From NCBI GenBank assembly GCA_030248215.1, contig JASANG010003984.1, positions 1 to 64,000 on the forward strand: a stretch of 64,000 nucleotides of DNA, written 5' to 3'. Origin of the DNA: Enoplolaimus lenunculus. Lineage: Eukaryota. The notes below the pieces were generated by a model, which saw only the letters and a program-made list of their open reading frames with translations, made no database searches and was not told the DNA's origin. Of this stretch, positions 1 to 64,000 are shown in pieces; position 1 is the first letter of the stretch; each line of letters opens with the position of its first letter. Made by a program: the position numbers and the translations under genes.

Positions 1-457
1 AGTAATTTGGTGACGACAATTTCAAATTCCGGTTCCAGTTCCGGTTCCTGCAAAGAAATGCAATACCTGTTACTGTTCCGGCAAAACTTCCAGTTCCTGG
101 TGGAACCCTGGCAATTAGAGTTCTTTTGTCCTATGTCTGCGATGCAAATGCCCATAATGGAATGTGTGTAGCAAAATTGTAATAAACCGAAAAGAAGATT
201 TAATATCTATACCGTTATAAGCACGCATTTAGAGACACTAGACAAGATGGCAATACGTAGGATGCTTACCGGATTTGTACGCATAACACCAGAGCTAGAT
301 TGAAAAAATTAAACTTATATTTGTATAAGAAAGCGTAGAGAGCAAAAACATAAAGTGTTTTGCTAAGTTCAACATTTATCAACAGTCTATGCACAGTTTG
401 TTTATGTCTGAATTCACTTTTCAACTGCTGCAAGCCAATTTGTAACTAACTTTTTAG

Positions 458-1698
458 GGGAAGCCCAAACGAATCTTTTAGAACAGCAAATTAAAGAACG
501 TGAGAAGAAAAAGAAGCAAGACACACTAACTCTTGAACAAACGAAAGAGCAGGTGCACAGCTTTGTTACATTTCTAAGAATGTGTGGGTGCATGAATGGT
601 ATATATAATGTAGTTTAGAGTTGTGTACCAATTCTCGTCAGAAGAAAGAAAAAGGCCGGTGTGATGTTGTTTGTCTCGTATGGAACCAGATAACCATAAA
701 GATCATGCTTCACAGAAGCGTGCAGGACAGAACCAACTTTGTTATTATAGAAATAAATATTATTGGTCCAACTTGGGCTGGGTTACTTGACCGCTTCTTA
801 GGGTTGGCTGCAACGCCAATGTATAGGAAATGTCTCAAATACTAAGCGTGACTTTAAGGCCTATCGAAGGCTTAAAGCTTACTATGCTATTTTTTATCTG
901 TTTAATATATTTTGTGGCTGCTACACATTTTTTGTTACTTCAAAAAGCAAATTTGTAAACTTATTACAGATACTAAAGCTCGAAAAGCAGCTGGAGAAGC
1001 TGAAACAGGACAAACACGAACTCTTTGCTGAGTTGAAGAAAGTTCTACACAAGGACGAGCAGAAAATTCATGTATCGTCGTCGACTGCAAACAATTCTCC
1101 TGCTAGCGCTAGCGTGTTGTATTCCCCAGTGGCGGCTCCTGTGCCGGTACATAGAGTGGTATGTTGTTTTTTTTATTTTTGGACAATACGTTGTAGACAA
1201 AAGCAAAAATACAGGTAAGTAGGAAAAAATATTCAGTGTCGTGGTCGTATCAAAAAGAGTGGTAATTTATTCATACTTGAATACCGTTTTTCTGAATAAT
1301 AATGATATTTCGTTTATTTATAGACAAGCAATGTAATGTATAAGTCATTTTAGACTAAATTTGTAGCAGACGTTTAACGGAGAGCGATGTTTAGCTAGGT
1401 TTGAGGTTCTGCTTTATCACGCGCATCAATATTTTGGATCTGATAAATCAATATGTTAGAAGTAATAGGTAACATTTAGTATTCGGCGAGTTTGAAGCAT
1501 TGCTACAATGTAACTAAGCATGTATGTAACTATGACAGTACAAATTCTGCATCAATTCAGCAACAATGTTTTGGTTTTATCTAGATGTCAGATGGTCCAG
1601 AACCGGTTCCACGAAAGCGAATGCGCGAAAACAGTGGCCATACTATGCAAACCTCCCCGCATCAGGTTCCTTCCAGAGGTAGGCAGAACTTCATGTAA
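458..1698 (+). CDS. GPS2: G protein pathway suppressor 2 (NCoR/HDAC3 complex subunit), 3' part; exons 458-552, 970-1158, 1585-1698; 5' exons lie before the window
   Basis: Spliced translation ..EKKKKQDTLTLEQTKEQ|ILKLEKQLEKLKQDKHELFAELKKVLHKDEQK.. matches the GPS2 coiled coil (vertebrate SLEETKEQILKLEEKL..EKHQLFLQLKKVLHEEEK). GT-AG borders are in phase. The last exon and stop (TAA 1696-1698) are less certain. Confidence 0.85.
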
Positions 1699-3198
1699 CA
1701 CTATCATGCGGCGAAGCAAAGGAAACTTAACATTTTTGCGGACTTTCAATGTTTACGCAACAGCGTTTACCAACTACTGGGAAGAGATCAAGTGATGAAA
1801 AGAATTTTGCAAACCAAACACGCACATCAATTCCTTTGTGTGCCTGGGATTGCATCTAATCACGTACGATTCAGCATCGCGTCGCTAGAAAACAACAATA
1901 ACAACAACGTGTTTCCACTAATTTGCGTCTCTGATACAGGGTTTCGCTATTGTTTGGTATCGGTTATTATTATCCAATACATGTTTAATGGCCTGATAAA
2001 ATGTAGGAAGATAATTCTCTATGATTAACGATTTACTCAACGCAGAAATGATAAAGAACAAAAAGTTTCTAAAATCGGTAGGAAATTTTTGTTAACATCA
2101 TAGAATTTAACACTTTCGAAGAATTTTTTCCTGACAAGGTCTTGGTCATGATGAGCGTAGATGAGAAACCGGTTTATACCCCTGCTCTGCGGCCGTTTTA
2201 GTATCATCTTATTTCCAAAGATAGCATCACAAAAACATGATGGAACTCACAGAATCTGTTCAAATAAAACTTAACTACAATGGCAAGTTTTAAGTGCTAA
2301 ATGTGTTTTGCAAGAATTTTCACTTGTGTATTTTTCTTGTTTAATAAGTAGGGTTGTTTTTTCCAGAAAAAGTAGTTTTGCATCAAATCTCGTGGCTATG
2401 ATTCAATTCTGAAATCCATTTCCATATTCATATGCTGAAATTTGTGGTCTTTTCGGACATATAATGACCTGTCCTGGTGGACATATTCACACGTTCACTA
2501 TTAATGTGCTGCATGTAAATTAGTTACATGTCATCTAAAAACGTTATTTTATGTCATATTTAGTTGCAATTTATATTTAACAATCGCTTAATATGTTTCC
2601 ATTTTTTTCCACCCTTCCCCTTGTAAAAAATGAAACAAAAACATTTTATCCGGTAATTTTTTTCCAACCAACAGCACTGTTCATAAGTACATATATGTTG
2701 TACCTAGTAATTTTCGGTATTTGTGAACTATTTATTGTCAATCGAAGTAAAGTTTTGTTACTTGAAGTGTGTAAACTAATGCTGATTCGAATTTGGGCAG
2801 TTGGTGCTTTCGAAATTTTATTGCAAATACCTGATCCTTCAACATAATTTGTCACTGTAGCATCCAATTAAGTGCATCCAGACGAGGTTGTTGCGTGTTT
2901 TGGAATCGGCGTGAGTAAATGACGGCAAAATAATTGCACTGCTTAGTGCCTTCAGTGATTTAGATTGCACCCGTCGGACACTTTTCTGCAATAAACTGTT
3001 GTGATTTATTTCAACAAGCAATTTAAGAGTTAAATACTTTTAATTTTCACTAGTGTTAAAAGTTACTGAGACATACCAAGTACCATCAACCAAAACACCA
3101 GAACATCATTAAGGTAGATTTTACCTCTATACAAACAATTTAATCGAAACAAAAGGTGTTAATATGTGGCAATTAACTGCTAGATTGGATTGTTAAGT

Positions 3199-3618
3199 GC
3201 TGTATTGACCCGAATAATAGGAGGGGACTGATACTTATTTGGCCTGTGCAAATGGTGCATTCCTTCTTATTCGGTTACGGACTGTTAATGTTTATTTTTA
3301 ACGCACCCTTCGTTACTGATATATATTCGATATTGCAACTATCCGTTGAATTAAACCTTTATTTGTCACGTATGCAAACTTTGAGCAGTAATGCAAGCTT
3401 ACAAGAATGTATTTTCAAAACTAAGTATGTTTAAAAGTTTCGAACTCAACTGTGTTTGATGTTGGAGTCATTTACCTATGCGCTGCAATTTAGGATAGTT
3501 AACTTTTATGGACTCTAATTAGGGTTTACGGACTTTATCCGCTTACGGACTCATAGGGATACGGACTCCTATTGATTGGGACTCAAAATGGGGGCCCTCT
3601 GTTGGAGTCACTACAGTA
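3199..3618. mobile_element. MITE family with TACTGT..TGACCCGAATAAG ends; copies at 4851-5237, ~6490-6592, ~48505-48625, 53678-54489
   Basis: Shared TIRs and internal sequence (cccttcgttactgatat, cttacggactc). Confidence 0.75.
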
Positions 3619-3842
3619 GTACACTGTAAAAATGGGAAGTCAAATTGACTCTCTCGGAAATAGGCTTTTCCTGACTACACAAACTGAGTCAAATTTGACT
3701 CCGCCTGAGTAAAGTTCGACTCACTGAGCGATTCAATGAATCGAATTTGACTCTGGCGGAGTCGAATTTTGACTCAGTTTGTGTAGTCCGGAAAAGCATG
3801 TTTCCGAGAAAGTCAATTTGACTCCCCATTTTTTACAGTGTA
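3619..3842. mobile_element. Near-perfect palindromic MITE; relatives at ~52678-52800 and ~23032-23291
   Basis: TACACTGTAAAAATGGGAAGTCAAATTGACT...AGTCAATTTGACTCCCCATTTTTTACAGTGTA long inverted repeats. Confidence 0.8.
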
Positions 3843-4074
3843 CTTTAATTCAACAAAATTCGTAGATTTCGCTAGCGTTGTGCTGCTAACAATCGAATTG
3901 CACGCAAACCAAAAATTTGCCAAACAACACACGCTGAGCGCTGTGTAACAAATCAATGGCTTTGTAGTTTTTTACAAGTTGCAGCTGATATTAAAAGTTT
4001 ACTTACTGACACGCCTTTTTAAAACAATTTAACTTTATTCATAAATCAATTATTCGGCAAAGACTATAGTTGAT

Positions 4075-4743
4075 ATGAGTTCAAAACAACTGCTTGACAC
4101 TCGCAACGAGCTTGCTGACTTAGTCAAACGCCGCGCTGAAATTGCCGAAACGCTTGCTGCATTAGAACGTCAAATTTACGCGTTCGAAGGATCGTATCTT
4201 GAAGACACTCAAGAGTATGGCAACGTCATCCGCGGCTGGGATCGATATCTAACGGCAACAGTAGCACCGCCTTCTAGCAGCAGCAGCACTCGCTCTGGGA
4301 ATCTGTCACAAACGAGCAAATTGACTGGATCCAGTAGTGGAGCAGGGGCTGGCACAAGTGGAGGTGGCGCAGCATCGAGTGCCAACGACAAGAAGAAATC
4401 GGTGACAAGAGTACGCGATTCAGAACGATTGTTTTCGAATTCGTCAGTGACGTCTGCAGCGGCAGTTCGTGGAATGATTGGGCCTTCGACATCTGGGGGA
4501 GGAGATAGAGGGACGGTTGGTGGGAGCGGACCGCCAGGCAGCGCGCCGCCATTACGGGACGGGACCAATTTGGTGTCGGCTGGAGGTGAGAAGGATAGCA
4601 AGGCAGTGGTGGGTCATGGAGGCTTGGGGAATAAACAGCATAAGCATTTATTGCCCACCGGGTCGAGTAGAGGCGCGTCGCCTGCGGGTGATGCGATTGC
4701 GTTGGGACCCCCAGTATCGAAGAAAAGGAAGCCGAAAAATTGA
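4075..4743 (+). CDS. MEAF6: Chromatin modification-related protein MEAF6/Eaf6 (NuA4/MYST HAT subunit), single coding exon, 222 aa
   Basis: [52 protein letters not shown] and [11 protein letters not shown] are the conserved Eaf6 motifs. Basic C-terminal KKRKPK. Confidence 0.95.
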
Positions 4744-6750
4744 AAGTTGTCTTAGTTTATATGTATATGTTGGTGTGAAATTGTTTCGTCATGATGAGAG
4801 GTCTTTTTTAAGATTTAAGGTTTGAAGGATTTAGATTTTTATATTTTGAATACTGTTGTGACTCGAATAAGACGGGTGGGTCTTTATTTTGAGTACCAGT
4901 CAATAGGAGTCTTTATGATAGAGTCCCTAAACCACTAATTAGAGCCATAAATGTCAACTATCCCTCTAGCCAACACCAAATAAAGTTTAGTTCTAAACAT
5001 TAAAGCATACTTAAGTTTTGAAAGTACATTACCTTGGATTATCGCTCAATCTTTTGATACAAGACAAATAAACGTTTAATTCAGCTAATAATTGCAGCAA
5101 CGGATGCATATCAGTAACGAAGGGTGGCGGAGGGCGGGTTAAAATTAAATAACAGTCCGTAACGGAATAACAGGGGGTACCATTTGGAGAAGCCAAATAA
5201 ATATCAGCCCCTCCTCTTATTCGGGTCAGTTCAGTACTGAAGACAGAGGCAAAGTTAGATATCAGTGTTTGTGTTTATGTGACGCAGGTACCTTAGCGTT
5301 ATTAGGCTAAAATTGAGAGGCGGAGTTTCGGAAATTTTATGCAGTTCAAAGCCCCATTCACACGTGTGAATTTTTGTATCAAAACGTGCACCCGCGACTT
5401 CCACGTGCAAGTTCGGTCTCAAAACAACTTTTCAGTTGTCACAGCTGCGAATAATTCTCTGGAATGCTAGTTTTATATTTTTGAGCCCTAACTAGAAATT
5501 GTATATGAAAGTGTTTTCAAGTCAGAAAAAAATTCGAACAAAGTTTTCCTCACGCCTGACAGTTTCTAGCAGATGAAACTTGCAGGAGCAAGTTTTTTCG
5601 AAAATTTAGACGACAAATTGCAGCTGCAGTTTATTAAGTTGAATGTACCTAAACAATTCATTCATGTGTGTGGATGCCTTGCAAGTCGGATTATGATCCT
5701 GGATTTAAAAATGTTTAAAGGTTAAACGTATGATATATATCGCACAGTCATCTGCAAATTATTCATATATAGATTTCATGTCAAGATTTATATTATTATA
5801 TTTCTTTCTGTGTTGTTCAGTGATTGAATCGCAGTAGTGTTTCATGCATTAATTCAGGGTAATACTGCAGAGTGAAGGTATCCGTGGCTCATCGTAAGCA
5901 ATTGGTATAGTACTTTGTGTAAAAGTGATTGACGATAGTAAATTGTTCAAACCAAGTTTGGGATAATATGCGTTGTTGAAATGCTTATTTTATACTTTAT
6001 GTCACCGTCATCATTAAATATGTTTTATTGTGTTTTTTTTGTGCAGCGCATTGAAAATTTTACAATACGAAATTAGCAGGGTGCAACCGGAGGACAGAAA
6101 TACCGGACTCGGAGGTCAACGATACTTGCCGGAGCCGTAGGTGAGGCGAAATTATTAGGTAGTAAAAATGATGGTTAATTAGTTAATTTTAGCCAACATT
6201 TGCAATATGTTGTTAGGTTGATTGGTTTTTGTGCTAATTTTCTGCGAAATTTTATTCCTGAAAATTATGACAAAAGTAAAACGAAACGCGCTAAACAGAT
6301 AAATTTTGCAAAATTATGCAAAATTTTACTACCGAAATTGCCGGAACTTCCGGCAAAAATTCTACCGGAGCCTGAGGCCGATTTTCTGCCGGAGCCGGAG
6401 GCAGACCTCCGGTTGTATGCAGGAAATTAGTATAAGCTAGTGTTCTGTCGTCCGCATACGGACATGTAACTGTAGTTTTTAAATACCAGTACCGTAGTGA
6501 CCCGAATAAGGGGTAATAAGAGGGGTCCCCATTTTGAGCCCCAATCAATAGGAGTCCGTATCCCTAAGAGTCCGTAAGCGGATAGAGTCCCTTTGGGGCA
6601 TTGGGATATTTAATATTGCCAACGAATTTGGGGGTTAACTCTCTCATTGAGTATACTATGAGCAACTAAAATACAATAATATGCGAGCAATACAGACACT
6701 GTGAGCAGTGTTTAACAAGTAACATATATACGCAGTGCAAAATCTCTACG

Positions 6751-6900
6751 AGACGTGAGAGCCTAGTCGGGCTCGAGCGTCAAGCTCCTGTAGCTCAGTG
6801 GTCATCGTAAACGCCTCCCACCTCTGAGACTGGGGTTCGAATCTTACATTGAAATCACGCCTCATTTGAAATTGAAAATATTCATGTGAGAAAAGGTTAA
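6751..6900 (+). mobile_element. tRNA-derived (SINE-like) repeat
   Basis: A box TAGCTCAGTGG and B box GGTTCGAATC. Second copy on the - strand at 34700-34849. Confidence 0.7.
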
Positions 6901-9900
6901 GGGAAAAAATTTTCAGTTTTATCTTTAAACTTTGAATTATATAGACGAAGTTTCTTCTCGCTTTTAGAGACCAATACTCACTTGTCCAAATCTTTTTGCT
7001 GCAAGGAGGGATCGTGAAATTGGCCAATGTTTTCTTTAAAGGCCGTCCCATTTTCCCGGGACAGAAATATACCAGGAGTACCCGTCCCATTTTCCCGGGA
7101 CAGCAATGTACCAGGAGTACATTCAAAAAATATAATTGGGACAGCGGGACAGATAAGACAGTGGGACAGATGAGACAGTGGGGCAGATGGAACAGCTGGG
7201 ACAAATGGGACAAACGGGACAGATGGGACAGTATATATCCTACGTAAATATATCTGCCTGTGCATATGTAAACAGGAACGCAAGTGTGCACTCTGGGTAT
7301 ATTTGTGTCCCGGCAAATTGGGACGGCCTTTATAGTAACATGGGCCGTGAAATTGATTATATACTAAGGGGCACATCTATGTTATTGCCTCATATATATT
7401 TATATCTATGTATATCGTGTTAAAACTATCATGTTTCTATTTCGTTTTCTAGATTCATCTTTATTTGCTTAAATGCCAGTCTAAAATGAGATAAATTCAG
7501 TGTATGTAGAGTTGAATATTTTTGTTTATTATATCGCTGTCTAGACAGAAATTAAATTTTATATACTGCTGTATGTTCTACGATTTAGACAGTATAACAT
7601 AGCAGTTAAAGGCCGGTAACCAGGAATTGCTAGTATCGAGAGAGAGTATAGCGACACGTAGAAGATGCAAGAAAATTTTTTTCTAACATAAGGCTAGATC
7701 CTGGCACACGTCGTTCAGCCCTAAGCCCTAAATGTTGGGTAAGTGTGTACCAGTTGAAGATACTATACTTGTAATATTGTGAAAAAACTGGAAGTGGGAG
7801 GTTCAGATGTTCAGAGTGGGAAGGATTAAGATGAAAGCTAAAATCAGCTAATGCCGCATACCATGTCTCTACGCTTAAAACTTCCCACGGTCGTGGTCGA
7901 CCAGTTGAACCTTTTAAATGTGCCGTTTATTTTTCAGATTGACAGCTGGCCCTTAGCCAGCTCACCTTGCTAAAAAGCGAAAAAAATTTTCATGAGCTCA
8001 TAAAAGCGGTTTTCGTTGACTTACAAGCAAGGTTGATCATTTTCTAGGGGGCACAAAACATTTTTCCAGACGGCAGAGCTCACTGCCTGCCTCCCCTCCC
8101 TCCCGTGGCTACGGGCCCGATTGGCAGCCATCGCTCTGGATACTTATAATTTGAAAATTTTTATTGTTTTAGGTCAAATTTCTTTTATGTCGATGCTTAC
8201 CTCATTCTCAAATCAGACAGCATTTGCCATCTTTAATTTGAAATCACTAAAAGTCAGACATTCTTAAAATCAATTTCTAGCTTTTAGCTATGTAATTATG
8301 GTCGATTAGGTTGGATTTTATTTCGGGTCGACTCGCTTTAAATTTGTGTCGTCTTCTAAAGATCCAAAAAGTTCACTTTGTATCCAGTAAAGTTATAGTG
8401 TGTTTTTCTTGACTGTAGAAATTTTTAAAGCGGATATATTCGCTAATCACTGCCCTTGCATACACCCCTACGTTAGGTTATTTTCAAAATGCTAATTTTG
8501 TCGCACCATTATTTTCCATGTCTGCTAATTAGGCAGAGTAATAGCAAGTCTAAGGGGGCTATGCCCGAGCTTGTTATTGAAATGCTTGAACTTAAAGCGC
8601 CCGCGTACCATCTGCCATCCTTTGTATCACTAGGAGGTAAAACATAATTTGGGCACTCAGCCAAATATTCAATATTTACAATAGGGGGGGGTGTAATTAT
8701 TGATAAAGCTCCCTAAAGACATATGTACATTCTTTTATGTCGAGACGTCTGTCTGATGACCTCGTATGTCCACTTTTACTCACTCTTGCTCTCTTAAGAC
8801 TGACCATTATCATATTTATAGTAGTGTCTGAGAATGTTTATAGTAGCCGTTGGTCACTATCTGTTCGAGTTGTATTAGTTGTAGTAGTAGCAGTAAATAG
8901 GAGTTGTGTTGAATTTTAAAATTTTGAATTGAAATTTTGAAATTTATTATCTATGGTGATGCACGAGTTGTTATTTTGACAATAGTACGTATAACATTTT
9001 GGCCAATGTAGGTATACATCAGGGCCTTAATAATAGTAAAAGTATATTCGTAAACCCAAGCGTAAGGATAAGCCTATACCTAGCCAATGTCTAAGCAAAA
9101 AAATAAGTCTAAAGCTTAAGCTTACTCGGCCAATGTTACTTTTAGGGCCGTAACAGTAGATTAAGTGTATTCCTAAGCCAAAGCCAAAGCGTTGCAAAAG
9201 CGTATTCGTAAGCCTAAGCCTAAACATAAGCCTAAACAAAAAAATGTAGTCTAGAATGTAAGCCTACATTTTTACAGACCCTCCTGCAACCGGGACGGCC
9301 CTAAAAGTAACATGGGCCGCTATAGGAGTCCCAGAGAAAAACAATCCGCCCCTGATCTATACATAAGCCAAATTTTTGTCAAATAGTTTTGTAGAGGTTT
9401 GTTACTGATACTCTGGGAGGCTATTATGTTTCGGAAATGTTATCTCTAAGTACGTAAGCCTGTAAACTTGTAAAAGCCACTAACTTCAGCTAATGATATG
9501 GTTTCACACAATCAGCTGCGTACAGCTTCATAGTTGAGTTTGCCAAATGGACCGTCGTTATAAGCACAGGAACAGTGGGACACATCGCTCCCGTTTCGAA
9601 ACTGGCGGGATCGTCCCAGGACTTTTGATGCTGGGAAGTGGTCCTATTATAATTATGTACAATGTGGTTTTGCATCATTTGATGTGCTCCAACTCTGAAT
9701 AATGTTTGGTTCATATAGCTATTAGCTTCGTTCAAGATGTGTTTATCTCAATTCACGTTCAAAATTTTAGCTGTGACTATGCTCTTTTGAGCATGTGAGT
9801 TAAAAATAAGCCTGGCAGAACTCAAATCGTAGCACGGAACTAACTCAGCGTGATGCGGTAGGTGCTCGGACAACCTATCTCGTGTGTCACACCGACAAAA

Positions 9901-10546
9901 TTGTACGTCCGCAACTGAATATGCATTTTTTACGAAACTTTTCTCAAAAAGAGAAAGACCTACACCACTGCCTGTACCCTTAATATGGGGTTAAAATTTG
10001 ACAAAATTGACTTTAATAAGGTTTCGAAATACAATTCCACTTTCTAAGTTAGCTTGTGCTCATAGAAGCACTTGTTCTTTTCGCGTTCGTGAATAATTTA
10101 CTATAGCAGCGTTATGGTTAAAATTGAAATTGTGAATGCGAATTTAAAAATAGAATTGTGCAACTGTATCGGCAGGTGATTGGAATTTTTAAACCAACCA
10201 ATTGGAAGAATGTTACGCCTGGTTTACCTAATTGTTTCGCTGTCATACGGATTTTGTGTCAATTATAGTGACCAACAAATTCAGCGCTGGTTATTAATAA
10301 ATAAAATCAGTCTCTTGGATCGTTAATTTGGCTTCGGGGTAATTGACGTTTTTCTTGTATCCCATTGGCCAGCGGGAGGCATCACGATTGTTGTTCACAC
10401 ACTTTTGCTTATCAGTGACTGGCGTACCCACACTCACCACGGGAGGTATTGCAGGGCCGTGCGGCTCCCTCAAATTTGGCTAGATGCCTGCCCAAATAGA
10501 CTCGGTCTAAAAGTAAACAATCGTTGAATTATAATTGTTGGGGGCC

Positions 10547-10657
10547 CTCAAAATTATTTGATTGCCCCCCCTCATCAAAATTATTTGATTGCCCCCCTCA
10601 TCAAAATTATTTGATTGCCCCCCTCATCAAAATTATTTGATTGCCCCCCTCGTCAAA
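10547..10657. repeat. 26-27 bp tandem repeat, ~4 copies
   Basis: (AAATTATTTGATTGCCCCCCTCATCA)n. Confidence 0.9.
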
Positions 10658-13600
10658 TATAATTTTGTGCCGACGCTCCTGGTCCGCAGTGAGAAAATAA
10701 ATTGAAAATATTTTAAATTCTTGTAAATTGTTTTCTAACAACCGCCCACTCACAGTCACCCGAGTCGAGAAAGCGAGCAATGTGAGCGTGGCGCTGATTC
10801 ATTATAGTTCATCGTTGTCAAATAGCAGGGTAACCAGGATTTTAGTTCGAGAGAGTATAAATCTTTGCTTAACCGTTTTTTGTTTTAAGTGAATTAATAA
10901 ATGTTTTTTACTTTTAAAACTATTTTCTAATTCGTGTAACAGTGTCTTTTTGTCATTTGTACAGATATTTCAGGCGAAGGAGTGTTATATTCCCTGTTCG
11001 TCTCGTCAGTATACGCGTCAGCTTTCAAAACATCTGGCACTGAATTTGAGTTGAGATATTTTTTTATTAATTTTATAATTGCGTTGTTTTGGTAGGCGTT
11101 GTTGCTCATCAAAGTAGAAGCTTAATTTTTTTGGTTTTCCACGCTGTTGGTCACCAGAATGGCAGATGGTCGAAAATAAAATCCACGCCTTTGGCTTTAG
11201 TGTTTATTAGCTTTGTTCGGTTGAAAATTCATTTTACTCAGTTGGCGATTTAAACTCTGGATTGAAGTGTAGGAGTTTTGAATTTTTAAGTCATTTTTTT
11301 TAATTTTATGGGCCCATCAGTGTCGCATCTAAAGATCAGGGGACGAACGTTTTTCTGTGGGACTGCAATAGAGTGAAGCTTAAGCTTTAAGAGTAATTTA
11401 TTTGCTTTGCTTATGCTTAGGCTTAGGCTTAGCGCAAATCCTTATATATATGTCGGTCCTGAAAACTTTTTTAACCCTCCTGACGAGGTAAGCTGGCTAC
11501 GGTCCTGGTTACCACTCGAGAAACCGCCTAAAAATCTCTGGACAAAAATTCCAATAGCGGGTTTGCCGCCGGAAATGCGGAAATCCCCCGCCCTGGCCAC
11601 GACTTGATTCTAGTCAAGCATCCTACATTGTTTGTTGTTTAAATTTCAAATTTCAAATTATCAACTGATTATTATTGTTTTACACAATCTTAAAATAGCA
11701 GGCGTTTCAAATTTAAATTGATCAAAGCGGCATAATTTCAGATTCAGATAATAATTATTGTGTAGGTTGCTGGTCTAGCTTTAAGTGCAACCTACGCAAT
11801 ATAGCGCGATCGAAAAAAATGCGCAGTATAAGGCGGAATTTGGAAAATATTTATTTAGTAATAGTTTTTTTTTGGCTTAAACGTACGTCATTGTTTATTT
11901 TACAACTGGCGCTGCGCGAAATGTTTATGTTTTTAAAATAAATTTTCGAAAAAACAAAACAAATTCAATTGGGTGGAAGTTTTCAAATTTTAAAGCGATT
12001 CGTTCTTTGAGGGTAATTGAGTTAACGGGTCGTTAGTTTGGCGAAGCAATTATTCATTTAATTAATAGCTGTATGTCGTGTGGTATCAAGACATTCGTCG
12101 CCCGGCAACTTGTAATCTGAAATTTCATCGACTCGGTAATTGGTCGACCATCGTTATGGGTTTAGGGTTAGGATTAGGTTTAGGATTATATACGTTTAGG
12201 ATTATGCTTAGTATTATGCTTTATAGGCCTTAGGAGACTGCTGGGCGACAAGTTGTTGGGGAAGAATAGTCGTAGATTCATTTCGTGTACCACCGCTGTG
12301 AAGTACGAGAAAATTTCCGATATATTTTGTTGAATTGCTTGATTTACTAATCATTCGAAGTCGTGTAAATATTACGGTGATTAAGTTAAAATCAAAATAT
12401 TTGGACGGTGCAGTTATACCACCAAATTCAAGTTCACATTCATTCTGTAGGACTCGAGTTCCCTTCTGAACAAACTCAATGAAATCGTCGACGTGCACAA
12501 TCATTGAACATTTGAAATGTTGGCCCGTGTAAAGATCAGGTACGGAACGTTATTCTGTGGAACTGCAATAGAGTAAGCTTAAGCCATAGACTAATTTTTT
12601 TTGCTTCGCTTAGGCTTAGATTTAGGCTTAGGCTTAGGAATATGCTCATTCTTACACTTAAAGTTAGGCTTAGGCATCGTTCAGTACAGAAAATAACATT
12701 TTGTTTCGCCGCTCGAACACATACATACTAAATAAATACGCGCGACAAGCCGAAATCATTAGCTAAGTTCGTTTGTAGAAGCCACGTGAACAGAGTTCAC
12801 GTGGCCAAAACATTTTAGCTGTTCGCTAAAATTGCGGCCGTCCTAGCACGTATGCGCGCCGTTCCATCAATCACCTATCACGTGTCTCAAAGTGTTTGGC
12901 GTTGAATTTTTGTTGTTTATTCAGGTTTAACGAAGACGTAAATCGCATAATCAGCATCTCATTTGGACAGTGTGCCTTGCGTCCAGAGGTAAAAGTGTTT
13001 GCAAGCGAACGTAATTTGCGAGATGTTTTGACCGTTTGCCCGATACGATCCAGTAGGCAATTTCATCAAAGAGTCCCTTTATCTGAATTCTATGTGCACA
13101 ATTTTCGCCGGATATATCAACATATTTGTCGTTTTATACCCTTCGTACTACCCCCAAAGCATATTGAACCAACAGAAATATTGAAAATCATTCGCTTTTC
13201 ACAAAGACACGGTTATTTTAAGGATGTGTCGTCTTCTCACCCGTACAGAGTTGTTATCGCTACTGGCGTTAGTTTTACGGGAAACTAGCAAATCTGCTGG
13301 CGTGAGAATTCTATAACCACGTCACACCCAAAAAAAGTATTTGTAAATTTATTCAGAAAAGTATTTTCTGGTGTCAAATATGAAAAGTTTTTTCTGATAT
13401 TTAAGACAAATTTTCTAAAAATAACTGGAAAATGTTTAATATTTTTAAACTTTATTTCAGTACTTTTTTGAAAACTGTTCTGTTGTAACAGAAATACTTT
13501 TCAAGTGCACCTTGCTAAGTAGATTTTTTGATTGTAAGAATTTTTTTCTTAAATATCAGAAACATTATTTTGAGTGCATTTGGTTCTGGTTTAACAGATA

Positions 13601-15427
13601 AATAGTATGTATTCAAGCCCGGAACTGTTTGTATTCGTGATAACATAAGGACCCTGATATATGTTTACGGACCCGCTATTCACTGGCGGATCGAATTGGT
13701 TGATGCCTACGCCTAATCCCACAATACGGACACCAAACGTGAAATTCTGTTCAAATTTAGTACTAAAATTGCGTTCAGCTACTCGCTGGCTTCGCTTGCG
13801 AGTTTTTTTTCTTTTTCAATATTTAGTGTACGGTTCCATCGTCGAAAAATTTTGGATCCGTCAACTGTCATTGTTAGCCCTAAACGCTGTGTATGATTCC
13901 GGCTTTCAAGTCACATGATATGCGCTGGAATTGACTGTCAAAACAAGCAGCCAACGGATTTCAAATGCGAGCTTATTTCACTTCTATTTTTAGCTGAACA
14001 AGTGATTTTATATTCGTTTTTTTGCTGCATGGTTACTTAGCTATACAGCGAACAATATGTATTAATTTTATTCAGTTTGTTTGCCAATTGTACCATAATT
14101 GAACCACGGGATATTGATGATATATACCCTTCGAAATTTATATTTGAATAAACGACCCATAGTTAAACTCTAATTTAGTATTGACGGATTCTAAACGTTT
14201 TTTTTTTGAGCTACGCTGGTTCTCAGATTACAAGTTCCACGTATACCCTAACCGAGGTGAACTTGTCTGCTTATATCGTTGTTGTTGTGCTAGAACTGTG
14301 TAACCGAAAGATGGTCGGTACAGTACGCCATGGTCTCGAACATTCTGGCACGGCATATTTTTGTTTTGGTTCAGAAAATGGCCAGGTGCCAGCGAACAAC
14401 CAGCGTATGACTAGCGATTATTATTCGTCGTTAGAGTGGGTTATTTTTAGCTTTTAAAAATATTGAGTTTAGCGAGTATTTTCAACGATGTACAGTGAGA
14501 TATTTACGACACATCAGGCGTTTGTTATTGTCATCGTTGTTCGTTTAATAATTTATTTTTCAAATCGTTTGGGTTTTTTTGGTTTGTTTAGCTTGGATGC
14601 TCGTTGGACTATTGCGACTGTGTCCTTGTGTGTGTGTTTTTTTACTTGTGATTTTAATTTGTTATCATCGAGTTAGATTAAAAGTTTGGTATGTCACTGA
14701 CACGTTGTATTGTGATGAAGGCCCATGTATAGGACAGGGCCGGATCGTTTTCTGGAGGGGCTATAATAGAGTCAGTTTAAGCTTTAGACTATTTTTTGTT
14801 GCTTAGGCTTAGGCTTAGGAATAGGAATAGGCTTATACTACTGTTCCGGCCCTGTTCTATACATAGGTCGTGATGAATATGGCGTGAAATTTTGAAATTA
14901 AGTTAATATAATTTTTTTAATTTTTAGGAATGGGTGCTGTACGCTGTTAGGTGTCCCCATATGTTGTCCATTCACCAAACCGTTGACCAATGCACGTCAT
15001 ATACAAGGTTGTAGTCTCGTGATTTCAGTTAACTTTATGTAACTAAATTTTTTAAACCTTTAGGTTCCGGAAGGTGATTTTGAAGCTTGTCAAAAGTAAA
15101 TTTTCTATTCGCTCTCCCGAAATTTCTGAAGGAGATATATTTCCTGTACCGTTCTATTTGTATTCGCTCGTGGTTATAGAGAGAAGTTAATAGCGCCTCT
15201 AAGCAAACTTATAGATTATTACCATTTCTAAATGCAATTTTTCTGCTGCGGTACTGTTTGATGTCATAACCACTGTTCAGATTAAGTCATTTTTGACAGC
15301 TTTCTATGACATATTTTAAAATTTTTTGACGTGAATACAAAACCTATTTTGCCTGGTTTGCAAGCGGGTCGATCGAGTACGACCCCCAGCGGCGGCCGTG
15401 GTCCCCCCCACCGTACTATTAATTTCA

Positions 15428-15752
15428 GGCCCATAGCCAGCTCACCTTGCTAGGGATGCTAGAAGTGTTTCAGGAGTTGCATACAAGAGGTTTCGTTGAC
15501 TTTACAAGCAAGGTTGAAAAAATTTCTAGGGGGGGAAGTTTTCCAGGGGGGCAAAAGTTTTCCAGGGGGGGCAAAAGTTTTCCAGGGGGGCAAAAGTTTT
15601 CCAGGGGGGCAAAAGTTTTCCAGGGGGGCAAAAGTTTTCCAGGGGGGGGGCAAAAGTTTTCCAGGGGGGGGGGGGGCAAAAGTTTTCCAGGGGGCAAAAG
15701 TTTTCCAGGGGGGCTAAGTCTGAGCTCCCCTGCCTACCTTTGGCTACGGGCC
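15428..15752. mobile_element. GGCCCGTAGCCA-ended MITE with internal ~19-20 bp tandem expansion (GGCAAAAGTTTTCCAGGGG, ~15529-15712); unexpanded copies at 7948-8118, ~15993-16148, 16523-16660, 17450-17610, 17970-18113
   Basis: TIRs GGCCC(A/G)TAGCCA / TGGCTACGGGCC and shared core gttgacttacaagcaaggttgaaaa. Confidence 0.8.
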
Positions 15753-18700
15753 CGATAAACTGCTATTGTCATACGCGGCGATGTGTGTCAGCAAGGGCGT
15801 ACGTCGAAATGTTTCTTCGAGAAATTTCGGTGATTTTTGGATATTTGTCAAGTCAACTGACGCGTTTACAACAACAGCTGAAAAAAACACGTTGGTTTTT
15901 CAATATTTGAAAACAAAGAAAATAATATCACAAAAACATGTTTACATCGTTTATTTGAAAAACATTTTGTGTCGCCCGGAAACGGGCAAGTAACCAAGGC
16001 AGAGGGAGCTTAGCGTAACTGGAAATATTTTAGCCCCCCCTAGAAGGTTTTCAACCTTGCTTGTAAGTCAACGTAAACCCTTATATGGCCGTTGTGAAAC
16101 AAAATTTTTTTAGCCTTCCGCCCTAGCAGGATGAGCTGGCTACTGGCCGGCGCGGGGGTTAATAATCGGGTGTGCGTGAGTCACAGTTGTTTTCGTCAAG
16201 CTGGATGTGGTTCGCTAGCTTACGAGTCATCGACGGTTTTAGCTCATACCCGCCTACGTCAAATATTTTTCAACTTACAACTAAAATCTTTTTTAAATTG
16301 GGCTTTGAAATTAAATTAATAGCAAGTGAAATTTTATTTTTTTCGGCGAAAAATAAAACGGTGGGTACTCAAAAGTTGAGTTGACAGGAAATTTTGAAAA
16401 TATATTTTTGCCTATACAATAATTATTTTTGGCCAAGAACACCATATAATAGCCCCAATGGTGTATATACTAGGGTGGTATACATACAGGGGGCACACAC
16501 ATAGATATATACGTATATATTAGGCCCGTAGCCAGCTCATCTTGCTAATAGGCTGGTAAAAAGGGGTTTTCATTGACTTAAAAGTAAGGTTGAAAATGTT
16601 CTAGGGAAGGTCAAATTTATTCCAGGGGGGCTAAGCCCTTCTTATCTCCCTATGTTACTCATAGGTTAAGGTGAGAGAAACGGTACACGAATCATACATT
16701 TTACCAATGAAATATCTATATTTTTGCCCAAGGACAAAAGGGATATAAATAGCCTCAGGTGAGTTATTATTATTATTATTATTCATTTATTTATTATTAT
16801 TATTATTATTTCCGAAACATAAGGTTACTCACAGGTTCAATGAGTAATACCAGACTCTTGTAAACGTCGTAGGCGTACAAACCTTAGTCATAATTTCTCG
16901 GTTTTGTTCTTAGAAATCCATGCCGGTCTGAAGAGTGGATTTTGTTTCCATAAGTATCATTTTTGATGTGTGATTGGTTCAAATTTCTACCGGTTTGCGA
17001 CTTTATTCAGCGTATTTTGTTCGTTAAACGTTTCGTTTTGGATATATTCTTCCATTTTACCCGTTGTTATATGGTAGTGTGTGAAATTTCATTGGCTAAC
17101 ATAGCTACGGTTGTTTTTATTAACTGCATGCAAGTGCAATTTTTTCCTGCATCGGTTATATTAAGTTTCTTTGTTCGTCGGTATATGCGCACGGTAAATG
17201 TATGTAAAGCAAAAATGATTGTGATACATGTGAACATTAATCGAAGTATGAAGTTGATGCAGTGACCGTGTGAGTGGTAGCATGCTTGACTCGAGTGCAA
17301 GAACGTCGATGTTCGAACCCGTGGTGTGATCCTTTGTTTGGGCAAAACTGCGAATAGGGGTTGGAATAGTCCCATTCTTATTATTGTTCTGCTAGAGTGT
17401 AGCAATAGCCGTCCGATATTAAATTCAATTCGTCGAGGGACAGGCCCGGTCACCGTAGCCAGCTCACCTTGGTATGGCAGCTAAAAAATTTTTCACAACG
17501 GACATACAAAGGTTTTTGGTTGACAGGTTGAAAATTTTCTAGGGAGGCCAAAATTTTTCCAGTTGGGGCCGACGCACCCGCGGACCCGTTCGCCCTTGAC
17601 TACATGCCCATTGAGGCAACAACGAACCTAACTACAAATCTCACTATCGCTGCTTGATCCGGAAACAAAAGTTTCAAAATTTATTGTTACATTTCACTTA
17701 CGTAAATTTAAGGAATGTTTATTTTGAAGTAATTCAGTATCAGGAGTCGATGATGTTTAGTTTGTGTAAACATACAGCCTTTGTTTTCGCCGGTTTCCTG
17801 TTCAACTCGCGTACGATTTACACTTGTCCCCCGCTCGCCACCCCACCAACCCCCTTCATCAACTTGTTATGTTTCTCTTAAACACAGGGGTGTAGCTTAG
17901 AATTCATTTATTGACGGTAGTAAACTCAGACAGAGAAAATTTTGTTGGCCTATAATAAGTACCAGGTTCGGGCCTGTAGCCAGCTAACTTGCTAGGGGGG
18001 GTTAAAACTTTTTCAGGAGGGGCAGTCAAAGGTTTTCAATGAGTTACAAGCAAGGTTGAAAATTTTCAAGGGGAGGCTGGGGCCCCCTGCCCTCCCCCCT
18101 TGGCTACGGGCCCGGGTAGGTTATTTTAACGTGTGTAAGTGCATTTTTAGCGTCCAAGGATTTCAGGGGGCGGGTCGGGCATGCATTTCCTCGTTTCTTC
18201 CTGCGGTATGCGACGCTCTTGTCAAATAGTTTTGAGTTTATTTAAAAAAATGTTTTTTGACAGTCTGTTAAAGAGTTGTATAAACTTTGATATTTAATAG
18301 TATATATATATTCATTTATTTATTGATTTGTGGCTTGTTCGTGCCGTGCTATGTGACGGTTTACACTAAATAAATTCTTTCTATATCTGTTTAGTTTTCG
18401 TTGTAAAAGTTCAAAGTTTGCTATTGCAATTATATACGCAATTGCAATTTTTGTGCAGAATAGTGACAGTCTCGGCTGTGTAGAGCTTGCATTTAATAGT
18501 TGGTGCTCAATATATATATAGATATATGTGTGTGTATGTGTGCAATTATTATTTGAACTTTTATGAAAATATTGTCTCAAAATTTTCGGTGATAATTTTG
18601 TATTTCACAAACTGGTCTGTTGTGTTCTTTGCGATGAGAACTGAAAGTGATTCAAGGTTATACAGGACGGTCGCGTTTGTCGCAGATGGCTGGCTTGTGT

Positions 18701-19042
18701 TCAAGCTAAAATCACTTTTTGAACAAGTATTAGGACTTATGGATCCCAAATGTTAATTAGTTTTACTACATGAGGTTGTACCCATTCGAAATACAATCAA
18801 GTCTACATCGCTCGGGTGAAAAGTTGAAAATATCACTGAATTGTGGATTCGATGTCATTTTTGATTGGATTTTCTCGGAATTTTTTCTGAACTCAAAACT
18901 GCGTTCAACGACCTGGCCCATGTATAGAACAGGGCTTCCGCCTGGCCCCATCTTGGCTACAGGCCCGGGTCCCTGTGTCATAGATTGTAGCTAATTTGCA
19001 TTGTGGGACGTTGGCATGGTCCAATGTTCACTTTTTTCGCCG

Positions 19043-19318
19043 TATATGTCGTAGGTCTATCTGCTATTCAGGCCAATTACAAATTGGCCTACGCCAATCT
19101 GCCATTTTATGTAATGGTAATTTCGAATTGGCTCAAATGCTGTTGAACTTATAGACAAGTCCGATTTGATTATTTGAACAGACGCATGTCCGTTTATCCA
19201 ATCAGCGTTAGTTTTACATCACTGTTGTTTTGTTTGCTCTACATCTCATAATCGCTATTTGGCCTTGGTCAAACTGCTATTTGCTCATAATAACAGATTG
19301 ACCTACGACATAATATAT
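19043..19318. mobile_element. MITE with TGTCGTAGG(T/C)C.ATCTGCTAT TIRs; short relative at ~61207-61288
   Basis: Inverted termini and a second copy. Confidence 0.65.
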
Positions 19319-22300
19319 ACACCCTTTAAACTTTTACTTGAAAACCCATTAAGGGCAAACAAGATAAATCAGGCACAAAATCGACATTCAGCTACGGTAT
19401 TTTTATATTGCACCCTGTTTCTAACATGTTTTTGAAACTTTGCTCTCTTTTACCACTATACACAGCCAATCAAATACCTGCAAAATATTTTTATTAAGAA
19501 TTTTTTCGAAATATTTTGATAAATTCATCAACTCTTAAAAATCATCTATTAATTAAAATCACCGCAACACGCTGCTTACTGTAATCCAACTTAATTCTTT
19601 CTGGCGTACCATTAAAGCCAAATTTACTAGCTATATAGATAACTTTTCAAAATGGCTGACACCATGATTTAGCTAGGTATTAGCTATGTATATTTGTATA
19701 AAAAACCCAACAAAACATCGTTTGTGTACCATGTTGCGCCGGTCGCCGCGTACCCGATGCTATTCTGTGGGTAGACGCATTGCTTGCCTTCTAGGGTCGG
19801 GCTAGCTGGCTGTTGAAACGTTGTTTCGCGTATATATATATAGAAGACTACCCTCGAAGACAGGGACAGAGACACAAATCGATGAAAATAAAACCCTATC
19901 TGCGCCTGGCTGTCCCTGGCGCGTATAACGAGATCGGTTTGTTTTGAGTTCTGCGGACTCGAAAGCAAAAAAACCATTGTTTTTATGGCACATTCCGCGG
20001 GTCGAAATCTAGGATTTGCTTCGCTATAGAGTGCCAGGCTCGTAGCCACCGACTGTGAGTAAAACGGGGGGTAACAAGACTTTTAGAAGATGTAAGGATA
20101 ATTTTTAAACATCGCATTGTTTTAATGGTGTCGAAAAATATTCGGTCATAGAGGGTCGCATAGCGCTAAGATATACGTTGGGAACGGTGGTGCCCGTCCT
20201 GGTCTCCCCGTAGTCGCGGCCGCTTGCTGGGTTTTAGCGAAATTAACATCGGCAACTCGCGAAAGCCATATAGACTGAACTAGCAGTACTAGCCTGACTT
20301 TGTGTATATATCTGGTTTGTTTCGGATTTTATACGCCTGGCTAAAATATAACCTAAAAATACAATATTTATAGACTGTTATTTTGTTGATATTTTTGCTT
20401 AATCATAGGATTTGGTTTTGTATCGGTTAACAGAACTTTCCAAGGTTTACAGGGTTTTTGGACGATTATTTTTGGGTTTAATGTAAATTGTACATTTGCG
20501 TCAGTTGGCTAAAACGGGAATAAGCCAAAAGTTATTATGCATAGATGGCGGGAATTTTTAGCTATTATGACGTGACTGTGGTTAAAATATAAAATTTAGC
20601 TAAAAATTTATAAGCGACCAATCTGTTGAACCTTAGGCTTATGGTTAGACTTATGTCTAGGCTTACGTTTAGGCTTAGGCTTAGTATGCAGGCCCTTATA
20701 ACTACGATGGGTCATTCGGTCTATAGTCATTCGAGAATACGGGTCCGGGTACAAAGTTATACTATGCTTCTATGGACTCTACTTCACCAATCTAACTGGA
20801 ATTTTAATTGATTTGAATGAGGTTTAATCTTTAGTAAATCTCAATTAAGCTTAACGACTCTGTGACGTGCATTTTTTGTACCGAATTTATGTCGATGTTT
20901 ACTTAGCTAGCAGGTGTCGAGCAGGAAGTAAATTTCACCAGAACAGGAACATGAACAGGAATTGAATTTTTGCAGGAATTCTGGCCGAAATACGAATTTT
21001 AGTACAACCTTGCTACTATATATGTGCTTGATTGAAAATTTATTTGATTATTTTATCTAAATAGCGCAGTGTCTAAAGTCCAACAACTCATGTGCTCTCG
21101 ATCGAAAGTGTTTACCATCACCGCTCGACGACTCGACCTTGGCTGTAGCCTGAGTGGGTGGCTCACTTAAACCACCATATATTAAATTGCTCTTGTACTC
21201 TTTGTCCGGCAGGTTTAAACTCCGCGGTTTAGTGTTAACTTTAATAAAAGATTTACCTAAATCTAAGCCTTTTACCTAAATCTAAGCCTTTTTTTTAACA
21301 TTTGCGCTAACTAAATGTGACGGAAAGGGAATACAGGAGCCAATTAAATTTTAATCCGGCCGCAAAACGCGGTATCGTATTAAATTCAGCGAATCAAATT
21401 AACCAGTACTTACAGTGTTAAAGAGATGATAGGAAAACAACTTTAGTAATTTTATTAATTCGTCGTAAATATTTTGCTATTAAAATTGAAATACTGACCT
21501 CAGCAGGGCGAGATCACCACTCACAGGTGATGCTAAACGTTTTTTATGACCGGCAAACACGGGGTTTCGATGACTTACAAAGGAAAGTTGAAAATTTTCT
21601 AGGGGGACAAAAATTACTCCAGGGGGCGGAGTCCTCCTGGTTCCCTACTGGATACGGACGGGCCCAGTTCAACTTTGCTATTCTAGTTTTGCAGTATAGC
21701 CCATGTATAGAACGGGGGCTTGCAGTATTAAGTTGATGATAATTTTTGTGGCACATCAAGGCGTATCTGGGCAATATCTTGTAGCAACTGGTAAACTTTG
21801 AGTAAAATATTCTTGGGTAAGTCCTTGCCGTAGTGTCAGGCCCCAGGAACAGTATTAAATATTTTAAATTTAATTTCACCTATTGATATTTTGAATGAAA
21901 ACATTACGATACAAGCGTAGTAGTAAAATCAAAATAATAACCATGAAATCTTTGGTTTGAACCGATTCTGACCGACAAAAGCGTCAATCTGAGCCTAAGC
22001 ATAAGCCTAACTGTAAATTTAAACTTAAAATATAAGCTTAAAACCTATGACGGTTGTAAGCTTATGCCTAACTTTTGGCCAAAATGTCAATATTACGAAA
22101 ACTGCGCCACGGAAAGCGTGTAAGGGTCTCTACTTTATATGGGACCTGCTCTTATACAGAACCCAGTATAGTTTAGCTGATATCAGTTTTTCCGCTGTAG
22201 TAATGATTTATTAATGTGATATAAAGTTATCATATACCTCTATAGGTAAACGTTTATTTTTTAGAATGCATAAATATCACTTAATTATTACATTAACCCT

Positions 22301-24859
22301 TGGTATATAATAAGACTACTTATATGTTAATATCAATGACCTCAATCTAAGTTTCAGCCCAGTAAAGAGGTCACTGTATTAATCAAATATAAGTGAACAC
22401 AGGTACCACATGGCACTAGACAAACAAACTCAAATTAGCATAGTTAGCTACCAATTTTTCGCGGAATTAGCTATCAAATGACGCACAGGCAATATTTATT
22501 CAGCTCACTTGCGCAGTGTTCTGTTAATGAGTTTGTGTAACCCAAATGCCGAACTTTTTATATTTCGATGAAGAGTTGGTCGAAAATAATTTTTTTGTCG
22601 GTTCAAAACGTCCGTTCAAACGTATAACTGCTGGATCAGCATGCAGAACTTACTATTATATTTTTATATTTTACCGTACTGTAAATATTGCATAGTAAAC
22701 GTTAGCATTTACGTGTTTCGTTCGGTGAATTTGTGAGTTCATTTTCGGTTGAACTTATTTATTTCAAAGCCTGAACTTGAATACTTTGTACTTGCTAATA
22801 GCAGGAAACATTCACAAATTGAATATGATCGTTTAGTCGAACGCAAGCCGAACGAAATGCGAGGAATAAAGGTTTTAAAATGTTTCAAATTGACGCATTC
22901 GCCATTTAGGATCAAATTTTTAGTTTGCTAGCAATGGAACTTTTTTTGTAAGTTTTACCCTCGGAAACCGATTCCTGGCTACAATTTTGGCTTTCGTTCC
23001 GCTTCTAAGTTATATACAGCGGTAAAAAAATTGCACACTGTACATTTCAGTGAGTTGATTTTAACTCAGAATGAGCTGAATCCACTCAGACGTTGGAGCT
23101 GTGAATGAGGTCTTTCAGAACGCAGAACTCTAAATTGATTGAACTCATTCTGTGTTACCTAATCAACTCACGCAGAATTTAATTAGTTAAGTGCACGTTA
23201 ATGTTTACTAATATTCACTCAGAAAATGGCGAGAAATAACTAATTGTCCCTCTGAATTAATTAATCAACTCATCGAAATTTACAGTGTACAACTCGTCGT
23301 TGTATTCCGTAACATTCATCGGAATGCTACTGTTTACATATATGGTTTAGTTTTTGGAACGTAAATGTTTTTGTCGTCTTGGTGTAGGCATGGAAGTTTC
23401 GGTCTGGGCAAAGTCTTGGTATTTGGCAGGTCGCAGTCTCGAATGTTTTGAGTCTGCTGGATGGTTCAGAATCGAGTCCAGAAGTCGACGATTCAGCAAA
23501 TGTATGCGGTTGTTTTGTTGAAGTAAGTGATGCCTGATAAATAACGTTTTGGCTGTGAAATCTCATTGAAATTTTCTAGTTACGCAATAATTATTAGCAG
23601 ACATTTTGACAAAAAACATAAAAAAACTGTGAAAAACACAAAAAACTACAAACAAAGCATTATTATTTTTGGAAAATTGTAATTTTTTCACAACCAACTA
23701 TAACATACAGCCGGTAAGTGTACAAGAACCGAGTATATTTCTCAGTTTATCGTACCAAAACAAAGGTGGTTTAGTAAACACAAGGCGAAGCTTAAAATAG
23801 AAGACATCCATATCAACGATTTAGTAGTTTCTTTAAAAATAACACCATTTGCTATGGAAAAAATGGTAGTTTTAAAAGATTGAAGAAAAATGTTTGTTTA
23901 CATTTTAGGGTCGACGTTTGGCTGACTGCCATCAAAAGATATTAAAACCCAATCAAAAATAGGTAGGTACTATATGACAACAAAAACTTGTTTACAGTAT
24001 ATTTCGAAAATAGGTTGAAGATATGGTTTCCATATGATGAACTGGTTCACAAATGGACTTGCGTTCCGAGTGAGTTTATCAATTGTGATTGGTGAATCAC
24101 GTGCGTTGTGGAGTATGTGACCAAATTGTAGTGTTCCTAAGGGTGATATGGTCGTCTTACCCGTGGCGCGAATGAGGCATGGGGTACCACGACAATTCGT
24201 CACCCGACCACTCATGGCCCAACAACGTGCCGCCCGCCAACTCGTCGCCCGGTAACTTGTAATCTGAAATTGCTTCTATTTGACAATTCGTCGTCCATCG
24301 TTATGGTTAGGCTTAGGCTTAGGATTACGCTTAGAATTATGCTTAGATTTATTAATAGGCTTTAAAACTCTGACGACGAGTTGTCGGACGACGACTTGTC
24401 GTAGATGCCGAGGCAACGATAGCTGATAGGAAGAACGCGTTCAACAGAAGGGTAACTAGGATTTCGGAGTAACCACCTATTAACCCTGGTGTCGAAAGTT
24501 TCTTTGCGATCGAGCCCAGTAACTGAGCCATGACCCTTCGGTTCCAGGGTTCCAAAAAATCATCCTGAACCCTGTGTAAAATACTTTTGCTTTTTCAAGA
24601 CATTTCGAAAGTGGCGATATATTAGTTGGTATTATCCTTCCCGTTGCGTCCAGTCCTCGGTGTTTAATGGATCAATCCGAGATTATGTACCATGAAATTT
24701 TTGGAGATGTGCAGACACAGTTTTTTTTGCCGAATATTAAACGTTTGATCATGAAGGTACTTCTTTGTGAATGATTAATTTTCCATGAAAAATTTAGCTG
24801 AAATATTTTAAAATTATTAACTCTATTCCTTAGGTTCAATTCATCAGTGTTTACTTCCG

Positions 24860-24914
24860 TTATTATTATTATTAGTATTATTATTACTAGTATTATTATT
24901 AGTATTATTATTAG

Positions 24915-25003
<89 letters not shown>

Positions 25004-25016
25004 GTATTATTATTAG

Positions 25017-25048
<32 letters not shown>

Positions 25049-25106
25049 GTATTATTATTAGTATTATTATTATTAATATTATTATTATTAGTATTATTAT
25101 TATTAG

Positions 25107-25138
<32 letters not shown>

Positions 25139-25231
25139 TATGTTGTTGTTGTTGTCGTTGTTGTTGTTGTTGCTCCTGCTGTTGATTATGTTATTGTTAT
25201 TGTTATTGTTGTTGTTGTTGTTGTTGTTGTT
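24860..25231. repeat. Compound (ATT/AGT)n-(GTT)n microsatellite
   Basis: Seen directly. Confidence 0.95.
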
Positions 25232-26031
25232 TAGTTGTCGCCAGTCTGTATCGTACAAGGAGTAAACAAGTCGCGCCGGGGCGGCCGGTCGAAAATTGCG
25301 GTTGCATTTTCAGTTTTGTGCAATTGTGCGCACGCGTACAATGCAGCGCATTGCACATTGCGATTAGTAGTGCAATTCTACAATTTGTTGTGGTTGTTTG
25401 CGGAAGTTCGGAATATGTTGTATTTGTTTGTTTGTTTATTTGTTTGTTTGTATTTCTGTTCGATTGTTGTTTTGTTGTTGTTATGTGTCTTGTTTAGTCA
25501 ATTTGTTTTGTAGAATTGTATGTTCGGTGTTGGTTCCGGTACGCGTTTTACGGTTACTGCACTGGCGTCGGGAGAAAATTATATTTAGGGGCATCGAATA
25601 ATTTTTGGGGTGAGCCGTACAATTGCAATTCAAGATTGTTTACTTTTAGACTAATTGTATTCGGGGGACCCCAGCCTAATTTGGGGCTGGGGGTTGCACG
25701 GCATCCAATGCCCCCTCATGTGGATGCCCTTGGATGATGGTAGAGTGTTTAGCTTACCGGTGTTTAAGGCACCATAGTCGAATCTGAAACTATACATATC
25801 GCTCTAACGTACGGTTCAGCTTGCGGCGCTGAACTGAATGCTGAAATAACTTTCGTAATCAAATCCCGGGTCCAATTGTTAAGTAAACTATCGTTGGCAG
25901 GGTGTCAAATCAGTAGTTATTCGATCATCTAAACCAGCTAAGTGTAACCTTAAAGCAAAAAGCCGCTAAAGTTACAAGGAAAACACTTATTTATAACGTT
26001 GAATTCAGCGTAACCCAGCAAAACTTTAATT

Positions 26032-26228
26032 AAGCCCTATTCACACGTGCAAGTATTTGCAGCAATAATTCGCACATGGGACATGCACAAATTATTCATA
26101 CAAATTCATGTCCAGATTCAGAATGAAAATATATAACGTTTCCTGGCAAATACTTGCAGCTGCAAAAACTCATGCAAGCTGCAGCTGCGAGTTCTTGCTT
26201 CAAACGCTTGCACGTGTGAATAGGGCTT
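26032..26228. mobile_element. MITE with AAGCCCTATTCACACGTGCAAG TIRs; copies at ~35550-35735 and ~5349-5680
   Basis: Perfect ~22-bp terminal inverted repeats. Confidence 0.8.
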
Positions 26229-26293
26229 TATAAACATGTTTGTTTATCATATTTTATTTTTTTATATATATTATTGTTTTTATTGGCTAGACA

Positions 26294-26337
<44 letters not shown>

Positions 26338-27213
26338 TTGTTTTGCTGTTAACCTAATATTGTTCTTAGAATAAACACAAAAGCACGTGGCATAAGGCAT
26401 TGTGTAGGATTAGCTGCAATCACAAGCTCAATGCGCTTGTTTATTGTTTCCGTTTATTTTGCCAAATACTTGGGCCGCGGGTCAACAGGTTAATTGCTCG
26501 TTAATACGATTGTCGCGATGAAATTCTGGTTAATATTAAAATTATCTGGTTTGAAATCAGGTTTGAAAACTTTAGTCACTTTTATTGAATCGTATATGCT
26601 TTCTGCGACACAGGTTCGATGAAAATTAGCTTGGCCAATTCGATAGGAACGTGGTCAAGGTTTAATTTCGAAAGTGTATAAACTTCAAAGATTAATAGGA
26701 ACCGAACAGTGCTTAATTTTTGTATTTTTTACCAACCTTCCGCCCGCCCCCCCCCCCCAAGAATTTCGGGTTTTCCACACGTTCCCAAATTTACTCCTTA
26801 AGCTTGGCTAAGCTTACGGCTTACCTACGCCTAAATTCAAACGTATGTCTATAGTCTTTGAGCTAAGCCTAAGCTTTAAATATGAGTTGCAAAAGCCTAA
26901 TATATTGTTTGAAAACTACTATATTTTTGAAAGAATGTTTCTAGAAATCACTACAATTGTGACTCAGTTGAAAAATATACCGATATGTGTCGTATAATGA
27001 CACACTCGTTTGTTATATACTTGAATGTTTACTAATATCGGCGGTTTAGTCATTAAAACTAAAAGATATTTTGCCAATTTTAGTGCTATATCGAAGCAAT
27101 ATTGCTCTCTTATGGGGTTTCTTGTAATTACTAAGGTGATTCAGGTGTATATTTGTGACCTGGCGTTCCTTAGAATTATTATATATGTGTATATATGTAT
27201 GTATATATGTTTC

Positions 27214-27328
27214 TGAGTAGAATGCGTATAGGTTTCAGTTTTGACTGTTTTCCAAAGTGTGAGTCTTGATGCGTTGAAATTGTTTGAACTCGCGATATAA
27301 ATGTAAGCGTTTACGTATTTTGCTTACA
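27214..27328 (+). ncRNA. let-7-related long-loop miRNA candidate (5p TGAGTAGAATGCGTATAGGTTT)
   Basis: 15 contiguous pairs (incl. G:U) with TACGTATTTTGCTTA 27312-27326 plus further pairs; ~70-nt loop. Confidence 0.55.
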
Positions 27329-29104
27329 ATAATACGATATTTATAGTATAAATTGGGGAAATTTGAAATATTTTGCAATTTTGGAGTTGACAATGGTACG
27401 GCTGAAGTTACCCAGAGCGTGGAATAGAGAGTTCTACAGAATATTTTGTTAATATTTTAAATCACTGCGTAGCAGTAATGGTTCGTGTAGAATTATTTGG
27501 TTAAACGGAATTTTCGTACGGAAAATGGCTAACGGTATAGGCGCGCAACTACGATGACAATTTTTTTCAAAATTTTCAGATCTGCTATAGTTTGATTTCG
27601 AACTAAAATGAGTTTAATTAATTATTATAACGGCGACAATTTTCAATTAATATTCTGACAATTTTAAATCCATCTTAAATTTCAAGTAAACCGAAATTCT
27701 TCTCAAAGATCAGACCCGGTGTCTTTTCGGGTATTAGTTTTAACTCGCTTTTAAGGCGACATTTAATAAGCGATTGAGTTCAATTTCCTGCACTCAAACT
27801 AAGCCTAACCCGTCAATTTTAAACTTAATATTACGACCACCAAAAATGGTTAATGTTTCTTGATTTTATCTTATGCCAGCTTGCATATATTATTCATTTT
27901 ATATCATTTCCAGTTAATACATACACATCCGTAAATTAAAATTGGAAATTGAGTTTGAGTATACTACTACTACTACACGACGCAGTTGGTTCAAAAAGTC
28001 ATTTGGTAAACATTGCCATCTATAAAGAGCATTTTAAATTTTAGGTTTTTAGCTCGAAACCCAAGCCGTTGAGCAGATGGTCATAGATGGATGCAGCTTG
28101 TTGTTAAAATGGAGGTTCTGTTTCAAACCGCTTCCCTCGAGATTTAACTGGGGTTGTAGTCAGAGGTGGAGACAATCGAGCGAAAGGGGGCTTAGCTTTT
28201 GGAAAATTTGCTTTCAGAAAATATGTAACCTCGCTTGTACGTCATGTGAAATTTTTGTAGCTTTTTTTTCTGAAAATTTTTTAGACGCACTAGCGTGATA
28301 AACTGACTATGGGACCAGATTTATTACGCCGGCGGCGTAGGGGTAAACGCGAAGCTATTTGTGGGTTGATGGGTCAAACAAGAAGCGTCTTTTTTGCGAT
28401 TTTAAATGGTCGTTTAAGGACGAAAAATGACATAGCTAGTAATGAGCAAAAGTGACGTGAGCATGTGGCATCCATTTTGTTTTGGGATTGAATGGTCGAG
28501 TTGGTTCGATTGTGGAATGAGTCATTGTGGTGTAGGGTAATCGTTTTGAGTAGGGTTTGTTTGGCAAAACCTAATCGTGAAACATTTCTATAGTTGTGGT
28601 TTAGTTGTATTGGTGGTTAGTTGATAGTTTACTGGTTTACTGGCAGCATACACCATCGTTGTTTTGGTGTCTGGTTGAATTTTTTGTTTCAAATTTTAAT
28701 TCCAAGTTTCGAAAAAAGTTTAACTCGATGTAAAATTTGAGACGTTGTGTAGTTGTCGAAGACTGACGTATAAATTTACGAATTATTTTGTCGATGGTAC
28801 AATAATTATGATTCAATGTTTTTGCTGAAATAAGTATTGTAACAATTTTACATCGCAGTATTTGGGTAGTTTCAGAATAATGAATTTTTGCTAATTTTTC
28901 AAGTTTAACCTTTGTGCCTTCTGGCGAATATAACTCTCATGTATAGGTATTTGTGTTTGTTGACAAACCCGTTGTGGTTGTAGGTTTTTCGAAACCTATA
29001 TACACGTCTACGGAAGAATGGATTGTACCAACAAGGAAATAAGAGCAGACGTATGTATTCATTTCATTGATATTTGGCTGGGTTAGCCAAGAACAGCCGC
29101 GACA

Positions 29105-29157
29105 GCAATAACAATCGCAAACAATACACCACCAACAGAAACAACAGCAACAACGAT

Positions 29158-29216
<59 letters not shown>

Positions 29217-29320
29217 CGAAAACAACAACAAACAACAACAAACAACAAAAACAACTACATCAACAGCAAAAGCAACCACAAGATAAAGCAAAACAAACAC
29301 CAAAAACAACAGACAACAAC
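29105..29320. repeat. (AAC)n microsatellite
   Basis: Seen directly. Confidence 0.95.
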
Positions 29321-30488
29321 TTCAACCTTCAGTGTACCAACTCTGTCTCTCTCTTTCTCTCTCTTTAAATTTACACAGCAAGCAATCGAGTCAACAAACC
29401 TGCGCTACCGTAGACACATAGCACCAGTCTGTGAGACCCGTAAAATGCTTGTGGCATAACCCGAGGTGTCCCCATACGTGCGCGCACACATACACACATG
29501 GGTACCAAGAACCGAGCCAGAAACGATCAGGCACCACAAACAATGACGAGTATGGCAAATAACCAGAACGAACTCGGCGCTGGCCAGCTTGGCGAATAAT
29601 CTATTTATAGCTTTCATCGTCGGCTAAAAGTGTGTGTACGCAGAGTTTAATGCTAAATAAAGCCTATCGGATAGCTAAGGTTTGGCTTTTGGTCGTTGGA
29701 AGTGACGAACGCATGAGTGCAGTTGTAGCGAGTTATTTTTGTGATATAACCTTGGTATGGAGACTAAGTGTCACTTTTGGTTCCAGCGGTTAGTTGAAAA
29801 AATCGGCAATTTACCGAATACTGTTTCAATGGTTTAACATCCCTAGTAAGCGCTTCATCCGATCCGAGAAGTTTCCATTGTGAGACACTAATTTTATACA
29901 TTTGTATAGTCTCTTATCCTGTGTAGGTTAATTTTCTGTTACCCTAAAACCTTTAATTGTCCAAAATTTCAATGGCACGGTCCCTGTAGATCTCTGGCTC
30001 CAGTCCTTCTCGAGACATGCACTCCGCCTTTAGATTAGGGCAAACTGTCTTAAATTCTTGCTTCTTCAACTATTCTATAACATCAGACATGATTAGGCTC
30101 TGATGATACGTGCCAGACTCGTTGTTTGAAGTAGGAATTTAAAATTTGAAAACTAAACCACTGCTTTAGAGTGGACATTTCTAAATACGTGTTGCCAAGG
30201 TTTCCAATGGAGAGTATGTTTGTATGTGTGTGTAAATGGTCTGTTCAGTACTAGTGGACCATGGGACTTTATGGTTTACTAGTTAGGAGCGTGATTTGGT
30301 AGCCACTTTGGATTGGTTACTCGTATATAGGCTTCGTGTGTGCCCGAGTTGTGGTCAAACAAAATTCTAAACTCCAGTCAAACTTTATTACATATATTTG
30401 TTGTGTGTGTATTCTTGCAGCATCGCCTGCCGATTTTCAATTGCGTTTGCCAATAAAAGGCATATTTGAGAGCCGGAAGAACTCCATA

Positions 30489-30566
30489 TATATACGTACA
30501 TATAAATATATACGTACATATAAATATATACGTACATATAAATATATACGTACATATAAATATATA
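30489..30566. repeat. 18-bp tandem repeat, ~4 copies
   Basis: (TATATACGTACATATAAA)n. Confidence 0.9.
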
Positions 30567-31924
30567 TGTATATATATGTATATGTGTATATATTATATAT
30601 ACATGTATGTATGTATACATGTAGCTATTATTAAGGTTTCTCGGTCATAGAATTGGGAATAGAATTGGTGCGAGAGAATTTGGGTACAGAGTGACATAGA
30701 AACACACAGCGAAAATGTTTTCAGCTTTATGTGGCCATTGGTTCGCTTTGGTCTGTTTTCGCTTGCTACGGTACCTTGCACCCATTGTGACCAGCGTAGG
30801 GCTTGGGCACAGCCTATTGGTAAGCTTATACGAACCTGATATGGAAACTGGTTAAAGCTTATTCCTCTAGCTTGACGAGGGCTATGCATCCGTGTATTGT
30901 AATTATGACGGCGGGGGCACGTAAGCAGCACAACATGCCGCCAGGGGGCTAAAATTTTTTGCAACAAGGGCATCCAAGAATTCTACATGACCGACTGGTG
31001 ATGTAACTTTTCTAGGGAATGAAGAAAAAATTTTGAAACGGGGGTTCAGCTCATTCCTCTGGTCTGTTTCTGGATTGCGGTCCTAAGATGATGTTGTTGA
31101 ATCTTAGGTTCGTTTTGGTTTGTGGGGTTCTGACTGCTTTATTTGAATAGAATGACGGCTGTACCGGTGATAGTGTGGCGTGTGGGCTTTTATTTTGTAT
31201 TTGGTTGTGCCTGACACCTACACATATTAATACCTATTTTGTTGTATAGAGACGTATATTTATTTTATTTTATTTATTATTATGTTTAGTATATTTCGTT
31301 GATGTGCGTGTAGTATATGTTTGTTGGTTCATTTAGGATCTAGTAATGGATGTATTTGGCTGTATCATTGAATGATTTTTGGTTCCAATGTGAGATTTTC
31401 CGTGCTACAAGTTGTATTTAATTGAACGAAGAACGCGTTTCACCGTTTTGATTTAAATTCTAGTTGAGAATTATGCGTAGGCTGAGAGTAGTAATTTCGT
31501 GTTATTTTTGATGTTACAATTATATGTAGAAATGTGGATCCTGATGCTATAACGAATGCTTCGGGTGTTATGCATACAGTATGGTAAGTTATAGATAACC
31601 TTTTTGCGATCTGTTTTAAATTATAAAAGATTTGGCCAATTCGGGATTTATCTCGGAAATTAAGGTATTAAATGGTCTGCGGTTGGTAAAAGTAGAAATT
31701 TGGTTAATTTGATTTTTAGATTTTTAAAAAATTCTGAAATGATTTGCTTCGACAGTAGCTTTATTTTAGTCTGCCATTTGTGTTGTTACTAACCCTTTCC
31801 TAAATTATATATATAATATATATGTATATATATGTATGTATATAAATGTGTATATATAATATATTTATTTATATAATATATTTACTTATATGTTTATTTT
31901 AGAATATAATTTAATAAAAAGCTG

Positions 31925-32126
31925 TGAGGTAGGTTTAAAATAACATGCATCTAAATAAAAGTAGATCATCCTATTTATACAATAAAATGCTTGCTATGAC
32001 CTCATCCAATGCTATTCTTCCTCCTGGGTGGAATTACAAACCATATTTTTCAATCGCATAGCAAATAAATTTTCCAGCAAAACCATTACTAAATATTCGA
32101 TGGCTGTTTTAATTTCATTTGCTTAA
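31925..32126 (+). ncRNA. let-7-seed precursor candidate (5p TGAGGTAGGTTTAAAATAACAT, ~155-nt loop)
   Basis: Canonical let-7 start TGAGGTAG 1.26 kb before miR-100. Best partner is TGTTTTAATTTCATTTGCTT (~32105-32124), two 8-bp G:U-rich helices. Confidence 0.4.
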
Positions 32127-33166
32127 GTTACAACAACTGCAAAAAAAGTGATAATTTGTTTCATCGAATAATTTAAATTTAAAAGTATAATAGCATACAT
32201 AGGTCGACTGGTCATAAATATTCGTAACTTTAACTCGTATATATTTCAACTTTAATAAGCACAATCAGTGCTATGATTCAAGTATGACGAAGTTATTATG
32301 CTTTTAAGCTCGCTGACAATGACTCGACCACAACTTGGGACTGTAAACCCTCCTACTGTATCGAATATCGGTTGAAAGTCGCTTCGAAGAAAATGCGGCC
32401 CATGTAACGATCAGGGGCGACCGCTTTTCTATGGGACTGCAATAGCGTAAGGTTAAGCTTTAAACTAATTTATTGCTGAAGCTTAGGCTGAGGTATAAGC
32501 TCATTCTCACTTGTCACATTTAGGTTTAAGAATATGCTTATACTACTGTTACGGCCGTGTTGGTTACATTGGCCGAAAATCCACAAAAGTGTGAAACCGT
32601 ACACAGTCTAAGATCTATTAGCACGCAGATGTGATTTTGTTTTGTAGTTGCCGTCATTAAGCCTAAAACAGCTTTGACTGTATGAAAAAAGAATTGGATT
32701 CGCTAAATCGTAATAGTATTGACGTGATTAATTAGTTGATCGGGCTTAACACCAGAAGTTACTAATACATAATTAATAGCTATAACATCTATTATGCTAA
32801 AAAAATTCAATATTACAAACATCTTCGGTGTTCGGCTTAGCACCAGTCATTTGAGACCCATTAATATACTCAAGGGAACACAGGGAACGCTTTGGGATTT
32901 GGCTGCGACAGGTGCTATTGTGACTGGCACCAAGTCAACCAAAGCCCAAGACTGGTTTAACGTAAACGTGGGTTTACTCAAACCAACTGTATGCCAGTTT
33001 GAGTCGAGTCTAGTATATGAGTGTGTTTCCTGTGTTTCCTTGAGTGTGAATGCGTTTGAAACCATTTTTTGTTAATATTTGAAAATTAAACAACGTTCAA
33101 ACGTGGAATTCAACTTGGATTCATTATTAATAAAGCAACGACAGTTTAATTGACACATAATCTCGA

Positions 33167-33358
33167 GTGCACGATGTTCAAGGTTAACCCGTAGATCCGA
33201 ACTTGTGTTGAGCAATTTGTGTTAAAATATTGCTAAAATGCAGTTTGCCACGTTGTTGTTTGCAAATGTGCAATTAATTGCACCTTTTGTAGGCAGCAAA
33301 TGTTACTGCATATAATAGTTAACGCAAGTCTGGCTACGGGTATATCTCATCGGTGCAT
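33167..33358 (+). ncRNA. mir-100: miR-100 precursor with ~115-nt loop; mature 5p 33186-33207, star arm ~33323-33344
   Basis: AACCCGTAGATCCGAACTTGTG is identical to canonical miR-100. It pairs with CGCAAGTCTGGCTACGGGT. Lower stem GTGCACGATG/CATCGGTGCAT. Confidence 0.88.
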
Positions 33359-34699
33359 TACTTCTTATTCTGGACGGGTTTGTTCCGCATCCGGAGATGG
33401 GGTTTGTGACAACGACGTGGTGTTCGGCGTGTCAGGCGGGTGTGATTGAAGAAAGTAAAAATTACAGATGATTTTATGAAATAAATTCGTTGTTTAAATG
33501 TGCCATTAAGGTCGTGATTCATGTGTAGATAATATTAAAGTAAAATGTCATTTAGAAAACATAGCAGTACTGTGTTGGAAAAGCATTCTATTCGATGCAA
33601 TATAGTGTTCCTACTACAGCATTCAGATCTTGCAAACCTTATTCGAATAGGATGGGGCCTTGACATACGTTTAGGATATGGCTTACACAAGTCTTGGTCA
33701 AAAACCTAAGCCTTTGCGTAAGTGTTAACCTTAAATGTGGTAGCATTGTACATAGCTAAGCACAGTGTTTAAAGCATTAAAAGCGTGTGAAAAATCATTG
33801 ACACAGGCCTAAAAACGTTGTTTTGTCTATGTTGGTATCACGACAATTCGTATCGAGTCGTCTATGATGGTTTCACGACAATTCGTCGTACGACCACTCG
33901 TCGCCGAACAACTTGTAATTCGAATTTCATCGACTCAACAATTCGTCATCCATCATTATGCTTAGGCTCAGGATCACGCTTAGGGATATGCTTAGATTTA
34001 TTTATTGGCTTTTTAGAACTTTGTTGGGCGACAATCCGGCGACGAATTGTCCGTAGATTAGTCAGTGTTTTAGGTAGCATTGAATATAAGCCGTTGCCTG
34101 AGTATGAAATTAAGTGTAAAAACATACTTAAATTGTGGCCAGTGTAAAGAACAGGGGCGGAACAGCAGTATAAGCTTATTCCTAAGCCTAAGCGTAAGCG
34201 TAAACCTAAGCGTAAGAATGTGTTTTATTTCTAAACCTAAGCCTAAGCCAAGCAAAAAATAGTCTAAAGCTTAAGCTTACACTATTGCAGTCACACAGAA
34301 AAACGTTCCGCCTCTGATCTGTACATGGACCTAAATTGTTTATGAAAGTTTCCGTTGAATGTGACTGGTATTGCTATTGCACACGCAATTTGCAGCATAA
34401 ACTAGTGACAGTTAAATGCAAACTGCAGTTGTTTGCAGTGCACCACCACGAGTATACTAATCATTTTCTTCAGTACTGTTTAAAAGCTTTACACCGATAA
34501 AATTTGGTACTGTTGCTTAGTCCCCCCACACTATAAATATGAGGGGGTATACTGTTTCACTAACAACTACAGCAGAACCGGCAGTTTTTGAATCGATTTT
34601 GTGTAAATTTTTTAAGTCCGAACTGTATATAATGTATAGATTATACTCAGTTTGGAAAATGTGATTTGAAAACCTTTAGTTTATGTGGTCAATGTTACT

Positions 34700-34849
34700 T
34701 TAACCCTTTCTCACATGAATATTTCCTATTTCCCATGAGACCTACTTTTATGCTAGGATTCGAACTCCAGTGACCGGAGTTGGAGGCGTATACCATCACC
34801 ACTCCGCTGTAGGAGCTTGACGCTCGAGCCCGAGGGGGCTCTCACGTCT
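34700..34849 (-). mobile_element. tRNA-derived repeat inserted in a GGCC-end MITE (host ~34687-34980)
   Basis: Reverse complement of 6751-6900, flanked by the split halves of the MITE. Confidence 0.7.
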
Positions 34850-37048
34850 TGTGATTTAGTACTATGTATAAAGCCTAAGCGTAAGCGTTGCAAAAATGAA
34901 TTCCTAAGCCGAAGCATAAGCCTAACCAAAAAATGTAATTTAGAATCTAAACCTACTATTTTATAGACCAGCCGGCCCAATTCGTTCATAGTTGATATTT
35001 CGGAAATTCTAGTCAAAAAATATAATCAATGCGCAACAGGATACAACCGGACGTCTGCCTCTGGCTCCGACTCCGGCTGAAAATCGGCCTCCGACTCAGG
35101 CTTTGGTAGAATTTTTGCCGGAGGGTCCGGCAATTTCGGTTGTAAAATTTTGCATAATTTTGCAAAATTTATCTGTTTAGTGCGTATCGTTTTACTTTTG
35201 TCACAATTTTCTGGAAAGAATTTCCGAAATTTTGCCATGAAATTAGGGTAAAACCAAACTACTTTAACAACATGTTGCAGATATTTGCTAAAATTAACTA
35301 AACCATCACGTAATTTCGCCTCACCTCCGGCTCCGGCAAGTTTTGTTGACCTCCGGCTCCGGCTCCGACATTTTTCACCTCCGGTTGCACCCTGGATTGC
35401 GGCCCATGTTAATTGCTATATACATTTGAGTATATGAGCCAAGCTTGCTGCCTAGGTTTAGATTTACGCTTTACCAAATTCCCACTTTGTCTGATAAATA
35501 TCTCCGTTTCTTAACATCCCAAATTTTCGAAATTCCAGCGAAAACAGTAAAGCCCTATTCACACGTGCAAGTTTTTGCAGCAAGCTTGCAGCTGCAAGTA
35601 TTTGCAAGGAAACATAATTTTCAGTCTGAATCTTGGCATAATGTTTCCCGGAAAATACTTGCAGCGGCAAGTATTTTGTGCAAGATGTAGCTGCGAGTAA
35701 ATCGCTGTAAAAGCTTGCGCGTGGGGAATGGGGCGTACCGGTGAAATTCCCAATCCATTTTCCAGTCTTGACTCTATGAAGATTTCCCATGTGTATAGTA
35801 GTGCTAAAATTTAGTTCAATCTCATATTTTATTGGAAAATCTAGCGAACTAAAAGTTCCAGCACACGATACCGCAAGGTGACGGACGAACGGCGCCAGAC
35901 GATAAGCATAGCGTTACTATAATGGTTTTGCCGGCCAGACTTAACTTAAGATTTTCCGTTTCTTTGCGGTTACCGCAGTGTGTGGTTAGGTAAACTTAAT
36001 ATCGATTTTCGAAAAAACGATGTCGTTTCCGTTAATATAGAAATACCGCAAATCAAATGCGAATCACTAAAGTTTTTTGTTGCAGATTTGCGGCCACTGT
36101 GAGATATGATATAAAAATGACCAAATTCATTGCGAAAATTACCAAAATTTTGAATGCACCCGCCCCCTATCTTTCTTAAAGATTTTTAGTGCCTGGCCAA
36201 TGTTACTTTTTATTAAGGACGTCGCGTTTTTTCCGCTGGACAGCAAGACACAGGAATGTTATCGGGGCTGATTCATGCACCTGCCGATAGCATTGTAAAT
36301 GGGAAAACACGGACAGCTGCAAATTCTCGCTGGAAAACGGGACAGTTGGAAAGGTCTGTTTCGGACAAATAAGAAAACTGGACAGCGGCAATTTTTGTGC
36401 TGGAAAAAACTTGACAATGGGACACAAATCAAATTCTTTGCGGATGTTAAAAAATTTGTGAGATCGGTGAAGAATTTCAAGATTCTCGTATTTGGAGTTG
36501 CGCCGCCTGTCACTCCGTCTGTACCTACTTGCGGCCTTGGCAACCGCAGCTGACTTGCACCTTACTGCATTTTGGTAGCTCTATAAAACAGCGAATTTTT
36601 TTGTTCAAAGCACTGGTAGAGTTGAAATACGAATAAATGATGGTATGTATTTTTACATGAAAAGCAGAAAGCAGGACAGCAATGATTTTCTTGCGATTGT
36701 GGGGCTTACAACAAACTTTAATACTCTTCGTATATGCACAAACAAGAGTAGTAAGTGGTGCTCTCTGGCATTATTTCTGTCGTGTGGAGAAAACGGAAAG
36801 CCCCTGAAAGTAGTAGAATAGCACTTTACACATCAATTTCTGTTCCGTTTCGGATATTTACCCTTTAAACTTAAAATATAAGTTACAGCTTAATTATAGT
36901 TGGATGTGAGTTTTCAGTTTAAGTAAAAACTAAAATGACTGGACGGACTAAATTTTTAAGTTTAGACCAAGTCCAGAGTGTGTCAGTTTAGGTAGGAATC
37001 GGGACTTCAGACCTTTAAAAGCAGCTGGAAAACCGGGCCTCCAGAGCG

Positions 37049-37110
37049 AGGATCGAACTTTCAAGCTACGGATTCTTAAGCGAACACTCTACCACTGCGT
37101 CTCGCAGCCC
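37049..37110 (-). mobile_element. Degenerate tRNA-like/SINE head
   Basis: Minus strand GACGCAGTGGTAGAGTG..GTTCGATCC (A/B-box-like); no complete cloverleaf. Confidence 0.4.
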
Positions 37111-37544
37111 GCCTCTCCATCTGTTTCTATCATCGACTATATGTGTCGACCGTATGCTGCCAGTTAGCATACATACAATGCACTGCACTATATTGCATGT
37201 GCACATAACGGACACGCATGTCTCACATGCTTACAGAATGTACCGGTACAGAGCATTCCAAAAGTGACGTTCAAACTCCGAATAATATACGAAGTGTTAG
37301 CAGTAGAATAACTCTGCGTAATTAAAATTTTCTCGGTCTTGACTGAACCTAAATTGTTATAATTTTCAGTTGTTAATCATTGTTATTTAACTCTACAGAC
37401 ACTTTCGAAAGTAATACACAAAAGATCGTAACGAGCGAGAAATTCTTAGCTAGTAATTTGCAAGCCGACAAGTGTATATGGGTTACCGTATTGTAGAGAT
37501 GTGGTCTTGTGGTTACACGCATATGTAGTATATATTATACTGCA

Positions 37545-40500
37545 ATGACCGACAGCGATTTGTTTGAGCAACAAAAGGCTCTTAAACGGGGTCTACTCAA
37601 TCGGTTGTTAGATGCAGTGAAACAGGTTTGTTATTAATTTATCTTAGGTTGCAGTATAGATTAGTTTTGTGTAATAAGTATCCATTCAGTTAGAGTAGTT
37701 GTGGAATTTCGTGTTAAATGAGCAATTACAAATTTGAACTGTTTTTTATATCGCTCCAGTGTTTTGTATCCACTGAAGTTTACTGGAAATGAACGATCAC
37801 TTATTCAATTACTCGTATTAGGCGTCAGATGTCCACGGACAGCGAGCAATAGATTTCATGCTACCCATTGGCACATTATTGTTTAACCTTATTGCTAAAA
37901 GTCACAACCTTTGCGATAAATTTGTTTGGAAATTTTTTATAAATACGTCAGAAGGAAGCAAGGTTCTTACAGGCTGTTGAATATTTTTAAATTTTCATAC
38001 TAGATGTGAAATTTGTTTTTTATATTTATATATAAATCCGAATTTATTTAATTTCAGTGTCAGTCAAGATTTGGAGGCAAACGGGAATTAGCTACTGATT
38101 GCTATACGCAGTGAGTTTATTACATACACACAGCTCAAGTTAGATTAACATTCAGTAATGATATGTAGCATATATATACCTGGAATATGCACAGTTTTAT
38201 CGGCGGTCCTTTGATTTTGGAGCAAAATCAGGGGAACGGGATTATTGCTAAAATTTGAAATGTTCGCGCTCAGCTGGACCTGCTGATTTCACAAGTATAC
38301 GGATGATCAATAATGACACCCACTTTTTGAGTATTAAACTTGGTAGGCGTCAGGGTCAGGGCCGGAGCAAACACCCCATATTCCCCATTTGCAGGGGGTT
38401 CACCAGGGATGGGTGGTATCGGTTACAAACCGAGACCGGCCAAGAAATATATCGGTCTGAGTCAATTGTTGGTCATCACCGAAAATAAATTTTCAAAATA
38501 AACTATTTCTAATGTTTTTTTGTAAGCGTGTTTTTATAGTTGTTTGTATTTTCATAGCTTTGCTCTGTTTTTCAAAATATGTGCTCGTAATTATTGCGTA
38601 ACTATAAAATGTTATAATTTCACAGAAAAATTTTATTCATCAGCGACAACTTACTCAACAATACAGTTATATACATTTGCTGAATCCTCGACTTCTGGTC
38701 TCGGTTCCAAACCAGCGAGACTGGAAAAAGCGAGACCGAAAGTGAGAACGAGACAGAGACCGAGACCTGCAAAATACCGATACTTGCCAAGACCGAGAAC
38801 GAGACCGAGCGAGATCGAGATTCGGCCTCCAATCCATACGGATTGAAACAAAACCCTACGAATTTATGAATTACGTCTGGCTTCTCGATCGCTTCGCTCG
38901 AGAGTTTTTGACTCTGTTCTACCTTTCCGTGATTTTAAATAGCTTTGGACACTACATAGGCGTTACAAGAACCCTCAGGTTGCTAATTGCCAACAAGTTT
39001 TCTCGCTCGCTACACTCGCTGGGTTACAACTTAAGTTAATATAACTCTCATGAAACGAAATTGTCAAGAACCGTAATAAAGATAAAGAAAGTTTTGAGTG
39101 AGACGTGTCGTGTGCTGTCTTCTTTGGTTGGAGCATATGAAGATTGTATAAAGTTTTACGTAAAATATCAGTTGTTTAGCTACTTTAAAAGAAAACGCCA
39201 AAAAAAGTTTCGCTCTGCGCGCGAAATTTGATTCATTTTAAAGGTGGTTTCACTTTCTAGATCCATCATTTTGCAACTTTTGTGTGTAATTGTTTTTAAA
39301 GGGTGTCCTCACGGCTATCAAACACGTGCGTGAGCTCAGAAAATTTTAGATGGCGCATGGATAAATTCGGCATCCCCCTCTGTACTGCGGGCCTCCGCTT
39401 TGGAGTTTGGGGGCCCATTCTGTATGCTCCGGCACTAATAGGCGTTTTTGACCACCACTTTTCAAACACAAAAAACTCGACTGGTTTATTAGTACCCAAA
39501 ACATCTGACAAGCTCATTATCCGATATCAACCTGTGTATCACAGCTCACGTAGGAACTTATGCATGCCTGTTGGCTTCGAATAATCATATGGAAATTCAA
39601 ATGTGTACCTGATTAATTTCTATTAAGGTGTAGTCAAAATTTTATAGGGTTTCCTGTCTTCTTGCTCAACTGGAAGCAGTGTTTTACCATGGTTTGAAGC
39701 ATAATCAAACTGTACTTAATACGCTCAAGTAAGTAAATATGGGGATAATGTTGCGTTGAGCTGAATGGACATGTATATACGTTATACGTTTTGGAAAGCT
39801 GTATTTTCGACAATTAGCAAAAGTTTTTGAGCTGTTTGCAGGAGCGGATTTATTGTAACTGTGTGCGGATACCAAAATTTTTGCCGATGCCATTGTAATT
39901 TTAATATATCTTGCTTAGAGAACCGAAGACTTAACACTATGAACGCGAAAACGCACTGATATACGCCATCAAGTTAAATGGATAGCATTGTTACTCACTG
40001 CTAAGAGCAAAAACTATCGGCAAAAAATCAATATTTTGCAGTAAACGTTACGATGTCGATTAATTGGCACATCCCTAATTGTAATAATGGAAGCATTGTT
40101 TAACATTGAGTGTTTCAGACAAGTCACTGAAAAACTTACAAATATTAGTTTGGATCACTTGGAACTGGAAACAGGTTAGTAGCGATTTCATTAGGTTAAA
40201 ACTGCAACATAATTACGGCAGCCTTAATGTTAAGTGAAAGTAGGTAGCAGAGGTTTTTAAAGTTACGCTCTAAGAATGTTGAACTTTTTTTGTTGGTTCC
40301 AAGCAAAGCTAAACTGAGACTTGCAAACCGAGGCTGCAGCTAAAAGTCTCGGTCTCGGTTATTTTTGAGCGGTAACCGAGAGCGGTTCTACCTACATGCA
40401 GCAATGAACTACATTGGTATGTTGGGTTTTGAGTAATTTTGTTCAATTTTATATTTCCTTCTGGTTATCGTTTTTAACTAAAGTTAGATTTATTTTTGAT

Positions 40501-43500
40501 CAGTCTAAGAAGTGATTTATTAGGCATTAAAACAGTTTTTAAAATTAGTTGTTTGTTTGATTTTGGACGTTTGGTTTTGTCGTGCAAACGTCCTGAGACG
40601 AAAAACCAAGAGTTATTGAGACCGTGGCTTTCATCACTTCATTGGCGCTAAGTTTAGTTTTAAAACCATGATGCATTATGTGCTTCTGTTTGTAAATCTG
40701 ATGTCTTCCTGATAAAAAAGGGCTAGGGGCATGATATAAAACGTGAATAACGTGATCATGATATGTATACATTAACAATTCCAATGTTGGGTGTTTGCGG
40801 GAAGTTGTGTATTTTTAGTATTATGGCATTTTGTTCGTTATCATTTGAGCGACCTTGAACGCTCGCGCTACAGCAATCTCAAACACATTACAACTGACTC
40901 AGGACGGGGGCGAGCATGGATACGTGCTGCGCTTAACGAGAAAACACTGTCGAGATACGTCGAATCAATGTTGGGCGATACCCATACGCTAGAGTAAGAA
41001 CCAGCGTTTTATTTTTATTTTATACCAAGGCAGGCATAATTGGCGACTGTGACTTACGATAAATTTTCAAGCACCAATTAAAAAAAATTCGACAAGAGAA
41101 ATGTTATGCTTACTGTCAAATTCAAATTCTTTGGAAGGGATATAAAGGCAAGTTGAAAAGGATCCAGTCATATGCTACGCTTGCGAAATTAGGTGCTGAA
41201 GAATGTTTGTCAGTACTTAAGTCTACGATGAGTTAATCAACCAATTTATAATTTTACAGGATTTATTATGAAAGCTGGGCATTTTTACGTGATGAAGAAT
41301 TAAGCGCCACTTTACCACAACTGACGGCAGGTAAGTAATTTCGGCATTGAAATTTAGTGTATAAAGTTTTTTTGCTAAACGTAGATATTTTTGGATCTGC
41401 AGAGGTGCCAAAAATTAGTGGAAGCACAACAATTTGCCACTCTTGTTTTATTTATACAATACTAGTTTTTTAGGAACAGTGATATAAAACGAGCTTATTG
41501 TTTAGGCCTTCAATCGATTTTGTTTGCAATTGCAATTGATAACGCAGAGCTGAATACTGCGAAGTGTGTCATTGAACAGACTTCTGAAATGTTAATTGAA
41601 GCCAAACGAGCACCGGCACCCATTATAAATGTTCAAAGCGGACGCGGAGGTATGTATATTGTTAAGAGACCTGCCGTTGACAAAAGGTTGTACTGACTAA
41701 TGGCTGATAAGAGAATTCACCTGTGTATTTTAGATTTGGTGTTTTAATTTACCAAAATTGTTGGCAATATAAACGTCATTCTTCGAAATTTTTCTTCTAG
41801 CTTTCCGGTAATGAATGGAGGGTGGTGGAATTTCACCAGTGCTCAGCCATGAGCACCATTGCCTCCATTTCGTCCCGCAATACATATTTTTGACAAATGA
41901 GATGTCAGCCTTTTGGCTGTAATAATACTATTTATAGTTGTGACTGGCATCACCGGAAAAAATTTGTCGCGGTGGTAGTTTTATCACTTAATAATGCTTA
42001 CATTTAAAATTTTAGCACGACGATACAATCACAGAAAGAAGAAATCAACACTTGTTAACGTGGTTTCATTTGACAATGCGAGGAGGTATACTATTGCTAA
42101 ATGCTAGTTTAACCGAAATTTTTGACTTACTAGAGTTTGGGGATTTCAAAATTTATGCAAATTTCAAATGCTAAAAGATACAGTTGTATAGTAATTAAGT
42201 ATTGAATGGTTTTACTTAAGCGATATTGTGTTATGTATAACCAGTCGTAGTGGGACTACATGTATTGAGGGAAGCTCGAACACACGTAAGCAGTTAAGCT
42301 AATATGCAAATTAGTTATTAGCTAACTATTCATTTATTGGTTTTAGAGGTTTGTAAACAATTTATTGAGATGCCTCGCACTCAAAAACCCTTCATTAACT
42401 CTAATAATTTGAGAAAGAATTTTAAAAGCCATTATGTAGGCTTATCAATTTAGCAAATATTTGCAAATTAGCTATTAGCTAACTATTCGATAATCGGTTT
42501 TGAAGCTTTGTAGACTATTTATTTAGATTCCTCGCGCCCAAAAAACCATTATTGCTGAAATTAGATTGCTTGTAACCCTAATAATTAGTGATATATTGCA
42601 AAAAAGCCTAATTTAGGCTCATCAATTGTGTTATATGCATATTATCTGTTAGCTAACTACTCAGTTATCGGTTTCAGACGTTTGTAAACAGTTTATTCTG
42701 ATTCCTCGCACCTAACAACATTCAGTACACCATAATAATTAGTGAAATAATTTAAAAAGTCCTAGTTATGTCTTGTCAATTAAGCAAATATGCAAATTAG
42801 CTATTAGCTAACTATTCGATACTCGATTTTGAAGGTTTGTAGACTATTTATTCAGATTCCTAAAACCCAAAAAGCCATTAGTGCGGAAATTAGATTGCTT
42901 GTAACCCTAATAATTAGTGAAATATTGCAAAAATGCCTAATTTAAGCTCATCAATTATGTTCTATGCAAATTATCTATTAGCTAACTACTCAATTATCGG
43001 TTTTAGACGTTTGTAAATAATTTATTATGATTCCTCGCACCCCAAAAACCTTCAGTACATCATAATAATTATCGAAATATTTATTCAAATTTCTCGCACC
43101 TAAAAACCCGTTAGTGCTGAAATTATATTGCTTTTAACCTTAACAATTAGTGAAATAATGTAGAAAGTCCTAATTTAGGCTTAATTAATTTTGCAAATTA
43201 GCCTGTAGCTAATAAACGGCTTAAAATTTTACAACCCAAATGCGAGGTTAACACCCCATGATAATTGGCTTTCAAACAAAAAAGTTTATCAAAACCGAGT
43301 CAGCCGTTCCTGAGAATTTTTTCGGACGGACGGACGGACATCCACTTTTCGACCCCAGAGTACAAAACATAGAACATTGAGTGAAACTTCGAGTTTTGCT
43401 CGGAGTTTCGCTTCGCTCAATAAGGCTATAAATAATAACTTTAAAAGGATATAACGCACTACAAAGTGAAAATCTTATAAAGACAACAAGGCGCATCTTT

Positions 43501-46500
43501 TTGGAGATAGTTTTACATTTATATAGGGGCATGTTTTCATATTTTATAACAAATTTTAGGTTCTCGGAAAGCGATGGTCATATGAAGGTTATATCTTCGG
43601 GTGGCAAGAAACAAACGTACAAATCAAGTACAGCTTCTAGTGGTCAAGCAATCAATTCAGTGCTTCAAGCGTGGAATCAAGGAGCGGCCAACGATTCAAA
43701 TGGTTCAAAAACGAGTAATAGCCGGGCGGTGCCGTCACATATCAACCGAGTAGACTCGTATTCTTCAGCACCTGCAGAAGCTAATCCTGGTAGCAAATCG
43801 GTACAGCAAACGCCGTTGATGTCGTTATCGTCTGTTGATGGTAATATGATAGTGTAGATTGGGTTAAGGGGGAGGGGTAAAGATGGCTGGTTGGGGCAAG
43901 GGGAGTTTTTGAGGTGGCTGGATAAAATGGAGCAGCCGTAGCTGTGAAAAGGTTTATTGAACTGATGGTTAGCTACGTTTGAAGTTTGAAAGTCTTTCTT
44001 ATTACAGTGCAAGCGCTATCTTAGTGCAATACGGCTAGCGGAAAAGTTACCTGGGACATGGAGCTGTCTCGAAGAATTTATTTACTTACGTAGAGCTGTT
44101 AAATGTTCAAAGGGCTGTTGTGATAATGATTAGCTGCATTGGTTGTTTGCAAAAATGTCTAATGCAGTAAAAGCGACACAAGTGCAGTGTTTTTTCTGCA
44201 GGAAAAAGTTCGTGGGAGAAAATATAAAATGCACTGGTATTTGCTGTACCCTCCTATTAAGCGTTAAAGATTATTTTTACAGATGAAAACGTTAGATTTT
44301 GATGTATGCGTTTGCGATTCTATTGAAACCCAGGCCTATTTGGTACTAGGTCTTTTAACTTTTGAGCCATAGTCAAATTTTGTAAAATTTTGCGTGCTGT
44401 ATATGGCAGATGTTTGTCAACACTCTACCCGTATGAGAAATTCATTAATAATAAATGCAGGACAGTAGGTGGTTTGTTTGAAAATAGGTGCTATAGACTT
44501 CTGAAAATACGGTCTCTGATATCAAAATTTTTTCAGACGTACTGGCATTTGTGGATACCGTTGGCGAAGTTGAAGAAGAAGACGCCCGGTCGGTATTTTG
44601 TGATACTTCTACTCCCTCGCATAGCAGTTGTCGGTCCCCGTCCGAAGCAAGCGCTGCGTTGCCAGGCGGTTTACATTCCGGAGCGATTGTTGATCAGTTG
44701 TCTGTGACACCATCCGGCGATAGTTCTCGCAGCGGACAGATTTCGCCACAAATTCAATCCAGCGGAGAATATCAGGCGGTGAAAAGTGAAAAGTAAATAG
44801 TATTTTGGAAGTAAATGCATTTTGAATGTTTATTTTGACTTCGTTATTGTCGAGTAATTATTTTTCAGTTTGAAAGAATAATAGTCTTGGAAAAGCGTTG
44901 ATTTGTTTTTTATTTATGTGTTTCAACAAATTATTGGAAATTAAGCAAGCAATGTGGCTTAATTTCGTTTTTGATTACTTCTTGATCGTTTTTCGCTTTT
45001 TTAGTTTGTCAAAATCGCAACATACGAATTTAGATTCGGGTTTGTTTCTTAACGGTGAAACATTTACACCGATTCTGTCTTACAGTGACGGGATTGGCGA
45101 CAGCGCAAGTGCCTTACACGTAATTGGTCGACCGGAACATTCCGAGCACGGTAAAATATCTTTGTATGTCCTAAAGGCAAGAGGTAGCTAGTTTAAAATT
45201 GGTGTATTCAGGCTCTCGGATTAGTTTAAGTATGAATAGCTTTTCAGCGCTGAATTGTTTTTGGGGATTGTGGATTTATTTTAAATATTTTCAGGCGTCG
45301 TTGAAGCAAATGGTTTTAGTTCAAGTAATTCCGGAGTAGGTATGTGAGAACAGGACAAAGACTAGTGTGTTGATAAACGGTTGAAATCTTTTAAACTGGC
45401 GCATTGTAAAGTGGTATAGTGGTAAGATTGTGTGAACATTCAGTTTATTTAGTCCAAGTTATAGTAGTTTAATTAAACCTCATCTGACGCTATGCTGCGC
45501 CAATAATAATAATATGGGGAGTTAAATTTTGATTCTCAGCCTGATTTCGCGCAGTGGTTATTTTTTGGCAAAAGCGAAACTGTATTTATAGTGAGACGAA
45601 GCTTTCATCAAACAAATTCTCTGAAAAATTATACATCGTAATATGGTAGTATAGTGTGTAGCATTGCTAATTTGCATTATTTTTTGTTTTAGATATTCCA
45701 ACGCTGAATGATTTGCTGCAAACTGATAACACATTACGTACAGATTGTGTTGGTCAACCAAATGGTGGAGACTCTTATGCTCAAAGGTGAGTTAATGTTT
45801 TAATATCAACATCACACATTTGGTCGCAATTCTGCAGTGAGTTAGTTGACTACACAATATGGGGCTGCAAGATTGTCGCAAATTATTCGACCTTTGAATT
45901 TAAGTGTTTTAAATGCCGTCATGAGTTTACTTTTTGGCAGTCTCATGTTGTACCTTTTTAAGGCACTTGTGTGCATTCAACCGATAAAAGTTCAATTACG
46001 CATGATGACTGGATTAATGATGTATGCTGAGGGTTTGGCATATGTTTAGCCTAAACTGAGCTTAAATTTATGAAAATAATAAACTGAAATGTGGGAAACT
46101 TTAAGGGAAATCAAACAAGTTGCCCGTTGGCCAGTCATTTCGACGATTTCATATGAAAAATTTTTCGCATTATTCGTGTTGCTTGAATAAATTATTACTG
46201 TTTTCAGTGGAAGTGATTACTTGAGCGGCGCAGAGGATTGCGCAGGTGACAACTGTTCAAATCCGGACAGCAATTCGGCTGAATTTGTGGCAAGTTTACG
46301 GCAACAGCTAGCGGCGGTCAAACAACAAAGCACTGTGACAGTTTCAAAGCTTGAAGCTCAGTTGGACTCGGCTCTGCAGTAAGAATTGTTTTGGTGGTGG
46401 TCATGGATTAAAAACAAGGGAGAAGGGGTCGGTCTCTTTGAGCAAGTGACGTCTGTGGAAGTTGAAAAAAGAAATTGAATTTGCGTTGAGTAGAGTTTTT

Positions 46501-49500
46501 GATCGAATGGAAAAAATAGCAAAAATCGTTTATATCGTAGGTGTTAGAATTGAATTTTTTTCAAATAAAGATCAGTTTGAAAATGCAAATTTAACAAAAT
46601 TGAATTGTTGTACAGCTCACGTATATTAAGTTTATTTATGGTAGAAGTGTTTGATATGAATATGATATTTTAGTTGTTTCACGCTAGCAATATTTCGAAA
46701 TTATTCGGTTTCTAACGGTTATAGACAGAAATCACTCTTCTTTACTGTGTACCTTATATTTTCAGAGAAAACGAAGTATTGAAAGGCCAAATCAAAAGTT
46801 ATATATCAGCAGTACAATTGCTTAAATCTCGTGGTGCTCAGAACTTTTCAGGTTGGTTGACTATAATTTACATCGGATCGGGGTTGAAAAACAGCGTAGC
46901 AAGCGTTTTTGGTAGGTAATTAATTTAATGAAATTGCTAGAAAAGATTTCAGGTGTTTTGTAGGGATATAGGCAAGCAAAAAGTAAAATATGGATGCAAC
47001 TCGGTATATTTTAGCAATCAAGCGGAATTCAGCAGCCAAGACCAAAAGCAGATCTCCTGGTGTGTTAACATTTGTCAGTTATAAAAAAATTGAAGTACAT
47101 GCGTAGATTTTAGCAGGTGCCCATGTTATTGATGTGTAATAGTCGAGTAACTGAAGCGTAACGCACTAAATTGCAATATTAACAGTTTTTACAGTTCAAA
47201 ACTAAATATTTAAAATATGTGTTTAAGAATCACCGGAAGTTAATGAACTGGTATCCTGTTCGACATCATTCGAAAATCCAGATGATCCAGCGAGCGTATA
47301 CGAACAGAAATTAATTCAGGTGTGTGGTTCCGTTATTTATAATTAAGCATTACACAGAGTTGGAAATTTATTTTTTATGAACAGCTGTATACGGTATTGA
47401 ATTAAGTTATGCACCGTTTATGACATTTTTTGCCCCCACGACAAATACTGTAAGGTAAAATTAGTCGCTAGCAATTTTGAAAATCACAACTGGTCAACCG
47501 TACCCGATAGCAAAACGTTAAGACGCACAATTTGGCTGCTAATTGGAAATGTTGATAATTTTTTGATTATCCGGGAAAGAACTTAGCATGATAACTGGAT
47601 TTTAATAGTGAGCTTATACGTGTTTTTCGGCCTTCTAATATGCTTGTATATTAATGTGGTTTTGTGTTTTCTGCTCGTTTAGGTCGCTCAAATGCACGGT
47701 GAACTGATGGAATTCAATGAACGCCTACAGTTGGATCTGAACAAACGATCTCGTCTTGTGTCCAAATTACGAAACGAACTTATTGAGTTACGTGGTCCGG
47801 TAAGAAATTTTTATATTTTATTGTCATAACTGTTTGATAGTTTATTATTTTGATATAGCAGTAATAAATGCCTTTTTGGTTCATAGCCTCGATTGCTTGT
47901 GGTACCTGGTACAAAGCGCTTGTTGAAATAAAACAGCTTTAATTGAATTTTGAGAAAATTATTTTAACAAGGCGCAGATTTATCTTTGTAATGTTTCTGG
48001 AAGCTTTCTGATAAATCAGTGCGAAAACCGTTTTCAAGTTTGTTTCAATTAGACTGTTTTCCCGGAACCGTAATTTGGAATTTTTATGTTGCATACGAAA
48101 ATTAAAATGCGATGATAGGTTTCGAGATTTTGGTTTGGAAAACATTGTTTCAGGTGGCCGAAGATTTCATTATCGATATTGATGAACCTTCATTAAGGTG
48201 AGAGTAGCGTTTCAATATTTTCTTTTCTTGCTACTTTCTAGATGAAGCATAGTGTAAATTTTATAGCTAGCCACGACACCAATTGTTGCAATGGCTAGTC
48301 AATGTAGTAAGGACGCATGATGGTTTATCTGCTGGCAAATCAAAACGATTCTCACTTACTCCGAAATATTTTTGTTGATTGTGCGATGCCTATTGAACTT
48401 TTTTCTGGGTTTACTAAAGTTTATGCCGGTTGTCTGAGTGTCTGTTACATCTGTGAGCAGTCTAGGCCTTTCTTCTGTTTTGGTCTCTTTTATAGTTCCA
48501 ATTAGGACTTATGGACTCTATACACTAACGGACTCTAATTGCAGATATAGACTCCAACTGATTGAGACTTAGAATGGGGTCTTCCTGCTGTTATCACCGA
48601 CCCTTTTGTTCGGGTTACTACAGTATCCATTTAGGTGGGTATTTTTAGCCAATCAAGAGCTGTAGCTGTCGTCCATACAATTTGTGTATTGGCTTGATGT
48701 TTGCTGATATGGCTAAATTAATGCAGCGGCTACGATTACCATATGATTGCCTAATCTAAAAGTAGCTACTTATCGTTGTCTTATTGCTAAGCACGTTGTG
48801 AGGTATGAAATATTATGTTTTTATGTAGCAGATTTTTTATTAGTTTCAGTGGATCTACTAATAATGATCGTCCCAGTATCAACATTTGGGTACCTACTGT
48901 GTTTTTGACTGGAAAAGGTGCTGATGTTCACCATGTTTATCAGGTGAGGCTAACATTTGCAACGTATCTAAGATTTATCTTATCTATTTTGTGCGGAGTT
49001 TGGCCGAAAGATGTGCTACATTTGACGATGTTTTAGGTTTTGCCTTTTTGAGTTCTAACTTTGAGAAGTAGTGACTTTAAGTTTTGAGATTCAATTCACG
49101 GTATCAATATCAGGTTACCTATAATATTAATAAAACAGAAATTCCTCAGCAGTGTTTATGACAAGCATCTAAATTGTTTCAAGAGGTAGATTAAGTTCTG
49201 ACCCGTTTAATATTATTTCTAATACTGAAAAAAGATTTTTGGTTAAGTTTTGTAGAAGTTAGTGTCACGATTGAGATTTTATTATTTTAGATTTATATTC
49301 GGTTACGTGACACTGAATGGAATGTTTATCGACGTTATTCTGATGTTCATCGATTGCACGTGGAACTGAAGAAACGTGATCGGTCAACTGCATCTTTTCG
49401 AATGCCACCAAAGAAAAATATTGGTCATAAGGTAAAAACAGTTAATGTGCTAAAACAAAAATAATTACAATGTTTCGAATGTTTAAAAGTTTAAACTAAA

Positions 49501-50074
49501 AACTATTTATGAGTTGTGCTGATCTTTGTTTGTTTGTGTATTTGCTTTTGTTGGTTGGTTGTTTGCTCATTTTTGTTGGTTTGTAGTTGTTCATAACATG
49601 AACTGCCAATATTGTGACATTCGCAACACTAACGGATAAACAAAATTGATCGGCACATGTATAAAAAAACATTGCTTGTGAGTGTCAAAAACTAGTCTAC
49701 TGTGTACTTAACAACAGTGTCCACTGAGTAATGTCATTAAAAGTTAAAGAATTTTCTGGGTTGAAGCGGCATAAATTCGAGCGCTATTACCACGGGCTTA
49801 CCTGCAGCGTGGCAATACAATTTTTGCCTAATTTGTAAAGAATTTCTTTTGAGAAAGTATGTGAAACGGGGTAGGTATTACCTCTTTGATACCATTTGAT
49901 TTGTGTTCATTTTGTCTTCTGTGTGTTTCAGGATAAAAATTTTGTTGAAATCCGCCGCAAACAACTGGAACAATACCTTCGGGTCGTTATCAATTATATA
50001 GTAAAGAATTTTCCAGAATTCGCTTCAGTTGGTGTGAGAAAAGATACTGTTATTGATGTCATTCCGTTTTTAAG
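37545..50074 (+). CDS. SNX29: Sorting nexin-29 (RUN domain, coiled coil, PX domain). Exons 37545-37625, 38058-38110, 39648-39728, 40119-40174, 40819-40993, 41260-41330, 41506-41649, 42016-42085, 43560-43840, 44537-44792, 45005-45150, 45295-45339, 45693-45786, 46208-46378, 46766-46851, 47228-47319, 47683-47799, 48154-48197, 48844/48850-48943, 49291-49431, 49932-50074
   Basis: In-phase GT-AG exons give [102 protein letters not shown], all characteristic of SNX29. The low-complexity middle exons rest on splice signals and phase only. Confidence 0.93.
42263..43422. mobile_element. Non-autonomous element in SNX29 intron 8 with 13-bp inverted ends, internal ~155/175-bp tandem units and a (CGGA)n tract
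   Basis: TATTGAGGGAAGC...GCTTCGCTCAATA ends; repeated TGCAAATTAGCTATTAGCTAACTA motif; CGGACGGACGGACGGACA. Confidence 0.65.
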
Positions 50075-52523
50075 GTAAGCCAGCTTCCAGCAGTTTTGAA
50101 GGAAACCCCTTTAACCCCTTGTGACATAGAGCATAATATGACCAACTCAGTGTCATTTTTGTGTATGTACGTTAATGTGAAATATGCAATAGAACGTACA
50201 GTGTTTAACATATTCATGTAGATACTGTAGGTATACGCAGTACAAAATCTTCTGAAGACGTGATAGAGCAGCCTCGGTCTCGCATGTAGTATTGAAGACG
50301 TTACAAAACATTAACGTAATCAGTATCGGTCTGGGTATTAAATTAGTGAAATGATAATTATAGTTAGAAAGTACATTTGGGTCGATTCAGCCAAATCTTG
50401 AACTGCGTACTAATGTGCAACGTATTTACGTGCCCGATCTTATTATCAAGTTGAGACGTTTTGTGTTTTAGCGATCAACCCATTGCGCCTGGAAAAAAGA
50501 ATCAACATATGCTCAAGCCATGAGATTATAACGGTATAAAATGAACGTGATAATACTACAAGTATAGTGATTGTTTTGTGATATGAACACAATGATAATG
50601 TGCAACAGAGAATTAGGCGATAGTTTTGGCCAAGTAGTCCCGATTGGAAGAACCGTTTTGTTTGCATTGGCGAACTGGTGAGTTCAACCAGGAAACATCT
50701 TGCTGATTTCTGGTATTGGGTGTTTGGCCAGTGTTACTGTAAGGGGCGTAACAGTAGATTAAGCGTCTTCCTCTAAGCCTAATTCTAAAAGCCTAAGCGT
50801 TGCAAAAATGAGTTCCTAAGCCTAAGCGTTGCAAAAATGAAGCAAAAAATGTAATCTAGAGTCTAAACCTAAACTCTTTTATAGACCCACCAGATTCCTT
50901 GAAGGCCCTTAAAGTAACGGGCTGGATGTTTGATAACGCAAAAGCGGTCGTGTGTAGTTATTGCTATTTTGTAGAATGTAAATTAATTCTACAGTAGCGT
51001 AATGGGATGGAATATAGTTAGCTGTTTGAAGAAAACAAAATCGTACCTGCTTATCTGGGTTGGTTAGCCTTCGATTAAGGATCCGGTATGTAACAGTGCC
51101 GGATTCAGGCGAACGCCTACGTGGTCTCTGAGCGTAAGACTTGCGCTTAGACGTAAGTTTGATTTTGTTCGGGACTTTTTTGTGTACATGGCTCGCATGA
51201 GTGGTTGCTGTCGAACTGTTTATCTTGAATCTATTCTGTATTTAAGTTATACACATGCGTTGTATTTAATGATCTGCATTTTGTCCACTGTAAATTATTG
51301 TTTTTTGCTGCAATATTTTTTGAATTTTGATACAAGGCACGTAGTCTTATAGCGTAAATAATTAACATGTTGGCCAATGTTACTTTAAGGGGCGTAACTG
51401 CAGATTAAGCGTATTCCTAAGCCTAAGCAAAAAATATAATCTAAAATCTAAACCTACTCTTATAGACCCACCAGGAACCTGGACGCCCCTTAAAGTAGCA
51501 TGGGCCAGCATGTTCGTTCTGTTTTAAGAATTTGTTAAATGAGGGGGTGGTAAAGTGCTTCTGACGTAATCTAGGGAACTGTTGGTCGCAAGCGTATGCA
51601 GCAATTTGCATATGCATTCGTGTTACTAGCTTGAAATTGGACTACGTTGAATGGTTTGTTTTGTATTTTTCTTTGATTGTTACTTTTGTTTAATGGTCTG
51701 AGAAATGAATGTGTATTAGCCAAATGTCGTATGGTTACTGTATATATCGACTGCACAATTACCACCCCCATTATATAATCTTTGCCAGTCGTGCGTTAAG
51801 GTTTTTATGATGCAGGGAAACGGAATATACAGTGCCGGCGGAAGTGCCCCCCCCTCAAAACTTCCCAATTGAGGGCCCGACCTTATAGGACCACACTCTT
51901 TGCAAGTTAAAACTTTTCGCAGACCACGAAGTTTACGTAACTATAAAACTTTTGATCGGGGCTACTCGGACCTGTTTGGGGGCGACTATCCTAAGGCCGG
52001 GCTTTTATGTGCTAAAATTATTTCACCTAACATGGATTCGCCTTCTATTGTAAGTGGAATAAATTTTGCAGACTCCCGGTAGGGGGAAGATTTTACCGTT
52101 GTCAAGATTTTTGTTGCTTACGACGAGAAAAATCAGGTGAAAAATTGAATACATGTACTGATCGGACGGCCAATGTTACTTTAAGGGGCGTAACAGTAGA
52201 TTAAACGTATTCCTATGGCCTAAGCCTAAGGAAAAATATAATCCAGAACCTAAACCTACTCTTTTATAAAACAATCAGAAACCTGGACGCTTCTTTGTGT
52301 AACATGGGCCCCACAGTGGTATGGTTTATTTTAAGCAGGCTAAATGTAGGTCAGTTGTCGATCACAACAACCTGACTAGAGAGGCGTTGAGTTTCGAAAT
52401 TGTATTTCAACTTTTATACACTGATGCTTATCAAAAAAGCTTTGCTCAGTGCCTATATCCCTGCTTGGCAGGAGCTGGGTTCCAGTTCACTCTTGGATTA
52501 GCTATTTATTCTTCGTATTTCAG

Positions 52524-52545
52524 CTCAGGCACGTTTGGACGTTAA
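52524..52545 (+). CDS. SNX29: Candidate terminal coding exon of SNX29 (..SSGTFGR*)
   Basis: Acceptor cttcgtatttcag| is phase-compatible with the donor at 50075. AATAAA occurs downstream (~52858, ~53284). The alternative is read-through to TAA at 50076-50078. Confidence 0.4.
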
Positions 52546-53366
52546 GCACATGAATGTAAAAAATTGGCCAATTTTTATCAATTCGACTGGGGAACAACAC
52601 AGCACTGTAACTTCAAGTTTAGGTAGAGGGTAGGATTATGTTTGATCGGTATGCATTGTCTTCAGTATGAATGTAAATTGCAAAAAATGGTGAGTCAAAT
52701 TGACTCTCCGAAATTTCGGCACTACACAAACTGGGTCAAATTCGACTTCCCGAAAAAACTATTTCGGAGAGAGTCAATTTGACTCACCATTTTTTTGCAA
52801 TGTAGAAGGATGTCTGCATAGTATATACTCATACTCTTAGCAGACGATTCGAATCAAAATAAAAACATTGCATTTTTGGAGTCTCTTCGGAGGAACCATG
52901 TAAAAACGGGCCCATCTATACTTTAAAGGGCGTCCAGCTTTCGGGTGGATCTATAAAATAGTAGGTTTAGATTCTAGGTTCCATTTTTTGCTTAGGCTTA
53001 GGAACACAGTTTTGCAACGCTTAGGCTTAGGAATAGGAATCTACTGTTACGCCCCTTAAAGTAACATTGGCCTAAATACCAATAGTTTTGTTTGTCTTAG
53101 TGGTATTCAGATGATCTGCGGAAACATCAAACATTGCGCTAAAACACAGTGGGTATTAAACAAAGGTGGGTCTTCGAAAAGGAGGTAGATTTTTACATCT
53201 GCGTAAACATCATAATGTGGATCGTCGACCAATATAATGATAACATCCGCTCAGCTGTAGTTTTTGCTTGTTTTTGATAATGTAATAAAATTATATTTTA
53301 TACATAAATGATATATTAAATTATTTTTGAATTTTAATTTTTGGGTGATTTAGCCGTAAAAAATTT

Positions 53367-53532
53367 GGCCAATGTTACTTTAAGGGGCGTAACAGTAGAT
53401 TAAGCGTATTCCTAAAGCTTTGCAAAATGAATTCCTAAGCCAAAGTCTAAGCAAAAAATGTAATCTAGAATCTAAACCTACTATTTTATAGACTCACCAG
53501 AAGCCTGGACGCCCCTTAAAGTTACATGGGCC
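53367..53532. mobile_element. GGCC-ended MITE with internal (CCTAAG)n; copies at 9128-9318, ~50727-50923, 51372-51506, 52168-52310, 52908-53072, 55293-55520
   Basis: TIR GGCC(A/C)ATGTTACTTTAAGGGGCGT at both ends of multiple copies. Confidence 0.85.
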
Positions 53533-53951
53533 AAATTTGATGATGTATCAAACCAGATAATTTTGAAATCCGACGCCCGACGGACAATTTTAGTACCGAA
53601 AATGCTGGAACGTTCGGCAAAACCGAACGAATCGAACAGTTTGCTTTCGCTGGCAAAACTGCAGAAACTTTTGCCCTACTATAATGACCCGAAAGACGGG
53701 GGACTGATATTTATTTAGCTTCTCCAGATGGTACCCCCCCTTGTTATTCGGTTACAGACTGTAATTTTTAACCCACGCTCCGCTGCCCTTCGTTACTGAT
53801 ATATATCCGGTACTGCAATTATCCGTTGAATTAAACGTTTATTTGTCTTGTGTCAATAGCTTGAGCGAGATAATACAAGGTTATAGGGTTATTTGACATT
53901 TATGGACTCCAATTAGGGTTTAGGAACTATCCGCTTACGGACTCTTTTTAG

Positions 53952-54396
53952 CAGGGTGCACGGAGGTGAAAAATACCGGAGCCGGAGGTCAATAAAACTT
54001 GCCGGAACCGGAGGTCAACAAAACTTGCCGGAGGTTAGGTGAAGTTAGGTAGTAACGACGATGGTTAACTAGTTAATTTTAGCCAATATCATAAGGACAC
54101 GGTAGTGTCTCTTATTTAACATATCTTTTTCTATGGCCCGGTTAGGGGCACTTTAACAACTTGTATGCAATATGTTGTTAATTTGTTCAGTTTTACACTA
54201 ATTATCTGCGAATTTTCGGAAATTCTTTCCTGAAAACGGCGACAAAAGTAAAACGAAACGCGTTCAAACAGATAAATTTTGTCAAAATTATGCAAAAATT
54301 TTCCTACCAAAATTGCCGGAACCTCCGGTAAAAATTTTACCGCAGCCGGAGGCCGATTTTCTGCCGGATCCGGAGGCAGACCTCCGGTTGAACCCT
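53952..54396. mobile_element. CAGGG-ended non-autonomous DNA element nested in the 53678-54489 MITE; copies at 6077-6423 and 35036-35393, with related ends at 1-110, ~58528, 59182-59570, ~61480
   Basis: CAGGGTGCA..CGGAG / CTCCGGTTG(C/A)ACCCTG termini and shared internal sequence. Confidence 0.75.
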
Positions 54397-54713
54397 GCTT
54401 ATTAGGGATACGGACTCCAATTGATTTGAACTCAAAATGGGGACCCACCTCTTATTACCCCTCCCCCTCTTATCCGGGTCAATACAGTACCCAAACTGAA
54501 GGGCGAATGATAATTTTTCAAAAATAAATCGGGGTAAAAATCACACCGTTTTATATACTGCAATTTCATGTTTCGCTTTGGCTAGTGCTTACACGATGGC
54601 GCCTGCTTCACTCACGTTCATGTTCGAAATTAAAGATAGGTCCAATGTATAGAACAAAGTGGTACAATAGAAAAGCACATTCCTAAGTCTTATCATAAGG
54701 ATAAGCTTGTACC

Positions 54714-54888
54714 GTCCCATGTATAGAACAGGGCCGGATCGTTTTTAGGAGGGCTATAATAGAGTTAGTTTACGCTTATTAGACTAAATATTTTTGCTTA
54801 CGCTTAGGAATAGGCTCATCCTTACGCTTACGCTTAGGCGTAGGAATATGCTTATACTACTGTTCCGGCCCTGTTCTATATATGGGCC
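54714..54888. mobile_element. Sister GGCC/(CTTAGG)n MITE; copies at 14720-14869, ~12522-12680, 32397-32574, 34137-34331
   Basis: TIR (GG)CCCATGTATAGAACAGGG and shared internal GCTTAGGCTTAGG arrays. Confidence 0.75.
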
Positions 54889-56499
54889 GCTTGTACCTAA
54901 GCCTTAACTAAGCAAAAATAGTCAAAAGCGTAAGCATACTCTTACTAATCTGAATTTTATGTAACCTTTTGCTTTTATTTAACCAGCATTAACACTAAAC
55001 AGTAGAAATACCGTAAGCATAGTGTACAATTGAAAGCAACACATTCGGCAACATACAATTGCAATCTAATATTTCTAATCTGTGCATTAGCACCAAAACT
55101 TGATATTGTAATATAAATTTTTCGTTCAACTTAAGCAAACTTGTTTATCAGTAATTTCTGTGTTACTTCTTGTAGACAGCGGCTCACACCCATATCGAGA
55201 TCTCAGTTCCCCATAGAAAAATTCTGTCTACCCACAGCATTTCAAGTTTGAAAGGTTTTTGAAATCAATTTATGTCCCTCCTAAAGTTTAACGGCCAATG
55301 TTACTTTTAGGGGCGTAACAGTAGATTAAGCGTATTCCTAAACCTAAACTTAAGCGTAAGCGTTTCAAAAATGTGTTCCTAAGCCTGTGTATGCCTAAGC
55401 AAAAAATGTTATCTAGAATCTAAACATACTCTTTAGAATCTAAACGTACTCTTTAGAATCTAAACGTACTCTTTTACAGAACCACCAAAACCTGGACGCC
55501 CCTTTACAGTAACATGGGCCAAAAGCACTGTAATTTATAGTCGCGCATCAATCCATATGAATGCAAAAGGCTTTAGTGCAATTTGAATAAACAATCACCG
55601 CTATGCATAAAGAAATATCATGAATATCATTCAATCATACGCTTATCTCAGTCAATATTTCACTGAACAAAATGCCAAAATCATGGAAACGGTTGCACTA
55701 ATGACTCCGCGCCTGGGTTGAACTGAGATGCCTGTTTTCAATGCAACCAATGCCGCGTCCCACTATCGAAATCCACATCCGTATACGTATCTCCTCGATA
55801 AACACCGAGTTCAACCACTATTTGCCCCTGAACAAGTAACCAAATATCTCGTATCACCTGAAAATGCAATCTTCTCATGGCCACCAACAACTGAAACAGG
55901 TACTTTCTCCATGAAAAGTGTGCTTTCTTTAAACCAGAGCAACCGTAACCAGAAGCTGAAAATATATATATTTTATCACAATTTATCAGACAAACATCCA
56001 TAGCCTAAAAACAGAATTCTCATCCGCAAGTACCAAGGCGATCCAAAATCTACAAAATACCTTAACCCCATTCTGGCACGCCATTATTTCAATGGTCCAT
56101 ACTATTTTTATGCGTGCCCCGTTTCTCGTCAGGACCGCAATAGAATAGGCTTAAATTTTGACTTATTTTTTTACGCTTAAGCTTAGTATTAGCTTTAGAC
56201 GTATAACCTACATCGCATCCTAAACAATGAGTACCTTTTTCAAACCTGTGACCAGCATAACCTGATTTCTAAAACTAAAATTCACTTACGCATTAGCATC
56301 ATAACCACAACCTGATACCGTGTGGTCAGTCGCCTAATATATAACCGTTCAAACCAACTTCGTTATCTAAAAATATTACTAAAATTAACCTTGAAATACT
56401 TATAAAAATTGAAACTTTTATCAATTAAGACTTTTTAAATTAATAATTTGGGTTTTTTTTCAAAATTAAATATGTAAGCTATTGTTGACGACGCCCAAA

Positions 56500-56708
56500 T
56501 GTCACTGCCTGCGATCCTAAACATGTGGTTTATTCGAAGTGTTTTTGCCTCGATCGGAGCAACACACCCACATTTCGGGACTCGAATGGACGCACCATTT
56601 TTTATCATTCAACACCATTATTTACCATACAACACCATTATTCAAAGCATTGCGTAAACACGTCGGTTCGCTTTGATTACCACAAGTTTAGGTCTCAGGG
56701 ACATGACA
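56500..56708 (-). ncRNA. mir-125: miR-125 precursor with ~151-nt loop; mature 5p 56701-56680, star arm ~56528-56504
   Basis: Minus strand TCCCTGAGACCTAAACTTGTGG is 19/22 to miR-125b with the seed intact. It pairs with CCACATGTTTAGGATCGCAGGCA. Basal TGTCA/TGACA. Confidence 0.85.
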
Positions 56709-56970
56709 GTGGACTAAAATATCATTGCAATCAAATTTCAATTACACTTCAATCAAATGACCCCAATTAACTCAAGTGAGAACGCCGCTTTTTGTTTTTC
56801 CCATCGCACTCCGTATGTTCCAAAGACTCGTTCTGCATTTACACCAATGCTACCAACAAACTGAAATTCATATTTTAAATCTATGCTTTAGCTTGGAACC
56901 TAATTCCAACTCGAAACTCATATTAAACTCAATATCATTCCAGTTAACCTCTAGAGCATATTCCTAAACT

Positions 56971-57263
56971 GTACGCCTAAACTGCCCCAGAGTACGCCTA
57001 AACTGCCCCAGAGTACGCCTAAACTGCCCCAGAGGACGCATAAACTGCCCCAGAGTACGCATAAACTGCCCCAGAGTACGCATAAACTGCCCCAGAGTAC
57101 GCCTAAACTGCCCCAGAGTACGCCTAAACTGCCCCAGAGTACGCCTAAACTGCCCCAGAGGACGCATAAACTGCCCCAGAGTACGCATAAACTGCCCCAG
57201 AGTACGCATAAACTGCCCCAGAGTACGCATAAACTGCCCCAGAGCACGCCTAAACTGCCCCAG
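56971..57263. repeat. 21-bp minisatellite, ~14 copies
   Basis: (GAGTACGC(A/C)TAAACTGCCCCA)n. Confidence 0.95.
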
Positions 57264-59813
57264 GGACGAAACATGATTTATAAACGGCCCACGCGGTCAG
57301 TTTGCCACGCCAGTGTCGAAAATATAACAAAAAACTTGTATGTTTCGAACTTTTTCGACCAAATTGACATTTTTTATTCAAAAGTTGTTTCATTTTTTTT
57401 AAATCCAGCTCTCACAAAGATTCCCTGTACTACTCTGCTTTAACATGGCCTCCATTATGGCCCGAAAACTGAAACGACAATGTATTCACCGCATTCATAT
57501 CTTATGCTAATTCTCCTGAGCCCAAAATCATTCGTTGGCTCAAATTTAAGTTCAAGTTTTAATTTAAATCCAAGATTAGTCAGCCTGAAGCTGACGGCCA
57601 CTATTCCATATTTCTAGCTTTCTTCAATCATTACCATCAGGATCCCTGCTAATATGAATTATATATACTATTATTAGGTATGTAATTGTGATATATATTA
57701 TATATACATAAATACATATATACATATATATACATATATACATAAATATATATCCAGAACTGTCATTTTTTGAACATTTAAACATTTATATATTTAAATT
57801 ATTTTCAAATTAAGATATAATAAAATTACTATTTTCTTAAAGTTCCATATTAGTATGTAATATTTTTACAGTTGGTCAGCCAGAACTATATATCTCAAAC
57901 ACCAAGGCATTCTCCACTGTCGAAATTAATAGAAATATAAAACTCTACGTAAAACTGAAAATTAAAGAAAAACTAAAATTAAAACTGAAACCGGAACTAA
58001 AATTTCTTAGTTGAAATACATAAAACAAACGACCAAGCAAAACAGAAAACACGACTTGCCGTAGTTACAGCCGCAGTAGGAAGTGATAGGCTACGTTCGG
58101 AATTCTGGTTCTGGCATTTTTTCACTTTCCGGTTCCGGTAAATTTTTGCCAAAATTAAAAATTGCGGTACTAATTTTTGGTCAGTTTTTAAAATTTGCTA
58201 ATCTTTAAGAAGCCTTTTTAAAGCAACTTGTTCAAATATTTTACTAGAAATAACGATAAAAATAAAATAGATTTCAATAGCATAATTTAATGCCCGAAAA
58301 TAAACCATCGAAGGTAGATTTCGCTTCCGTGGATAATGAAAATCTTAAATACAGCGTATTAAGTAATACCTATCTTCAACTAAAGTTATTTAACCGAAAA
58401 TATAGCAAAAACAGAAAATTAAATTGAATAATTCGGTGGCATATATTTTACACTTTTCGGTTCCGGTTCAATTTCCGGGTTTTTTTCAAATTTCGGTTCC
58501 GGTAAATTGTAATTTCCGTTGCACCCTGGGAAGTTGTTTAAAATCAGTTTCCGAGATACGGCCACGCCCGTGTGCAAATAACTTCCCGACGACCCCCGTT
58601 TTTCCCACAACCAGGAATGCTGCCAAATGCTGTGAAATTGCGTTTTTAAATTTTAAATTCATTTTAAAAAATATACAAATCATTTCAACTGCTTACAGAT
58701 ATACGTAAACCAATTTCGAGACAATTGTCAAAAGTACTTAATAAATATTTCAGTCTACAACTATTCAACGCGCATAGAAACTAACAATTTCTTTACTTTC
58801 TCATTCAAATTTTCAACCCGAGCGCAGGTATATCCTCGTCAAAATTACTTTTTCGGCGTTCGTTAAATCTAAATGCAGGTTATCCAGCAAAACAACAACT
58901 TCATTACCTTAACCTAAAAAAGCTTCGCTACCTAACCGATAAATTGACCATTTAACCATATTAGTATGCTTTTCGGTAAACTAAAATTGCGACTACAAAC
59001 AGGTCGTGTTCGTTTCAGTAATTTGAATTACATATTGTTTTAGCCAGGCCAGGCACTGCAACAATGACTACAATATTTCTTCCTTAAATCGACTTGACGG
59101 ATTGGTTAACGATTATTTTATCAAGCAATCGTTCTACTTTCATGAAAAACAATTTAAACTACAGGAAAACTAGCCTTCCAACCAGGGTGCAACCGGAATT
59201 CCGGTTCCGCAAAGGGAAATCGGGTATTTTTCACTGTCTGGTTCCGGTACTAAATCCGGTTTATTTCACGGCAATTTTCCGATATTTTCGGTATTGAAAA
59301 TTTTTGTCATTCGAAAATTTGAGAAAAATTGGCATATTATTCTGACTTATTTTTCTAAAACTGTCCGAGTGTGCATTGCCAAAATTTTCAATTTGTGCCA
59401 TACTCCAAAAGTTATCATGTCGTGTTTCCACCTGCTGCATTTGTTTCAGGATTTTGGCTTTTCAAATGGAGTGTTTACAGCATTAAAAGCGATAAAATAG
59501 CGTTACAAAGGAATTTTCGGTAACAATTAACTTTCCGGTTTTGGTATTTTATAATCCCGGTTGCATCCTGCTTCCAACAGGAACTAAGTTTTACCGGAAC
59601 AGGAATTGAATTTTTGCTTAAATCCAGGCTGGAACAGGAATTCCTTTGGAACCGTTGGAAAACTTGTCACCCCCTCTCCCTTTTAGTAAGTACATTACTG
59701 GCGTTAAATTTACGGGTCTGACACTGTCTCACGTACGCCAGTAAAACCAGAAACAGATCTGAAAAATTTGCAAACCTAATACTCACACTTGTTACACTTT
59801 TATATGCATCAAT

Positions 59814-59901
59814 AATGAAAGCTATATACGAACAAACTGGTTCAAAATATTAACCTAAAATTTCAAACACGACCAAGCCAAACACTATTCATATTACCTC
59901 A
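59814..59901 (-). ncRNA. let-7-like precursor candidate (5p TGAGGTAATATGAATAGTGTTT, ~40-nt loop)
   Basis: let-7 6-mer seed GAGGTA. Star arm GTTTGTTCGTATATAGCTTTCA gives a 10-bp core and a let-7*-like GCTTTC end. Lies upstream of miR-125 on the same strand. Confidence 0.55.
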
Positions 59902-61834
59902 AACCAGGAAGTGATCTAGAATATATCAGGCAAAGAATTTAATTATATGAAACCAATACATGAACAACATACCAACGTTGAGTAGTTGCAAATCGGCACA
60001 TATTATACTCTATATTATATATTAAAAATTAAATCTAACATACATAATAACAACAGGCCGTAATCGTAGAAAGTTAACAAACCTGAAACCATAATTTATT
60101 TTGCTTCCAACAACTTTCAATCCCGTCAGGGACGTTAGAACATCAAAAACAAGATTGGTTTAAAAAACTATGAATTCAGATTAGCCAATAACTAATACTC
60201 ACATAAGGTCACTCATGAAAAGCTCAAATATACAAAAATTTTCAAAAATCGAACCATTTTTATAGGCAAACGGCAGCTGTTGACGACGGAAACGACAAAT
60301 TTTAATTCAATCACGTAATTTCACTGTTAACCATTCCCGCTCCAGGGACGTTTTAAATCGTATTCGTCCACAGGTCCGCAGCCAGCTCAACGTGCATGAA
60401 TGCCAGAGTGCCAACAGGAATTAAATTTTGCCGGAACAGGAACATGCACCGGAAGTGTACCTTTTTGCCAGAAACAGGAACTGGAGTTTAAAATAAGTTT
60501 CACACACCGATTTAGTGTTTTACTTTTTAGTAACCACGTCAAAAAACGCGCCTTAGGCGAGATTTTGGCTATTTTTCGTGTTCATACCTCTTACAAAATC
60601 ACTCGCCAAATATTTGAATTTAACATCATATCAACTGAACGGAACGAGATGAAACACATGAAGTTGAAATATTTACATGATATGGCATATCACCGTAAAA
60701 ATTTCCGTTCCTTGCGTAAATAAGTAACTTTTTCGCACGAATTCCGGTTGAATTCCGGTTGGAACATGAGGAATTTCTGTGGAAGAACATTGGCGGGCGC
60801 TAAAACACATTTTCAAAAAGCCATAGGAAATCGCAAACCCACACAAGCTGAACTAAAACAGTTCCAGGCGGAAGCGAAATCCTGTCAGTCAAGGTGACCG
60901 GACGCCTTCGAGTTTTTCTTCTGGCTACGGACGTGTCCGCCTCGCCTGAATCCCGATCCTATCTTTGAAAACCTTCGCAAGCATCACACACGCCGTCGCA
61001 GAAACAAGTCATCATGGCGTTAAGCTTTAATAAATCATTATATCTCTCCACTGTTTGTCGGCGTTAATTAGTTATTGGTACGCAAGCTTACACGTACATA
61101 AGCATACTCAGGGTGAGAATGTCGTAAATCAAACCATGAAAATTAATCTCAAATGTTCTAAGTAGTGGCTTCTTGGCGGTAAAGCCTGACGTTTATAATT
61201 TATTATATATGTGTCGTAGGCCAATCTGCTATCCAGGACAATTACCTATTGGCCTGAATAGCGGATTGCCCCTACGACAATATATACTATAATGTTTTTC
61301 GGTTGATTTTGTTAAAAATTCTACACAAAGCACGCAAATTGTACCTATACAACATGAATATCAAATGTAAGTCAGGCTTTAAGTGTGTATTTTTTAAATT
61401 TGGATTCTTTACGGTTGTGCTATACTTTACTGGGCTGGAAGCCGCGACGCGTTGCTAACAAAAATATAGGCATAATCATGGTGCAACTTAAATTGCGGTT
61501 CCGTTTCCTGCAATATTTAACCTTCCGGTTCCGGTTCCCGTAAAGTTTTACCGGAATTAAAAAACCCGGTTTTAAATTTTGGTCGGTGGAAATTAATACA
61601 TTTTACTAAAAAATAACGATAAAAATGAAGTAGATTTCATTCGTTTAGTGTATAAACATTGGCAATCGTCGAAAATAAACCGCTGAATGTACATTGCGCT
61701 TCCGCGGATTTATGAACATCTAAAATACAGCAGATAAAGTGAATACCTATCTCCAACTAAGTGTTATTTCACCAATAATATTGTATAAAAATTTATATGA
61801 ATATTTCGGCGGCATTTATTTTTCATTTTCCGGC

Positions 61835-62249
61835 TCCGGTTCCAGTTCCGTTTCCAGTAATTTTTTTCAAATTCCGGTTCCAGTTCCGTTTCCAGTAATT
61901 TTTTTCAAATTCCGGTTCCAGTTCCGTTTCCAGTAATTTTTTTCAAATTCCGGTTCCAGTTCCGTTTCCAGTAATTTTTTTCAAATTCCGGTTCCAGTTC
62001 CGTTTCCAGTAATTTTTTTCAAATTCCGGTTCCAGTTCCGTTTCCAGCAATTTTTTTCAAATTCCGGTTCCAGTTCCGTTTCCAGTAATTTTTTTCAAAT
62101 TCCGGTTCCAGTTCCGTTTCCAGTAATTTTTTTCAAATTCCGGTTCCAGTTCCGTTTCCAGTAATTTTTTTCAAATTCCGGTTCCAGTTCCGTTTCCAGT
62201 AATTTTTTCAAATTGCCGTTCCAGTTCGTTTCCAGTAATTTTTTCAAAC
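61835..62249. repeat. 38-bp tandem repeat, ~11 copies, expanded from a MITE subterminal motif
   Basis: (TCCGGTTCCAGTTCCGTTTCCAGTAATTTTTTTCAAAT)n. Confidence 0.95.
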
Positions 62250-62545
62250 TCCACTGGCATCGCGCCGTGAGTATAGCGCAACCCTTAGCCAATTTCGACG
62301 AGAAACCCTGACAAAATTTTAATTAATCCAAGATCTTTGTTAAAAACGGCAACTCGAAAATGACAATTTGCCGAACACCACGTGGCAACCGGAATTAAAA
62401 AGCACACAAACCGGAGCCGCAAAGCAAAAATAATCTCGAAATAACTAGGAAACACTTAATTTTTAGCATAATTTCATTTATAATGTTACGTACCACCCCA
62501 CCCCCCGCTCCATAACACTTTTCACCAATGTCATCAAAACAATTA

Positions 62546-63729
62546 ACAAGAGTCAGTTAAAACTCGAAATTACAAGAGTCAGTTGAAACTCGAAATTGCA
62601 AGAGTCGGTTGAAACTCGAAATTACACGAGTCAGTTGAAACTCGAAATTACAAGAGTCAGTTGAACCTAGAAATTACAAGGGTCAGTTGAAACTAGAAAT
62701 TACACGAGTCAGTTGAAACTCGAAATTACAAGAGTCAGTTGAAACTCGAAATTACACGAGTCAGTTGAAACTCGAAATTACAAGAGTCAGTTGAAACTCG
62801 AAATTACAAGAGTCAGTTGAAACTCGAAATTACAAGAGTCAGTTGAAACTCGAAATTACAAGAGTCAGTTAAAACTCGAAATTACAAGAGTCAGTTGAAA
62901 CTCGAAATTGCAAGAGTCGGTTGAAACTCGAAATTACACGAGTCAGTTGAAACTCGAAATTACAAGAGTCAGTTGAACCTAGAAATTACAAGGGTCAGTT
63001 GAAACTAGAAATTACACGAGTCAGTTGAAACTCGAAATTACAAGAGTCAGTTGAAACTCGAAATTACACGAGTCAGTTGAAACTCGAAATTACAAGAGTC
63101 AGTTGAAACTCGAAATTACAAGAGTCAGTTGAAACTCGAAATTACAAGAGTCAGTTGAAACTCGAAATTACAAGAGTCAGTTGAAACTCGAAATTACAAG
63201 AGTCAGTTGAAACTCGAAATTACAAGAGTCAGTTGAAACTCGAAATTACAAGAGTCAGTTGAAACTCGAAATTACAAGAGTCAGTTGAAACTAGAAATTA
63301 CACGAGTCAGTTGAAACTCGAAATTACAAGGGTCAGTTGAAACTAGAAATTACACGAGTCAGTTGAAACTCGAAATTACAAGAGTCAGTTGAAACTCGAA
63401 ATTACAAGAGTCAGTTGAAACTCGAAATTACAAGAGTCAGTTGAAACTCGAAATTACAAGAGTCAGTTGAAACTCGAAATTACAAGAGTCAGTTGAACCT
63501 AGAAATTACAAGGGTCAGTTGAAACTAGAAATTACACGAGTCAGTTGAAACTCGAAATTACAAGAATCAGTTGAAACTCGAAATTACACGAGTCAGTTGA
63601 AACTAGAAATTACACGAGTCAGTTGAAACTCGAAATTACAAGAGTCAGTTGAAACTCGAAATTACAAGAGTCAGTTGAAACTCGAAATTACAAGAGTCAG
63701 TTGAAACTCGAAATTACAAGAGTCAGTTG
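62546..63729. repeat. 26-bp satellite, ~45 copies
   Basis: (ACAAGAGTCAGTTGAAACTCGAAATT)n. Confidence 0.97.
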
Positions 63730-64000
63730 CGTCTCAAACGAGCTCAATTTTACCTTCAGAAACACAAAATAAATAACACCAAGAATACTTACCGGAAACT
63801 CCAGTACAAAAATACCAGATTCAATAGCGAAACCGGATTGTGAAAAATATTGGATTCCGCCTACGTACCACCGGAACCAGAATTCCACTTTACATCCTGG
63901 CTAAAATCGTTTAGATACTTTTAGCAAAAGCAAATTTTTAAACGGCATAGCATCTGATTAAAAAATGAAATAGCGGTCCTTATTTTTTCAAGCCTTCTAT

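Follow-up and report, generated by a model that had tools for sequence, protein, structure and literature searches.

Giant-loop mir-100 and mir-125 genes identified at the sequence level, with a candidate third hairpin nearby

Introduction

Which of the giant-loop microRNAs proposed for this locus are genes? The window analyzed here, a 64,000-nt stretch of genomic DNA, carries recognizable miR-100 and miR-125 arms whose star arms lie far away. According to MirGeneDB 3.0, the cause of the constraint on pre-miRNA length is an open question, and the constrained groups include the nematodes. A lineage whose miR-100 and miR-125, which are among the oldest microRNAs of animals, both carry inserts of more than 100 nt would provide an independent case. 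Giant loops as such have been published for Daphnia let-7, mir-375, mir-278 and mir-750, lepidopteran mir-12 and fly mir-989, with small-RNA and biochemical support (Javad-zada et al. 2025, PMC12553114), and the rotifer Seison nebaliae has lineage-wide long hairpins (75–175 nt, mean 117) with conserved mature sequences and small-RNA support (Herlyn et al. 2025, PMC12256650). The phenomenon being already in print, surprise is limited, and the premise of the original prediction that such loops are unknown is outdated (PMC12553114, PMC12256650, PMC11701709).

Two conserved loci with distant star arms

The mir-100 locus consists of the following features.

33166..33364, plus strand: whole pri-mir-100 fold with basal stem (z −6.99, 0/200 shuffles)
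33186..33207, plus strand: mature 5p arm of miR-100 (Mir-10-P2), 22/22 against Dpu-Mir-10-P2 in the MirGeneDB table
33208..33324, plus strand: inter-arm region, 117 nt, branched in the predicted fold
33325..33344, plus strand: predicted miR-100 star from the pairing table, 20 nt, with 2-nt 3' overhangs

The mature sequence is exact, as originally claimed, single-copy in the window, and bears on its 5p arm the ACCCGUA seed required for Mir-10-P2 of the MIR-10 family. The predicted star starts with CAAG and includes CTACGGGT, as in curated Mir-10-P2 stars of Tetranychus and Daphnia. The fold is strand-specific (MFE −77.8 vs −54.9 for the opposite strand), and its inter-arm region, within which a nested 28-pair hairpin is predicted at 33238-33311, is stable when folded alone (z −3.5; equally stable shuffles, 0/200). 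The predicted star is only 20 nt long, which we counted against the giant-gene reading.

The mir-125 locus lies on the other strand.

56484..56714, minus strand: whole pri-mir-125 fold with basal stem (z −2.97, 0/200 shuffles)
56680..56701 (5' end 56701), minus strand: mature 5p arm of a miR-125 (Mir-10-P3) variant, 19/22 canonical positions
56527..56679, minus strand: inter-arm region, 153 nt, multibranched in the predicted fold
56504..56526 (5' end 56526), minus strand: predicted miR-125 star from the pairing table, 23 nt

The 19/22 match holds as predicted, by eye against the Gordionus mature Gsp-Mir-10-P3, and the CCCUGAG seed required for Mir-10-P3 is present on the 5p arm. This identity is supported by a canonical short-loop hairpin of another animal, 815 nt behind let-7 (contigs L001–L005), in which nt 1–21 of the variant recur without a change; within the stretches examined, that cluster is known as let-7 plus miR-125, and the star side of the homologue in L004 is similar to the predicted miR-125 star side. 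The inter-arm region contains a 20-nt tandem repeat (56593-56642) and, folded alone, gains nothing over its shuffles in stability (z −0.17), whereas PMC12553114 reports that extended structure is needed. In energy per base, 7% of long shuffled hits beat mir-125.

Canonical microRNAs, in MirGeneDB practice, have arms of 20–27 nt, at least 16 pairs and 2-nt 3' overhangs. This geometry is predicted at both loci, with 16 pairs in nt 1–20 of each duplex, and in contexts of 465–601 nt the probability that a mature base is paired with its distant star exceeds 0.9 at 15/22 (mir-100) and 16/22 (mir-125) positions. Gene criteria of this kind are partly set out in PMC11701709. A CNNC motif lies at +17 in both genes (33361-33364 in mir-100, 56487-56484 in mir-125) against a single-position background of 3–4%; the motif check found basal UG at −14 absent from both, and C at −5 in neither of them nor in hairpin X, described below. 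The folds of all three place a predicted multibranch junction 1–3 pairs above the duplex, and 56–70% of their inter-arm bases are paired. The two giant-loop genes, mir-100 and mir-125, are confirmed as real at the level of sequence. The long arm separations stood, with 117 and 153 nt measured in place of the 115 and ~151 originally given, and the predicted precursors of 159 and 198 nt fall within the proposed 150–200 nt, their processing at that length being likely.

Rfam covariance searches of the whole window and in focused scans recovered neither gene, as anticipated for standard predictors, and do detect the short-loop miR-125 homologue in L001–L005; automated annotation would therefore call both lost. 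A search for long-loop orthologues of mir-100 or mir-125 found none, and putative relics of an old short-loop star inside the inserts were not significant (p 0.49, 0.08, 0.94).

A candidate young microRNA beside mir-100

32850..33061, plus strand: hairpin X, candidate lineage-specific giant-loop miRNA (z −7.15, 0/200 shuffles)

Hairpin X precedes the mir-100 stem by 105 nt. Its own stem comprises 26 contiguous pairs (32865-32890 with 33023-33048), five of them G-U and none mismatched, and the predicted arms (32866-32887 and 33028-33049) enclose a branched 140-nt region that folds alone with z −1.95. It is the top duplex of the repeat-masked scan reported below, without an equal among 437 long shuffled hits, and 20/22 bases are paired at P>0.9.

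We read hairpin X as probably a young microRNA co-transcribed with mir-100. For X only, an endo-siRNA hairpin or a neutral inverted duplication is a serious competitor, to which we give a little less than even weight: 26 pairs in a row without bulge or mismatch would suit it, as would the absence of CNNC in the motif check, the lack of a known seed (no invertebrate MirGeneDB arm starts with the 8-mers tried) and an opposite strand that still folds at −74.4; no homologue was found. What tips the balance towards a microRNA is that all five imperfections are G-U on the mir-100 strand, an outcome of 1 in 32 for random transitions, together with a single copy in the window, a basal stem with UG at −14 for the predicted register, a branch point immediately above the 22-nt register, and the proximity to mir-100.

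An apparently split cluster around SNX29

37545..50075, plus strand: SNX29 gene (RUN and PX sorting nexin), 3' end beyond the mapped part, from exon translations, the PX domain and sorting nexin-29 homologues

The two conserved genes face each other from opposite strands, mir-100 on plus and mir-125 on minus, 23,160 nt apart, and SNX29 sits between them in what had been described as gene-free sequence. No let-7 hairpin was found in the window: its five let-7 seed sites yielded no supported precursor. Candidates at 31925 (z −0.8) and 53181 (z +0.27, no better than shuffles) were set aside, as was 40240 (z −2.3), which has a mismatch in the seed and an insert resembling a repeat. A mir-100/let-7/mir-125 polycistron, in which all three genes would be lined up on a single strand with let-7 in the middle, is thus not what the window holds. 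A rearrangement appears to have separated the members of the ancestral cluster; mature sequences, 5p position, star motifs and the placement of both genes within 23 kb still resemble it, whereas the opposite strands, the intervening SNX29 and the let-7 hairpin not found in the window set this locus apart.

Relation to known giant hairpins and processing

In PMC12553114 a hairpin counts as giant when Dicer removes 42 nt or more, with an extreme class above 100 nt; the corresponding sizes here are 117 nt for mir-100, 153 nt for mir-125 and a predicted 140 nt for hairpin X. In the hairpins described there, as at these loci, conserved mature and star arms lie more than 100 nt apart, an unpaired or branched region adjoins the dicing site, and covariance-model searches miss the genes, as they miss mir-100 and mir-125. 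Their inter-arm sequence is largely paired. The inserts in the window differ in being multibranched, and the mir-125 one does not surpass its shuffles in stability. The genome survey in that paper covers Diptera, Lepidoptera and crustaceans only, and the ten main-text families with several members above 100 nt exclude Mir-10; one page of its crustacean supplementary figures carries the label "mir-10" eight times, and the supplement may include long Mir-10 members.

Among curated rows so named, the longest Mir-10-P2 and -P3 loops are 59 and 39 nt; what is new here is loops about twice and four times the longest curated for miR-100 and miR-125. A literature search that took in few subscription papers found no report of long miR-100 or miR-125 precursors or of long nematode precursors. 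Gordionus, a horsehair worm from the sister phylum of nematodes, has Mir-7, Mir-9 and Mir-153 loops of 162, 152 and 113 nt (MirGeneDB 3.0), but its Mir-10-P2 and -P3 loops are 18 and 16 nt and its mature sequences are distinct from those in the window, which rules out Gordionus as the source. Five sequence strings from the window had no match in the portion of MirGeneDB Table S1 that was searched. The CACGA-type 3' flank of Symsagittifera MirGeneDB rows (30 of 32 examined) is not seen here, and Hofstenia is reportedly without the miR-100 seed.

Since the star arms lie 117 and 153 nt away rather than ~16, the host likely processes unusually long precursors. If these genes behave as published for mir-989 of flies and mir-375 of Daphnia, Drosha would measure from the basal junction and crop the 159- and 198-nt precursors, Pasha/DGCR8 would dock on the unpaired branch point 1–3 pairs above the duplex instead of the terminal loop, and Dicer would take the cropped end as its reference, count off ~22 nt and excise the entire insert. 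Being branched, not straight, these extensions would offer natural substrates for the internal Pasha/DGCR8-site model. The altered Microprocessor or Dicer suggested originally is not required, fly mir-989 being processed by canonical enzymes according to PMC12553114. The inserts were probably enlarged through local tandem and inverted duplication.

Alternatively, both loci could be copies that are disabled or processed poorly, their loops having grown by insertion, with functional short-loop copies elsewhere, an explanation we consider improbable. Our search covered the window, and short-loop paralogues may lie elsewhere in the genome; the stability of the mir-125 insert is unremarkable, the cluster is broken with no let-7 hairpin found in the window, and fly and human cells process long foreign hairpins poorly according to PMC12553114. 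Both loci have nevertheless kept their basal stems, CNNC, intact seeds and stars of the family type, and the mature miR-100 is without a single change. Both of two separate loci are elongated, though loops of at least 100 nt account for only 31 of 19,725 curated loops, and neither insert overlaps repeats of the window, except for the short tandem repeat internal to mir-125. We hold with good confidence to the reading as a whole, in which mir-100 and mir-125 likely function as canonical microRNA genes whose precursors are giant, hairpin X is probably a young, co-transcribed microRNA, and the other duplexes are mostly chance folds or transposon ends.

Host lineage

4075..4743, plus strand: intronless MEAF6 gene (Pfam NuA4), used with trees to place the host

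The host may be a nematode. MEAF6 trees group it with nematodes at a FastTree support of 0.66, a grouping that IQ-TREE does not resolve, and a joint clade with nematodes is not rejected (p-AU 0.315). A PP motif after WDRY is present in 12/325 MEAF6 homologues, nearly all of them in the nematode group. Searches with MEAF6 and SNX29 turned up no close named relative. The pattern at two of two conserved microRNAs is suggestive of the lineage-wide one in Seison, with the difference that here two conserved loci in one window are known from sequence alone. On a more speculative view, which we think rather unlikely, the host would be an early-branching nematode whose precursors are giant genome-wide, as in Seison, and hairpin X would represent a family born giant beside mir-100. 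If true, this would break the reported <80-nt nematode limit (the longest of 346 nematode MirGeneDB rows examined is 54 nt), and these precursors would exceed in length all those so far seen for miR-100 and miR-125.

Other duplexes in the interval

On the original prediction, some 25 giant-loop microRNAs besides the two conserved genes, about 27 in all, would descend from miR-100/let-7/miR-125 and fill 14–60 kb. A fresh scan for duplexes, independent of the earlier candidate list, covered the interval 14200-60210 after repeat masking (37,009/46,011 bases), with 21 block shuffles as control. Long-loop duplexes at −27 kcal/mol or better numbered 17 on the plus strand (shuffled, 13.7±3.3) and 12 on the minus strand (7.1±2.9), counts that 4/21 and 3/21 shuffles reached and that do not bear out the additional candidates. 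At −30 the excess was modest (8 vs 4.3; 1/21 shuffles reached it), and only the strict tier (−35 or better) on the plus strand clearly exceeded shuffles (4 vs 0.2; 0/21). Its four members are mir-100, hairpin X (at 32859), the mirror image of mir-125, and a duplex at 20018 with a fold no stronger than those of shuffles (z +0.4). Folded against shuffles, the six candidates at 14244, 17316, 24158, 20018, 21635 and 31925 gave z from −0.8 to +0.8. Precursors were weak or absent at the miR-100-like sites 13238, 28966, 29435, 17316, 24158 and 14244. Among 18 exact family-seed sites in the window, four passed a loose precursor test: the two conserved genes, the antisense mirror of mir-100 and a single let-7 seed site (z +0.27).

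An expanded miR-100/let-7/miR-125-derived cluster is accordingly not supported and very improbable: the excesses in the strict tier and at −30, seven ACCCGTA sites in the window, a plus-strand T-/G-skew over 10–32 kb that could mean a long transcript, 77 matches in a masked self-comparison (25–36 in shuffles) and the inability of folding alone to separate weak young microRNAs from chance are outweighed by −27 counts inside the shuffle range, by seed sites of which only the two conserved genes and one unsupported site pass, by conserved genes on opposite strands 23 kb apart, by top 45 self-matches that are repeat remnants or AT-rich with scores like those of shuffles, by recurring ends that belong to inverted-repeat elements, and by SNX29 taking up 37.5–50 kb.

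Rfam miRNA hits at 30490-30627 correspond to an AT microsatellite.

The remaining duplexes in the interval are mostly chance folds or the ends of small DNA transposons. In the unmasked plus-strand scan, 24/77 long duplexes had arms mostly in repeats, and most of these 24 are terminal inverted repeats of 120–290-nt elements sharing ends. The recurring 5' ends of strong duplexes come from the terminal inverted repeats of small transposons rather than from microRNAs.

51364..51514, no strand assigned: inverted-repeat element with TTAGGC-like repeats inside and ends of the GGCC(A/C)ATGTTACT type, from repeat comparison
52164-52312, 52908-53073, 53363-53536 and 55293-55520: similar GGCC(A/C)ATGTTACT-type elements
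14720..14869, no strand assigned: related inverted-repeat element with GGCCCATGTATAG ends, similar ones at 54709-54896 and 34131-34337
26032-26228 and 35552-35734: another inverted-repeat family

Multicopy, 120–290 nt long and bounded by terminal inverted repeats, these elements resemble MITEs (miniature inverted-repeat transposable elements).

Two giant-loop copies of ancient microRNAs

The two anchor genes, mir-100 (Mir-10-P2) and mir-125 (Mir-10-P3), carry their mature and star arms on either side of a long insert, and both, judged from sequence, predicted folding and comparison, are real giant-loop copies of ancient microRNAs.

33186-33207 (+), miR-100 mature arm
33325-33344 (+), miR-100 star arm
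56701-56680 (-), miR-125 mature arm
56526-56504 (-), miR-125 star arm

The miR-100 mature arm is identical to the mature sequence that the MirGeneDB table lists for Daphnia. Its star, the best partner inside the 700 nt scanned, starts with CAAG and includes CTACGGGT, as does the curated Tetranychus star. The arms span a 117-nt insert in a predicted 159-nt precursor, whose fold includes a basal stem and is markedly stable relative to shuffled sequence (z −6.99; 0/200 shuffles equally stable), the opposite strand being weaker by 23 kcal/mol; duplex energy per base exceeds that of all 437 long matches from 21 shuffles. miR-125 agrees with the canonical mature at 19/22 positions, and its arms flank a 153-nt insert (predicted precursor, 198 nt; z −2.97); 7% of the same 437 matches better its energy per base. 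The original observation of an exact miR-100 and a 19/22 miR-125 with distant star arms holds, as does its expectation that standard predictors miss such genes: Rfam found neither window gene and detects a short-loop miR-125 homologue. CNNC lies at +17 in both anchors (single-position background, 3–4%); basal UG and C at −5 are absent from both.

This homologue, sharing the window's 21-mer miR-125 variant, sits in a normal hairpin in five metagenome contigs of one animal (96–99.5% identical mutually). At 4/5 loci, those reaching far enough, it lies 815–816 nt behind canonical let-7. Its star side resembles that of window mir-125; its flanks gave no alignment to the window mir-125 flanks.

L004 (one of the five contigs) 680-744 and 1494-1566, cluster of canonical let-7 and miR-125, the latter in the window's variant

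Giant-loop microRNA hairpins are already published as a kind (PMC12553114). Within the 14,689 longest-loop rows of the 19,725 in its Table S1, which is ordered by falling loop length, loops of at least 100 nt belong to 31 of the 19,725 genes (counted by eye), with no Mir-10 member among them; loop length peaks at 59 nt in rows labelled Mir-10-P2, at 39 nt in those labelled Mir-10-P3 and at 54 nt in nematode rows. New here are record lengths for Mir-10-P2 and Mir-10-P3 among curated genes and, possibly, giant-loop microRNAs in a new phylum.

Nested within the mir-100 insert is a further hairpin, 28 pairs long and comparable in size to a pre-miRNA (33238-33311 (+); 4–6-nt loop; z −3.85), which could yield a second small-RNA duplex.

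A third giant-loop hairpin

32850-33061 (+), hairpin X, 105 nt before the mir-100 stem

Hairpin X is the strongest non-repeat duplex in the interval (z −7.15). Its stem of 26 contiguous pairs (G-U, 5/26; no mismatches) is topped by a 140-nt branched region, and X surpasses all 437 long matches pooled over the 21 shuffles in duplex energy (−46.3) as well as per base. Among the MirGeneDB rows covered, 8-mers taken where its arms probably begin hit no arm of an invertebrate and a few unrelated vertebrate rows. X is a good new microRNA candidate beside the two anchors; we lean slightly towards a microRNA, and a siRNA hairpin or neutral duplication keeps a substantial minority chance.

The predicted 3p arm (33028-33049 (+)) resembles C. 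elegans lin-4 at ~16/21 positions, gapped and by eye, on the wrong arm for that family.

No expanded cluster

Duplexes were sought de novo across 14200-60210 with repeats masked (at least 24 pairs in ~33 nt; span ≤300 nt), retained only if present in the minimum-energy fold, and compared with 21 block-wise dinucleotide shuffles processed identically. The ~25 further long-loop candidates originally proposed were not confirmed: with inner spans of at least 40 nt, counts at −27 kcal/mol were 17 versus 13.7±3.3 shuffled (+) and 12 versus 7.1±2.9 (-). At −30 they were 8 versus 4.3 (+) and 6 versus 2.6 (-), attained by 1/21 and 2/21 shuffles, and at −35, 4 versus 0.2 (+) and 1 versus 0.0 (-). This last tier comprises mir-100, mir-125, X, the mir-125 mirror image and a duplex at 20018, whose fold is no more stable than shuffled sequence (z +0.4). 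Comparison with dinucleotide shuffles favours mir-100, mir-125 and X, and goes against most other long-loop duplexes.

Counting against a lack of expansion, short-loop hairpins on the - strand exceed shuffles (8 versus 2.5; 0/21 shuffles). Six of the seven folded reach z −0.5 to −2.1, and 29379-29451 reaches −3.4. The latter, strand-specific (−36 versus −18.6 on the opposite strand) and adjoined by a weaker short-loop hairpin at 29504-29584, is possibly an ordinary-size microRNA judging by its fold.

Nor does the arrangement fit the proposed miR-100/let-7/miR-125-derived cluster. The anchors are convergent, 23,160 nt apart with SNX29 inside the gap; no single transcript can carry both, whereas X and mir-100 could lie on one.

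37545 to at least 50075, SNX29 gene
42302-43083, 329-nt tandem repeat within an SNX29 intron

No let-7 precursor was found in the window. Screening the 18 exact family-seed sites with lenient precursor criteria left 4, namely both anchors, a mirror image and a site with a let-7 seed, the last of which was rejected (z +0.27). The window holds two giant-loop genes plus one candidate, not an expanded cluster.

Separately, 29419-29440 and 32838-32860 (+) both carry TAGCACCAGTC...TGAGACCC, beginning with a miR-29-type seed; neither has a clear precursor fold.

Inverted-repeat elements

The recurring 5′ ends noted originally most likely stem from inverted-repeat elements. In an unmasked + strand scan, 24/77 long duplexes had arms mainly in repeats, mostly terminal inverted repeats of 120–290-nt elements sharing ends; one such motif is present in 11 copies across the window. 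One repeat family terminates in CCCGTAGCC, similar to the miR-100 start. A repeat family ending CCCGTAGCCAG occurs at 8115, 15750, 16525, 18110 and related sites; over 11 nt this end matches the miR-100 star in reverse complement, and it imitates the miR-100 5′ end.

A single-copy inverted repeat at 21185-21345 (z −3.3 to −4.4, both strands equally stable) is probably a transposon remnant.

Possible processing

An altered Microprocessor or Dicer, as originally implied, is not needed: fly mir-989, with a 99-nt insert, requires Drosha, Pasha and Dicer-1 (PMC12553114). It also depends on an extended stem and on unpaired sequence next to the dicing site, the latter interpreted by the authors of that study as an internal platform for Pasha/DGCR8. 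By analogy, the branch point predicted 1–3 pairs above the duplex in mir-100, mir-125 and X could act likewise, and giant-loop processing would require no altered enzyme. A weak point is the mir-125 insert, no more stable than its own shuffles, whereas fly mir-989 needs the extended stem. Host-specific help is possible, because foreign long hairpins are poorly processed (PMC12553114). Both inserts contain internal repeats, an inverted and nested one in mir-100 and a 20-nt tandem one in mir-125, which suggests that they grew via local duplication.

Lineage and setting

4075-4743 (+), MEAF6, intronless, with a long Ser/Gly insert
1-4.7 kb, region containing a GPS2-like exon
62541-63729 and 61835-62252, satellite arrays: first-listed, 26-nt unit, 45.7 copies; second-listed, 38-nt unit, 11 copies

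For MEAF6, whose exact sequence is present in the ESM Atlas, the search turned up a single close relative, Logan protein P0001 (97/92 support). As a hint of a nematode host, the PP motif after WDRY in the window's MEAF6 occurs in 12/325 homologues, nearly all within the group that includes Plectus, Gnathostoma, Thelazia and Ditylenchus. Further hints of a nematode are that dimers of TTAGGC, described as the canonical nematode telomere repeat, number 8 versus 0–2 for seven related hexamers, and that T occupies −5 in 16/16 acceptors picked by eye versus 38% of YAG sites in the background. Counting against a nematode, a more careful tree left the protein unplaced, an AU test went no further than not rejecting the grouping (p 0.315), and CNNC, present at +17 in both anchors, is reportedly lost in Caenorhabditis. 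On balance we consider a nematode host somewhat more likely than not. The window consists of animal DNA with 37% G+C, CpG that is not depleted (o/e 1.06) and 13,270 repeated bases by self-comparison.

Follow-up and report, generated by a model that had tools for sequence, protein, structure and literature searches.

Organisation of the miR-125 locus

The window (the whole 64,000 nucleotide stretch of DNA that was analysed) encoded a putative miR-125 hairpin on its minus strand. miR-125 is an ancient developmental-timing microRNA, represented in C. elegans by lin-4. The predicted mature 5p arm (22 nt) lay between 56,701 and 56,680 (−), with a 5′ U at 56,701, and the seed CCCUGAG was intact at positions 2–8 of the arm (56,700–56,694). 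Nineteen of the 22 bases were identical to the commonest Mir-10-P3 mature sequence in the MirGeneDB table; the differences were at positions 12, 13 and 22. Seed and mature similarity place 56,701–56,680 (−) in the MIR-10 family. This was the sole match to the miR-125 pattern in the window, and no match was found in 100 shuffled sequences.

The predicted star (3p) arm of 22–23 nt, delimited by pair probabilities, extended from 56,526 to 56,505 or 56,504 (−) and began with ACA, as do many Mir-10-P3 stars. An earlier note on this DNA, made from the sequence, had placed the partner of the 5p arm at 56,528–56,506 (−) and had described pairing over almost the whole of that arm; the partner was located at these positions, and 18 of the 22 bases of the 5p arm paired with 56,528–56,508 with a probability of at least 0.97. 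In the predicted fold the unpaired positions of the 5p arm were 1, 2, 7 and 17, and one A was bulged on the 3p arm. Canonical microRNAs have at least 16 pairs between arms of 20–26 nt, and the 18 pairs found here were accompanied by predicted arm ends that allow 2-nt overhangs.

The basal stem described by the earlier note (TGTCA at 56,708–56,704 against TGACA at 56,504–56,500) was present, and it extended further than had been proposed. Its 5′ side occupied 56,714–56,702 (positions −13 to −1) and its 3′ side 56,505–56,493, with pair probabilities of 0.91–1.0 at −2 to −7 and at −9 to −13. This gave 6 + 5 pairs, or 11 bp, between −2 and −13, and the flank from −14 to −16 was unpaired with a probability of 0.92–0.94. 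The predicted geometry is that of a canonical lower stem, with ~11 bp below the Drosha cut and open flanks. Folding of 56,490–56,720 (−), which the earlier note had proposed as a check, gave −72 kcal/mol (z −3.98), and none of 200 shuffles equalled it.

A CNNC motif (CAAC, 56,487–56,484, −) was found 17–18 nt beyond the predicted 3′ Drosha cut. The miR-100 locus described below also had a CNNC at +17/18; the chance of a CNNC in a given 3-nt window is 0.105 at each locus. The basal UG, CmR and bulged GWG motifs, as defined in the available part of PMC11701709, were absent from the miR-125 hairpin, where UGUG occurred solely inside the mature arm. The absence of basal UG and CmR weakens a reading of canonical processing.

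Size and structure of the loop

The region that Dicer would excise was 153 nt in length (56,679–56,527, −) and, in the predicted fold, was multibranched directly above the duplex. The earlier note had given the loop as ~151 nt, which corresponds to 56,679–56,529, counted as far as the first paired CC; allowing for a 2-nt Dicer overhang gives 153 nt. Its central claim, a miR-125 with a loop of about this length on the minus strand, was borne out by the sequence, the geometry and the controls below. With 2-nt overhangs the predicted precursor was 197–198 nt. Under this model the arms would be held ~150 bases apart, compared to the usual ~16, such that a precursor of ~200 bases would be cut.

By itself, the loop folded at −32.3 kcal/mol (z −0.25) and 127 of 300 shuffles were as good, though 56% of its bases were paired in the best fold. 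The ensemble diversity was 38 for miR-125 compared to 14 for miR-100, and the fold of the miR-125 loop was ill-defined. In the predicted fold a branch junction followed pair 23, with 4–5 unpaired bases on the 3′ side. The loop also contained a 20-nt tandem repeat of 2.5 copies (56,593–56,642; 90% matches, score 79), which filled 50 of the 153 nt. The position of this repeat inside the loop suggests that the loop likely grew in part through tandem duplication. A separate tandem array with a 21-nt unit (56,971–57,263; 14 copies, 96% matches) was present 270 nt upstream of miR-125 on the same strand.

miR-100 and the intervening region

A miR-100 (Mir-10-P2) hairpin was found on the plus strand between 33,168 and 33,357. 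Its 5p arm (33,186–33,207) was identical to the common Mir-10-P2 mature sequence, and was followed by a 117-nt loop (33,208–33,324) and by a star starting at 33,325. The predicted star was short, at about 20 nt, and the predicted precursor was 159 nt. The arm outperformed all of 500 shuffles and the loop was well structured. No resemblance between the loops of miR-125 and miR-100 was seen by eye.

Between the two microRNAs was a spliced gene (39,646–49,461, +) with RUN and PX domains, identified with Pfam in a search that covered 150 of 289 filtered open frames. We take this gene to be SNX29-like from its domain order, and collinear tblastn pieces aligned it to a Plectus RUN protein. miR-100 (33,186, +) and miR-125 (56,701, −) faced each other across this gene at a distance of 23.5 kb. 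The G+T skew was above zero across the SNX29-like gene and below zero from 54 kb onwards, and this flip near 54 kb fits a separate, convergent minus-strand unit containing miR-125. Very high-copy repeats were observed at 52.7–55.4 kb and 58–62 kb; contigs of the DNA runs did not bridge those at 52.7–55.4 kb.

The ancestral cluster arrangement, with miR-125 downstream of let-7 and miR-100 on one strand, which is typical although not required, was absent here. Either an inversion that split the let-7 complex or an error in scaffolding may account for the facing arrangement. Mir-10-P3 in MirGeneDB 3.0 shares with the present locus the seed, the 5p mature sequence, a star starting ACA and linkage to miR-100 on one scaffold, but here miR-125 was on the strand opposite to miR-100, with a protein gene between them, and the window yielded no let-7. 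The arrangement was also unlike that in Trichinella, where the let-7 cluster is intact (PMC3384580, available part), and unlike that in five other nematodes, where mir-100 is beside let-7 and lin-4 is elsewhere (10.1101/2024.07.19.604269, available part). As in the nematode let-7 complexes described in the accessible parts of these sources, a three-gene cluster appears to be coming apart, with miR-125/lin-4 and miR-100 no longer in the same orientation; the difference is that here miR-125 remained near miR-100 yet inverted, a miR-125-like sequence was kept and let-7 was not beside miR-100.

A search of the window for let-7 with a 17-mer, allowing up to 3 mismatches, gave nothing. Five sites in the window carried the let-7 seed only; three were tested for a partner and none had one better than −15 kcal/mol. 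A let-7 seed with a 5′ U (31,925–31,932, +), 1.26 kb upstream of miR-100, had no partner within ~1 kb and is likely to be a chance occurrence. A stretch at 29,428–29,454 (+) resembled the 5p arms of miR-125 and miR-100; it gave the highest-scoring local alignment with miR-125 beyond the miR-125 hairpin itself, and it also holds the miR-100 seed. As a microRNA it was rejected, having no star partner (best −18.1 kcal/mol), and it is perhaps a decayed paralogue or a chance match. Elsewhere in the window, an exon at 412–615 (+) had a weak Pfam match to G_path_suppress (GPS2-like; E 1.3e-5, below the curated cut-off), and the long inverted repeats at 3618–3844 and 7037–7332 are probably non-autonomous DNA transposons.

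Chance pairing, strand and assembly

The 36-nt 5′ arm plus lower stem paired with the 300 nt downstream at −41.3 kcal/mol, compared to −19.7 ± 3.0 kcal/mol for shuffled sequences, none of which (0/500) was as good. When the 22-mer alone was paired with the same 300 nt, it was equalled in 1 of 500 shuffles. The shuffle test was conditioned on the conserved arm because loose stems were common: there were 438 of at least 25 bp across the two strands (128 kb), and a de novo stem scan could not discriminate. The next-best partner of the 22-mer within 400 nt reached −18.2 kcal/mol compared to −25.1 kcal/mol for the star side, and across the two strands (128 kb) a single unrelated site, at 34,754 (−), bound the bare 22-mer equally well (−25.6 compared to −25.1 kcal/mol). 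For the arm plus lower stem, the best unrelated genome tile gave −35.9 kcal/mol compared to the −41.3 kcal/mol observed, in a control that was not clean, as a tile edge had split the miR-125 3′ arm (−31.8 kcal/mol). Folding the 5p arm with ~70 nt upstream or downstream gave no microRNA-like short hairpin.

The plus strand of the same region also folded (−61 kcal/mol, z −3.76) and the strand was therefore assigned from the mature sequence and the base skew, not from folding. Contigs from all three DNA runs (55,729–57,007, 55,399–56,929 and 55,996–56,997) spanned the hairpin unbroken; these runs belong to one study of at most two samples, possibly the source of the window itself. Among the differences listed, the only one within the hairpin was at 56,605, in the loop, leaving the outer stem unaffected. 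There were four gaps among the contigs spanning the hairpin.

An Rfam search of the whole window returned 13 weak matches, none of them at miR-125 or miR-100. At the miR-125 locus two chance matches to snoRNAs and no MIR-10-family match were obtained, and miR-100, with its perfect arm, was missed too. Standard models have been reported to miss long-loop microRNAs (available parts of PMC12553114 and 10.64898/2026.05.19.726197), and an option for searching long hairpins now exists (10.64898/2026.05.19.726197, available part).

A short-loop miR-125 in another animal

When metagenomes were scanned for exact copies of the mature 21-mer, five contigs (L001–L005) were identified from one other animal, in which miR-125 had a 16-nt loop. 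The first 21 bases of the 5p arm were identical to this short-loop miR-125, the hairpin of which is at 522–600 on L001, and let-7 was present 816 nt upstream of it in four of the five contigs. These hairpins indicate that the same mature variant is used elsewhere with a normal precursor. The five contigs served as a control, not as a relative, and the scan with the exact 21-mer returned no long-loop homologue in a relative. An alignment of the predicted star with that of L001 showed matches at 16 of 25 columns, part of which is forced by pairing.

Lineage of the animal

A MEAF6/Eaf6 open frame (4075–4743, +), identified by Pfam and similarity search, was used as a lineage marker. Across most of its length, no relative exceeded 58% identity to it. 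In a 33-row tree, the rows of which were chosen from 175 matches to span the named phyla, it grouped with Plectus, Dracunculus, Litomosoides and one further row (99/95 support), and was placed outside these three named nematodes; a 69-row tree agreed. The protein is short, the branches are long, the bootstrap was unsettled (0.982) and the named rows included neither an enoplean nor a horsehair worm. The gene itself is contained in a single open frame, in which a Gly/Ser-rich insert splits the NuA4 domain; its neighbour genes are spliced.

The RUN exon of the SNX29-like gene had three matches, and the one that was named was from Plectus. A search with the PX exon, a cluster look-up and a protein atlas yielded no names of lineages. 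TTAGGC, the nematode telomere unit, occurred 71 times in the window compared to 25.9 expected, and TTAGGG 27 times compared to 23.7 expected. For TTAGGC there were 13 tandem 12-mers; no such tandem was present for TTAGGG or for TTAGG. These sequence features indicate that the animal is very probably an early-branching nematode. This placement is weakened by the horsehair worm Gordionus, which has loops of 113–162 nt in the MirGeneDB loop table, taken together with a tree that held no named horsehair-worm row.

Comparison with known long precursors

The MirGeneDB loop table was ordered from long to short, and the first 14,689 of its 19,725 rows were used. Loops of 100 nt were reached in 31 rows, among which 153 nt would rank 15th. 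The longest Mir-10-P3 loop was 39 nt (Schistosoma; 27 of 170 rows listed) compared to the 153 nt found here, and the longest Mir-10-P2 loop was 59 nt (23 of 126 rows listed) compared to 117 nt for miR-100. In nematodes the longest loop was 54 nt (30 of 346 rows listed, from Caenorhabditis and Ascaris only). MirGeneDB 3.0 counts nematodes among the groups whose precursors stay below 80 nt; why they are constrained in this way is, according to that source, an open question.

Giant hairpins are already known from invertebrates, a point that the earlier note had not made. Those described in the available part of PMC12553114 include Daphnia mir-375, let-7 and mir-278, lepidopteran mir-12 and dipteran mir-989, and loops of 234 to >600 nt are reported there with precise duplex small-RNA reads. 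Like them, miR-125 had a conserved mature and star, a normal lower stem and more than 100 nt between its arms, as well as, in the predicted fold, a branch and a bulge adjoining the dicing site. Its predicted Dicer-excised region of 153 nt was far above the vertebrate maximum of 42–55 nt given in that text (PMC12553114). It differed in family, since the 10 families for which the available part of that survey, confined to arthropods, names loops of >100 nt do not include MIR-10 (PMC12553114). It also differed in structure: the extensions of the giant hairpins are described there as being as base-paired as normal hairpins, whereas the miR-125 loop was no more stable than shuffles and branched at once. 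The loop of miR-100 (z −3.4, 0/300 shuffles) was predicted to be base-paired in the manner of the giant hairpins. The MIR-10 family is new among them, and the phylum is probably new too.

Fly mir-989, with a 99-nt loop, requires Drosha, Pasha and Dicer-1 as well as a bulge close to where Dicer cuts; an unpaired loop abolished its processing (PMC12553114, available part). As the miR-125 loop is weakly structured, this result weakens the reading of ordinary processing. [quoted passage not shown] The corresponding stems were 13 and 23 nt at miR-125 and ~18 and at least 25 nt at miR-100, and are compatible with the C. elegans or the human rule.

Long precursors that affect several conserved microRNAs of one genome have been described in Seison nebaliae (~75–175 nt, mean 117; PMC12256650, available part), which is a model for genome-wide precursor lengthening. 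The long precursors of Seison, flatworms and sponges belong to other phyla, and two loci were found here. Within the part of the literature that was searched, neither a miR-125/lin-4 with a long loop nor long precursors from any early-branching nematode turned up.

Proposed maturation and alternative explanations

This locus very likely holds a miR-125 gene that is functional and has a giant loop. On the strength of the sequence features, we consider it likely that the arms of this gene, 153 nt apart, would be processed by the ordinary Drosha–Dicer route from a 197–198-nt precursor, in what is likely an early-branching nematode. The hairpin would be made from its own minus-strand transcript, convergent with the SNX29-like gene. 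Drosha would use the single-strand junction at −13 as the reference from which it measures, cutting at 56,701 and at 56,505 or 56,504. Pasha/DGCR8 would dock 23 bp above the cut, on the branch junction, which would replace the usual small loop. Dicer would then measure ~22 nt from the free end and discard the 153-nt loop; if it measures in this way, loop length need not matter. The 5′-U arm would be loaded and would repress targets via its seed, probably in developmental timing, the role for which the miR-125 family is known.

An unlikely alternative is that this miR-125 is decaying or poorly processed: repeat slippage would have swelled the loop, the Microprocessor would act on it inefficiently and another copy would supply miR-125. 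This would agree with a loop that is no more structured than chance and contains a tandem repeat, with the three changes in the mature arm, with the departure of the locus from the let-7 cluster and with the poor processing of long hairpins in fly and human cells (PMC12553114, available part). However, the seed, duplex, lower stem and CNNC have all stayed intact despite no flanking similarity being seen to a homologue, and two of the three mature changes recur in the short-loop miR-125 of another animal. miR-100, with its perfect mature arm, is stretched as well.

It is very unlikely that the locus is real and matures non-canonically, through a siRNA-type pathway or by trimming of the loop before dicing. 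The stem is only ~34 bp, is imperfect and has canonical Drosha geometry, and the miR-125 loop contains no long perfect duplex, although long hairpins can feed the siRNA pathway in flies (PMC12553114, available part) and the C. elegans Microprocessor measures unlike the human one (PMC9976908, available part).

Slightly less probable still is that an intron makes up the greater part of the loop and that the hairpin in the RNA is of normal size. Donor-like sites were present at 56,680 (GTG|GTAATC) and 56,625 (ATG|GTAAAT), and splicing within let-7/miR-125 primary transcripts has been reported (10.1101/2024.12.01.626237, available part). The three AG dinucleotides of the loop, however, occur as AAG, GAG and GAG, none of them a pyrimidine-AG acceptor, and the first good acceptor (TTTAG, 56,518) is inside the star, so its use would destroy the hairpin. 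In the loop of miR-100 acceptors are present, but the sole donors are GTG. Splicing between the donor-like site at 56,680 and the acceptor-like site at 56,518 (−) would delete the hairpin, and is a possible off-switch.

An assembly error in the long loop, or chance pairing, is highly improbable and has largely been refuted: loose stems abound, but contigs from three separate assemblies run across the hairpin, no shuffle matched the arm-conditioned pairing and miR-100 shows the same pattern.

Implications

The earlier note had regarded the locus as an independent second case which makes the long loop look like a feature of the lineage rather than an accident. The independence did not hold in full, as miR-125 and miR-100 are paralogues of MIR-10 that derive from one ancestral cluster. 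The lineage feature itself is plausible: both conserved microRNAs found in the window have predicted loops of more than 100 nt, compared to 31 of 19,725 MirGeneDB genes, and against this background of 0.16% an accident is unlikely; the two are paralogues from one genome.

We put forward only tentatively, as a possibility more doubtful than probable, that an early-branching nematode lineage lengthened its precursors genome-wide and kept the CNNC that was lost in C. elegans, with a Microprocessor and a Dicer that accept branched, weakly structured loops of ~150 nt. If this is true, nematodes would not be a length-constrained phylum, and standard annotation would fail to see many of this animal's microRNAs. 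The miR-125 described here, inverted but still linked, would then represent an intermediate stage in the fragmentation of the let-7 complex. That Rfam missed both loci illustrates how deeply conserved microRNAs escape standard models. A likely nematode with predicted precursors of 198 nt for miR-125 and 159 nt for miR-100 would provide a counter-example in the phylum of the best genetic model.
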